A DNA stretch of 62,071 nt, counting the filler, from Stramenopiles sp. TOSAG23-6 (Eukaryota), in assembly GCA_900128565.1 (NCBI GenBank). It is 3 parts of 3 records of this genome, joined end to end, with 100 filler letters (N's around TTAATTAATTAA, not from the genome) between each part and the next. Parts side by side here need not be neighbours in the genome. Positions count along the whole stretch, not along the records: positions 1 to 20,676 come from LT636034.1; positions 20,777 to 41,398 come from LT636035.1; positions 41,499 to 62,071 come from LT636036.1. The stretch is one strand, 5' to 3'. This document shows, in pieces, positions 1 through 62,071 of the stretch. The notes under the pieces were generated by a model that was not told where the DNA came from, ran no database searches, and worked only from the letters and a program-made list of their open reading frames with translations. Every line of letters begins with the position of its first letter. Positions within the stretch are counted from its first letter, which is position 1. A program made the position numbers and the translations under genes.

Positions 1-70
1 TTTTTTCATACGAAATTTCGTACCTAACAAATTTTAGTTTTTTTTTTTGAAATATTTTTTCACAATACGC
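1..70 (+). mobile_element. Introner-like intron, 3' part (contig starts inside it); inferred end …CACAATACGC
   Basis: CATACGAAATTTCGTACCTAAC core plus TTGAAATATTTTTTCACAATAC tail; coding sequence follows. The exact end is inferred by analogy with complete copies. Confidence 0.75.
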
Positions 71-3000
71 TCTTCATGTGAAGAAGCAGAATTTAGCTCT
101 AAGAATTCATCTCGTGCTTTGGAGGAACTTTCTCATCAAATGATTCGAACTCGGAAAGAATTTTCCGCTACTCAACATATTGCTGTACAAGCACAAGAAG
201 ATGCTCGAGCAGCACAGGCAGAACGAGATATGACAATTATGAAATTTGATCGAATGGAAAAAGCATTTTCTCAGTATCAGGAGGATCAAATCATTGAGTA
301 CCAGATGCAGAAAAAAGAACATTTTAAAATTGAGGAATCTTTGAGACATAAGTTAAATACATTGCGTAGTGTTCACGAGTTTGTGAAGGATAAAGAAGAA
401 AATAACGATAATCATTTCGAAACCAATGAGAGTATACATTCTATTGACCGTCATCCTATAGAAATAAAACGGCTTCGTCTACTTGTGAAAGAAAATAAAA
501 AAGTCTCAGATGGACTTGAAGCTCATGTAATGAAACTTCAACGAGTAGAAAAAAAACTTTTGACTGAAATATCAATTATGAAAAATATTTTTGCAGAATA
601 CAAAGTTATACGCAAATGTCATGCAGGTTCTTTATTGTCTAAAATTCAAAGGTACCAGGAAGAATTAGTTATTAAAGCCGATAAGGCGATGCAACGTGAA
701 AAATTACTTGTACAACGTATTGAAAAAGTTATTTCTAAAGAAGAAAATGCGAAGAAACAAGTTCAAACTTTACGACATGAGCTTTCTTCTACTCTTGAAG
801 AGTTATCTAAAATGAAAATAATAGTTGAAACACCTAATGTAGAAGACCTAACTACAGATGACGTTAAGGCTGCGTTGAAGAACCGTTCGAATCAAGATAT
901 TATGTGTGAAGTGTTTGCCCTAAAAAATATACATGCATCGTTACTAAAGAGAATAGCTGATCAGCAACGCCATCATAACGAGATAATGTTTCATTTGGCC
1001 CAAACTTTTGTTGTCACTACTCCAAGAATTTCAAATTTGATAAATGTGGAAAATCAAGAAAATGAGAAAAATATAGAAAATCAAGAAAATTTCAACTATC
1101 CAATTACAATCACGAATACAGGTAAGAAATATTGGAGGAACGAATTTGATCAGCGATTAAAGATAAACTCGTTGCAGAAGAATATTTTTGCTATTCAGAC
1201 TAAATCATCTAATCAAATGACATCATTGATAGAAGCTAATGTAAATATTGCCATTCTGAAGCAGTGGAAAGCGAATAAAATTGCTCAATGTGTGGAAGAC
1301 AAAAAGATTGACAGGGCTGTGATGCATAGACAATATGAAAAGTGTAGGCCAATACATGATAAATCAATAACGAGTAAAGATAGAAATATGTTATCAAATG
1401 AACTTGAAAAAGCGCGAAATGAAATTAGTTTATTAAAAAATGAATTATCAATCAAAAATACTGCTTTTGTAGAACTTCAACAGGGGATGAATCGAATGAT
1501 GGATGCGGCAGTGTCTCAATTTTGTGTGAATCATGCATCATTAAGTACAATTGAAGATGATGATTCGAAATTAAAGTTTGTTCAATCAAGTTTCGATAAT
1601 GACAAGGATAAAATTCGTCGCGTGTTGATTTCTCTGGATAGTAGAATAACTCTTGAAGAAGCGAAAATAAAATCTTTAAAAGATGCGAAAATTTTAGAAA
1701 GTTCATTACAAGACTTAAAAGAAGAAACTGAAAAGTTGAAAAATAGTAAAGTAAAGAACGAAGCAATGATAAATGATCAAATAAACGAAATTGAAGAGAT
1801 GCGTGAAGCTATTCATACATCAGAATCATCCTTTTTGAAATTAGGAAATGAAAATGCTCAACTTTGCAGAAAAATAGAAAGCGTCGAGTGTAAAGCGGAA
1901 CAACAATTACAAATTTCTAATAATAATTTGTTAGAATATGATCAAAAATATCAAAGAAATATTTCAATGGAAAATAAAATGTGTATTGAATATGAAGATA
2001 AATTATCTGCAATGGAATCCTTACGAAATAAAGCTCAGTTAGCGTTTGAAAAAGCAACTGAGCAATATGAAAGAGACAAAAAACAATTGGAAGAAAATTC
2101 AATAATGATGGGAAAACAATCTCAGATTGAATTAAATGAAGTTATTGAAACATTGAAAAGAGAAAATGTTCAATTATCAATGAAGTTGTGTGATGTTGAT
2201 TCAAATCGTATAGGTATAGATTCTAGTATGTTAATCAAAAATGAAGGAAAGGATAATCTAAAAGAAATAAGTGCTGAGTGTGGTCGTTCACTAGATGATT
2301 CAAATTTTGCCCAAGCAAATCGTGAACGCAATGCAATGTTAGAAAGAGTCAAAGATTTACAAATGAGATTGGAAGAACTTCAAATGCAAATGACTAAAAT
2401 TAAATCCCTAAACAAGAATCTTTCTATATCCAACTCTGACTTAAAAACGCGTCTCGATGATGCGAAATCAGAATCTCAGAGGGTTATACTTGCATTACAA
2501 AAAGATAATACAAATATTTGTCGAAAGATGATGAAATTTAATAATGCAGTGAAGATAGCAGCTCAACTTGCGACAGATGTCGAAGGAAGTATGACAAAAA
2601 TTCATGACAAACGTGAAGTTATTAGTCTTAAAGGAAATGTACGTTTTCATGATGAATTTCAGAATTATTTTTTTTTCATACGAAATTTTGTACCTAACAT
2701 TTTTTTGANANATNTTTTNCACAATACATGCCTCAACACTTGTTGATCAAGCACTTCAAGAAATCTCCACATTTCATGTTCAAACATCAAACATTTTGGA
2801 TGAATCTATTGAGATATCCGATAGATCAGATAGTGAAAATATTTCTGGTGATGCTTTTAGTTCATCATCACTAATAATGAGTGATCTTAAAAAAAAAGAA
2901 AATGTATACTTGAATAATTCACAGAAATCAATTATTATAGATCCATCATTTACATTGAAGCAGCAACGTATGATAAAGATTGTCATTCAAGCGCTTCGAC

Positions 3001-4653
3001 ATTCAAATGTAGAATTTGAGCGAATGAAAAATGCGTACGTAGAATTTCAAAAAATACAACACCAGAAACAAAAAATAGAAAAACAATTAAAAAAAAAAAC
3101 AATAGAGTTTGAGACGAAGCTATCATCAACAGAAAAAAGTGCAAAAATGTTTGCTAACCGAGCTGTTAAAGCAGAGCTTGAAGAATTGCGCGTTGCTTTA
3201 CGAGAAAGAAATGCCCAGCGCAAGGAGGCACGTACATTTTCAGAAATGAATTTTTACCTACAATTGTTTAACTATCAAAATTTTGTGCCTAACAAATTTA
3301 TTTATTAAAAACAATATTTTTTCAAAATACATTTGAGTCTTTAAAACGTAAACAATTAATCATACAAGAAGCGAAAAGTAAAGCAAACAATGCAATCGCT
3401 CAAAGAGATGAAGCTATAGAAAGAGCGATGCGTGCTGAATTATCACTCAAATTATCCAAAACTGAAAAAGACCGTAGAAATAGTCGAATTATTGAAATGA
3501 AACATCACGAAAAACAATCAGTACAAAGGGCTGAAGCTGCTGAAGCGACTGTTGTGAAACTCACAGACAAAATAAAGGCGTTACAACACACTTCGAGTAG
3601 ATCCAAAATAAAGGCTCAAAGGTTGAAAAAACAACTTGAGAAACAGTTAGACGACATTGCAAAGGTTGATGTATATGAAAAAGAATGTAAAGAATTAAAT
3701 AATCGTATTGAAAAAATCAGACTAAAAATGCAATGCATTTCAAAACGTTTAAAATTATCTGAGAGTAAGAGAAAAACTGCCGAGAATAAAGTGGTGGAAT
3801 TAAAAAAAACTCATACGAAAACAAATATATGTAAATCTCGTAAGTATAAGAAAAATGTACAAAATAAAAAAACTGAAAATAAATCTGAAAATAAATCTGA
3901 AAATAAATCTGAAAATAAATCTGAAAATAAAGATTTTCAAAATTCAGACATTGATTCGATACAATGTAAATTAGAGACTGCTGAGAATCGTATTGAGGAT
4001 TTATGTGGAGCAATCATTGCAATGATTTCTGCAATAATGTTTGGTAATTCACAATTACAACACCAATTATTACACAATACGGAAAATAAAGGTAACAAGT
4101 TTGAATCATCAGCTGATCATTTACTTCAATTACCAGTAGAGCAAGTTGATACATGGGTGGAAGATTCTCTCAACAAACATTCGCTTCTCTTGTACGTTTT
4201 CAAAATTGATTTTTTACATATATTTTTTTACGCTGAAAGTTGTGTACCTAACAAATCTTTTAAACCAAAATGTTTTTTTCACAATACTTACTACATAAAG
4301 TCCAGACGGCTCTATCTAACATGCAAATAGACGAGGCTGTGCTCCAAGTAGTACTTGCTGATATTATAGAAGAAAGAGTTCGTTTACATTTAGCAGCTGA
4401 TATTGCCGATGTTGCCTTGGATGACGAAAATATACATATTTCTGAGGAGGACATGAAATTTGCATCAGATCGATTTAAAACCGCAGCTTCATTGCGCAGA
4501 TATGAAAATCTTGTCATTCGCATGCAAGATCAATCTGCCTTGGAATATAAAGAAAATCAAAAAGCATTTGAACAATACGAGGATCAAATTAAAATACTCA
4601 AAGAAGAGAAATGGGGATATCCTCCAACTAATAAGTTGCCCTATAGAAAATAA
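71..4653 (+). CDS. Large coiled-coil protein, 5'-partial; exons 71-2638, 2730-3231, 3333-4191, 4290-4653
   Basis: Four consecutive E/K/Q-rich ORFs join in frame once the three repeat-family introns are removed (KGN|ASTL, EA L|ESL, SLL L|LHK). Confidence 0.75.
2639..2729 (+). mobile_element. Introner-like GT-AT intron (91 nt, phase 0)
   Basis: AT|GTACGTTTTCATGATGAATTTC…TACGAAATTTTGTACCTAAC…ACAATACAT|GCC; removal restores the frame. Confidence 0.85.
3232..3332 (+). mobile_element. Introner-like GT-AT intron (101 nt, phase 1), diverged core
   Basis: AC|GTACATTTT…TTTTGTGCCTAAC…TTCAAAATACAT|TT; removal restores the frame. Confidence 0.8.
3873..3931 (+). repeat. 12-bp coding tandem repeat (CTGAAAATAAAT x~5, ENKS)
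   Basis: Visible directly in the sequence. Confidence 0.9.
4192..4289 (+). mobile_element. Introner-like GT-TT intron (98 nt, phase 2)
   Basis: TT|GTACGTTTT…GTGTACCTAAC…TTCACAATACTT|A; the frame is restored when one TT copy is removed with the element. Confidence 0.8.
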
Positions 4654-4901
4654 TCTTCTTTAAAATGTAAATAAATAATTTCATTGTGTATACAATCACT
4701 TAAAAAAATTAAAAATCACCTTAAGCAAGAAAACGAATTCTTTCTTTTTTTTTCTTTGTTTTGCTTCTTTCTTCTTTTTCAAAAATTCGAAAAACGTTGA
4801 CTGAAAAGTTGTACCTACTGTATTCATTAGTTAAAATAATGTATTAGAATGTATACGATAAGTTTGGCTGTATTCATTGTATTCATATTCTATCCATCTT
4901 T

Positions 4902-5816
4902 TCAGTTGATGATCATAAATATGGAAATCATTACACTTGCCTGAACGAAGAAAATACAGCACATCAAGTTGACAATAAATCGTTGTGAACGACGGTAGCG
5001 CATTTCTTTCTCATAAACCAATCTCCGATCTCTATCACGTGAATTTTCATCCAACCCTTGACCATATCCAAGTTTTAATCTAGTTTCATGTGCTTTCGCG
5101 ATATAACCCACTTCTACACTATTGTACTTGTCATTTATATTTTTTATACCAACGAGAGATTTTATTCCTTCCCTTTTTACTGCAATCTCAAATAGATTAG
5201 TTTTATTATGATCATTAAAGTATTTGTTTACATTTTTTTTCAGCTCAGGAAGAGAAACAATCTCACGTACGGTAAAAACGACATTGCGCAGGAGGGGATG
5301 CACACCCGATGCTTTTTTGGGATCTTCATTTGCACAAAATAAACGAACAAGGTAAACACCGTCATTTACATTTTCTTCAATGAGTCGCATAAGAGTGCTT
5401 CGGTTATAAGCTTGTGTGAGACTCTCTCCGGTTGTCCTCGTGCCGATGGAAACAGGATCAACTAATGCATCACCAGTAATAAAATCGATATACTCATCCG
5501 GCATCACGTCCTCGAATTTTTCAAGATCTTCTATCGTTTTTTCTTCAGCTTCAGGGTAAATACGCCCCGTGCGGGAAATATTCTTTGAAATAACAACAGC
5601 TTCCACTGGATTCTCTACATCACCTGAATTGTCCATAACTGCTCTAGTTATAAGGGGCTGCGTTACACGTGGATCCCTTAACGAGGTGGATTTTTCTTGC
5701 ATTTGACTGTTCGCTGTAACTGCACTGACTTTACCGACAGAAGTTCCAGAACTACATATTGAAAAGACAATTAATAGAATTAAGATAATGAATTGCGGAT
5801 GATAGAAACATAACAT
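4902..5816 (-). CDS. U-box-like protein with hydrophobic N- and C-terminal segments
   Basis: MPDEYIDFITGDALVDPV…AYNRSTL…HPLLR…LPELKKNVNKY resembles the U-box consensus; C-terminal TM-like stretch. Confidence 0.55.
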   Translation of the reverse strand: MLCFYHPQFIILILLIVFSICSSGTSVGKVSAVTANSQMQEKSTSLRDPRVTQPLITRAVMDNSGDVENPVEAVVISKNISRTGRIYPEAEEKTIEDLEKFEDVMPDEYIDFITGDALVDPVSIGTRTTGESLTQAYNRSTLMRLIEENVNDGVYLVRLFCANEDPKKASGVHPLLRNVVFTVREIVSLPELKKNVNKYFNDHNKTNLFEIAVKREGIKSLVGIKNINDKYNSVEVGYIAKAHETRLKLGYGQGLDENSRDRDRRLVYEKEMRYRRSQRFIVNLMCCIFFVQASVMISIFMIIN

Positions 5817-6109
5817 TCTTCAAACTAAATCGATTCAATTAATCAGAAATATTTCAATGATTTACTTCTTTGGCTTTGGTAAATGTTACGGGTACCGTAA
5901 GGATACTGACTTGTTGTAGCACGTGACCAGCGCGCCGGCCATGATTTTTTATGTTGGCCACATGTGGACATTCGAAAAATTCGAAATTCAATCGAGATCG
6001 AGATCGCACTCGAAATAAAATCTAAAGCAAAATTTGGTGCATTTCATTTGATTTATGACTTATGTTTATTTCAACAACAAAATAAAGTCAGCAAAATTGC
6101 TCATGTCAC

Positions 6110-7348
6110 TTAAATTTTCTCTACGGTAGGAGTTTTTCCCACACTTTTATCACCAGTAGTGGGTCCAGCCTTGTTTTTTTTCCAAATAAATCCAGAATTA
6201 ACATTGAGCACAGGATCTCCTTTACCACCCTTTTTTAACTGCCAAGCAGTCACTTTAGCAAACTCAGTACCTTTCACTTGTTCAAGATATTCAAGAAATT
6301 TCTTCACTTCTTGAGGGAGAAAAACACCAAATGCGTCATATGAATACTGTCTTAAATTATAACGATAATCCTTCGTGTACTCTTCAATGGTCTTCAACTG
6401 CTCAACAGGTGGGTGCTCAATAAATCCATCACTATTTTTTGTATAGGTAATGTGAAATCCATGATCAATAATGTCTTTGAATTTGCCTTCTGTAGTAAGA
6501 GAGTAAGGATCCGGTATATATTTCCACTCTTGATACTTTTCATCCCATTCGTAAGAAACGTCTTTTTTGTACATCTCATCCTCTGGATCTCTTATTGGGT
6601 CAAGGAAGTTCCAAAGCCAAGGACCATCGTCTATGTCTTCCAAAGTGAGTTCATCTTCTTCNTCTTCTTCAGAGATTGTTGAGGAAACGTCATCTTCTAG
6701 TTCAGGAATTTTCCATATTTTGGCTGTTTTGTCCCAAACATGCTTAGCGTCATTATCATTCAGTTTGTAGTACTCCGGTCGTGCATATCGATTGTTCCTT
6801 GGGTTGTCCAGTGAGTCGTATTTTGGATCCCACACCCATCTTTCAACCCTTTTTTCATAAATAAGTTTTTCATCCTTAATATATTTTTCATTTTCAGGAT
6901 TTGTAATATCATCCGTGGAATATCTCCAAGACGGGAATCTATCTTGAAATTTTTGGTGGAAAGCGTTGTGAATCAGATCGTCAATTTTATCACTGTCTGG
7001 ACACATAGAAGCGAGAGAATCTTTTAAACTCTCTTCCACGGCCTTCGCTTCGTTCTCAATTTCTTCTAGAAGCTTCGTTTCATAAACTTGCCTCTCTTCA
7101 TTCAATCCTTTATGGAATTCTTTCATCTGCTTTCTGGTCATTTTTTCTTCGAAAGGTCTCATCATAAACTCAGATTCTAGTTGCTTCAACTCAGCGTCAC
7201 TTAACTTTGACCTTACATCAATAGTTTCTGGTTCTGGAGCAGGTTCGACTAAAACTCCGTCATTTTGTCCATTACGTAGATTAGTTGCGCTTAGCGTTGT
7301 TGTTGCCAAAGCTAGCGCGATGAACGCAATTGTGGATGATTTTCCCAT
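6110..7348 (-). CDS. Hypothetical secreted acidic, Trp-rich protein
   Basis: Signal-peptide-like start MGKSSTIAFIALALATTTLSA; 412-aa ORF with no recognised domain. Confidence 0.6.
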   Translation of the reverse strand: MGKSSTIAFIALALATTTLSATNLRNGQNDGVLVEPAPEPETIDVRSKLSDAELKQLESEFMMRPFEEKMTRKQMKEFHKGLNEERQVYETKLLEEIENEAKAVEESLKDSLASMCPDSDKIDDLIHNAFHQKFQDRFPSWRYSTDDITNPENEKYIKDEKLIYEKRVERWVWDPKYDSLDNPRNNRYARPEYYKLNDNDAKHVWDKTAKIWKIPELEDDVSSTISEEXEEDELTLEDIDDGPWLWNFLDPIRDPEDEMYKKDVSYEWDEKYQEWKYIPDPYSLTTEGKFKDIIDHGFHITYTKNSDGFIEHPPVEQLKTIEEYTKDYRYNLRQYSYDAFGVFLPQEVKKFLEYLEQVKGTEFAKVTAWQLKKGGKGDPVLNVNSGFIWKKNKAGPTTGDKSVGKTPTVEKI

Positions 7349-7571
7349 TTTTGTGTCAAGACTCAATAAACTTAGTGGTGTCGTATGTGGTGGGTGGCCA
7401 GAGTTCGTTAATTTTGCTACTTTAAAATTAAAAAAAAATTCAGTGTGTGGTCGTGTCGCGAACGAATCAGCCGTTTGAATATTCTATTTTAACCGTCGAG
7501 CACTCTCCAGCTAGTGAAGTGGTAATATATCTTATCAAATAAGATACCTATATATTGATACATTCATTAGT

Positions 7572-10500
7572 ATGGCTACCAAGAGCTTAGAAGATTGGGA
7601 AGATGAGCAGAAAGCACAGGAAGATGATCTTTTATATTTTGAAAAAACTTACTTGAAAAAAGACGACATAAAAGAAGAAGAAAAAACAGAAATACAACGG
7701 GACGACTTGCTAGATTCGAGTCGTAGTACAGAGCAAAAAGAATATGACCCAATATCACGAATCAAATTTCAAGACAATTTACAAGAGCACATTAATCGCG
7801 TAGTAAATGATGTTGCAGATTCAGTTGCGCGATCTTGTCTTGTGCCTAAAGATGACGAAGATGTAGTAGTCCGTGGAACTCTTCATCGAGCGAGAAATTT
7901 GCTCGCTTTAGATGGAGCGATAAATGCATTTATCATTATTTCTTTTGTTGAAGCAGTACCTCAACTTTCAAATAAGGATCCCAATAACAACATGCGTAAT
8001 TGTTCTCCTAAAAATAGTGTCATGTTTAGACCAAAACGGGAAGTTCATCGTACAGAAATTATAAGAGATTGTATACGAGGAAATCCAACGTGGAAAGACG
8101 GCACTTTTAATTACTCAGCAAAGAGAGCCAAACCTTCAAGCTCACAAGATATTCCAAAATTGGGAGAATTGTTATTTTCTTTATATGATAATAAGAATGG
8201 AAAATATAACGAATTTATTGGTCAGGTTCATATACCATTAATATCCCTATTATCGCCGTCTTTGTCGACACCAGGTTTATTACACGGTTGGTTTCCGCTG
8301 AATCAGAACCGTTATAAATCTAGCCCACGGAAGAGTGTAACAACTAGTGACCATGACAATATTGGCGAAATTGAATTAACTTTACGATTAGGTGCTAGTG
8401 TGGGTAATGAACAACTCGCTGCTCGTGCTGCAGCTGCATTAAACCAAACTGGTTTTCATTATAACAGAATGTCGAAGACCAGTACAGATGAAACAAAACA
8501 TAAAAGTGTTGATGTTTCAATCGATACCGGAGATACTTTGCGGAGTGATGAACATGTACTTCTTGTTGATTCGATGAATACACCTATAGCTGAAATTGAT
8601 ATTGAAAAGCAAATGGCTATAACGAAAAAACGTGTAAAGCAATCGGCTAAAGTCATTCCTCTCTCAGATGGAATCAAAAAGGCTCGAGCAGGTATTCTGC
8701 CTCAAAAAGAAGTTGCTAAAGCTGACATACAAGTCGATAAGAAAGATGACAAGAAAACGATAAAGAAAAGAAATCAACGGAGAAAACAACAGGGTCGGGT
8801 AACTGGTGCTTTAGTTGCTGAATATACAGCCGATGGGAAACCATCTGGGCGATCTAGACGAATGTATCCCGTGGAAGTTCGAGGCCCTGGGATATCAAGA
8901 AGGAGAAGAGAGTCGAGACGTATCAAAAGAGAAAATGAAAGAGCCGAACAAAGACAAAAGGATCCTTCATGGGCATCCAGTAAAACAGACTCAAATGTAA
9001 ATGGGAATCCTCAGGCTGATGAAAACAAAGCCAAAGTAGAGCTACATCATGCTAAGCTCCGAAATATGAAAAATGCAAAGATTAAACAAGAAAATAGACA
9101 ACAAAGAAAACGACTGAAGAAAATAGCACGTCCAATCCCAGGGACAAGAAAGAACAACAAGAAAAAAACATCAAAACTTCGAAAGTCTCCAAAGGGTAAT
9201 AACCAAAATGAAAACCAAAGTGAAATGACGTCAACGGAAATTGAAAGGGCAGGGTTTGAATCTGAATTAATGCGGCTAAAAGTTCTTCGAACGAAGCTTA
9301 AAACAGAAATTAAACATTTGACCACTCGTATTGGAAGTGTCAAGAAACACTCTAGGCGACTACGTGCAAAAGCAATAATGGGTGAAAAGTTTGCAAAAGT
9401 TGTTCGTTCTTCGAGCACACAAAGTAAAACTAGCCAATTAGGTGAGAAACGGCTTTCCAAAACGACACCAAATACAACACAAATAGTGTCTTTGAAGATA
9501 AAACTTGCATATCAACGTGATAAGCTACAAAAGGGTATCGAGAACTTTGACAATACATTAGCAGGTCTGCGGAAATCTCACCAGGATGTAAAAGAAATGA
9601 AAGAAATGCAAAAAAAATTGGAATATGACATTGCATGCGCACAAGTTCGAAAGAAGTGGACAGCAGCGCGAAGAATGTATGAATTCAAAATCAAAAACGG
9701 TATCAATACATCTGATTTGGTATGGCCTCCAAAAGGTATCGATCCACTACTTGTTCAGGAACAAACCGAAATTGATAAAGTAGCAGCAAATATTTTAGAA
9801 CTGAGAAAAGCTGCTGCGAAAGTAAACATAGCCGAGAATAGGAGAGATTTTAAATTACAAAGAGACATTGAAGGACTTAAAGTTGAAGAAGGAAATACTG
9901 AAAGTACACTCACGAAATTAAAACAGTCCTTGTCTAATGTAATGACTGAAAAGAAAAATGCGGCTGAAGAATTAGCAGAGCTGGAAGAACTCGATGAAAT
10001 AGTTCAATTGAAAAGATTTTTACGTATACTTCAGCAAGCTGTTATGCAAAGTGGTTCGCCAAGAGCGAAGGATCGATGGAACAAAAACCAAATGACATCG
10101 AGGGCGCAGAGGCGAAAACAAAATTTTCAGCAAGAGTCCTGGAAATTAGGTGAAAACACGACCCTAACAAATCTAACCGAGGAAAAAACTTTGAATGATC
10201 ATATAAACGTAGCTGATACCGAAGCTAAGGCAAATGCAGTAGAAGCTGATACAAAAATAGATGTACCTGAGAAAAATACAGTAAATGAACTTCCAGTAGA
10301 AGCTGATACAAAAATAGATGTACCAGAGAAAAATACAGTAAATGAACTTCCAGTAGAAGCTGATACAAAAATAGACGTACCTGAGAAAACTACAGTAAAT
10401 GAACTTTCAGTAGAAGCTGATACAAAAATAGATGTACCAGAGAAAACTACAGTAAATGAACTTCCAGTAGAAGCTGATACAAAAATAGACGTATCTGAGA

Positions 10501-10667
10501 AAACTACAGTAAATGAACTTCCAGTAGAAGCTGATACAAAAATAGATTTACCAGAGGAAGGTATCAGCGATAGCGACTGTCTAAATGATGATGAACTTTT
10601 TGAAACAGTTGGATCACGCACAAGTATAAGTGGAGAATCAAGTGAAGAAGATATATTTGCTAGATAA
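7572..10667 (+). CDS. C2-domain plus coiled-coil protein with C-terminal 19-aa repeats
   Basis: HRARNL…NPTW…LFSLYD…EFIGQVHIPL…WFPL…GEIELTL is a C2 pattern; intronless 1031-aa ORF. Confidence 0.7.
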   Translation: MATKSLEDWEDEQKAQEDDLLYFEKTYLKKDDIKEEEKTEIQRDDLLDSSRSTEQKEYDPISRIKFQDNLQEHINRVVNDVADSVARSCLVPKDDEDVVVRGTLHRARNLLALDGAINAFIIISFVEAVPQLSNKDPNNNMRNCSPKNSVMFRPKREVHRTEIIRDCIRGNPTWKDGTFNYSAKRAKPSSSQDIPKLGELLFSLYDNKNGKYNEFIGQVHIPLISLLSPSLSTPGLLHGWFPLNQNRYKSSPRKSVTTSDHDNIGEIELTLRLGASVGNEQLAARAAAALNQTGFHYNRMSKTSTDETKHKSVDVSIDTGDTLRSDEHVLLVDSMNTPIAEIDIEKQMAITKKRVKQSAKVIPLSDGIKKARAGILPQKEVAKADIQVDKKDDKKTIKKRNQRRKQQGRVTGALVAEYTADGKPSGRSRRMYPVEVRGPGISRRRRESRRIKRENERAEQRQKDPSWASSKTDSNVNGNPQADENKAKVELHHAKLRNMKNAKIKQENRQQRKRLKKIARPIPGTRKNNKKKTSKLRKSPKGNNQNENQSEMTSTEIERAGFESELMRLKVLRTKLKTEIKHLTTRIGSVKKHSRRLRAKAIMGEKFAKVVRSSSTQSKTSQLGEKRLSKTTPNTTQIVSLKIKLAYQRDKLQKGIENFDNTLAGLRKSHQDVKEMKEMQKKLEYDIACAQVRKKWTAARRMYEFKIKNGINTSDLVWPPKGIDPLLVQEQTEIDKVAANILELRKAAAKVNIAENRRDFKLQRDIEGLKVEEGNTESTLTKLKQSLSNVMTEKKNAAEELAELEELDEIVQLKRFLRILQQAVMQSGSPRAKDRWNKNQMTSRAQRRKQNFQQESWKLGENTTLTNLTEEKTLNDHINVADTEAKANAVEADTKIDVPEKNTVNELPVEADTKIDVPEKNTVNELPVEADTKIDVPEKTTVNELSVEADTKIDVPEKTTVNELPVEADTKIDVSEKTTVNELPVEADTKIDLPEEGISDSDCLNDDELFETVGSRTSISGESSEEDIFAR
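10237..10556 (+). repeat. 57-bp coding tandem repeat, ~5.6 copies (VEADTKIDVPEKxTVNELP)
   Basis: Visible directly; period 57 (10239, 10296, …). Confidence 0.9.
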
Positions 10668-10723
10668 TTTATTAAAAGAAATAAATTCTAAATTCCAAAT
10701 CATGTGTACTTTATAAACTATTT

Positions 10724-13700
10724 TTACGAGAACAAATCATCGCGATCAATTGTCACAGCTCCAGCACCTTCAACCTCAGAGAAATTCAAGAAATGTTGTT
10801 TTCTGTGTATTTCATCATAAAATGTTTTCGGATTAGCCAGACATAAGTCGTAATGCATCCCTTTAGAATGCTTTATTCCCTGGAAATTATAATTCCAAAT
10901 GTTATCCTGTGGCACTAAGAAACTTCCAAAGAAACGATCCGATAAAAGTAACTGAGTTTGTTCATAATGCGAGGGTGAAAACCCAACGGGACTTGGAGTT
11001 TTATCATCATTTTGTCTGCCCCAATCGAAACCCTCAGGCGTGAGCTTGTAGCATGAAAGAGAGCAACTTCCTGGAGTAAATGAGATCGGTAATACAACAG
11101 TTGTTTCACCATCCCAGGATGTATTATCTGCCATAACTTTCGCATGCATTGTTACGTCGTATGGTGATAATCCATTTAGTTCCGCCGGTTGAGTGTGAAT
11201 CCATCCAAGTGGTTCAAGACCTTCAATAAAATCATGCTCAGGTAATTTAGTAGGAAATGTCACGCCTCTATGAGTACCAATTTGTGGAACCATGACGATA
11301 AGACGAATTTCTTTTACAGATGGATTTTCTGCTGGAGAAATACCATAAATGTAACCACCAACAATTGTACGTAAATCTGAAATGCAGATGAATTGTTTCA
11401 GTATGTTCTTCGGCATTACATACGTAAAACCTGTAGCACCATCCTCATCGCCATTGCCAACAAATATATTTTTGCATCGCAGAGGTAAATTTGTTGCAGA
11501 AATTGCACGCATTCTCCAATCTGTTTTACTAGCAAAAGTATCTTGTTCATATTGTGACGTATTTGTAACAATCATTTCATCACCATGTTTGTTCACAGTT
11601 CGTGTTGTCGTTGCTGTCAATTGTGAAGCTTCGCGCGCTTGTTTCTCTATATCAGCAATTTGTTGACGCTGTAAACTTGGTGCAGCAATTTCCATTCCTA
11701 AAATAATATCTCTTATTTCTGATTGAGTAAGACTTTGAATACTGACATTGTTTTTCTTACCAAAGTCTTCAAGGATCAAATCTTTCAATGAAACCTCAAC
11801 TTTAATCCATTCTTCATCAGTGAGGGTAGGCCAGATATGATGACCAGCAGTAACAGTAGTAGTGTCTGGTCTCAACACAATCTTAGCTTTATCGTGACTT
11901 ACATGTAGAGCTCTCAGAATAAGAATGAGTCGAGAAAACGCAGTATATGATGAAATTGTTTTGAGCCAATCATCATAAATGTTGAATAAAAGCATTTGAG
12001 GTTCAGTTGCTTTAAGAATTAAATCGCCAAACTTTTCTACCTTCAAGCACGCCATAAATGGCAATTGCAAATCACAACCTTTAATCACAATATTNGNAAA
12101 ATCNATNAATGNANCTCCATCGGATCCAAGAGAAATGGCCGAGTAACAATAATTTGCTTTGGTTGTTCTTCAACAGGGAGAGAACGAATCAGAGCAGCAA
12201 CTTCTTCTGCCGTTTTCCATTTTGCCAACTGTGATAAACGTTTCTGGCCTGCCCATACCGAAGTATGAATAATTTTCAAAAACAACTGTCCTGTTCTTGG
12301 ATTGAAGATGAATATTGCACCATTTATAGGTCTTGTTGTCAAATTACCATCAAATGTCTTATGTATTGTGACACGATATACGTTTGTATCGTCAACAAAC
12401 CAAATTATTTGGTTGGAAAATAATTCACCATAATTCTGTGATGACAAATACGGTTCTGTAGGCTCTGAAGAATACAACTGAAGACCTTTTCGAATACGTT
12501 CTCTCAATACATACAGTGCTGGATTAGACTTCACTATTTTCGCCATGGCTTGCTGTACCAAAGGCTTGCAACCCGGGAACCAATTTCCGAAGCCTGAATA
12601 GAGATTATATGCAAGATCAACTGCAAGAATTACACCAGTAGGAGACGGATATATAGACATATTATCAGTTGTATAATCCAAAAACTTTGCACGACTATAC
12701 CGTTCAATATCATGAGAGTCATAATCACCCCATCTACATTGGATATCTAACCAATATTTCGTGGTAGTTGTATCATCATAATTATCTTTTGGGTCATGTA
12801 ATAATGCCGGCTTCGCTACTTGCCATTTGTAAGCCGCAAATAATAAAATATCAGCACAAGAGGTATTCATTTTGTAACTTTTACGAGGATGAATCGTTTC
12901 TTTCTGTACGTTTTCGATTTCTAATGCATCCAGTTCTTGATCAAATACTTGGCATATATCCATCACAATACTTTCATGAATTTTTTGCCACAAATGGGCA
13001 CGAAATATCTGAATAAGAGAAATTTTCAAAGTAGGAATTTTACCATGCATGAAAATACCAGTCAAATCCAATTGTACTTGAAAACCAACATATACATTTG
13101 CACGATTAATTGTTGGAGACCACCATAAAGTAAAACGTCGATTCGGAATCTGATTCAAACCTGAACGCTGCGCATTTGTCAATTTTTTAAATCTCATAGA
13201 TTCTTCAAAACCAGATGCTTTTTCCCAAAACAATCCTTCCCAAGTTGGAAAATAAGTTCCCTTGAAGAGCGTGTGTTCTAAAATACCTTCAACGCCGCCC
13301 AAAGCTTGGATCATATCCGTACGATAATTATTTAAATTCCATAATTTACCATCGTGACGTTGATGAGTCCACCAAAACGGGTCAGTTCTATATTGAATAT
13401 ACTGACGAAAATGTTTACGTACGCGCCAACCTTTATCGTATGCAAGAGTATGCCGATCTTTTTGAAACAATGTATTTATACGAGGCACACCACGATCCCA
13501 AGAGTCTTCAAGATCTTCTAACGTTAACCTTCGATTTTGAGCATTAGCCTCTTGACGTTTGAGAGCATATTCAGCCCAAACACGTTGACTATCAATAAAT
13601 TCAGCTTCCCATGGTTGGATGTAACGATATAAATTAGGGATAAGTTGATCTTCCTCATGAGACATACCAGACCTAAAATGAGTAACACCTGCATCAGTTT

Positions 13701-16700
13701 GCTTGGAGTACCGTAAATCAGATTGTGGAATCAAAACATGACCCATTGAAAGCATTCCTAGACCACCCAATTCTTTTGGGGTGTAGAAGACTACAGGAGG
13801 GAAACGACTAGGCATTTTTGAATTTAAACCAACTTTAATCCGTGTTTGCATCTTATTTTCACATTTTACAAGAATATCAAGAAGTTCTTGTGTATGTACT
13901 ACAGCTTCACGATAATATACCATGAGACTAATACATGCTGTATTCCACTTATTTGCAATTTTAGTGAAAGTCGCTTGACCAGCTGTCATAAGTATATTTC
14001 GAACACGATTTTCAAATTCAAGACAACCTTCTGCGTCTACACGCAAATACGCTTGTGCAGTCCTTTCTTTTGTTTCTTCATTTTGTAGATTCCACACGCC
14101 ATCTTTATTGACAAAATCCGACATATTTGCCATGCGGCACTTTGGAAGAATGCGTACTTCAAATCCACACATATTAAATAATACATTAGGATTATCACGA
14201 CTATAGACTGATACGAATGAATGTTCCCATTCTAAAGTTGTCACTGAACGCGGTAATCTATTATTCAGATCCCAAAATGTTGCCCTTCCTAAATTAACAT
14301 CATGTTTCATTAAACGCATTCGAGCATCACGAGGCCAACATTTTTTGTTATTATACCCAACAATATTTTCATTATTTGGATCCGGATTTTCAGTGAGATA
14401 TCTTTGAATAAGATCTTTACTCTGATCAGAAGAGAATTTCAACAACATAAAGACTTTATCAATATATCTAGCATACATTCGAATAGGATGACGGACTTCT
14501 GTTTCCAACGAATCAAAAGTGAGAAATTCATTCGGACGCTGAGGAGGACCTGCAAGCTCAGATGCACGAGTTAGACCTAGCGACAGAAGATCAAGCACGA
14601 GACCATAATATTGAAATATAAAGGATGCGAATTGAATTCCTCTAATGAGACCGTAACTGTTAGTATGCATCATATCCTTGAAACTTAACACAACATTATT
14701 TTTAGCAGTCATATAATCAGCGATATTATGATCAACAATTAAACGCAAAAGTCGGTTTAATAAAGTCAAATCGATTTTCTCGTAGACTTTTTCAAATTTT
14801 GATTGAACCATAACTAGACATTCGCCATTCTTTGTCTCCCAGACGTCATGTAAATTATTCATTCCCTGACACCATTTGTAAACAAGTAATGGAGGTGGTT
14901 CTGAATCAGCAGGCTTGACCCAATTTGGAAATAATCTTCTTTTATCAGCTTCATACCAAATGTATTGGTCGAGGTATTGATCAGTTATCTTCTCTAAAGG
15001 CTCGACTTCATATACCGGAATTAAATGAGTATATAAATCTAAAAATGTCATACCTACTTCTTTAAATGCACGTTGCACTAGCATATGTCTTTTGATACGC
15101 GCCAAAGCTTCATGAGGATTATCATACGCCAACTCAACTAGACCTAATTCTTCACGTTCACCACTTGATAGACGATGTTTTGTCGTATATATTTCTTTCA
15201 ATCTTTCAAGAGATAAAATAAGTAGTTTCGTATCGTGCTTGTAAGACAAAGGAGGGAATGGAATAGGAGCAAATTTTCTTGATTCTAACCAATGTACCGT
15301 TGTAGTATATATAGCAACAGCTTCTTCAGAGGAAACATATGGACCATCTTTAAGGTAATTATGTTGTCGCTCTTGTTCAGCTTTCAAGAAAAGACGAGTA
15401 AGTCGACCTAGATTTTTCCTCGTAACAGTTTTATTACAAGTTGCGCCTCTACGAACACGTTCACGATTGTAATGAGCAATATTCGTCCACCAATCTGCTT
15501 TACTCTTGACATATCGAAGAATCATGTTTTCAATAGGTGCTGGTAAACCAGGGACTTTCCATGGAATATTAGCTTTCCAACATCGCCAAGCTTCTGATAA
15601 ATGCTGCAAAATAGTACGACTTTTATTAGCTTTGACTCCTTCAGGCATCATATCGATAATATCATGCATAACTGCAGCACGAAGTTCAAGGTCGAAATGA
15701 GATTCTACACGTTGTTTTGTTACAGTTTTAGCAATTCCTTTTGAATGACGTCCTTCAAATTGACGTGCAAGAAGATTTCCGAGCCATCTTTCAAGTAGCG
15801 GTATAATACCTCGAAGGAAGAAGAGCCAAACTCTCCATGTCGATACCCAGAAGCCAACACCTGGACCTTTACCAACAGGACCAGTATTGAAACGATAATA
15901 TATCAAATGTTTCAGATCTTTACACATCCGTATTTGTTTCATTAGCTTATATTTATACCGATACATACCTGTAAGTTGTCCGACATGAGAGAATATATAC
16001 TGCAAACCATCTGCGAGTTGATATGCATCAACATTACCTAAACGATATTGAACATGTGTATCAACAACAAGTTTTGTAAGACGTAATATTTCTCTGGTTA
16101 AATGAAACGCATTACCAAATCGAGATTTTTTCCTTTCTTTTGTAGTCAAAGTTTTGACAGGTTTTAGATTAAAATTGTAATCAAGATGGAGGTACAATAA
16201 TTGCTTTCTATGAATCAGTAAATTTAACATGTTATATCCTTGACGAACAACTTGTAAACCAGCTTCTACCCAATCTAATTCTGTACTTTGAAAAAACTTT
16301 GTTTGTCTGAGCGCTTTAAACAGATATTTTTTATTCAAAGCTCTTGGAGGACGTTTGTGCAATTCATTCTGCACCCATGACTTAAGCAACTTTTGGTATG
16401 AAACACGAACTTTGACTGGCTGGTCTCGAGAAACATGCTCTGTATACCATTGCTTAACTAATGGCACATCAATACAACGACGTGTAAAACCACTCCGCAT
16501 GTTAAAAGGTCTTGGAGCATGTAATAAAGCAATTCCTTCAGCAGTATTAGTAGTACTTATCGGAGTGTTTTGTAAGATAGGTTTCATTCCAACTGGCAAA
16601 CAAAAATCTTCTCCACCGTCTATTTGATCAGCAAGACGATTCCGTTCTTCTTCGATTTCCTTCGATTTTTCATTTTGAACAACTTGAGTACGAAAAGACG

Positions 16701-18090
16701 ATAATGGATTCACCACTGGATCATAATAAAATGCTGGCAAGTCGGGATCCTCAGGTTTTATAAAGCAAGATGGCACATGATGATAAAATGGGATAGCTAC
16801 AGATCGGGGACGGCTATTGTAAAGATATGGCATAGCAATGCGATATTCTGTGCGAATTTGCGATCGAATGATCACTTTGTTGATGTCATTAAATTCATTC
16901 CAATCTTCTTCATCTATGGCTGCGTCTTTATGCAAGGGCTCAAATTTAGGCCCACCTGGAATGGCTAAATTCAATGCTTTTGCAGTAAAAAAAGATTTTA
17001 AATCGAAAAGGTAATAATAATTCTTATCAGATAGATCGGATAACAACTGGCCAGCTAAGCGATAGAGATTACTCATAATACTGACAGGCATTCTCCATTT
17101 TCTGTAAGAAGGACCAAGCACGTACTCAGAATGTTTAAGAGGGCTGCGATCGTACAACCAATCAATGACAGGAGCATCGTCTTCCTCATCCAGTTCCATT
17201 TCTATTGCTGCCAATGGTTCCACATCTAAAAGATTATCACCATAGTCGAGCGCTGGTTCTTCATCGTCAAATGGAGGAAAACGCATACGTTTGAAATTAC
17301 GACGGTCGCGTTTTTCACGTCGCATCATGATCCACATAGTACCCCACTGGGCTTTATACACAGGCTCAATGACCCAAGGGACTTCGTTTACAAAAGTGAT
17401 TGCACCTGTTACGTGATACAGTACCTTGACGTTTTTAACTTGTTCCCACGGCATCGGCATATTTTCCAAGAGTTTATATACTGAATGTGGAACGTATTTT
17501 AGAGCACCAAGATATACACGTTTATCTGTGATATACTTTTTCGACATCATATCTCCGTGGTCTTTCACAACTTTACGCACGTGCTCCGGGGGCATGTCAC
17601 TTTTATCCATTTCGACATAACCATGCTTTCTCTTTTTCGAAAAACGACGCGTGTGCATCTTTTGCCATTTCCTAGCCTTTTCGATTAACTTCTTTCTTTT
17701 GCGTTCCTCAAGTTCCTCGGGAGTAGGTGGTTCGCGTGGTGGAGGAGGAACTTGTCCTTGAGAGTAAATTCCCGGTTGCCCAGGATGAACTTCTACTGCG
17801 TTTGGAAACGAGGGCTGGTGGGAAGAGTATTGTTGTTGGGGTAATCCTGGCGGGGGAAAACCTTGATAACCAGGTGGGGGCATGCCACCAGCCATGGAAG
17901 GATGTGCGTTCGGCGGCAGTCCAGGAGGAGCACCGAAATAATAACCAGGAGGAGCACCCGATCCTGGAGGTGGAGCACTCTGGAAAGGAGCACCCTGAAA
18001 ACCTTGTGGAGGTAATCCTGGAGGTGGACCCTGATAACCAGGTGGGGGCATACTCTGCGCCTCATCATGAATATACCCAGGTCGGGGCAT
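10724..18090 (-). CDS. PRP8: Pre-mRNA splicing factor PRP8, intronless; apparent frameshift lies in N-containing low-quality bases at ~12095-12114
   Basis: Hallmark motifs [34 protein letters not shown] and [11 protein letters not shown], plus the C-terminal Jab1/MPN region (LGWIHTQP). Confidence 0.98.
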
Positions 18091-18531
18091 TATCGCATAA
18101 GAGGGAGGTGCGTAAAGAAGGAGTGTAAGGTATTTACGCTTCGGTCCGAACTACTCGCGCGGTGTCGCGAGAGAGAGTGTCGTGTCATGGATGGCATGCG
18201 AACCGAAGCGCGACACAAAAAAAAAAAATTTGAACTCCCTTGGAGGGACAAACCTGTCCGGATCTCGCTGTAAAAAAAAAAGAAGGCTCTAACTTGGCTT
18301 GAAAATTCATGAAATTTTCAACAGAAAATGAGAATTTTCATAAATTTCAACAGAAAAATATAAAATCATAGTATATTTTTTTGCACTTTCATTAATATAC
18401 CTAAAGCGACGTTGAAACTCATGATAATAAAAAATACTAAAATGGAAATTCATATTTATTATTACTATTTAGATATGTATTTTTAATATTATTAGAAACT
18501 CAATTATTTGTAAAACATATTTTAGATGTAT

Positions 18532-20454
18532 CTAACTATTAAAAGCACTTGCATCTTGCCATTCTCCAGTATTAACAGAGTTAGAAGATTTTTTCCTTTT
18601 TGGACCACGACCTCTTGCTTTTATCCCTGTTCGCCGTTCTCGATCTCTTTTTTCTTTTGATTGTTTAATCATATTGGCTTTCTTCGCTGCCGCTCTTCTA
18701 TCATATGTACTCGCAGTTGAAATACTATGCCGATTTATTGCACTAGTCTTTTGTTTCCTTCGATCACCAGAATTCTGTTTCTTAATCTGAAGCATCCATG
18801 AAGGTACATTACAACCACTAAGCTTCATGATATTGGCTATTGTTCGTAATCGTGAAATGTCTGATTCGGTGAAAAATGTCACAGCTCTACCTCGACGCCC
18901 GGCACGTCCTGTACGACCAATTCTATGAACATAACTGACACCACTCTGAGGGAAATCAAAGTTAATTACAGTTTGAACACCTTTAAAGTCTACTCCTCTA
19001 CACATAAGATCAGTCGCAATCAGAACCCATATAGCCCCAGTACGAAAACGTGTAATGATTTGATCACGTTGGGCTTTAGATCGATCACTATGAATCACAT
19101 CCACATTGATACCATCATATACTAATTCTCGAAAAAGCTCCTGAGCCCTATCTTTAGATTGTACAAATATAATTGCCGGTGGTTTGAAACCTTTTTGAAC
19201 AAGTTGTCGTATAGCTAGAAGCTTGCCTTGTTCCATACCAACAAATAAGAGTTCTTGGTCAATTGTGCTTGCACCAGCATTTCGTGTGCCAATCACTAAA
19301 CGTATTGGCTCTCTGAGAACTGATTGAGCTAACTCCTCTACATTTTGAGGAAGTGTTGCAGAAAACATCGCGCGCTGGATTTTGCTGTTATTACAAAGAC
19401 TGAGAACAGAATCAATTTGTTGAAGAAACCCGCCATCCATTTCTAGTAACTTATCAGCCTCATCAAGTACTACCATCTCAATAGACGAAAGCGAAAGAGG
19501 TTTGCTTACCCATGCTCCAGGAGTTTCGCCAGCGCCTTTCGTTATTTGTAAAACTTGCATTGGCGTACTTACGATAATATCAATATTACTACTTGATGCT
19601 ATAGACACCGCTGTACTCTTTGTAAGCAGTTGTATACGGAATTTCTTACCTTTTGATAAACGCTCAAATTCACGGACAATTTGTGCGGCTAATTCACGTG
19701 TTGGTGCTAAAACTAATCCTCGAGGACTTTTTGACCCCTCTTCTCGTTTACAACAGATTTTCTTTAGCATTGGAATCGCAAATGCAGCAGTCTTACCGGA
19801 ACCTGTTGGTGCTGCAGCGAGAATATCTCTACCTGCAAACAAGATAGGGAGCGCTTGCATTTGTACTGGAGTAGGGTCTATATACTTACTCCGCTCAATG
19901 TTTTCTAAAAGAATATTTCGAAAATGAGGATTCTCTTCAAGTTCAATATCATGAAAGGATTCCAATGGTGGAGGAGGATCTGAACCAGATATTTTAATAG
20001 ATAAGCGCTTTCGAAAAGCTTTTAACTCAGCTTTGGCTTTATCTTCTGCGGATTTTTCAATGTCCGAATCAGAAACCAACTTCACAGTACTGTCTACATT
20101 AGAAAAAACTGTTAGCTGTTCTTCACCATCAGAACTTTCTTCCCCAGTTTGTACGTCATCATCTTTATCATCTAACCTTGCTTCAGATATTATGCCAGGC
20201 TTCAGTTTTTTAACACTGCTTTCGGATTTCAAAGTAGCAGCAATAGTAGCTCGCTTACGTTTCTGTTTCTTTGGCTTGGTCTGAGAAAATGAACCGAAAA
20301 AGTCGAGAGATGGTGGAGCAGTCGACTGCGCAAGTTTTCTACTCAAAGTCGCATCACGACGCTTTCCCTTTTCAAAGAGAGCCATGTGCTCTCCACACTT
20401 CTTACGATCGAAGCGAGCACCTCCATTTAGCTGCCTGAATATTTCTGCTTCCAT
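18532..20454 (-). CDS. DDX52: DEAD-box RNA helicase DDX52/ROK1
   Basis: APTGSGKT, PTRELA, DEAD, SAT and HRIGRTGRAG motifs, plus the ROK1-type QELLFVG…GKLLAIRQ…PP…FVQSKDRA…DGINVDVIH. Confidence 0.92.
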   Translation of the reverse strand: MEAEIFRQLNGGARFDRKKCGEHMALFEKGKRRDATLSRKLAQSTAPPSLDFFGSFSQTKPKKQKRKRATIAATLKSESSVKKLKPGIISEARLDDKDDDVQTGEESSDGEEQLTVFSNVDSTVKLVSDSDIEKSAEDKAKAELKAFRKRLSIKISGSDPPPPLESFHDIELEENPHFRNILLENIERSKYIDPTPVQMQALPILFAGRDILAAAPTGSGKTAAFAIPMLKKICCKREEGSKSPRGLVLAPTRELAAQIVREFERLSKGKKFRIQLLTKSTAVSIASSSNIDIIVSTPMQVLQITKGAGETPGAWVSKPLSLSSIEMVVLDEADKLLEMDGGFLQQIDSVLSLCNNSKIQRAMFSATLPQNVEELAQSVLREPIRLVIGTRNAGASTIDQELLFVGMEQGKLLAIRQLVQKGFKPPAIIFVQSKDRAQELFRELVYDGINVDVIHSDRSKAQRDQIITRFRTGAIWVLIATDLMCRGVDFKGVQTVINFDFPQSGVSYVHRIGRTGRAGRRGRAVTFFTESDISRLRTIANIMKLSGCNVPSWMLQIKKQNSGDRRKQKTSAINRHSISTASTYDRRAAAKKANMIKQSKEKRDRERRTGIKARGRGPKRKKSSNSVNTGEWQDASAFNS

Positions 20455-20547
20455 TTGAATGGGAATGCAATTTGTTATTGGAAGACTTGGCTTACTGCTT
20501 TGGTTAAACAGAGAGTGTCACTGACTCACTGACTCGACTCATTTTTG

Positions 20548-20561
20548 CACGCAAACCTGCT
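20548..20561 (+). promoter_or_regulatory. Candidate promoter motif CACGCAAACCTGCT
   Basis: An identical 14-mer occurs at 45800-45813; both copies lie ~95-190 bp upstream of start codons. Confidence 0.4.
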
Positions 20562-20676
20562 CCTTCTGATTAATTCACAACTTTTTTTTTGCGTTCGAAG
20601 CGTTCGAAGCTAGCGCATCGTCTGCGAGTACATATGATAGAAGAGCGGCAGCGAAGAAAGCCAATATGATTAAACA

Positions 20677-20776
20677 NNNNNNNNNNNNNNNNNNNNNNNN
20701 NNNNNNNNNNNNNNNNNNNNTTAATTAATTAANNNNNNNNNNNNNNNNNNNNNNNNNNNNNNNNNNNNNNNNNNNN
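20677..20776. other. Artificial contig linker N44-TTAATTAATTAA-N44
   Basis: Six-frame stop linker inside exactly 100 nt of spacer. Confidence 0.95.
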
Positions 20777-20831
20777 CATACGAAATTTCGTACCTAACGA
20801 TTTTTTTTTGAAATATTTTTCCAAAATACAT
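20777..20831 (+). mobile_element. Introner-like intron, 3' part at contig start
   Basis: CATACGAAATTTCGTACCTAAC…TTCCAAAATACAT followed by an open frame. Confidence 0.8.
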
Positions 20832-23800
20832 CTCCAGTGCCAGAAAATGAAATGGTATTTTCCAAAAGTAACCAAAATAAAAGTAGAGAAATTAAAAATA
20901 GAGGTCTGATACCACCAAAATCAGTTCCGCGTTATAAACCTACCTCAAAAACATCGAATAAACGATCAAAAGTAGATACTGGTAAATTGGCAAATGATGA
21001 AATCGGAATATCTCATAAAAACGAATTCGATGCTAAACAATCAAAAACGAAAAATAGTAAAAACGAATTTGGTGCTAAACAATCAAAAACGAAAGATAGT
21101 AAAAACGAATTTGGTGCTAAACAATCAAAAACGAAAGATAGTAAAATAAAAGGGCGTCAAGAAACATTTAATGAAACTGATGACTCCGAAAGTAGAGACG
21201 CTGATAACAAACGAATAAATCAATATGAAACTAGAAGTGTTGTAACAAAAAGTACATTCAATAAACCATTGAATGCAGCAGACAGAAAAAGTACGGAAAC
21301 AAGAAGTGTTGTTACAAAAAGTATATCCAATAAACCCTTGAAGATGACCGATGGAAAAAGTACTGAAACAAGAAGTGTTGTTACAAAAAGTACATTCAAT
21401 AAACCATTGAATGTAGACAGAAAAAGTACGGAAACAAGAAGCGCTGTAACAAAAGATACACCCAATATTTCATATGATGCTACTGTCAGAAGATATAGTA
21501 AAACTATTCATGCTGATACTGATACCACTAAATCTCTCACTACTGAAAGTAGACCCAGAAAGAGTATTGACAAGAATGACGATAAAACTCGCAGAGCTCT
21601 TGAAAGGACAAGTAAAATCAATGAAAAGGATACCCCAAAAAATACTGAAAGGATCAATAGGAGAATTATTGAAAAGGATACTGACAGTGCTGTAGAGCGA
21701 TATCTTAGAGCTCGGAATTCTCGAAATAATAGATTACTTCAAAGAAATCGGGCTATAAGTACTCCAAGAAATAGACCATTTTCTTCACAAGATAGCCGTA
21801 CGGATAGTAATATCACTATACCAAAACGCGATACAATTAGCAATACAAGTACTCATAGAAATAGACCATATTCTTCACAAGATAGTCATAGAAGTAGTAC
21901 TACTACACCAAAACGCGATGCAATTCGCAATGTAACTACAGCTAAACCCACCAAACCAGATAGAACAAAAATTACTCCAAGCTCTACTCGTTTTGGTATA
22001 AAGGAAGATACCGAAGAGAAAACAGTAGAACTGCCCCATAATGTTATCAAAGTTAAGGATACAACATCTAAAGATATTGAAGAAACAAATAAAAAGGCAA
22101 TTCTAAAACATTTAGGAAGATTTGAAACTCGTAGTAGTTCTAGGCGGAAGGGCAATGAAGCAAACTCTGTTAGTAAAAGAGTTGAGTCTGAGGTTGGCGC
22201 GAGTACAGAGGCTAGTTTAAGTGGAAGTACTGGAGGAAGTGCATCTCGTAGTGACAATCAAGAAGCTACATTAGGATCAACAGATAGCAATCGTGTGGCA
22301 TCTACATTGTTGAAATCAAATAAGTCCAAACAAGATTCTCAGAATAGAAGTATAGTGCGACATATTACATCTTCGCGAAGACGTCCTAGTACGGCACAAT
22401 CTAGGAATTTAAATGAAAATAGTGGATTAATCATTCGGCGTATTGATTCGCCACAACTTCGGCTAAGGAAATCATTTCAACATCGTCCTAGTACAGCATC
22501 ATTTCAACATCGTCCTCGTACTGCATCATTTCAGCGTCGCCATAGTACATCATTTCAATATCGTCCTAGTACAGCAAGTACAAAAAAAGATAGAATTCCT
22601 CGGCGACTTAATGTAAACAGATTAAACTCTTTATCACGTTCAAAAACATCGCGAGCTAAGTTGTTTACAACTTTCCCAGAATCCACAGAAGACGGTGCTG
22701 GTGCAACTACAAATAAGAATTTAACATCCGCATTACCAAATAACTCCGTCAAAAACATCCGACATCGTAAAGAAGTACATGCTCGTGCTCAGGCAAAGCG
22801 GCGCAGAAGAAGACTTCGGGAGAAGAAAAGACAATCGAAAGCTCATGCATCTGTAGCACGAATTGTGGCTGGTAAGAGGGATATAGAATATTTTAATAGT
22901 GAAACAGAAGCTACAGAAAAATTGTCGGTTGTTGTCACTGTACCACCTCCGCCCCCTAAGCGCAAATTTCAAGCCAAACTTAATTCTAAAAGAAAGAGAA
23001 ACTTTATCAAACATTTTTCGGAAGATGAGGCAGATGCTGCGAGGTCGTCGTCGGAAGATACTGAAGGGAGCATGAGTAGCTCAGAAGTCTCAAAAAGTAT
23101 AGAAGGTTTGAAAAAGATTTATTTGGAAGCAACGCGATCTTCTCATATCGGGGAAAATACAACACTTAAATTAGACTATGAAAAGTTCTTTCATTTTTTC
23201 CATTTAAAAAAAACAGACCGTAATAGCAATACACTATTAGCTGAAGCTTTGCTAGATCAAGTTACTGTGTTTAAAAATGAATCAAAAGTTGGATTGAAGA
23301 TTAAACCATGGTGCTGGAGAAAGCTTGTTGGTTTTGGTCCTGTTTTTTTGAATGTTACTGTAAAGGCGACAGATGAAGGATATTTGGTATTTGCTCGGCA
23401 TCCTACTGGACATTCAATTGAAACACATTTAAGTGAAAAAGATGTCCGAAAAGAACTTGTCTCATCTGGAACACCTCCTGGGTTTTATGCGACAAAATCA
23501 CAACGTGGAGAAATATTACTTTCATCAATTCGTTTGATTAGGTCGAGATCTGGACGAGTACCTTACACCTTCAAGATTGTTGGACCCCCACGTTTCCCCA
23601 CTTCATTGATTATAAGCTTACCGTCAATTATTATAGACGGAATTCGAATGCATGTTCGTGTTTACGCGACATATAATTATAATAGTGATCTTCTTTCTAG
23701 TGATGACGTTTTAAATAGTACCAGTGAACTTCAAGGTAGTCGTACACGGGTTAGTGGAGTTGTCATTTGGGCATTTGAAGGCGATGGTGCAGGGGCAGAG

Positions 23801-25775
23801 CCATTCTGTGTGCCAACTGATGAACTTCCATGGCAGTGGCAAAAACTTCAATTAAAGCTACATAAAATAAAACAAGTTGAAGGGAATGAAAGATTCAACG
23901 AGCAGAGAGAAGATATCAAAGACGAATTGCGCTCATGTGCTATATTATTAATTCAAAGGATCTATTGGAGAGGCGAAGAAGGTACTGTCATGGAATTAGC
24001 ACCATTAACACATAAGGAGAGAATACGAAAAAAAGAAATGTTAAATGTTCTCCGAGGAACACACCAAGGTTTTAGAGTGAGCAATTTGCTTTTTCGCCGT
24101 GGTGACGTTGTAGAGAAGCAAGATTCATATTCTAATAGACTACGCAGTAAAATTGCAGCCGCAGCTACAACCAATAAAGGTGCATCTACATCAACGACAA
24201 TGTCTAGACTATTTAAAAGGAAACAAGTCACGAATCACAGCAAAAATACTCTTTTATTTTGGGCAACTTCGAATAAGAAGGGTCATGGTATGCTTTCGTT
24301 TTATGAAGATGTTATGTCACGACTTTTAAACAATCGTGGTGGTGTATGGCAACGCTCAAATGAACTAACTCCTAATGTACATGTATGTTTTTTTTTTTTT
24401 TTGTATGAATTTATTTTTCATACGAAATTTTGTACCTAACAAATTTAAATATTTTTTTTTGCAATATTTTTCCAAAATACATGTAGTGTTTGGAGGATGG
24501 GGGGGTAAAGGAATTCCTCTCTATGGAGATCAGTATGATGACGGATTTACCGCCAACGGAATTATCTCAGTAGGATCTGAAGTCTTTTCACACAAACATT
24601 CTTGGCCTTTATCTTGTTTCTCTGGACCAAATGACCCATGGAAATCAATGACTGGAAATGAGATCAAAGCATTTTGTGATGCTAGTGAAGGCGAGTTTCA
24701 AGGGCAAATACCAAATACTGTTCATGGTAAAACGTGTATGTTATTAAATTTTCAGCCATGGAACTGTCTAAAATATATATGTGATAAAGCTTTAATGGCA
24801 AAAACCCTAAAAGCGTATGCAAAACGAGATGGTATCAATATTAATTCATTGATTCCAAAAACTTTTATTTTTGATCTAAACAAATCACGAGGCGCATCTA
24901 ACAGTGATCTTAAACGAAACGTAGATAGATTTATTAAAACATACCGTGCTATAGAAAAGGATAACATTTTCAGAAGAAGATCTGGTATGAGTGCACTTGC
25001 ACAAAGTAGTCGTAATGTTTGGATATGTAAACCATCTGATGGATCACAAGGACAGAAAATCATTGTTACAGATGAAATTGCTAGAGTAATTTCTATAGGA
25101 GAATCTTTAAGACCAAATGGTCGAGGATGGATTGTTCAGAAATATATGGAAGATCCCTTGACTGTATCTGGTGGGCGTAAATTTGATATTCGAGTATGGG
25201 TACTTTTGACAAGTGACTTCCGAGTTTGTATATATAGAGAAGGTGTGTTGCGAACATCTGCAGTGTCATTTAGTTTAGACAATCTTTACGATAGATTTGT
25301 ACATTTGAGCAATCACTGTATTGCGAAGGAACACCCTGAGTATGGAAAATTTGAACCTACGAATGAATTATGGTTTTCTGAATTTGATGAGTATCTAGTA
25401 TCGAAATATGGCAAAGAGTACGGTTTCTGGACTTGTATATATCCACAAATCCGTACTCTTGTAGCACATACAGCACGAGCTCTTCGAAAAAAAATGGAAG
25501 CCCCGAAAGATGCATTTTTCAGACCCTTTCAATTGCTTGGCTTTGACTTTATGGTTAGTGCCGCGCCGGATCTTTGTGTTACTTTAATTGAAGTTAATTC
25601 ATCTCCTGCCGTTGCCGACGATCTTCGAAATGTCATGGCTGAAGACTTTTTACGTGTTGCAATCGATGAGGTATTTCCCAGTTCTCGAAATAATGCCAAC
25701 TCTTCATCGAGCCCATCAGGACCTATTCCTGGATTACCCGACGATCAAAAAGGTTTTGATGTGANTCAGNTGTNA
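20832..25775 (+). CDS. Tubulin-tyrosine-ligase-family protein with long basic, repetitive N-terminus; 5'-partial; exons 20832-24382 and 24483-~25775
   Basis: WICKP…SQG, IVQKYMEDPL, RKFDIRVWVL, HLSN, FQLLGFDFMV and LIEVNSSP motifs. The probable stop is the ambiguous TNA codon at 25773-25775. Confidence 0.85.
21017..21455 (+). repeat. Coding repeats: KNEFGAKQSKTKDS x3 (42 bp) and ETRSVVTKSTFNKPL x~4
   Basis: Visible in both DNA and protein. Confidence 0.8.
22471..22576 (+). repeat. Coding repeat SFQHRPSTA x4 (~27 bp)
   Basis: Visible in both DNA and protein. Confidence 0.75.
24383..24482 (+). mobile_element. Introner-like GT-AT intron (100 nt, phase 0)
   Basis: AT|GTATGTTTT…CATACGAAATTTTGTACCTAAC…TCCAAAATACAT|GTA; joins PNVH|VVFGG. 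Confidence 0.85.
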
Positions 25776-25882
25776 AAAANTTGTAGCTNAAAATTTATTT
25801 TGATTCAAAAATATATAAAACTACTTTTCATTATTACCCTTCTACTAATGCAGTATTATCAAGCAAAGGACCACATACCCAC

Positions 25883-28800
25883 TTACATCCCTTCACATCT
25901 ATTTTGCTCACACAAATTCTTCGTTTTATGGAAACTTAGACAAGGAATTAAAACTTCTCGTCGAAGTGGCAACTCAGAAGCAAATTCCAATCCTCTTGCT
26001 TCTGTCGATCCATCAAGTACATTTGTTAATTCTTTGTTCCAACAACCAACACTCTTTGGAAAGGTTCTTTTTTGTACTGGATTATAACTGCTGCAAAGGT
26101 TAGTACCCATTGCAGATTGATCCCATTCATATCCTTTTGGAATAGCAGACCAATTACCAATTTGATCTTCACATTTTGATGATATGCGAACTTTTACATT
26201 GCAATACAGAAACCCTGAATGATCCACACCAGTTTCATCTTTAATTGATGCTGTCCATACTCTAGGAACTTCATCTGTATTTACATCGGCGTCATGATCC
26301 CAATTACCAGTACATGCAACCTCAGATAATTTCGTTTTATCAGAACATTTACCTTTAAATCTTTTTTCTCTAACTTCGAAGTCACGCTCATCTCCAGTTG
26401 GGCAAATATCAAATCGCACAGTTCGTTTCTGGTCATCCAGCAACAATGGCATATCTTGTGTACCAAAGGTAGTCATAATTTTACTTTCTAAACTCAAACC
26501 CGTGGTATCATAATCCCCATATTTACTACGATTTTCAGGTGGAATCAAGTCTAAGACCAGCTCCAAATCGTCCGCGTATGGTGTCTCATTTATCAAATCG
26601 AGATAAAAACTCGCACAATCACCAGTTGTAGCACCATTGCCTCGCTCCACATTGCGAGCTTTTTTGCTAACCGTTGGGCCAGTTAAGTCTAAGTTATTTA
26701 GACCTGGCTGAAATTGAACATCAAATTGCTCTCGAGGATCAGTTCCTGCTTCATGTGGACACATAGACCGACCAGCCTTTGTTCTAAAGACCGGAGTCCC
26801 ATAAACTTTATCACGTAATACTTCGACGTCAAAATAATCACCGATAGAACTATCACTGAGAGTAAATTCAACAGCACGCTCTTCTACACGGGTGTTATCC
26901 TGAGAATTATCGATAATATTCTGCCACTCGTCATACCACTCACCATTAGACTCAACATTAATTACAAATATATTCCAATACCCTGATGCATATGAATTGC
27001 TTATCTGTTTCTCTGTGTGTTCAAAGTTGAGTACAAGGGAAGAGGATTGAGAACTTGTGTACGAATACTTTGCAGCACTTCCTCCACCAGAAAATGCGAC
27101 AAGAGATGCAGTACTTTTACCCGAGGCACCATGAATATTTCCTATACCAATTGATGACGACCCAGCAGTAGCTGGGTCCATATTGCCAATGCTGCCACCG
27201 CGGAAAGCATTTTGTTTGTCATTAACATATTTGGGAGATGAGAGAGTGTTATCATCTTGAACCATATTTTCAACTCTTTCTGATTTTGGATTAAATTTGT
27301 TAGTCACTGAGCATTTGTGTTGGTAATACGGCATTCCAGAAGCCTTTTTCTTCTTCTGTTTTGCCCACTTCAAATCTGTTTTTTTCTGGCCCTCCTCTGT
27401 AAGAATTGGTGAATTGTCTGTAACTTCAGAAGTAGTTTTATCTGCTCTGGTACCGTTACAATTTTTAGCACAATATCTCTGCCAGTAACACTTTGGTCCA
27501 GCAGCAGTGCATGTAGCTCGATCAGTATGCCCAATACATTCTCTACCACTAAACATAATATCTAAATTATAATCGCGTTCGACACCATTAATAGTTTCTT
27601 TGCCAAGTTGATTTGACAGAGTTGAACCCAACATTCCATTTGACGAATCATTAAGAGCCTTATCAGCACCGGCATAAAATCCAGGGATATCAGGGTTCGC
27701 ACTGAATCCTTGTTCACCTTGTAATAAGGAACTCGCAACAAGTGCACTTGACTGTACCGGGGTACTATTTGCTTTCAATTCTTCGTTTAGTTTCAATACA
27801 CGAATCCATCCTTTTATTGCATCTAAAGTTGCCAAAAGTCGAGCCTGAGCTTTAACAGCATCCTTTGCAGGTTTCAAAGCTGTTTTCTCTGCAGACGTGT
27901 ATGTCTTTTTCACTATATTATCACAAGAAGTATTTTTTACCGTTCCCGTTAAACCACATGTTTTATCTTTGGGACTTCCAGAACACAAAGGCAAGTTACA
28001 CCAATTTCTACCCGTCGTAGAGTCGACATGTTTATATGTTGCTAAAAGTGAATCAAAATATTTAGACGCTGGGCACTGTCGCTTTCCTTTGGAAGGATCA
28101 GGATTCCCGGAAGCATTGTTGTTGTAACAATATGTTGTATCGCCATTACCAAATGGTCCTGAATAAGCGATGCTTGTAACATGCTTGCTTAAATCTACAC
28201 CAGCAACATCAGCATAGTTACATCGAAGATCATTCCATTCTTCGAAGCAGCGAGCTTGTAATTGAGGGATTCGTGTTTTTATGACGTCATACACAGTATG
28301 AACGGTAACAGCATTCCAAGTATCATCCTTAATAGCTTGAACGGCATAATTTCGTAGTTTCAGAGAAGTCAAATTTGCACCCATTATATCTGAGTTAGCC
28401 ACTAAATCAGAATCCACATGAAAGTCATCCAGTTTTGTCTTCAAAGCTTCGTCATCACCACCATTAATGAGTGACCAAGTGCTGATTTCATTTGCTGAAT
28501 ATCCGGCGCATTGAGCATTCGGCTTTCCCACACAAGTTGCATCGCCTTTACAAAAGACATCATCATCTCGGAAGAGAATTGGTAGTGCTGTTTTTGTAAT
28601 GATGGCAAGGGAAGGAAGTACGATTAAATCTTGGAATGCGCCTCCTCCAGCCTCGGCACTCGTACTGTATTCTGCAGATGCAGTCATGTGTACTTCCATC
28701 GTACTTTGCATTTGCCTGAAGGCATCACTTGCCAAACCACCATTATTGTCATCCAGATTTCTATATCCACCAACCATTCTTGTATCAACCACATTAATCT

Positions 28801-31800
28801 CCATGCCAGCAAGCATACCAATACCACCAAAACCACCGGCAACTGGTTCAGCGTCACCCGCAATTTCTTTCCGAAATGAAACAGCTGCACCAGCACCCCA
28901 GTCGGAAGTATGTCCTTTCTGACTAGCTTTAGTGAATCCAACAGTTACACCTACAGATAGTGTGGTATCTTTTCTCCAAACAGCGAAGGAATCATCTCCA
29001 GGAGGATCTCGAATAATAGTAAATGGTACATACTCGGGAAGCTTGATGGATTGATTACGAGTGAGATCAACCTCACCCTCAACAACAATATCTGCTGTCC
29101 AAGTCTTTGTCGTCAAATTTCTGACTGCTTTTGCAGATGGTAGATCGTCTTTTGAAGGGGTGAATGTGTACTCTAATTGTTTGGTGAATGGATCATATCT
29201 CTCAGGAGAAGAAAGTTGATCAAAGTATAATTGATAAAAAGTTCCTTCGAGAGTCTCACCAGATATATCACATAATGCAGGCTTTGTTACCACGCCGGCT
29301 TCTTCTGGTGTTGTACCCACTACTCCACAAGCATGCGTTAATATATTCTCTGCAGTACAGCCAGTAGATTTTGTACATTTAGTGCGAATATATCCAGCAT
29401 TTTTTGGTTGACCATCGCTGCCATATACTAGAATAGAACTGCTCACAACAAAACGAGAATCCTTCGAATACGCTAGATTGTCGTTTGTGTCAATCTTACC
29501 TGGTACATATAAAAGTTTTGGTAAATCTCCACCTGGAAGATCCATAACTTCACTACCATTATCACTAGTTGCATATGCTTCATGTGCAGCAATAGTTGCA
29601 ACTACTTCGTTATATGCTCTCTTTTTGACCATCGTAACACCATAGAGAGGCGATGAATCCATGCGTAAACAACTGCGTAATGAAGATGTTTCACCACTAC
29701 TGTTCAATACCAACTTCAAAGTAGCTTTCTTTCTAAACATAAAACTCATTTCTGGGTCCGTATCTTTCGCATCTACAGGAATAGCAGGAAGCTCGCGAAG
29801 ATATTTGGCTACTCCTGCCTGTCCTTTTGTAAATTGAGGTTCTCCTTGTACGTCGCCTGGTATTCCTATATCCACCTTATTAATAGCAATTGTACCCATA
29901 TTTGTAAATGTTCCTTTTGTTACAATTATAGCAACATTTGTTTTATCGTTAGGATTTTGCCGAAACACTGTACCTTCCCCAGATGTATTGACGACATTCG
30001 AAGGGATTCCAAGGCTTTCAGCATTATCTTTATCGTCAATCATCGTCACGGGTATTTTTGAAAACACGCCTGATGTAACTGAAACGACTATATCGGGTTT
30101 TGTTGAGCCACCAGTGTGATGTTCAACAAATGTTGGAACACCTGCGTCATATTCAACACCATTACTGTTAACAGTAAGTTTTCCACCGGAACTTCCAGCT
30201 ACAACTTCTTTGTCACCTGTAACCAAAAGTATTGCATCGTTATTTTCACTCGAATATTTAATCAAAATAGCACTTGCTTTGGAAGTTGCTTGTGTCACAG
30301 ATGAACCGAGTGCAAATGCAAATGGTGGATTAGAAGACGCAAGCCCCTTCACCCGGACAAGTACACCAGCGACCAAACCGGTAGCGCCACTATCTTGAGA
30401 AAATACAGTACCTTTAGGATAAGCCTGTTTTTGCAATCCACTTAAAGTAGCAGTTTTTTGGCTCACTATATCATTTTTCGAAAATGTTTTTGTACCATTA
30501 CCGAGCTTGAATAAAGTAGCAGGCCAAGATTCCATATCGTCAACAAGCACAGATATTTCATATGGCAAATCTCTTGGTAGTCTAACTGAATATTCTCGTC
30601 CGCCATGTTTTTGTGTTCGTGTATTAGCTAGAGGTATAATTCGATCACATCCACCAGCGAAACCTTGATGGGTTGTACCAGGACCAGTGAAAGTCAGTTT
30701 GAAAGATACTTTCTGTCGGATTTCGGTGTGTAGCGAAAATGTTGTAGCAAATTGTGCATTCTCTTCAGCATCGGTCATGTTAGGGCCACCATTATGCTTT
30801 ATAAAACGACCAGCTGCCAACCGAATGATTGGATGTCGACTAGCAACTTCAATAAAGATTATTTCAGAACCTGCTGATGCAACAGCGGCGCTAACACTAC
30901 CAAAGCGACCACTTCCATCACCATATTCACTACCCACACGTTTCACACGACTATTGTCATTCAAAATATCCAAACCTTTGATAATTTCTTTGCTCTCACT
31001 ATCACATTCCATGACATAATCGCTTGCCTCTTTTGGGCATCCATTTCGAATTTTTACATTCATTCCTCGAGGAATGCTTAGACCAACTTCACCTGATTTA
31101 TCGGTGACTCCACAGCCAAGGAGGGAATTATCTGCCGTAAAAGCACACATAAGAATATTTTCTACCCCGCAAGATGAAGGGCTGCTGCCTATTCCTACAT
31201 CTGGGTGTACTACCTTTACTGGCACTGTAACAACAGTTGTATCAACGATTTTCATATCGGAAAGAATTTGATGCTCAAGAATCTTAGAAATACTAGTTGG
31301 TACAGCATCCATGCCATACGTCCCTTTTTCAGACACAAAGTTGTGTTTATATGTAACAACATACTTTGAGTCGGGACTTGGAAACATAGACACACGAGTT
31401 GGCATTATATGAATCCTACGAATATTTGAATTTGCACCTGTATCACCAGGTCGGACATCTGAAAATGGAATCTCTACAGCCCCTTCTTCTCCAAGTCTGA
31501 CAGATGAATATTGACGAATTAATCCAGACCAAGCATTTATAATCTGAATATCTGATTTTTCACGTTCTGCCCTTGGTGGAGATTGTGTAGGAATAGACAT
31601 CGCAGCTTTTTCAGCATCCACAAGAAGAAGAATTGAAGCATCCGTATTTTTCTCTGAACCAAATTTGAAATTTAACCAAGGAAGAGCTGAATCGTTACCA
31701 GGTAATCGCAATTGATCTTTATCGTGCAAGGCTTGAGCAGTTTCAAGGAAGATATTAAACTCACGTTTCTGTGCACCACTAGAAGGTGGTGCAACAGGAA

Positions 31801-34800
31801 CTGCATCTAAGGATGTTTTGTCACATTTAGTAAACACACGCATACAGCTATCCCATTGACTTGGACGGAACCCTTCACAGCACTGAATTGTATCCGTGCC
31901 AGAAAGTAGATCACCATTCTTATCTAGAATTTTCTTATCAAAATAGGCAAACTTGGCCACATGAGGATCGCATTCAACCTTTTGATCCTCAATTTTCATA
32001 TCCTTTTTAATCATATCTTGGCCAAATATAAATGCACCCCGAGACTCGCCAGACATTCCACCAGCAAATTCAAAAGTCGTTTCGTCTGGACATCGAGCTT
32101 TATACTTAAAACAGAACTGTGGTGTTGCTACATCACCCACAAAAGGCGATCGATACACGTCATTTTCTGTAATCTTTTGACTCCCAGTTAATCCACATGT
32201 ATCGCGACAATGTCGTGCCATAAAATGCCATGAAGGAAGTCTCTCTACTCGGAAATGATATCCAAATCCCAGAAATCCATACTCAGATTGTACACCACCT
32301 GTTCGTATTACTTTGAATTGGGTACTTGTTCGTTCGCCTACATGAAGGAAACAACCTGGCGCCTCTGCGTACCACGCTATACCATCAGTGTGATCTAAAA
32401 TCATTTCAAAATCAGGTTTGTCAGTTTTGTAGTTGACAATTGTATCTTTTACATATTTACATGCTTTCGACAAACTATTATCTTTCTTATATGGTACTAG
32501 TGTTTTACTTGTTGCCAATGCGGTGAATGATACCATCGAGCCGCCATCGCCTAATGAATGTTGCCATGCATTTTTTGTTAATGCGGCACCCAAAACGGAT
32601 GCATTGCACTCTACTTCATTTGTTGTACACAAAACTGAATTAATCAACACACCTGATTGGGGTTGACTACCACCTTGAGACATTATAAATATTTCCATAG
32701 AACTTTTCCATCCCATTGTGATGGATGTACAAGTCCAATCTGAGGTAACAATGACAGCGTCTCCAGGAATTACACTTCTGATACAGTATTCAACCTTCAA
32801 ACCGGTGGAAAGCATTATATCTTGACCAAAATCTTGATGTGACATACCTGCTTGAATAAATGTGTTGCAAAATGTTTTATGTGCATAGGATTGAACAGGC
32901 GTTCGTTGCTTATCAAAAACTTTGTTGAAATCTGAACCAATTTGTTCATTTCTATCACGCACAAATTGATATTGAGTAGCTGCACGGCAACCTGGCTTAA
33001 AGGCAAAAGATACACCACCACCTGTCCATGTTGCTTTCAGTACTGTTGGCTGACATGTTGGGTTTGGACCATTATGATGTGTCATTCCACATACAGTACT
33101 CTTTGGCAAGGAACTCAACACAGCTTCAGCAGTAGTCATTCGTCTGCATATAGCAAGCGATTCAACTTCCACACCATATGAATCGAGAGATCTCTCTTTT
33201 CCATTCGCTTTATCAAACGCAGAAGTTGAAACAGGATCAAAGGCCCACGTGGTCACACTTTGGCTCTTTGAGACTTCCGCCAGACAAGATCCAACCATGT
33301 CTTTCGAAGTCACATAACTTGCCTTCGAATTCTTCGCTGTGATCGAATGGGCCAGAGGACTCAACCCAAAAGCTTCTCTTTCTTCTGTAGTAAGGTTCAC
33401 AAAGTTTTCGTCTGTTTGCTTCCAAGTTGCTGATGGACCGATCGCCCATTTTACACTTTGTGCTTGAACCATAAAACCATTGTTTAAAGTCACCATTGGA
33501 GGAGACAGATTTGTGGTGCCTTTCATTAGCTGTGCATATTGACGCTTGATATGGTCCAACAAAGCCTCGGAAGTTTGAGGAGGTAATAAAACATCCAAAA
33601 CAGACATTTCTGCAATAGAGGCGCCGGAAGAGAATGTTGCCGATAATGTTTTGGTAGAACTTGAAACTTTCTGATTCGTTGGTCTTGAACCACCGATATA
33701 ATCCAAACTTATTTCTTCACGGAGAGATGGTTCAACTTTGCTCAAGTAACAGCTTTTATAATTTGCTGAACGAGGGTTGCGGTCAAAGCCCCAAGCCTGA
33801 CATTTCAATTCAGAGGAACACAAAGCTTCACATTTGCAAGGAGATGACATTACAAACAATTTGTAATGTTGCCCAGAACCAACACCAGAGCCTCCAGCAG
33901 CCGCTGCGATTTTTGGACCACCCATACCACATATAGTGATTTTCCCAGCATTTGCACCGCTACCTATGATACTTGCATTATAATTTGCTTCATCACTTAC
34001 GTGATTCTTTATGAAAACTGAATATTTGTTTAAAACTGCAGTCGTGCTTTCAGACACGATAATTCCAGTAGGACATTGAACTTTTGAATTACATGGTTGA
34101 GTTGTTCCCGCACTCTGATCACACACAGCTCCACCATGCTCAGCTTTACGTAATATTGTGTACGATCTTGTTTGGGTCCCGCCAACGCAATCTTTGGAAC
34201 ATTTCGACCAATCGGACCACTGACCTACGCAATTCACTGGACATGTTTGAGTGTTGCATGCTTGTTTCTGTGGGAAATGTGTGCCACATTTTGTCCCTCC
34301 ATTTGCAGCAGGTGTAGTAATGACATAAGCTTTAGTCTGAGTTCCTCCACCACAACTCTTGGAACATGGACCATAATCTCCATATTTTCCAACACAATCA
34401 ACTTTTCTAGGTTTTATACAACACTCTTGAGATGTACAACTACTTCCTGTGCAGTACAATTCCTCTGGTTTATTGCCTAGATCTAGAAGAGGTTCTTTGC
34501 TACAATCGAATTTCTTAATTTCTCCCTCTTTAGCATCTGTGTTGTTACATGTTCTACGAGTTACTGTACAACAAAGTGATGCATTACACGGCCCAGCACC
34601 ATTGTCAGAGCATTTCATATCTTTGGCATTTTGATGTAGGGCTTTGGGGTGCTTTTCACATGAATAAGGTGTAGGTGTTCCGTCTCCATCTATGTCATTA
34701 CAAGTACGATTACCTGATGGGTCTACTGTACAACACGTGGCAGCAGTACATGTACCATTCGTACATTGAATTCTTTCAGGCTGGCCGTCGAGACTTTTTG

Positions 34801-37800
34801 GAGTAGGATCACTCTTACAATCAAATGCAACAGGTGCTTCTTTTGATGCATTAATATTAGCACACGTTTTGCGTATTGTTGTACAACATTCTGTACTTGT
34901 ACATGGATTTCCTGCACATTGTATAGCAGCAGGCGTGGCGCTTAATGCATTGTCTTGTAGAGAACAATCGAAAGGTGTCGCAAATTTAGCCCCCAGTGCG
35001 TTACGATCAGCACAAGTTCGAGCAATGGGAGTGATTGTACAACATAAAGCTGCAGTACAAGTACCATTCTGAGGGCAATTAATAGACTTAGGGTTTGCAT
35101 CGATATCCTTGGCATCACCCGAACAACTAAATGTACTCGATGAACCAGTTGCCCCTGGATCATCACATGTCCTCTGAAAGCGTGTACAACAATCGGAAGC
35201 AGTACACTTTAGAGGGTTTTCAGTACACTCAACACTCGCTGGATTCGAATCGAGAAGTTTTGGCGCTGAACAAACGAAATCAGNACCATCNGCTGAACCA
35301 TCAGCATTACGATCAGCACATGTTCGTTTTGGAGGTGCTACAGTACAACAGAGGTCTTGAGTACACTTGCTTCCACACCGAATGAACTCCGGTTTTGCGT
35401 GTAAATTCAAAGCATGTCCCGAACAATCCATTGGATGAATCTTCGAACCATTACCCTTTGGATCCAAACAAGTTTTTCGAATGACAGTACAGCATTCTGT
35501 AGCTGTACATTTGGAAGAATCCGCACACTGTTTTTCTTCAGGTTTTGCACGCAATGCTAAAGTTTCGGCGCTACAATCGAAATTATCACCATCTACGCCA
35601 TCTTTATTAGTATCCCCACATGTGAGTGGGACTTCGTCTTTTTTTTTGTTTAAAGTTCCATGATTATTATGTTGACATTTTGTACCAGTACCACATTTTG
35701 AGGACGCTGTACAGTATACAGAGCTCCAGCAACCCTTGCCTGTTGGGCAATCTGTATTTGGCGAGCCACCGTATATGTTACATAACAAACACTCATTTGT
35801 TTTAAAATCGTTTTTCTTCCAGCCACCCCATCCAGCACTTTGACACCATCCACAACTCTCACCAGGCGTGCAAATACCTGCACCTTCACTCAACCTACGA
35901 GATGTTCTTACAAGTCGTCTTCTACTTCCGGTACTACTGGAAGACGACGCACCCAAAATGCCTAATTTTGTCATACTTGGAGATAAAATCAGTGTGGATC
36001 CAGTCGCGACAACAGAATTTGTGACACGTACGTCAACACGACTAATCACTACTCCGTGTGGGATACCTACACGAAGGACTTTACCATTTAAAGCAGCTGC
36101 TCCAGCAGAACCACCACAATCGAGATTTCCATCAACTGCACGCAAAGCTTCCGTTGCATTATCTGTAATCTTATTTCCAAAATATATCGGACGACTTGCC
36201 AAATCAAGTTTGTACTCAACATCGAATTGATCCTTTGCATATGCCGAGATTTCACAAACCGAAACGTTAACGTCGATTGGGTGTAATTCCAGAAAGTTTT
36301 CCTCTAAATCCTGTAACGAATGTCTTATGAAATGAGGTGTGCGACCATTCGTCAAAGTTTCGTCGCATGCATGTATCAGAGGGGAAGATATCTTTGAAAT
36401 CCAATTGGAACGTGTACCAACATATAATTGGGCACCATCTATACTTGCCTTTTGCGATTGGCAGTTTACACTAGGACCACTAGGAATCCCTTTAACGACA
36501 ACACGCATGGGAACTACTCCTGGACTTAGATCAATTCTTATAATACCTTTCTGAATTTCGTCTGTTGTGATGCACGTGTTAGGGTCTCCGTCTACTAGTG
36601 CTGGAGAGGATGCACTACCAGCAAGTAGTGGGGATACTGCGACGGGAGCAAGCAAGGCAACATTAGGATTATTTGTAGTTATTGTAGATGGTGCAGCATA
36701 TATTTCAATCTCACATACTGACATTTTTTTACTACCGAGGAGCCACACTGAAAAACGATTCGCTCCTGCGGGCCCTGCTGGCATAGCAAATGTGTATGTT
36801 CCCCCACTTGACACTTTTCCATACTTCATTACAATCTCAGGCTCGCTGGCACTTGGAGCACAAGAATCGTCAACTTCACCAGCTGGGCATGGAATTATAT
36901 CGGTACTTTTACATTCTGAATCACTAGATGCGTAGCGAATTTGTGACCCTGACTGGCCTAGATCGGTTTTACAACAATGACTGCCGTTGCTGAATACAAA
37001 AGTTCCGTTTGGACAAACTGCCTTATATTGTACTGATTGTGTTGGATTCAATGCATATTTCGGTACTACATGTCCAAGAATGGTACCATCAAGCTCAACA
37101 GTAAACGTTGCACTTGTGTCTGGATCGGTCAATTTTGAAGTTGTACGCACAATCACCTTCGTAATCCGAACAATTCCTGGATCCAGCTCGACTTCCCAGG
37201 TACGAATTCCATTCGCTTGTGACTCTGCACATGTGCTATTTACACCATCATTACCTAATTTAGAAGAAGTTCCTGCATTGGCAGTTGATGAGAGCGATGA
37301 TGGACGATTTAAAGCAATATTAGTCTTTCCTTCTCCAATTTCTGACGAATAAATTTCAACTTCGCAAATAATTAAGGACTTTGACTTTTCGGATGCATCT
37401 GAACTTGCAATGAGTTTCAACACTGGACGCGGTCTTGTTTCACAGAGTCTTGCATCCCATTGCGATGCATTGATATCCTCTTTACCACGAGAAGCAGCAC
37501 CCGACCGAAGACATGCGGTTACTTTATCATCGCCTTCAACAGAGAAGAGTGGTTTTAATTGAGGAAACTTTGCAATTGCAATTGTCGTAAATTCACCACC
37601 AGAAGATAAAGTTGGTATAGTATACGATGGAAACGTCAAAGTAGCACCTTCATTCGACGATTCAATTGTTTTACCACCTTGACCATTATCACTCAGAGTT
37701 AAACTTTTTACAGGGGCCACTGTTGCAGTTTCTTTAGTACTAGCAATGGATGTGGAATGCCAGAGACCAGAATGTGCTGCCTGTTTACCAATACTACTAC

Positions 37801-40800
37801 CAGATGTGTCTTCTTGAAACCCATCAACTGTGTATTGAGCGCGCAAGAAAAGAGGAAGATTCTTACGAAAGAGAAAACGCTCTACATCTTCAATTTGAGA
37901 TTCTGTCAGAGGAAAGTCCGTGTGTAGAACCATGATTTCTGCAATCTGAAAAGGAGATCCAGATGTCACACCATCAGGGTTTATCACCAGTTGAATTCCT
38001 GCTAATGAACGCGCCGTTCGTCTATTAGCTACCAAAGGCCTTGTCACAAAGTTTGATCGATATCCAAAAGTGGTAGAAGAAGAGAGCACCCACGCCATAT
38101 TACCATGTTCGGTACCCGGTTTCGTGTAAAACGGATGTCTATCAACCATTTCCGTAACAAAATCGTCAAAATGGTTGGCAACACCAGACTTTCCTGAATC
38201 GAAGCCATCAAACCAATTTGCTGCATTTAAATTTTGGAATATTTTTTTTTGAGAATTCGAATCTTCTGAACCATACCGAGCAATATGAAATAACGTAGAA
38301 TATTTCCCTCTTCTTGTGCCTTTTGAAGCATTATCTGCATCATCTAGGTGGTAAATAGAGGCAGATGCAATTGCAACTTTATTTTCCTTTTTCACTACTG
38401 CAGTTGTAACATCGCCTATTCCTAAAGTCATTGCTTGATGTGTTGTACTTGACACATCATATCCAAGACAGCATGCTTTAGACGTAGTATCTTTTGGAAG
38501 TGTCTTCCGCATTGCCCATTTTTTATCTGCTTGGAAGACGGTACTCGATAGTGTACCAAACTTGTGAGATTGACCGACAAATGCAAGACTTTCCACTGCG
38601 GTTGTTTTTGGAAGCGTCACTTTACACTCGATGTTTGAATCACTACTACAGTTAATAGTCAAACTGAATATTTTCATTGGAACTCCTTTGACGTCGTGTG
38701 TTGTTGAGGTTTGCCTTCCTACTTGTGCATACACTTCACCATTGTATTTCCATTTATGTGAAACAGATGANCCACCAATATTTCCTTCTNCAGTGGCTAC
38801 TTTGCCATCTAGGAGTCTTGCAAAATGTTTTACTTCTCTCACTTGTGCCAAAGTAAAACCAGGAGGAAGAGTGCACGCCTTAGTTGGGTTCTCTGGATCA
38901 ACACATTTGTTTGTTCCTCTTACACAATGAATAGGACATTTCGCTTTTGAGAACGTTACATTATACTTGTCTGGCGTAGGCAATAAACTCTCGGGTTTTG
39001 GAAGTTTAACCAAAGAACTTGTATTTGTACAGAAATCACTCTCTGTCTTGTAAATCCCGCTGGGTACAGTATATGTAGGATGACTCTCTGGACAGAAAGG
39101 AACAGCAAAACAAGATCCCCAATCACTACCACCGCCAGCTGATGTCGTACCAACAGGACACTTTTCAAAACATTGTTTTACGTTATCAGCCAGCATAGTT
39201 TTTGTTACATCAGTCGGTGCACATTTGTAAAAGTGAGCATTGCCGAAACATGCTTTGATGCTTTCTCTCTCAGCTGGAGGCACACAAGAATCATAAGGAG
39301 TATCGTAGTAAATTTTCTTACCATCAGGAGTTTTAGTCTTCGGACAACAATTTGCCCCATTATTATATGGAGTATAACCATCAGGACATTTTGTGATATA
39401 CACAGGACTAGCATCACAGCATATTTCACCATGAGAAGCGAAACCTTTCCCATTATTAATAATATGAGAACCTTCAAGTTGCACACCATTACCAGTACAC
39501 GCACCACATTTATCAGATGGACAAAACCAACCTGACCTCGGAAATGAATTTGGTTTCATACTCATGTCCATATTGCTTTTCTTCTCTTTGCCATAAAAGT
39601 AATGATTAATGTCCCATGTACTCTGTGCTAAAACAGAGACCGTAAAAGTAGTTCCTGGAGGTGCCGAAAATGATATTTCTGTGCCTTCTGGGACATGCTT
39701 AGGTCCACGAAACAGCGTAGCATATCCTTTCTCTGACAAAGTGAGTGAAGCCGGGATAGAAGAAAATTTACAATCAAGCAATGATTCTTTCTGTTTCAAT
39801 GTGTATACACCATTTACAAGATCCACTTCAGTCGTTTCACTTACGTCTGTAGACGTATTGAAACATTTTGCCCCCTCTTTCATTATATCACGATTCCATC
39901 GCAGAGGTCCAGAGTGTCCAAGTGTAGCAGTACTACTGCGCATAGCTCTCTCACATAAGCAATCAAATATTTTATCTGCTTTATATTTACCACCACCAAG
40001 AGAAGTTCCATGTGCATCAGCACATGTAAAAGATTGATGGTTCTCAGCAAGTCTGGCTTGTGCGCAACCTGTATTTTTCATGAACTTGTTTTGACCACTT
40101 AATAGACAAAAATCATCGCACGTTTGAGAGCCATCATTGCCCAATACCCAGACAGTTCTATCTACAATTGCACTTATAGAGACTTCAGCTGCGTCTTCAT
40201 CAGCACCTGCAGCATCACCAAGAAGTTTCACTACGACATTAAATGTCGAAGGTGGGGCACTTGTTTTGGGTAGACTAATATCACAATGTGATCCATCTGG
40301 AGAGTTTGTATTAGTTGAGGTGCAAGATACAAATTTAGAATATACATTCACGTCTTCATTATTCAATTTAATAGAACTTAAATCATCAACAGGCGTAAAA
40401 CCTTCTCGGCGGAGAGAAGCATCACTCATTAAGTAATATTGCCGATTAATGAAATTATCATAGAGTTCTAGAACTTCAGGTGGTTGAGATTTAAATCGAG
40501 AACTGCGTGTTTTGCACTGAGTTGCCCAAGATAATCCCGGTGTATTCCATGTACCATCCACTTGACAAGCCGATCCTCTCAATACATCAAAATTATTTGG
40601 CCCTTCGCAAATGAAATCTTCTTTTCCATCCATATCGCAATCAGCAGTATAAAAACGCCCACCTTGAGCTTGTTGGGATGGCGTACAAAAGCTTTCCAAT
40701 GCACGAAGACAAGAAGAATCACTCAAAGCATCAGGACATGCTGGAAGTGCGTAAAAATCTTTAGGAAATGGATTTTCCCATGGTGTTATTTGACATTGCA

Positions 40801-40949
40801 TTAGTGCTCGAGTCATATTATTTTCTTTGATACCTTTCGATGGATTACCTGGATTGTAAGCTGGTTTCTTTTTCTCGAAGCTTACATCAAGAACCCCTCT
40901 CCACCAATTATCTTTTCTCGTTTTTTCTTGATTACTACTACATGTTTTA
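25883..40949 (-). CDS. Giant (>5000 aa) intronless Cys-rich extracellular protein, 5'-truncated; F5/8- or fucolectin-like modules, 8 Cys repeats, 2 TSP1 repeats, PAN/Apple-like module
   Basis: The frame stays open upstream of the ATG at 40816. Motifs: CEVEIY…NIALNRP; CVGQWSDWSKCSKDCVGGTQTR; CEALCSSELKCQAWGF. Confidence 0.8.
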
Positions 40950-41109
40950 CTATTACGGTCTGTTTTTTTTAAATGGAAAAAATGAAAGAACTTTTCATAG
41001 TCTANNNNNNNNNNNNNNNNNNNNNNNNNNNNNNNNNNNNNNNNNNNNNNNNNNNNNNNNNNNNNNNNNNNNNNNNNNNNNNNNNNNNNNNNNNNNNNNN
41101 NNNNNNNNN

Positions 41110-41398
41110 CAATTTTTTATAATCATTTCTGTATGTAGGAGCATGTATATCCGTTTGTTGTGCACAAGAATTTTCAGCTTTATCACCTGGTTTTACACAA
41201 GATGGGAAATTATGGATTTTCTTCTTAATCACATATACTTGTGCATCAGTTGCCTCAGGAATACGAGCTTTATAATGAATAGGTTCCGTATTTGGTCTCT
41301 GACATAAACACTTTAATGATACTTGTGTACATACTTGCCAGTTGCCCCTCTCGCAAATACCATCTGATCGCATTTGATCACACACCCAACATCGTTTG
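41110..41398 (-). CDS. Cys-rich coding fragment, possibly an upstream part of the giant protein
   Basis: Open Cys-rich frame on the same strand, lying between two gaps. Confidence 0.4.
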
Positions 41399-41498
41399 NN
41401 NNNNNNNNNNNNNNNNNNNNNNNNNNNNNNNNNNNNNNNNNNTTAATTAATTAANNNNNNNNNNNNNNNNNNNNNNNNNNNNNNNNNNNNNNNNNNNN
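41399..41498. other. Artificial contig linker N44-TTAATTAATTAA-N44
   Basis: Same structure as 20677-20776. Confidence 0.95.
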
Positions 41499-41550
41499 GT
41501 ACCTAACAAATTTAAGTTTTTTTTTTTTGAAATATTTTTCCAAAATACAT
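41499..41550 (+). mobile_element. Introner-like intron, 3' part at contig start
   Basis: GTACCTAACAAATTT…TTGAAATATTTTTCCAAAATACAT. Confidence 0.8.
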
Positions 41551-41742
41551 GAATCAATTTCAAATGTATATCGAGAGGATCCAATGGAACCTTACTCTAA
41601 GGCTGCAATGTTAAATTGTACTCATCCACCAAAGATTTCGTGGATTCGCTCCTCTCCAGATTGTTCTAAATATATTGCTAAAGGACACAAAGGGAATGCA
41701 CAAACCTGTTTTCTTGCATTTCCTTTCGAAAATGAGTACTAA
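41551..41742 (+). CDS. Terminal exon of an unknown gene
   Basis: Open frame ESISNVY…FENEY* directly after the element end. Confidence 0.5.
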   Translation, partial: ESISNVYREDPMEPYSKAAMLNCTHPPKISWIRSSPDCSKYIAKGHKGNAQTCFLAFPFENEY

Positions 41743-41966
41743 AAAAGATACAATTTGTTAGGTACTGAGTGTAGAATTTTCTTCGGAAAACCATAGATTC
41801 TTCCCAAGGGATGTATATTATAAATGTTTGTGTAGTAACAAAAAAATTAAAATATTATTAGAATCCATCAACCACTTTTATTTTTATAATCAAATTTTGA
41901 ATATCAATATTTTCGTCCTTTTTAACCCTGTCCTTTGAAAAGCGATGGGTGGAAGGAAGAGTGGGA

Positions 41967-42761
41967 TCATGCGGCATCACGTAGAAGTGATATTATCTGT
42001 TCCTGTGGCGGTTTGCTATTAAGAGCAAGCATTAGTGGTGTCCTTTTCCTGGAGTCTTGAATATCACGGTTTGCACCAGATTTTAATAACAACTCAACCA
42101 TTGCTGCACTCTTATTTCGCACAGCATAATGAAGAGCTGTAAATCCCAAAAAGTTAGTATAATCAATACCATCAATAGGTTCCCCTAGAATAAGCAAATC
42201 TTTTACCATATTCATGTCATTTTCACGAACTGCTTGCGGCAACTCCCCAGCTTTATATCCCTGAATATCGGCCTGTATGGAGTTTATTTCTTCATCACTA
42301 TGTACAACTTCTGTCATTTTTGTGAACGTATAATAATTGTCCATTAGGGTTTCTACACTAGAGTAACGCAGAGGATGTTCTTCTCCCGGAATTCTCGTCG
42401 GTGATGATAATCCAGCTCGATTTGCTTTGATCTCGTTATCTTTTAAACTTTCCTTTCCTCCATTACCTCCAGCTAATTTCTTAATAATATTTATTGCTTT
42501 GCAATTTTCAGGTATGCGTATTTCAAGATTATCGTCTATATTTAAAAGATTTGGTCCACATATCCATTTTGAAAAAGATTGAAGAATTTCTCTTACTGAA
42601 AACGACTGGAAACAAGCTACGATTATGCTGGAAATACGTCGATCTGTTGTAAAAGAGATATACTTTTTTCCCTGCCCTGCATGGCCTTTCAACGTAACAA
42701 GATTGTTTTTCTCGTTAGGCGTAAAATTTTTTATTTCTGATTCGGAAAAACAACAAATCAA
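41967..42761 (-). CDS. Ankyrin-repeat protein (start uncertain)
   Basis: GFTALHYAV…MVELLLKSGA…D…RTPLMLA. Confidence 0.75.
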   Translation of the reverse strand: MICCFSESEIKNFTPNEKNNLVTLKGHAGQGKKYISFTTDRRISSIIVACFQSFSVREILQSFSKWICGPNLLNIDDNLEIRIPENCKAINIIKKLAGGNGGKESLKDNEIKANRAGLSSPTRIPGEEHPLRYSSVETLMDNYYTFTKMTEVVHSDEEINSIQADIQGYKAGELPQAVRENDMNMVKDLLILGEPIDGIDYTNFLGFTALHYAVRNKSAAMVELLLKSGANRDIQDSRKRTPLMLALNSKPPQEQIISLLRDAA

Positions 42762-42903
42762 AAGTGTCCGAAGATCAATGGAATGCTAGATAAGAGTTAC
42801 AAAAGTAGAATAATTTAATTAAAAATATTATAATCACTTATACTTTCCATCCTTTAAAAATACAATCAAGAATTATGAAAAGTATGCTTCTTCAAGTAAT
42901 CAA

Positions 42904-44480
42904 TTATGAAGAGTAAGCTTCAAGCAAACGCTTATACTTTCCATCCTTTACAATCAATTCTTCATGTGTTCCACTCTCTACAACAACTGCTCCATCGCCT
43001 TGATTTTCAAGTACGTAAATACAGTCAGCGTAACGAATTGTTGACAAGCGGTGTGCAATTACATATATTGTGAAAAAATATTTTTTTTTTCGAAAAATAA
43101 TTTTTGTAAAAATAAAAAAATTTTTATCAAAAAAAAAAATTTTATCAAAAAAAAAAAAAAAAAAATTCAAAATTAAAAAAAAAAAAAAAAAAAAATTTAT
43201 AAAAAAAAAAAAAAAAAAAAATCGAAAATAAAAAAAAAAAAAAAAAAAAAAAAACATACTATCGTCGTTCGACTTGATGTTTTATCCTTCATCAATGCAT
43301 CAAGTGAAGATTGTACAATTTTTTCACTTTCATTATCTAACGCAGATGTTGCTTCATCTAAAAGCAAAATTTTTGGATTCTTCAAAATGGCTCTTGCAAT
43401 TGCAATCCGCTGTTTTTGTCCACCTGACATATATTGTGAAAAAATATTTTTTTTTTTTTTTTGTTAGGCATGAAATTTCGTACAAAAAAAAAAAAAATAA
43501 AAAAAAAAATAAATAAAAAAAAATAAAATTCAAAATTGATTAAAAATAAAACAGACACTTTTTTACCTCGAGTGCCAACACTAAAATTATAACCACCGTT
43601 AAATTTACTGATAAAATCATGAGCATGTGCTTTTTTCGCAGCATTTTCAATTTCTGATTGAGTTGCTGTCGGTTTTCCAAATTTAATGTTGTCAGCAACA
43701 GATTCATCAAAAAGCACAGGTTCTTGACTCACCATACCAATTGTATTTCTCAAAAACTTGACATCAAGAGATCGAATATCAACATATATTGTGAAAAAAT
43801 ATTTTTTAATTGAATTTTGCAAACATACACCATCAATCAAAATACTACCATGTAACTCAGATTCATTTTTTATATATTCTGCTTCTTGAAATTCATCTGA
43901 AGTTTCATCACTTTTAATGACAACATCAATAGAATCTTTCATTTTATTTTCATCATTATCATTTGTATATTCAGTTGCTTTGGGATCATAAAAACGTTCT
44001 AATAATTGCATTACATGTATTTTGGAAAAATAAATTCGAAATCATGAAAAAAATCGTTAGGTACGAAATTTCGTATTAAAAAAAAAAAAAGTTTGATAAA
44101 AAATTGAAAAAAATAAAAAAATACAGTGCTTTTTCCACTTCCACTTGAACCTATCAATGCTGCTGTTTGACCAGCAGGAATTTTCAGATGTAATCCATCA
44201 AAAACACAGGCGTTTTTTCGTGTTGGATATGCAAAACGAACATGTTTGATACGAAAATAGTTTAATAAAAAATTAAAATTTCGTTAGGTACGAAATTTCG
44301 TATGAAATATTTTTTTTTTTTCTAAAAAAAAAAAATTAAAAAAAAAACGTACATTTACAAATTCAATTTCACCTCGAACATTTTCAATCGCTTTTGGGGG
44401 ATGAGTCGCCATACGTCTGACATCACCCTTTTCATTCCATGGTTTTGAATCGATAAGGGGTCGTCTAGAAAACAATTCGA
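42904..44480 (-). CDS. ABCB/MDR transporter C-terminal NBD, 5'-partial; exons 44480-44353, 44241-44125, 44014-43829, 43783-43557, 43428-43260, 43062-42904
   Basis: The spliced product reads [74 protein letters not shown] and [12 protein letters not shown]. Confidence 0.92.
43063..43259 (-). mobile_element. Introner-like GT-AT intron (197 nt, poly-T expanded)
   Basis: TA|GTATGTTTT…TTTTCACAATATAT|GTA; joins RTTI|VIAHRL. Confidence 0.85.
43429..43556 (-). mobile_element. Introner-like GT-AT intron (128 nt)
   Basis: GT|GTCTGTTTT…GTACGAAATTTCATGCCTAAC…CACAATATAT|G; gives KKVSGGQ. A 2-nt shifted GT-AT alternative gives KKMSGGQ. Confidence 0.85.
43784..43828 (-). mobile_element. Miniature 45-nt GT-AT intron lacking the central core
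   Basis: GT|GTATGTTTG…AAATATTTTTTCACAATATAT|GTT; interrupts IDG|VDIR. Confidence 0.75.
44015..44124 (-). mobile_element. Introner-like GT-AT intron (110 nt)
   Basis: CT|GTATTTT…TACGAAATTTCGTACCTAAC…CCAAAATACAT|GTA; restores Walker A GKST|V. Confidence 0.92.
44242..44352 (-). mobile_element. Introner-like GT-AT intron (111 nt)
   Basis: AT|GTACGTTTT…CATACGAAATTTCGTACCTAAC…TATCAAACAT|GTT; joins EFVN|VRFAYP. Confidence 0.9.
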
Positions 44481-44580
44481 ATGTATTTTGGAAAAATATT
44501 TCAAAAAAATTCTAAAGAATTTGTTAGGTACAAAATTTCGTACGAAAAAAAAATGGAATTTGAAAAAAAATAAAACATAC
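44481..44580 (-). mobile_element. Introner-like element joining a VPS11 5' exon to an ABCB exon (hybrid copy)
   Basis: Full element structure, but the flanks belong to different genes and have incompatible phases. Confidence 0.8.
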
Positions 44581-45618
44581 ATTCTTTTTTCCCTTGAATG
44601 CAAAACATTGTCCACGATCTTCAGGACCAAAGAAAAATACAGCCCCAGGTTGACCTACAGCAAGCTTCTTTGATCCATCTTTTGTTTGTATTCCATCACC
44701 ATCAACTAGAGCGGCACAAGTTGAACCAGTTTGATCCAAAGTAATCGAATTTTGATTACTCCTACTATTTTGATCATTCGAATGTAATTGTTTTTTTCCA
44801 GTAATTAAATGCGATTCAACACCTGATGTCGTCACTATGAATAAATGTATCTTAGTGTCTTCTTTATTCTTAGAAGAGAACTTTTTCTTCATTGTAGAAT
44901 TTTTCAAGTCTAGTTTTCTTGATGTACAAAATGAAAGATGAGAAATTTTTACTGAAGACTTTGGCTTTATATTCCAATGAGGCGGAATATCACCACCCAT
45001 ATGACCCGCTTTGGGTACTTGGAACATAATGATTTCACCACTATTTAGTCCAATGGATAATAACTTTAAATCATCAGAAGTTGCCAGTGCTGTCACTGCA
45101 ACCTCATCAGATGTGCGGGAGTCAAAAACACGAAATCTTCGAACGCAAACAGGTGACATTACAGTGGACTTGTCACTATTGGAAGTATCCCAAATGCATA
45201 CTACAGCACAGGGTGGCATAGATTCACTATTTCTACGTTTTGCAGAAGGAGATATAGTAACATCATTTGTATTTCCTCCAGGGTTAGCTTGTCGCTGTTG
45301 TACTACTGCGGCGCTAGCAACTTGACGTGTTACGTTCGACCGAGGGTCAATGCCCCCACCAATACTAACAAGCAAACTTTGATCTTGAAGAGCAAAAAGC
45401 TGAGTAACTGAACCATTGTGCGCACGAAATTTATGCACACTGTAATTATGATTCATTATGTGGACACATCCATCAGCATCACCAAAGAAAACGAAGCCAC
45501 CAGCACCAGCAACCACTGCTGTAATCTCACATCTAACAATGGACGCTGGACCAGACTTGTCTTTGCTCAACAACACTTTATCAAAGAAATCAAAATTTTT
45601 CCACTGATGAGACGCCAT
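44581..45618 (-). CDS. VPS11: VPS11-like (HOPS/CORVET) N-terminal beta-propeller, first exon only
   Basis: N-terminal QWKNFDFFD, FGDADG, F.AH.GSV, LVSIG and VFFFGPEDRGQCFAFKGKK match Vps11 patterns. Confidence 0.75.
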
Positions 45619-45799
45619 TGAATAGCTCGAATATATCTAATAGGTGAAATGTGTTCAATATTTACTTATTTTTGTCACAGTATTTGTGAAAACTACTGAT
45701 CGAGATATTATTATGAATATTCAATAATACGTAGTCATCATCATCACGTCTTGTCCTTGTCTTGTCGTCTCCAAAAAGAAAAGACTGGCCAAATTTGGC

Positions 45800-45813
45800 C
45801 ACGCAAACCTGCT
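45800..45813 (+). promoter_or_regulatory. Candidate promoter motif CACGCAAACCTGCT in a divergent intergenic region
   Basis: Identical to 20548-20561. Confidence 0.4.
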
Positions 45814-46001
45814 TTGTTTCAATATTTCAAAAATTTTTAAATTTTAAATTTGAATCAAGTCGATCCTGTGTCGCTGTGTTCTTGTCTAGAGTCCGGTTAT
45901 AAGCTACACAACATGAACGACAAATTTGAATAAGATTACAAACGATCTTCATCACTACAATTCATATTTTAAGGTTGAATTGAGCACTTATTACCAAGAC
46001 T

Positions 46002-47433
46002 ATGTATGCATTTGAAACAGTAATAACATTGCTATGTGGCAGTGTACTGTTTTTTAGTGCAAGGGCGAAAGGAGCGCAAATGAAACTACAGTCAATCCAG
46101 TCATTCAACGAATTGATGAAAGATGATATCACTGAGCTAGACAGGAAAATTATGAAAATTGAAGCTGAAAACAATATCAGAATACCAGATACAAAGGCAA
46201 TCGCTGGTATAGGCTCAATTATGTATGAAAATGCAAAAGGTATACGTTTTAGAGGTGATCGAACATCTCATATTCTAAATACTTCAAATACGAAAAATAA
46301 TACTACATTTTCGAATATACAACCTCTACCACAATTAAATCTAAAACATATAAATGTAGATGCTTCACATGTCAACACAATAATGACTGACGACACTACC
46401 AATAATAGTGAGAAATTAAGACTTTCAAACAAATTAGAAAGTCTTCAAAGGGAGGTATATGAACAGAAGAAAACTATCCAAATATTGCAAGAAAAAGCTG
46501 AATCTGCAGAGGCACGCTCCGATGCTGCTATCGTAAAAGCTATTCAAAACGAAGAGCGAACAAAGATAGAGATGCAGCATAGACTGGCTGCACAGATAAG
46601 AAAAGCAGAAACTCTGGGAAATTTTAAGTTAAAACAAGAAAGGAATAAATTAGAACAAGAAGTAAGTAATTTAAAGATCATATTATCAAATAAAATACAA
46701 GAATATAATAAAACTCAATCAGATATGAACTCAATACAGTCGAATACAATGGAACAAAGAGAGAAATTCAAGACCTATATCGCTGATTTGGAAAATACAA
46801 AAAATGCACTTGAAAAATACAAGCAAACGAATATTGATCATAACCTTCAGATACGTCAGGAAGTTGAAAAAGCCAAACAAGAAAAATTAAAATGGAAAAA
46901 AGCAGCTTTAGCTGTACTCAATGCAATGTTAGGGAGTTATATCAAGATGAAAAATCCGATATCTGGAAAAATTGAATTGCATGCAAAACCAGGTAATATA
47001 ACAGATACAGATTATGCAATTTCATCACCTTCAACCTTTTTAATAGAATTGCAAAAAGCAATGAAATCTCATGATAAAAAAGTCTCACAAATTGGAGCAG
47101 AGAGTGAACGTAAAAAAACAAGTAGAATTTATGAACAATTTGATAAGTATGTTTTATTTTTTTTTTTACAAAAAAATCGAATTTATTTTTCGTACGAAAT
47201 TTTGTACCTAACGATTGTTTTTTTGAAATATTTTTCTAAAATACAATGATGATGATGATGTACATTTGGAATATGAACAAGAAGGTGGATTGAAAGTAAA
47301 TGAAAATATCAAAGATAAGGAGAATATTAAAGAAAATCAGAGTGAAATCAAACAAGTTGACATTCTACATGACTTGGATATAGTACCCATATTACCCAGA
47401 TTTCGTGAAAAAATAGAAAGAGATGCAACGTAA
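46002..47433 (+). CDS. Coiled-coil protein with N-terminal hydrophobic anchor; exons 46002-47146 and 47247-47433
   Basis: Joining across the element gives FD N DDDDVHLEY… up to TAA at 47433. Confidence 0.65.
47147..47246 (+). mobile_element. Introner-like GT-AA intron (100 nt, phase 2)
   Basis: AA|GTATGTTTT…CGTACGAAATTTTGTACCTAAC…TCTAAAATACAA|T. Confidence 0.78.
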
Positions 47434-47500
47434 ATAATTAGTACCCATATTACCCAGATTTCGTGAAAAACTAGAAAGAGATGCAACGTAAATAATTAGT
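47381..47500 (+). repeat. 58-bp tandem duplication spanning the stop codon
   Basis: Copies start at 47381 and 47439 and differ by one mismatch. Confidence 0.85.
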
Positions 47501-47822
47501 CGATATTTTGCCGACATTTTGTTTTCTTTCTAGTAATAAACTATTTTCATAGGTTTTTATATCGTTTGATAAATATCGATAGCGATGATATTTCGATATA
47601 TCATATTTCGACGTATTACTATTTTGATTTTCTTGACCTTGAACTATAATGACACGTGGCAGAGATATACGGTAAAACGCGTAAGTTGGATCTTTTGAAA
47701 AAAACACAAAAAACGGGTAAAGAAAAAATGAGCAAATTTATCAAATTAAATTGGTTATCCTGATTTTATGGTGGAATGAATCAACGACTTGACTTGTGTA
47801 CTTAGTATTTGCTTGGAAAACA

Positions 47823-50270
47823 ATGGCATTGGAAAATTCAAAACTTCATTACCACTTTAAAGCTTTGCAAGAACGTGTGTCAAGTACACCACAGACGCTA
47901 AATGGGTTTGTATCGATTTTGCAGAGGCGAATTAAAATAGAGGAAAATTATGCAAAAGAAATGATGCTGCTCTCCGAAGATGTTAGTATAGGTCAATGTG
48001 AGCAGTCGACTACTCGTTCTGCTTTGGATATGCTCCGTGGAACTTTGTTGACAAAAAGTGAGCAACATAGTGAATTTGCAGAACACCTACTACATGATGT
48101 AATGGGTCCCTTGGAAGCTCTTGCCTTGCCTCAGCAGCACAAAGCACAACAATTAATTGGTGAAACATATGATATTGTAAAACGGTATAAAGCTGCACAT
48201 ACATCATATTCTCAGACATTTCGGCGTATGCAACAAGCTGACAAAATGCAAAAAGAAATAGAGATAGAAATAGTAGATACAATGAAACAACGAAATAGAG
48301 TAGAGCGACTTTTAAAAGAGTTATCTCGTAAAACTATGCAAAAGGCACAAGGAAGTAAAGATAGTAAAACCCCTTCTAGAGATGTGGTAAGAAAGAAATC
48401 TTCAAAGATTAATAGAATTGTTCGGGAACCACCACCTCCTCCACCAAAACCAAATGTATCCTTCAATAGCTCTGATAGAATGAACTTTCATTCGCCTAGA
48501 AGCAAACGTCCACTACATCTACACCTATCAAATAGTGATGTGTACAAAGATTCTAACGATACCAAAGATCAAAAGAGGAGAAATAAGCAGAAAAATGACC
48601 CAAGTAAAGAAGTCATTGCACCTCGTCGAAATAGTTTAAGTGCACTCGCAGGAGTAATTGTAGAAAATGTTGTAGGATTTGCATCTGGAGGAAAACCTAA
48701 AACAGCAGAGATGATTGAGCGAAAAAAACTCTTGTCTGAATTATCAAAACTAGTCGATAAAGAACGGTCTTTATTTGAATCTCGTCAACGCCTTTCAGAA
48801 AATATTGTGGGAGCACAAGTTGAATGTCGAGAGGCTTGGGATGCTCTTGTCATGATTTCACAACGTCATTCTACACACATGTCTGGGCTTTTATTTAAAC
48901 TACAACACTGGGAAGAAGAAAGAAGCGAATTACTAAGATCGCAACTACGTCAACTTTCTATATTTGAGAGTGCCATGGAAGCAAATCTTCAATACGATAT
49001 ACAACTATTGGCCCGCGCAGTTGATTCGATTGATTTTGAAACTGATTTAAAAGAATATGTTGTACGTGCTGAAAAAGAACCATCTTCTGAAGCAACATTT
49101 ACTAACCTTTCGCCTCCCCCAAGACTATCCACCACAAAAAACGACACCAATGTACGTACAAAGTTGCGTCTGTCTGCTAGACGTGGTGAAGTTCCATTAG
49201 CTGATAAATTCCAGGGTTCAAGGCAGCCTGTATCGACAATAATCAAAGATCATGATGAAACAAGATATAGGGAAAGAAAAATTGCCTCTGATACAATTGA
49301 AGTACAAAGGAGAACGCAACATCCAATTTCATTCATCGACGATGATGAAAAAGTAAATAATTTGAAGCCCGTAAAGTCTGACGATTTAGATTTTATAAAA
49401 AATAAACAAATGAAAAAAGAGGATGTAGACAACAAGAAATGGTCTAGTGAGATTCCTGGTATATACAAAAAAAATACTTTGAAGCCAGGTGACTTATCAA
49501 CCACAGATGACATGGTTGATGCAGCTCATAAAGTCATATCTATTCTTGTCACAGAACTATTTGATTTAAATAATGAAGATACGATTGAAGGCAAATGTGT
49601 TCACGATCAGATATTACGATTTATACAATCAACTCAATATGGATGCAGTGCATTTGCTGATGCCATGCTTGCTCAGCGTGGTGTATCATCTCAACTTTCA
49701 CAATTAGGCTTTACTTTACTAACAAAATTAATACGACAAGCATTATATGTAGCGAATGATCGAGGAGATTTGTATTTTGCCCGTAATGTGATGGGTCTAG
49801 TTCAAACTTTTTATACAAATACAGATGTAAGTGAATCATCAGATAATTGCACAAATCAAAGTAAAATGAATGAAAATAATAATCGTTTACTTTTAAATGA
49901 AGTAAAAACTCACCCGATTTGGCATAATGTTGCTTTCTGGGAAAAAACTATTTTTTCTGCAATCAACCACATGAGATCAAAAAATTATGGTACCAGTAAT
50001 AGTAAAAAGTCACAAGATTTAGTAGTTTATGTCCAACTTGAAATATATAGCTATAATATGTGTTCATTTGATATTGATCATGAAACTGTATCAAAGCTCA
50101 TGAAGAAGTTTTGTGCTATGTATACGCTTGATGATGAAACGTGGAACAAGTTGAATACAATCATCGATGGATTTTATAAAGATACTGTTGTTGAAAATGT
50201 AATGTTACCTACACCTGTAATTGAATCCTTGTTTGATACTAATATGAAACGAAATACAGCAGACAAATGA
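47823..50270 (+). CDS. F-BAR/FCH-domain protein with SBF2/MADD-like C-terminal region
   Basis: LQRRIKIEENYAKEM…QH.EFAE.L…V..PL is an FCH pattern; the C-terminus contains HPIWHNVAFWE. Confidence 0.65.
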   Translation: MALENSKLHYHFKALQERVSSTPQTLNGFVSILQRRIKIEENYAKEMMLLSEDVSIGQCEQSTTRSALDMLRGTLLTKSEQHSEFAEHLLHDVMGPLEALALPQQHKAQQLIGETYDIVKRYKAAHTSYSQTFRRMQQADKMQKEIEIEIVDTMKQRNRVERLLKELSRKTMQKAQGSKDSKTPSRDVVRKKSSKINRIVREPPPPPPKPNVSFNSSDRMNFHSPRSKRPLHLHLSNSDVYKDSNDTKDQKRRNKQKNDPSKEVIAPRRNSLSALAGVIVENVVGFASGGKPKTAEMIERKKLLSELSKLVDKERSLFESRQRLSENIVGAQVECREAWDALVMISQRHSTHMSGLLFKLQHWEEERSELLRSQLRQLSIFESAMEANLQYDIQLLARAVDSIDFETDLKEYVVRAEKEPSSEATFTNLSPPPRLSTTKNDTNVRTKLRLSARRGEVPLADKFQGSRQPVSTIIKDHDETRYRERKIASDTIEVQRRTQHPISFIDDDEKVNNLKPVKSDDLDFIKNKQMKKEDVDNKKWSSEIPGIYKKNTLKPGDLSTTDDMVDAAHKVISILVTELFDLNNEDTIEGKCVHDQILRFIQSTQYGCSAFADAMLAQRGVSSQLSQLGFTLLTKLIRQALYVANDRGDLYFARNVMGLVQTFYTNTDVSESSDNCTNQSKMNENNNRLLLNEVKTHPIWHNVAFWEKTIFSAINHMRSKNYGTSNSKKSQDLVVYVQLEIYSYNMCSFDIDHETVSKLMKKFCAMYTLDDETWNKLNTIIDGFYKDTVVENVMLPTPVIESLFDTNMKRNTADK

Positions 50271-50284
50271 ATTATTATTTAAAT

Positions 50285-52009
50285 TTAAAAATTAAATGAA
50301 AATGAAGAAACTCCATTCTTGTTATCATCAGCAGTTGTACTCGTACTACCACTACTGACTTTATTCTCACTTGAATCATCATCTCCTGCAATAATTTTAC
50401 TCCATAATGAATATTTCGTTGCATCCATGGCACTTTTGACACCAGGTAATTCGGTAAGATGTGGACGTTTTTCTTTGATCACTGACACAAATCTCCCATG
50501 TAAAGAATCTCCATCTTTAATTCCGGAAACTTGCTCTTTTTTATCACGAAGAAATTCTAATACTTTGGCTAGATTATTTGCTGTTACGAAGTTTTGGGTG
50601 ATTGCAACCGACGGTTCAATATTAATAACAGCATGCCACCAACCGTGGGGGACATAAACAATTTCACCTGCCTTGCATGGTTTGTGAAAAAATATTTAAA
50701 ATTTCTTTTTGTTAGGTACGAAATGTAGTACAAAACAAAATTGAAATTGAAATTGAAATAAAAACATACAAGTGCACTGTATGGGTTGTTGTGATGGAGG
50801 TAATGCTTCGATCTCTGTGTAAAAGTTCAAATACCATTCCATGAGAGATACTGATTGGGTCACCTCAGCAAGATCATTCGTAGGATATACGCCAGGGGGC
50901 GTTACACCAGGAGGAAACATGATCCAACGTTTTGCACCACTGATTACGGCATTCCAAGCAGAAGTTGCATTTGGATCGATGTGAAAGGATGAACCAGATT
51001 TTGCAGGACCCATAATCATCCATCTATAATATGGACGCTGTGGAATTTCACCTAGAAGAGAAAATAAATCTAAATCATAGCTACTATTACTACTACTACT
51101 ACTACTACTACTAACCTTGTTATTCTCAACGCCAGGTGATGAAAAATACACAGGAACAGTAAAATCATGCAAAAGTTCAGGTAATTTGTCAAAAAAACGC
51201 TTATCAAACAAATAAATCGGTTGATCATCACTCGAGCTTACACCCTCCATATAACTAATATAATCATCCATCGTGAAATTATAGCCGCCTGCATTAAACT
51301 TCACAGTTTTACCTTCAATAAGACTAGCCTTTTGAGCTTGTTTCTTTAGATAATCAAAATTCCACGCACGATCTTTCGATGCGAATGCGTGCCATTGAGT
51401 AGCACAATCAGTAATTAATACAGGTTGATTTTTAGCATCAAATTCGCGAATAAAATCTTCCACTGAGAGAGACTTTGCTGAACGCCGCTCCATATTTTCA
51501 ACAGTTGTCCATGAAGGATGTAGTCCAGAAGACGCACAAAGCAAAGGACGATATAGTGCATCAGAATATAAACCATCAACAATAATAGGTGCATGCTCTT
51601 TGTATTCATCAATTCGATTTGAGCCAGACAACAATCTATACACATAACTTTGCTTCCAAGAATATTTAAAGGAAAAATCCCCACCAAATTTAACTAGACA
51701 AAGACGACGCCATAAAGCGTCGTGATGAGAAAATACATACAAGGCACGACTTGCCAGACATAAATGACACAATGCACTTGCATCGAAATATGAAAAAACT
51801 ATTAAAAGAACATCATCACTACGAATCGTTCCAAAACTACCAAGACCAGTCTGTCGACAGTCCACAAAGCCATCTAAAAGTGAATCCGCGTACATATTTC
51901 CAAGTAATCGCACACCATATGGATGTTTACCCCGCTCCAAAATATTCGTTACTAAATCATGACCTCCAACAAGTCGACTTTTCTTTGCTGGTGGAAGCAT
52001 GTCGCCCAT
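50285..52009 (-). CDS. F-box plus JmjC (JMJD6-like) protein; exons 52009-50770 and 50676-50285
   Basis: F-box segment, then YRWMIMGPAKSGSSFHIDPNATSAWNAVISGAKRW and the spliced KAGEIVYVPHGWWHAVIN. Confidence 0.88.
50677..50769 (-). mobile_element. Introner-like GT-AT intron (93 nt, phase 1)
   Basis: TT|GTATGTTTT…TTCGTACCTAAC…TTCACAAACCAT|GC; joins QCTC KAGEIVYVP. Confidence 0.85.
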
Positions 52010-52267
52010 ATTTGAAGTATAGCAACAGCGACGTGGGCTCTAAACTATTACTGCTAATAATTATTTACTGTCGTATAGTCGAGCAAGTCACTTTGAAGTT
52101 CAGAATTTGAGATCTCATCCAAATCGGAATCCGCGCTGAACCAAAACAAAAAGCAGGTTTAGGGTTTTTCATGAAAGATGAAAAAATTGAATAATGTAAT
52201 CTAATATAACTAACTGATACATGGGAATATGCAAATTAAATAAATTTACTAATTTCAAATCGAATTG

Positions 52268-55200
52268 TCAATCAATAGTTGATATTCTTGGAGATGCCAT
52301 TAATTTACCTAAATTTGAAACAACTTTCTGCCTTGATTCATTTTCATCACTTTGTTTACCACTGACACCAACTACGGGAACAAAATCATCATCATCATCA
52401 TCATCAAGGTATTTCGGTGAAAATTGTTCACTTTCTGTTTGGTCTTCGGACGAGGAGCTTTGCGTTTCTTTCTGATCTGCGCTTGTTGTGAATTGAGCGG
52501 CGAATGCTCTTGCACGCTGTCCCATACCTGCAAATAACCCAGTCATGCCCAAGCTTGATGTAATTATAGTTTCATTTCCTGTTTTGTCAGTCATTTTATG
52601 TTCATGTGTAAGAGCTGTTGCCAAACCAACAAAGCGTCCTTTATTTGAATTTAAAGACCACTCTGGTGAACGCGTGGAGTCTTTATGTGCAGAGTTAGGT
52701 GCATACCTACTCCGTTTATAACGCAGATTTCGTCCATCACTATCCCTATGTCCTAATTTGCGTCGTAATCTATTTCGTGTATTAGGAGTATTTATTTTTC
52801 TGTTTGATGTATTACTATTGATCATAGGTTGTTTCCCAAAGCAATCTGTAGCCTTACCCTGGATCTCGCTTAACTGATCTGTCTGATTCTTTAATTTATT
52901 TCGATGCATTGCAAGTGCAACATTGCGTACACCAAGTTGCCGCTCCAAATGATTCTTTAACTTTTGATGTCTTTGCCACATTGCTTGGTTGTCTTCGGCA
53001 GCCATCTGAAGGCATTCTTTGAGCATACAAAGCTCATCAGTTACAATGTTACTCGATTCCATATTCCTGAAACTAGTAACGTTTCCTTTATCCGTAACTT
53101 TGTTGCTTTCGGATGAGGTACGCATTAGTTTCCAGGGTGCAAATACTCGTTGCCATACTGGCGGTTCGCTTGATAAAGTTTCTCCGGTGGATGCATTTAT
53201 TTTTGATTCAGAGTTTCGCACTTCCAGTTCTACTTTTGAATTTACAGATGTTTTCAGAACTAAATTAGATTGGCCATCTTTATTGTGAGATGTTTCATTT
53301 TGACTTGAAGACAACACCTGAATGGAGTCTTTGTTCATGGTTATATCTATATTGTCTATATTGTGTTTTTCCATATATTCATTGATGGTTTCAATTTCAT
53401 CGGTACCAAGAATACGCTTCACCATGCGGCGATACGCCACATGTTGCTTCTGTAGCTCCTCAACACTTCCAACAGACTGTTCCAATAATAATATTGCTTC
53501 ATTCCTTTCAGCTTGTCGTGCTTCCTTTTCTATTGTAAGTTCTAATTGCGCAGCTTCATGTCCTGTCTCTGCTGCTGTTACTGCTTGCTCTAATGCGCGC
53601 CATCTAGGTGGAAATGGAGATGCTGTAGATTTTGTAAGTTCTCGGGCCGATTTTTCAACTCCATCTTTTATGGCATGTTGTTGAATAAAACTTTTCACTA
53701 AACTTTCTAATTTTTCTTGTCTAATTTTCAAACGTCCCTCAGTCTCCGCTTGTAAACTGAGATTTTTGTTTTGCTCTAGTAATTGAATCCTTTCTTTCAA
53801 AACTTTAATTAGAGCTCGTTGAGCTGCAAGTATATCAACATTAGCTATAGTATTTTTCTGTTTTTCTACGTCACAATTAAGTGATGTTACATTTGTTTCT
53901 TGTGCTAATTTAGTTGTAGCTGATAAAACTTCCTGCAATTTCTTCAAATCTTCTTCTAAACGCGCAATCGTTTTTTTATCCTTATTGTTTCTATAACGAC
54001 TACCACTCCCATCGTCGTCAAATCCTTCGTTTACTTTAGGTTTATTTTTTATAAATTTTGCGCGCTGTGCAAATCGTAGCGTAGAGAGAGTTTGCGATGC
54101 AGATGTTGGCTCTGATGATACAGCCGCTATGATACATGTTCGGGAGTTGCCACCTAGACTATCGCGTAATAAGAAGGTCAGCTTTGAATCTCTATATCTG
54201 ACATATTTGCTTACACCATCACCGACATCAACTAATGCCATAATAACGGCACCAAGAGTAGATAAGGATTTATTAATAGACGCCGCTTCTTTTAATTGTA
54301 CTCCCCGTGTATCAGTATCACATTGTCTCTCACTACCAGCAAGATCAACCAAATGAAGCCGTGATTTTGTACATCGACGACGGCCTGTCGAAATATACGA
54401 CAATTCATCATCTTCCTTTTTTTCTAGAATATTTTCGTACACTTCGATATTAATTTCAAGTACGACATGACTACGACTACTACGAGAATTCATTGTTGTT
54501 GAACCAACCCGACGCCTCTCTAACCCTTCGGATATGGCTTTAACAGCTGACTCCATGTTATCAACATCAATACGAATTGCAGCAGGTACGTACACACCAA
54601 GACTAGCATCCTCGCGTAGCTGAAGCGTTGTAGGAGGTGGCGGAAGACTAATCCTTTCATTTGTAATTGGATCTCGCTCACCATCCCGCTGTAAGAATAG
54701 ATCTGTTATGTTTTCGCGATATATTTCAAGTAATGATAATTTAATGTTCATCTTGCGATCTCTCAAATTTGCTTTTGCTAAGCGTGCTTTAGCTATTGAT
54801 GTGAAAAACCCTGGCTCAGTAACTATTTTATTTAAACTTCGGTTTTCATTCGATTCGTATATATCGTCATAACCACCAACATGAATGTTATCAACGAATA
54901 GTTGTGGACATAAAAATTTACCGTGTAAGCAGCAACCTTTTGCATTCACAAGCTCTAAGTATCGTTCACTTTTAGACTCGTCCATCAAGTCTATTATTTC
55001 TATTGAATCAACTTTTGGAAAAGAATTATTTAAAGCAGACGAAGCCGAAATATGTGTTTCTATCCATCGTTGAACCTCTGTGCAATTTTGTCTTACTTGA
55101 CTTGTACTACTAAAGTCGCCAGAAGTTATGAGTAAAGTAACTTTGGGAGTCTCATGTGTTTTACTGTTTCTTTTTGTTTGTTCTACATCTTCAATTTTAC

Positions 55201-56050
55201 ATGGATCTTCTTTACTTTTGTCCCATGATTTAGTTGTTTCAAAGATACTTTCTAAGACCCGAGGAACAATACCACGAAAATTATATTGGCCTGTATCATT
55301 TTCTTTACTTTGCCATGTCATACATTCAGGGCCAAACATTGTGTGAGTCTTCCCAGAACCAGTTTGACCGTAAGCAAATATTGAACCATTAATTCCACAA
55401 GTTGCGCCTTGAACAACAGGCATAGCTACTGATTCAAATACTTGTTTTTGGGTTGATGTAGAACCGAATACACGGTCAAATGTGAATCGCTGTTCATTTG
55501 AATGGCCGTCACTCTTCAGTGATATTTCACTACGACGACTTCCTAAATTGGAGTCATTTACCGCTACACAAGACAATTCCGTCGACGTCTCTTTCATCGG
55601 TCGCACTCGAATAAAGACTTTCACAGTTGCATCTGTAACGCCCTTGCCTTTTTTGCTTCTATCTGTCCGGATATTTTTACTAGAAACACTCGCACTTCTT
55701 TGTAACGTGTTATAACGTGGTCGCTTTTTCTTACTTCGAGGCACATGGGAAGTCTTTCGTACTAATTTAGTTTTTTGTAGTGATGGAGTAGAAATATTAT
55801 CAAGATCTTCACGGCGGCGCTTACTGGAAATTCCTGAAATTGTAGCACACTTACGGCGGTGACTCATTTTTTTTACTGAGTGTTTGGTGCTATACGTCTG
55901 GTTCTTATTCTTATTTGGGGTATTCTTGATGACGCGAATATTGTTTTCTGTTTTATACTTTTCACGTAAAGGACTATTCCGTGCGGGTAAAGTCATCGAC
56001 TTCAACCTGTCATATAGACGTCGACTTCTTGATTTTCCTGTGGACGACAT
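52268..56050 (-). CDS. Kinesin motor protein (possibly kinesin-12/KIF15-like) with a glutaredoxin-like insertion
   Basis: VKVFIRVRP, FAYGQTGSGKTHTM, NSRSSRSH, LVDLAGSER and YRDSKLTFLLRDSLGGNSRT motifs, followed by coiled coil. Confidence 0.9.
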   Translation of the reverse strand: MSSTGKSRSRRLYDRLKSMTLPARNSPLREKYKTENNIRVIKNTPNKNKNQTYSTKHSVKKMSHRRKCATISGISSKRRREDLDNISTPSLQKTKLVRKTSHVPRSKKKRPRYNTLQRSASVSSKNIRTDRSKKGKGVTDATVKVFIRVRPMKETSTELSCVAVNDSNLGSRRSEISLKSDGHSNEQRFTFDRVFGSTSTQKQVFESVAMPVVQGATCGINGSIFAYGQTGSGKTHTMFGPECMTWQSKENDTGQYNFRGIVPRVLESIFETTKSWDKSKEDPCKIEDVEQTKRNSKTHETPKVTLLITSGDFSSTSQVRQNCTEVQRWIETHISASSALNNSFPKVDSIEIIDLMDESKSERYLELVNAKGCCLHGKFLCPQLFVDNIHVGGYDDIYESNENRSLNKIVTEPGFFTSIAKARLAKANLRDRKMNIKLSLLEIYRENITDLFLQRDGERDPITNERISLPPPPTTLQLREDASLGVYVPAAIRIDVDNMESAVKAISEGLERRRVGSTTMNSRSSRSHVVLEINIEVYENILEKKEDDELSYISTGRRRCTKSRLHLVDLAGSERQCDTDTRGVQLKEAASINKSLSTLGAVIMALVDVGDGVSKYVRYRDSKLTFLLRDSLGGNSRTCIIAAVSSEPTSASQTLSTLRFAQRAKFIKNKPKVNEGFDDDGSGSRYRNNKDKKTIARLEEDLKKLQEVLSATTKLAQETNVTSLNCDVEKQKNTIANVDILAAQRALIKVLKERIQLLEQNKNLSLQAETEGRLKIRQEKLESLVKSFIQQHAIKDGVEKSARELTKSTASPFPPRWRALEQAVTAAETGHEAAQLELTIEKEARQAERNEAILLLEQSVGSVEELQKQHVAYRRMVKRILGTDEIETINEYMEKHNIDNIDITMNKDSIQVLSSSQNETSHNKDGQSNLVLKTSVNSKVELEVRNSESKINASTGETLSSEPPVWQRVFAPWKLMRTSSESNKVTDKGNVTSFRNMESSNIVTDELCMLKECLQMAAEDNQAMWQRHQKLKNHLERQLGVRNVALAMHRNKLKNQTDQLSEIQGKATDCFGKQPMINSNTSNRKINTPNTRNRLRRKLGHRDSDGRNLRYKRSRYAPNSAHKDSTRSPEWSLNSNKGRFVGLATALTHEHKMTDKTGNETIITSSLGMTGLFAGMGQRARAFAAQFTTSADQKETQSSSSEDQTESEQFSPKYLDDDDDDDFVPVVGVSGKQSDENESRQKVVSNLGKLMASPRISTID

Positions 56051-56343
56051 TACCTCAATTAAGTTGGCAATCCCTCAATATTTAAAGAAAGCTAGAGGAA
56101 CGAGGCGGCCTTCATCAAAGGTTCGGCCTATTTAAGACTTTAGGAGTCTTGAAGAATATTGAATTTAAAAAATTTCTGAATCTCAAAAAATCTCAAATCT
56201 CGTCATTCAAATTTTTGAAATCAAATCAAAATCGAATGTCATCGTCATGTTGGCGCGAGAAAACAAAGCTTTGTTTCTAAAAATATAAGCATCTTGGGTT
56301 GGGCTGCATTGTCTCAAGTAGTTGAAAGACTCCACACACTGTG

Positions 56344-56901
56344 ATGAGAAAAATTCAGTATGCAATAGAAAGGAAACAATCTGCAATAACATTAGCAGTC
56401 TTAAATGAGGATTTCTCTCAGGCCGCGGCGCTTGGTAAAGATATCGAACTCTTGCGGAAATTAGGTGATGAAGATATTGACTTAGAAGCGTACATGAAAA
56501 GGAAAAAAAAATTATTAGCTAAATTTGTGCAGCAGGAAGAGTTTGAACAATGTGTTTTATTGAAACGCGAAATTCAATTAGTTGAAAAATTACTCCCATC
56601 ACCAAGTCCTGTTCGAGCTAAAACAAAGCCTCGCCTTCCTCCACGAGGGAAAGAAATACCTCCCCGACGACCAGCAAGAAACTCAAAGTTGCCACCAACT
56701 AGGCTTTCCGCACGAGTGGCAAAAGCAGCAAAGTCTTCGGATAGTAGAAGGTCTTGGGATAAACAACAAAAGAGTAGATATACAGGATATAATGGCAAAG
56801 TTGGAAGGTATAACAGTAGCAGTGAAGCAGATGATCAGGTGGTGGATAGTTGTAGTTCTAGTGACCACGAAAAACATAGAAGTAGTCATGGTCAAAATAC
56901 A
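56344..56901 (+). CDS. N-terminal part (UVR-like helices, Pro-rich) of the RhoGAP-PH gene whose remainder is at 62016-60724 on the minus strand
   Basis: 56847-56901 is the exact reverse complement of 62017-62071, and the frame continues there (…HGQNT|YHTNK…MRVGHF). Confidence 0.7.
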
Positions 56902-59679
56902 ATCCTTAGGTTCACATGTAAAATTTCCAATGCTAAAATTTCCAAATTCACACGATGGTTGACTTCCCACTGGTTTGTACCCACTTTTGCATGTAAGAGC
57001 ACAGTATCCTTCGTGTTTGATTATATGATTTTCTGTACAAGCACCTGGAACTGGATTTGCATGTAGTGGAAGTGTAATACCACTGACAAAACAATCTTTA
57101 GGAGCGCATAACACCGAACCTCTATGAAAGACACCATTTTTGCATGATGCCAATTCACCTCGTGCTTCAAAGCCAACATTACACGAAACAGCACATTCCC
57201 CACCATCTTTTAATATAGAGTTAGCCGAACAATTCAAACCAAAAGACCCATTAGCAAGACTTTCAAGTGAATCAGGCACTTTACAGTCTTTATCAGATGT
57301 TTGAAAACACTGAGCGTCACCAGAGTCGAAATTTCCAGCCCAGCAAGAAGGTTGTCTCCCAGAATATGAGTATCCACTTTTACATTTAACTTCGCATTGT
57401 GCTCCATGTTGAAGTTCGTCACCTACATTGCAATTACTAATGGTATTACTGGCATTATTTTTAACAGTATCATAACTTCCTGGTATAGTACATTTTTTTG
57501 GTTTACATGATATATTACCACGATCGAATTTTCCTGCGAGACATGAAGGCTGTGTTCCTGTCACGGTGTACCCTGTTTCACAGAGAAGATTGCATTTATC
57601 CCCAGAAGACATTTTTGACCCATTTCTGCATTGCGGACGCAACTCAAGTCCATCAGGTGGTTTTTCCATCCCACTGACAACACATGGATTTGGTGAACAT
57701 TTTACAGAACCAACATTGAACACACCCTTGTTACAAGATGGCTGTACTCCGCTGATACTATACCCGTTTTTACATTTTAATTCACAAGTTGAAGCATGAT
57801 CAATCGTTGTACCATTAACACAAGAGCCAGGAATTGGATTTGCATTCGACGGCGTAGATAAAGATTTCACGATGCATTTCTTTGGAACGCATTTGATTGA
57901 GCCAGAACTTAAATTTGATTTACTACACTTTGGCTGATCTCCTGTCACATCGTAACCAGTGGCACAGTACCATTCACACGAAGACCCGTCTTCAAGGCCA
58001 ACAGACGCTGAACTGCACTTTGGTGTAGCATAGGCATTTGATGGAAGTTTCACCAAGTGTAAATTTTTACAATTGTTTGAGTTATCTTGAGTAGAGCATT
58101 TGATTGAGCCTTTATTGAACACCCCTGCATTACACGATGGATTGGTCCCAGATATTGATTTTGCAGTCGAGGGATCACATCCCAATTGACAAGATTGTCC
58201 GTGTTGTAAAGTTTTATCAGGTTTACAGCCATCTGGAAGAGCTGCACCATTTGCAGGCTTTGTGAAGTCCCCAGGGACTTTGCATGGATCAGGGACACAA
58301 GAAAATGATCCTATGGAGAAGTCACCCACATTACAATTTGGTTGAGTACCTGATGGAGAATAACCTGTCATACATTCTAGACTACACGATTTACCATGGT
58401 CTAGGCTACTTCCGTTCAAGCAGTCTTTTGGAAGTGGCTTGGCGTTATTTGGCCTATGAAGGCCACTTATAACACAATTACCAGGTTTGCAAGTAAACGA
58501 CCCTGCATCAAAAATCCCTTTCCTACATTCAGCATACGTTCCAATAAAATCATAATTGCGAGCACACGCAATTTTACAGACCTCTCCTCCTTTCATTTTT
58601 GCTCCTTTAGAACACTGTCCTGGAAATTCTGTACATTTTTCACCATCCCAATACTGACCTGGTGTATCAGAACATTTACAAGCACCAGATTTGCACTCTG
58701 GAACTGGACCAGGATCAGAGACAAAGTTAAAAGTTGGGGGTTTACTTAAGTAACAATCTTGGGTTTCACATATTGCACCTGATAATTTGAATACACCTGC
58801 CTGGCAAAAGGGATCTCGTCCATTTGGCAATTTTACAGAATACCCAAGAGAACATGCCAGTTGACACGATTCTCCATGATTCAGCGACGCACCATCTCGG
58901 CACGATGTTGCCATCTCAGCGACTAATTTATTATATGGGTATGATGAAGATGACGCATTATTAGCAACCGCATGTGCTGCGGAATTTGGTGTGTTTCCTA
59001 TATCTTGAACAACACAAAGGCCTCCAGTTCCTTCAACCTTTCCAGTGTTGGCTTTCATGAGAAAGCAAGAACATGGTTTTGACATATCTTCCCCAGTTGT
59101 TGCAGGAAAACTTGTTCGAAACCAATTGTTACAGTTGGTTTTATCCCAACATTTTTTACAGCACGACTTGTCACGCTCGACTGTTGTTTTACCTTCACAT
59201 GCTGTTGTTTCAACAGTGGCATCAACAGGAGTGTTTTTATCAGAAGGAGTATATTGTTTATTGAACTTTGATACAAATTTCATAGCACCACAACCTTTTG
59301 CATCCATTGTAGAATGTACTTCATCTTTACTGAGGAGAAGACACTGTCCACTTTTAGAAGATCGTGCCCAGGAAACACACTTTTCGTTTACTGAACAGTT
59401 CGTGCAACAAAAAGAATCTCTGTCGCTAGATAAAATTAAAGAACTTGTAATATCTTTTGTTCCTATAAGTCGAGTATTTGACACACTCGCTGAAGTGCTA
59501 ATCATACTACATTGACGATTATTGGATGCTAGATTTCTCCTTTGAGATTTCATGGAAATAGGAAAGATATTATTTTTGCTTTCATTAGCTTTGTTTACCT
59601 GTTTACCAGTAGTTGCACGGAGCACACCTATATTCGTCGGTATGAGACACATCAGAATGAGAAAGGAAATGTACTTCAT
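56902..59679 (-). CDS. Secreted protein with PAN/Apple-like modules and ~10 Sushi/CCP-like repeats; 3'-truncated by a chimeric junction
   Basis: Signal peptide MKYISFLILMCLIPTNIG; repeats of C…L.HG.SC.L.C..GY…G.QP.C..G.F..GS..C.P. Confidence 0.78.
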
Positions 59680-59975
59680 TTTCAACACACTCAGAATATA
59701 TATATATATATATATATGATACAATTGAAATGCAAAAAGAAACAATTAGAAATGAACTTGCTCCTTTTGTTTTTGCAAGTGACAACTGTCGTAGACGATG
59801 GGAAAGCTTTTGGCGAAAACTTACGAAGAGCGGTTATTCAACCGTTTCATCAAAATTTGGTACAAATATCCGTACTAAAATTACTAAAATCAGCTTCGAA
59901 TTCGTGTAACTGTTACCTTTCATTGTGACGTCGACACATAATTGATCCCATACAAGTGGACAAATTTGCGTCAAC

Positions 59976-60695
59976 ATGGGCGAGATGAATTTAGAGGAGG
60001 AAGTAGTAGACCGAAAGATGGAGTTAAATCGAATTGGAATACGTACGTTTGTACAGAGACCCGGAATTGCAACACACCATTCGTACATAGTTGGGTGTGA
60101 CACTTTTGGTTTGAGTGAACGATTACAAGAGCAAGTTGTTGACGATGAATTAACGTTGAGAAAGTTCCGAGCAGATTTAGAAATATTAAAAGTTAATGGA
60201 ATGTGCCGGCGACCACCAATATTTTGTGAGATTTTAAGTCTTATGCAGATGGCACCAAATCCTTTTATGTATCCAGATAAACGGAAGTATACAGAATATC
60301 GCCTTGGTGTCGTTGCATGTAGCGACCCATCTGCGTTTGACCTTCCTTATATTATTCCTAAGCACTTGGAAGCAACACTTAAATGCCTGGAGCTCCCAAG
60401 AGTACATTCTTACCCCACAATAGTAGTAGTACCAATCACGCAGGTGAGTCCAATGACAGATCAGGTAAAAGGTTGGAAGGAGCGTAATCTTGAAATCTAT
60501 CACTTTGAATATCCTCCAAAGGAAGCGGCTAAAACCCAGTTGGAGATAGAGTTAGAAGCAGAAGACGCCGAATTAGAAAAAGAAGAAGCCGAGGCAAAAG
60601 CAAAAGCAGCAGAGGAACGTAAAAGAAAGGCAGAAAGACAAAAGCAAGCAAAATTGAAACGTCTGCAGAAACAACTTAGAAATCGAAAACGATAA
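59976..60695 (+). CDS. Hypothetical protein with C-terminal charged helix
   Basis: 239-aa ATG-initiated ORF with no recognised domain. Confidence 0.6.
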   Translation: MGEMNLEEEVVDRKMELNRIGIRTFVQRPGIATHHSYIVGCDTFGLSERLQEQVVDDELTLRKFRADLEILKVNGMCRRPPIFCEILSLMQMAPNPFMYPDKRKYTEYRLGVVACSDPSAFDLPYIIPKHLEATLKCLELPRVHSYPTIVVVPITQVSPMTDQVKGWKERNLEIYHFEYPPKEAAKTQLEIELEAEDAELEKEEAEAKAKAAEERKRKAERQKQAKLKRLQKQLRNRKR

Positions 60696-60723
60696 ATATT
60701 ATTAAAGTATTATTAAATTTTTT

Positions 60724-62071
60724 TTATATGAAATCATATGAATAATCTGAGCCACTACGACTACTATAGCTATATTCTCCATCACTATAGCTATACTCAT
60801 CATCATTTCCATAATTTATTTCCGAATGCCCCCGACGACTCATATTACGCATAATTTGAAATTTACTTGGTCTACTATTTTTTGACACAGCCTTTATATT
60901 TTGTGTGATAGCTTGAGCCCAATCTTTGAGATATTTTTTTCGTCTCCTAGAAGAAACATTTTTTGGAGCTGAAAATTCATAACATTTTCCATCTTTATGA
61001 CTTTTGATTGTTTGTAATTTGAAACCACTCTTTACCATTTTAATAGAAGCTCCCTCTAAAGGAATATAACCAACAAAGCTACCATCGGACATACTTGGGC
61101 CTTTATAGTAATACAATTCATCTCGATCTAAACTAAAGAATGTTTTGTGAAAAAATATTTTTTTTTACCGAAAAAAAAAATCGTTAGGTACAAAATTTCG
61201 TATGAAAATAAATAAGTTTGAAATTCATGATGAAAACGTACATCTTCTTTTCCCGAATAACCCACCATCTTTATGAAGCCATCCTGAGTGTGTCGTATAA
61301 CCCTCTTCCATACTTTTTGATAAGTCTTCAAATTGTTCGCCTAAAATAACATTGAAATGCGAGATAAACAGTTCTACAAGATCAAGCCATTCCTCATTCT
61401 CCATCATACGATTCTGCAATTGGATTGAAGTTTTTTTATCATTTGAGGATTGTTTTATTTTTTTCCGATTGGGAGGCCATAAATCAATTCCTACATGATG
61501 AGCAAGATTTTTTGCTTGACCGCCACCCATTGATACTAATTTGTGCAAGAAGTGTAAAAGAATCATCAAATCTCGGGCCAAGTATATCCGTGTTTTTCTT
61601 ATGTTTTCTCCCACTTGTTGAGCAATTTCATCTGTTGAAAGAGGGAAAGCGCGTGCCTTACGAAGTGCTTTCAATAAAGAAACATAAGAGTTCATAGGTA
61701 CTAATAACTCATTTTGTTTCAATAATTGCACCAAATGAACTTTTATGAGCCCTGAGATGAGATGTACGGGTTGCGCAGGTAGTATAATCTCATGTAATTG
61801 GACAGAGTCGGCACACATGACATCTGAATAAATCGCCGTCGCTCCTTGAATATCAGATTCCTCAAAAAGATCTACATCAAAATGTCCAACACGCATTACG
61901 CGATGAAGGTAACTAAGGACACCTGTAAACCCACTTTCATTTTTCCCAAAGAGTCCACCATTATTGTTTAGTTTTATAGTATTGGATGTATTTTTATGAA
62001 TTTTATTGGTATGATATGTATTTTGACCATGACTACTTCTATGTTTTTCGTGGTCACTAGAACTACAACTA
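60724..62071 (-). CDS. Degenerate RhoGAP-like plus PH-domain protein; exons 62071-61242 and 61139-60724
   Basis: VHLISGLIK…LLVP…LLHFLHKLV…KNLA is RhoGAP-like; the spliced HSGWLHKDGGLFGKRRFFSLDRDELYYYK…GYIPL…WAQAI is a PH domain. Confidence 0.72.
61140..61241 (-). mobile_element. Introner-like GT-AT intron (102 nt, phase 1)
   Basis: AT|GTACGTTTTCATCATGAATTTC…CATACGAAATTTTGTACCTAAC…TTCACAAAACAT|TC; joins KRR F FSL. Confidence 0.87.

Follow-up and report, generated by a model that had tools for sequence, protein, structure and literature searches.

A probable introner-like intron family that ends in AT, not AG, in a stramenopile genome

The window, by which we mean the whole stretch of 62,071 nt that was analysed, joins three contigs of Stramenopiles sp. 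TOSAG23-6 whose nearest labelled sequences are those of MAST-3, a stramenopile group of abundant, uncultured ocean grazers. About 91% of it is coding, and because of this few intergenic copies of the introns described below would be expected in it. It holds a Prp8 gene in which all of the domains are present (Table 1), and the core of the spliceosome is therefore encoded. Isolated N bases and an indel show that sequence quality is low in places. Two interruptions were considered as introns and ruled out: the frame break at 12085-12169 in Prp8 is caused by N bases and a 1-nt indel, and the ORFs at 59745 and 59834 are separated by intergenic (TA)n sequence, after which comes a start codon.

The introns of the window form one AT-rich family of 16 copies, 13 complete and three cut off at contig starts, located by a scan for the central motif, a listing of CCTAAC contexts, and scans for the 5' and 3' boxes. 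No second intron class was seen in the window, which was surveyed short of full gene models for every ORF. Every intron seen carries a 5' box, GTAYGTTTT, and a 3' box of about 20 nt, AATATTTTTYCAMAATAY, followed by two further bases; 14 of the 16 also have a central block in which a 14-nt palindrome is joined to CCTAAC, and the remaining two, with 5' ends at 43828(-) and 43259(-), have the boxes only. Matches to TACGAAATTTYGTACCTAAC with three or fewer mismatches number 11 against 0.01 expected (11 was reached in none of 100 shuffles), and a profile search matched the 14 block-bearing copies and one further copy in the public contig L003. GT opens all 13 complete copies, in each case as part of GTAYGT or a one-base variant of it, and CCTAAC occurs in 11 of the 13, at 32-44 nt from the 3' end. 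Of the complete copies, 11 have AT as the two bases that follow the 3' box, one has TT and another AA; none has AG there.

Table 1. Prp8 and the 16 copies of the intron family, in window coordinates
Coordinates	Strand	Length (nt)	Phase	Feature	Evidence
1..70	+			Copy cut off at start of contig 1; central palindrome + CCTAAC block and 3' box	nhmmer E 5.4e-11
2639..2729	+	91	0	Intron copy, GTACGT...ACAT, coiled-coil gene	Frame, profile
3232..3332	+	101	1	Intron copy, GTACAT...ACAT	Frame, profile
4192..4289	+	98	2	Intron copy, TT end; TT also the two exon bases before GT	Frame, profile
10724..18150	-			Prp8 gene, intron-free, all Prp8 domains present	Domains, ORF
20777..20831	+			Copy cut off at start of contig 2; central block and 3' box ending ACAT	E 1.2e-10
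24383..24482	+	100	0	Intron copy just upstream of tubulin-tyrosine-ligase domain	Frame, profile
41499..41550	+			Copy cut off at start of contig 3; GTACCTAAC through 3' box ending ACAT	E 4.3e-05
43063..43259	-	197	0	Intron, ABC ATPase domain; boxes, no CCTAAC block, T-rich interior	RNA contigs, frame
43429..43556	-	128	2	Intron copy, GTCTGT...ATAT; splits codon just before ABC signature SGGQ	Frame, motif
43784..43828	-	45	0	Shortest intron; boxes only, no CCTAAC block	Frame, protein
44015..44124	-	110	0	Intron copy directly after Walker A motif	Frame, profile
44242..44352	-	111	0	Intron copy, GTACGT...ACAT, ABC domain	Frame, profile
44481..44580	-	100		Copy between VPS11 N-terminal ORF and ABC ATPase ORF, out of frame	0/3 frames open
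47147..47246	+	100	2	Intron copy, AA end; AA also the two exon bases before GT	Frame, profile
50677..50769	-	93	1	Intron copy, JmjC/cupin domain, CCAT end	Frame, gap-free homologue alignment
61140..61241	-	102	1	Intron copy, splits PH domain	Frame, domain continuity

An earlier note on this DNA had proposed that one repeat family supplies all of the introns, with copies mostly of 91-128 nt that lie inside coding sequence, in the sense orientation and in all three phases. The motif and box scans bear out the single family, 11 of the 13 complete copies fall within that range of lengths, and frame analysis places every copy in sense to its host ORF, with six in phase 0, three in phase 1 and three in phase 2. 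All three contigs do begin inside a copy, as had been claimed (at 1, 20777 and 41499), and no contig ends in one; the copies at 2639 and 61241, said to be alike, are identical at 21 of their first 22 nt and about 90% alike over the 5' half. The proposed consensus stands as to its boxes but not as to the "NN" that it gave after AATAC: because those bases are AT in 11 of the 13 complete copies, we describe the intron as GT...AT and not as GT...AC. In the copy cut off at position 1, GC follows AATAC and the 3' end can be placed only to within 1-2 nt.

Once everything from the GT through the last two bases is taken out, a single reading frame is open at 12 of the 13 complete copies. The motifs of the ABC ATPase then run without gaps across five junctions, one of the exons aligning to residues 469-541 of P-glycoprotein chain 9nfi_A; the JmjC junction is gap-free against the seven homologues that cross it, and the PH domain runs on across the junction at 61241. 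No candidates came from a protein search that used the 60 residues preceding the AA-ending intron, and that junction is without protein-level support. Two RNA contigs from two studies (X10-1 and X9-24) show 6 letters against 203 in the window, and exactly 197 nt have therefore been removed at 43063-43259, the one intron for which RNA gives full proof of removal; its four possible registers end in AT, TG, GT or TA. Four more RNA pieces stop, within register ambiguity, at predicted exon ends while their records continue. X10-2 covers 44122-44243 and stops at the intron 44242..44352 with 80 more letters in its record, X9-29 ends at 47145, before the intron 47147..47246, with 41 more, X9-25 starts at 43554, within the 3-nt register ambiguity of the intron 43429..43556, and X9-28 does not use a TTTAG that lies 11 nt after CCTAAC in the copy with its 5' end at 44580. 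The claim that the element provides no AG is upheld by frames, by protein homology and by RNA contigs, and no register allows an AG end. RNA cover reaches only parts of the stretch, and we have left the bare parts uninterpreted. The intron-to-exon depth ratio in the RNA libraries is about the same as in the DNA run, and one RNA contig, X9-27, is unspliced at 44242..44352, since it runs into that intron; we count both as points against the reading favoured below, in so far as it supposes that splicing is efficient.

Publicly available gene models for these loci impose AG acceptors and are wrong; conserved residues are missing from them, and motifs such as the DEAD box have been removed as intron. 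The proteins P0121 and P0002 were considered as coming from a sister species that shares the JmjC intron, a possibility rejected since they match the window at all of the 506 residues that align; judged by their sequences, they are gene models of the window itself. P0122 (56% identical, gap-free across the JmjC junction) was not counted as an empty site, as the protein may come from DNA or from RNA.

In total, 8220 contigs were placed on the stretch. In the DNA run X2, word depth is 1433-14440 in intron-bearing bins against about 5-12 in single-copy bins; the high copy number that had been claimed is matched by a word depth about 1000 times that of the flanks, a figure that in a DNA metagenome is the sum over all organisms in the sample. 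At position 44517, the family's letter and not that of the locus is carried by depth 8987/9327. Copies also turned up in independent runs, both DNA and RNA, of other studies. The copy at 44481-44580 is out of frame, with 0 of 3 frames open, and probably marks a chimeric join made by the assembly within the repeat; the 3' half of the copy belongs to the ABC gene, and the DNA contig X2-8 stops at 44558, inside the copy.

None of the 16 copies in the window is intergenic or antisense, and domain searches of the window revealed no transposase domain or autonomous element. A further profile match at 41800-41728(-) (E 0.004) is antisense within coding sequence, has no end boxes, and was taken as chance. 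The pattern scan of JGI metagenome contigs gave four matches, of which L003 is a true copy and L001, L002 and L004, which have the central 19 nt only, were rejected; a scan of IMG/VR gave no match, and the single match in a prokaryote genome collection (L005) has the central block only and was again taken as chance. An Rfam scan of the window gave no RNA family at threshold and no snRNA of either spliceosome. A MITE would be expected to have terminal inverted repeats at least some 10 nt long, a target duplication of fixed length, and extragenic copies in both orientations. The family departs from this pattern, since its ends are complementary over no more than about 6 nt, with end-to-end stems in 4 of 13 folds, the flank repeat differs in register from copy to copy, and intergenic or antisense copies are absent among the 16. 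Fold energies are mixed against mononucleotide shuffles, with z below -2 in 5 of 13 copies and above +1 in 3 of 13. The palindrome is intact in 8 of 12 copies and has broken pairs in the other four, with no compensatory change. The single true copy among the four JGI matches, the short end complementarity, and the lack of intergenic copies, antisense copies, a transposase domain and any empty site weigh against an introner reading.

Several observations bear on a common origin. The 14 block-bearing copies and that in L003 are alignable over their whole length under one profile, and they come from introns of unrelated genes. Their non-signal segments are also alike in specific pairs (z of 6.9, 5.8, 5.0, 4.6 and 4.0, each reached in none of 300 shuffles), significantly so for eight pairs in segment 1 and one pair in segment 2. 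Three neighbouring introns of the ABC gene agree over all 24 nt of their 3' end, which closes with an ATATAT private to them; two neighbours in the coiled-coil gene are mutual nearest relatives, the copy at 3232..3332, whose palindrome has decayed while CCTAAC is intact, being closest to its neighbour at 4192; and the nearest relative of the copy at 44015..44124 is that in L003. A duplicative origin gains backing from this non-signal likeness and from the private variants common to neighbouring introns. In 8 of 14 cases, against 5.35 expected (P 0.012), the intron ends in the same two bases as the exon that precedes its GT, a weak signal at n=14; the matches include both non-AT ends (TT and AA), six of the 14 flanks do not match, and no single position is significant (P 0.14-1.0). 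The copy at 24383..24482 has a 7-nt direct repeat, ACATGTA, across both junctions. We suggest that these are introner-like introns of a duplicative, spliceosome-type family, derived from one short AT-rich repeat and having a 3' site that lacks AG, a reading that we regard as probable though well short of secure.

The alternative that survives best is that these are old introns of an intron-poor lineage with a changed spliceosome, in which only introns with long motifs survive under a lineage-specific, extended splicing consensus, and in which likeness reflects selection and occasional conversion between introns, not insertion of a mobile element. Conservation across the alignment is indeed blocky (5' box, centre and 3' box), which is expected under splicing constraint and which we count against the introner reading. 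CCTAAC is invariant in the 12 aligned block-bearing copies while the adjoining palindrome is broken in four of them, and selection therefore shapes part of the pattern. Both boxes are present in every intron, a 3' site lacking AG would have to be recognised through a long box, and intergenic and antisense copies are missing from the window; as only this intron class is seen, the motifs could simply be the splice signals of the lineage. The distribution among genes is very uneven, as uneven loss predicts: the ABC gene has five or six copies within 983 coding nt (P 1e-5), whereas six ORFs totalling 34.6 kb have none (P 5e-5). This clustering fits uneven loss as well as local hopping. However, old introns would account less readily for significant likeness between the non-signal parts of specific pairs that belong to unrelated genes and to L003, for the private variants of neighbours, for both non-AT ends copying their own 5' flank, or for contigs that break or are mis-joined inside copies. 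The best-conserved block is, moreover, missing from two introns that are still removed, and its conservation is therefore not simply a splicing requirement. The evidence has weakened the old-intron alternative, which we consider unlikely.

Descent from, or splicing by, a minor (U12-like) spliceosome has to be weighed because U12-type introns tolerate non-AG and variable 3' ends and have long conserved 5' and branch motifs. By sequence, the copies resemble U2-type introns in their GT 5' site, whose extension could pair with U6, and in their CTAAC-type branch box; they fail to do so in lacking AG at the 3' end. The U12 consensus is RTATCCTTT at the 5' site, with a branch box TCCTTAAC at 10-26 nt from the 3' end. 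GTAYGTTTT agrees with the former at 7 of 9 positions, CCTAAC resembles the latter, and intron positions +7 to +9 are conserved (T17-T19 are invariant), which is unusual for U2-type introns. Against this, +5/+6 are GT here and CC in U12-type sites, and CCTAAC lies well beyond the U12 distance; neither the U12 5' site nor its branch box at the proper spacing is found, and we regard a U12 connection as very improbable.

Removal at the DNA level, as for the internal eliminated sequences of ciliates, with intron-less RNA transcribed from rearranged DNA, could draw on the AT flank repeat, the GTAT...ATAC ends, and the head-to-tail joins (copy 3' end to copy 5' start) in DNA contigs. However, both the assembly and an independent DNA metagenome contain the copies, at a depth that equals or exceeds that of the flanks, each of the eight longest X2 DNA pieces among the matches listed has a copy, GTAYGT and CTAAC are classic spliceosomal signals, and nuclear dualism is not known from stramenopiles; we give this explanation hardly any weight. 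An artefact of amplification, assembly or contamination, although one copy is a probable chimeric join and low-quality sequence occurs in places, is scarcely credible given copies in independent DNA and RNA runs of other studies and in the unrelated contig L003, and given that removal restores conserved protein domains exactly.

Introner elements were reportedly studied by Worden in 2009 and Huff in 2016. They are families of introns that descend from non-autonomous transposons and occur in Micromonas, Aureococcus, dinoflagellates, Chrysochromulina and others (Gozashti et al. 2022, PMC9860276). As described there, introners, like the present family, are many similar short introns in unrelated genes, sense in orientation, AT-richer than exons, with at least one splice site carried by the element. 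The Chrysochromulina type brings its own 5' site and co-opts the 3' site from a 4-bp duplication (PMC9860276), a short direct repeat overlapping the boundary to which the flank repeat here may be a parallel. The described families are GY...AG and form a subset beside ordinary introns, whereas the present family ends in AT in 11 of 13, never in AG, makes up all 16 introns seen, and has a flank repeat of only about 2 nt that is weakly supported. Amoebophrya, another marine protist, has non-canonical introns and introners (Farhat et al. 2021, PMC7789003); these are repeated introns that lack GT-AG and have complementary ends able to pair, and their direct repeats of 3-5 nt over the boundaries may be likened to the flank repeat. 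Many Amoebophrya families have inverted repeats of 8-20 nt and no clear terminal dinucleotide pattern, in contrast to the one family here, with its fixed GTAYGT, CTAAC box, fixed 3' box ending in AT, and slight complementarity.

Among the splicing signals of other lineages, the closest are perhaps those of organisms with few, short introns and long, near-invariant signals. Trichomonas and Giardia introns have GTAYGT and a fused ACTAACACACAG, and yeast has TACTAAC; these share GTAYGT and a CTAAC-type branch box with the window family, whose 3' box (...CACAATACAT) resembles ...ACACACAG except for the last base. Those introns end in AG with conserved motifs of at most 12 nt, whereas about 55 nt, the palindrome included, are conserved here and non-signal segments are also homologous between copies. 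U12-type introns likewise have a long conserved 5' motif, a CCT..AAC-shaped branch box and tolerance of non-AG ends; they differ in +5/+6 and in branch box distance, and GT...AT is the rule only in the present family.

For the introner-like family that we favour, we suggest that one short AT-rich repeat was multiplied by duplication into many coding sites, each copy bringing a yeast-like 5' site and the 3' box, and most bringing the CCTAAC branch box with the palindrome before it. The RNA would be cut before the GT and two bases past the 3' box, usually after AT, and no AG would be used; the 3' cut may be set by the 3' box, either through its recognition or through the distance to it, and not by an AG. 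The last two bases may stem from a 2-nt target duplication and may later have been drawn towards AT by selection. Spread could have occurred by DNA insertion with a short target duplication, by local hopping or conversion between neighbouring introns, or by reverse splicing. A genome-wide burst of intron gain, as put forward in the earlier note, and mobility of the element would both go further than these data do. A bolder proposal is that in a free-living lineage of marine stramenopiles the whole intron complement has been replaced by one self-propagating element with an AU 3' site, such that AG is no longer read, the 3' cut is set by the box of about 20 nt, and the last two bases derive from the target duplication; this we advance tentatively, and doubt more than we believe. 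If it is true, this would be the first organism with GU...AU as the rule, and a natural case of a mobile element and the splicing machinery co-evolving away from the universal AG.

We found no description of such introns in the literature, where supplements of the MAST genome papers may bear on the point. Few traits of eukaryotic genes are as constant as the AG at the 3' end of introns, which the catalytic centre of the spliceosome reads directly. In genomes of this kind, gene counts and reports of pseudogenes should be revisited, and the repeat is a strong marker in metagenomes. If essentially all introns of this organism end in AT as copies of one repeat, they would serve as a warning for annotation and would provide a natural test of how the site of the second splicing step is selected and a clean system in which to study intron gain.

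The copies of this AT-rich repeat, named here by the window position of one end, are removed from RNA at GT...AT (or at TT or AA). We modelled excision from the GT through the second base after the 3' box, and this leaves exactly one open frame over the junction in 12 of the 13 complete copies. Protein homology agrees with the boundaries predicted in this way: at five junctions of the ABC ATPase, the conserved motifs (the strand before Walker A, Walker A followed by the Q-loop helix, the IDG turn, the signature SGGQ, and the RTT-IAHRLST switch) are continuous with no residue gained or lost, and one ABC exon matches residues 469-541 of a P-glycoprotein chain from end to end. The JmjC junction is spanned by a gap-free alignment to seven homologues, and the PH domain runs on over the 61241 junction. 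Full RNA proof applies to one intron only, of 197 nt, which is removed exactly in record 1 of X10 and record 24 of X9 (poly(A) metatranscriptome runs from two studies), where 6 letters stand against the window's 203. Four further RNA pieces (X10-2, X9-25, X9-28, and X9-29) stop at predicted exon ends, within a register ambiguity of 1-3 nt, and their records extend 25-93 letters past those ends. The RNA contig X9-27 enters an intron and is unspliced. Intron depth exceeds exon depth about 1000-fold in the RNA libraries, much as in the DNA run, and for this organism a large part of the RNA-library signal must therefore come from unspliced RNA, stable excised introns, or DNA carry-over.

Every complete copy starts with GT (13/13), and the last two bases are AT in 11, TT in one, and AA in one. 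Junction repeats let the cut slide by up to a few bases, yet AG appears in no register (the RNA-proven intron could end in AT, TG, GT, or TA), in keeping with the proposal of the earlier note that the element provides no AG. Copy 44580 contains a good-looking TTTAG 11 nt past CCTAAC, which X9-28 leaves unused. Public annotation has evidently missed this property. The protein entries P0002 and P0121, the top two labelled matches to the helicase and JmjC genes, were rejected as relatives: all 506 aligned residues of P0121 agree with the window and P0002 also matches it apart from gaps, so that both are public gene models of the window's own loci. The JmjC model placed its acceptor at an AG lying 9 nt past the real junction and for that reason lacks the residues KAG, which all homologues keep; the helicase model cuts in-frame pieces, DEAD box included, from a continuous ORF. 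As the source label on these models contains 'MAST3', we regard the organism as a marine stramenopile of MAST-3 type. The closest named relatives of the two proteins are stramenopiles such as oomycetes and brown algae, with identities of about 40-55%.

The window (62,071 bases, three contigs, GC content 30-42%) is densely coding, with long ORFs covering some 91% of its non-N sequence by a rough union; scattered single N bases occur besides the N runs. The products are Prp8, a DDX52-type helicase, a C2-domain protein, a tubulin-tyrosine ligase, a 5077-codon ORF with thrombospondin repeats, an ankyrin protein, the ATPase half of an ABCB-type transporter, the VPS11 N-terminus, an F-BAR protein, a JmjC/F-box protein, a kinesin, and a PH-domain protein. 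The 5077-codon ORF is single and intronless, and its only Pfam matches are thrombospondin type 1 repeats near the C-terminal part. A frame change in Prp8 was rejected as an intron, being explained by six isolated N bases together with the loss of 1 nt; comparable N patterns elsewhere are low-quality stretches, not introns.

Positions of features in the window, or in the outside contig L003 where stated
Feature	Position	Strand	Remark
Linkers between contigs	20677-20776; 41399-41498		N44-TTAATTAATTAA-N44
Additional N run	41005-41109		
Copies cut off by contig starts	1; 20777; 41499		three copies
RNA-proven intron	43063-43259		197 nt
Exons between ABC introns	43260-44480	-	128, 117, 186, 227, 169 nt
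Copy 44580	44481-44580	-	links VPS11 and ABC ORFs
Head-to-tail joins	41548-41552 to 47145-47147; 41551 to 61242		
Palindrome variants	2679-2692; 44289-44302		TTTCGTA vs TTTTGTA, for example
Public gene model P0002 (helicase)	18532-20517	-	identical where aligned
Public gene model P0121 (JmjC)	50288-52039	-	identical where aligned
5077-codon ORF	25883-41116	-	
Prp8 frame change	12085-12169	-	not an intron
Low-quality stretches	2709-2719; 25765-25789		and elsewhere
Diverged intron in L003	~409-545 (of L003)	+	

The central motif TACGAAATTTYGTACCTAAC (up to 3 mismatches) occurs 11 times in the window against 0.01 expected. Scans of the window for CCTAAC, with all occurrences listed, and for the 5' and 3' boxes gave 14 copies with the central block, and two further ABC-gene introns carry the end boxes only. 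A profile built from 11 copies and run on both strands recovered the 14 block-bearing copies and nothing else convincing; one extra match (E 0.004) was rejected, as it is antisense within coding sequence and lacks the pair of end boxes. The sample studied comprised the 13 complete copies (45-197 nt, 11 of them spanning 91-128 nt) and one copy from outside the window. Box scans and a frame check bear out the consensus, coordinates, sense orientation, and use of three phases that the earlier note had reported; copies 2639 and 61241 do have 21 of their first 22 nt in common, and every contig does begin inside a copy. All 16 copies are sense and intragenic. They are unevenly spread: the ABC gene holds five or six within 983 nt of coding sequence (P ~1e-5 if the rate were uniform), and six ORFs of 34.6 kb together hold none (P 5e-5), a pattern that fits local hopping, conversion, or uneven loss. 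The exons between the ABC introns are close to the nucleosome-repeat size, recalling the linker-biased insertion that has been reported for introners.

The family appears to have a high copy number. In X2, a DNA metagenome run, word depth is about 5-12 in single-copy bins, most copy-holding bins lie at 1433-14440, and the bin with the divergent 50769 copy is at 61.6; in total, 8220 X2 contigs lie on the 20-kb stretch. At position 44517, 8987 of a depth of 9327 show the family consensus letter and not that of this locus, and the depth there therefore comes from other copies. These depths indicate about a thousand copies or more, summed over all organisms in the sample, and the contig starts inside copies agree with a high-copy repeat. 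Copy 44580 links the VPS11 N-terminal β-propeller ORF to the ABC ATPase half with no open frame, and within this copy a contig of the DNA metagenome breaks off; a chimeric assembly join inside the repeat is the probable cause, which again suits a high-copy repeat. Head-to-tail joins between a copy's 3' end and a copy's 5' start, separated by 0-2 bases, occur in dozens of DNA-metagenome contigs and in a few RNA contigs (one example: 18 contigs, depth 124). Such joins could be tandem copies, insertions into a target recreated at the copy end, or circles.

Conservation among the copies is blocky, and taken alone it fits splicing constraint, as would be expected of old introns with an extended consensus. 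We consider that explanation unlikely, and several observations point to common descent instead. The segments between the blocks are significantly alike in certain pairs (2639/61241: z 6.9; 3232/4192: z 5.8; 24383/47147: z 4.0; 44124 and the copy in L003, a public JGI metagenome contig: z 5.0 and 4.6), and none of 300 shuffles reached the observed scores, the z values being somewhat inflated by T runs because the shuffles preserve base composition only. The three 3'-most ABC introns are identical over their last 24 nt, which include a private ATATAT ending, and in the coiled-coil gene the two neighbouring introns are mutual closest relatives. Two introns whose removal is certain, in one case RNA-proven, lack the best-conserved block, the palindrome plus CCTAAC. 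The palindrome is broken without compensation in 4 of 12 copies and CCTAAC is invariant; CCTAAC thus looks selected, as the probable branch site, and the palindrome inherited. Among the variants of the palindrome, only C/T at a CpG is common, and it looks like CpG decay rather than RNA-pairing selection.

We suggest that a family related by descent spread via duplication, the element bringing the 5' site, the branch site, and the 3' box, with the last two bases possibly derived from the target. The flanks were tested after Gozashti et al. (PMC9860276), comparing equal offsets at both junctions with random pairings. Both exon bases before GT recur as the final two bases of the intron in 8 of 14 copies (5.35 expected, P 0.012), and both non-AT introns match their 5' flank (TT with TT, AA with AA); no single flank position is significant, and the exon context is roughly AT|G at either side. 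For this small sample, the matches are suggestive of a short target duplication. The copy ends are complementary over about 6 nt, (AT)GTAT...ATAC(AT), and both splice sites are paired in 4 of 13 minimum-energy folds. The excised junctions of copies 24383, 50769, and 44580 are palindromic over 8, 8, and 6 nt (around CATG and TGCA, for example), which could reflect a symmetric target site or selection for an end-to-end stem, the significance of 3 in 13 being uncertain.

The copies would be spliced by the major spliceosome, since GTAYGT and CTAAC are its classic signals; an origin with the minor spliceosome is very improbable. The window encodes an intact Prp8, and the organism thus has the gene for this spliceosome protein. 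CCTAAC, 32-44 nt before the intron end, would be the usual branch site, the two introns that lack it presumably branching from another adenosine, and the 3' box, not an AG, would set the 3' cut. In structural work on the second splicing step, the final base of the intron pairs with the first G, and here a terminal U could wobble-pair with that G. Elimination of the copies from DNA rather than RNA is scarcely credible, and an artefact is less credible still.

Introners (PMC9860276) and the non-canonical introners found in Amoebophrya (PMC7789003) come closest among known systems; as far as the available parts of these papers go, both differ in having neither a fixed GT...AT rule nor one family that supplies all introns. 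Full-text searches of the literature on MAST-3, introners, stramenopiles, and non-canonical introns gave no description of the present introns, and supplements could hold a remark. Among MAST genome papers, PMC5778133 has 'intron' twice and 'splice' not at all, PMC12614181 has no term matches, PMC8163842 has none for 'intron', and bioRxiv 10.64898/2026.04.17.719054 uses 'intron' 8 times in general senses.

L003 also carries a second, diverged intron (GTACGT, then GTACCTAAT, then TTCACAG), which could end, in frame, at a normal CAG. If this intron is real, a relative has AG ends alongside the family. For the present genome, the annotation appears to be compromised by forced GT-AG.
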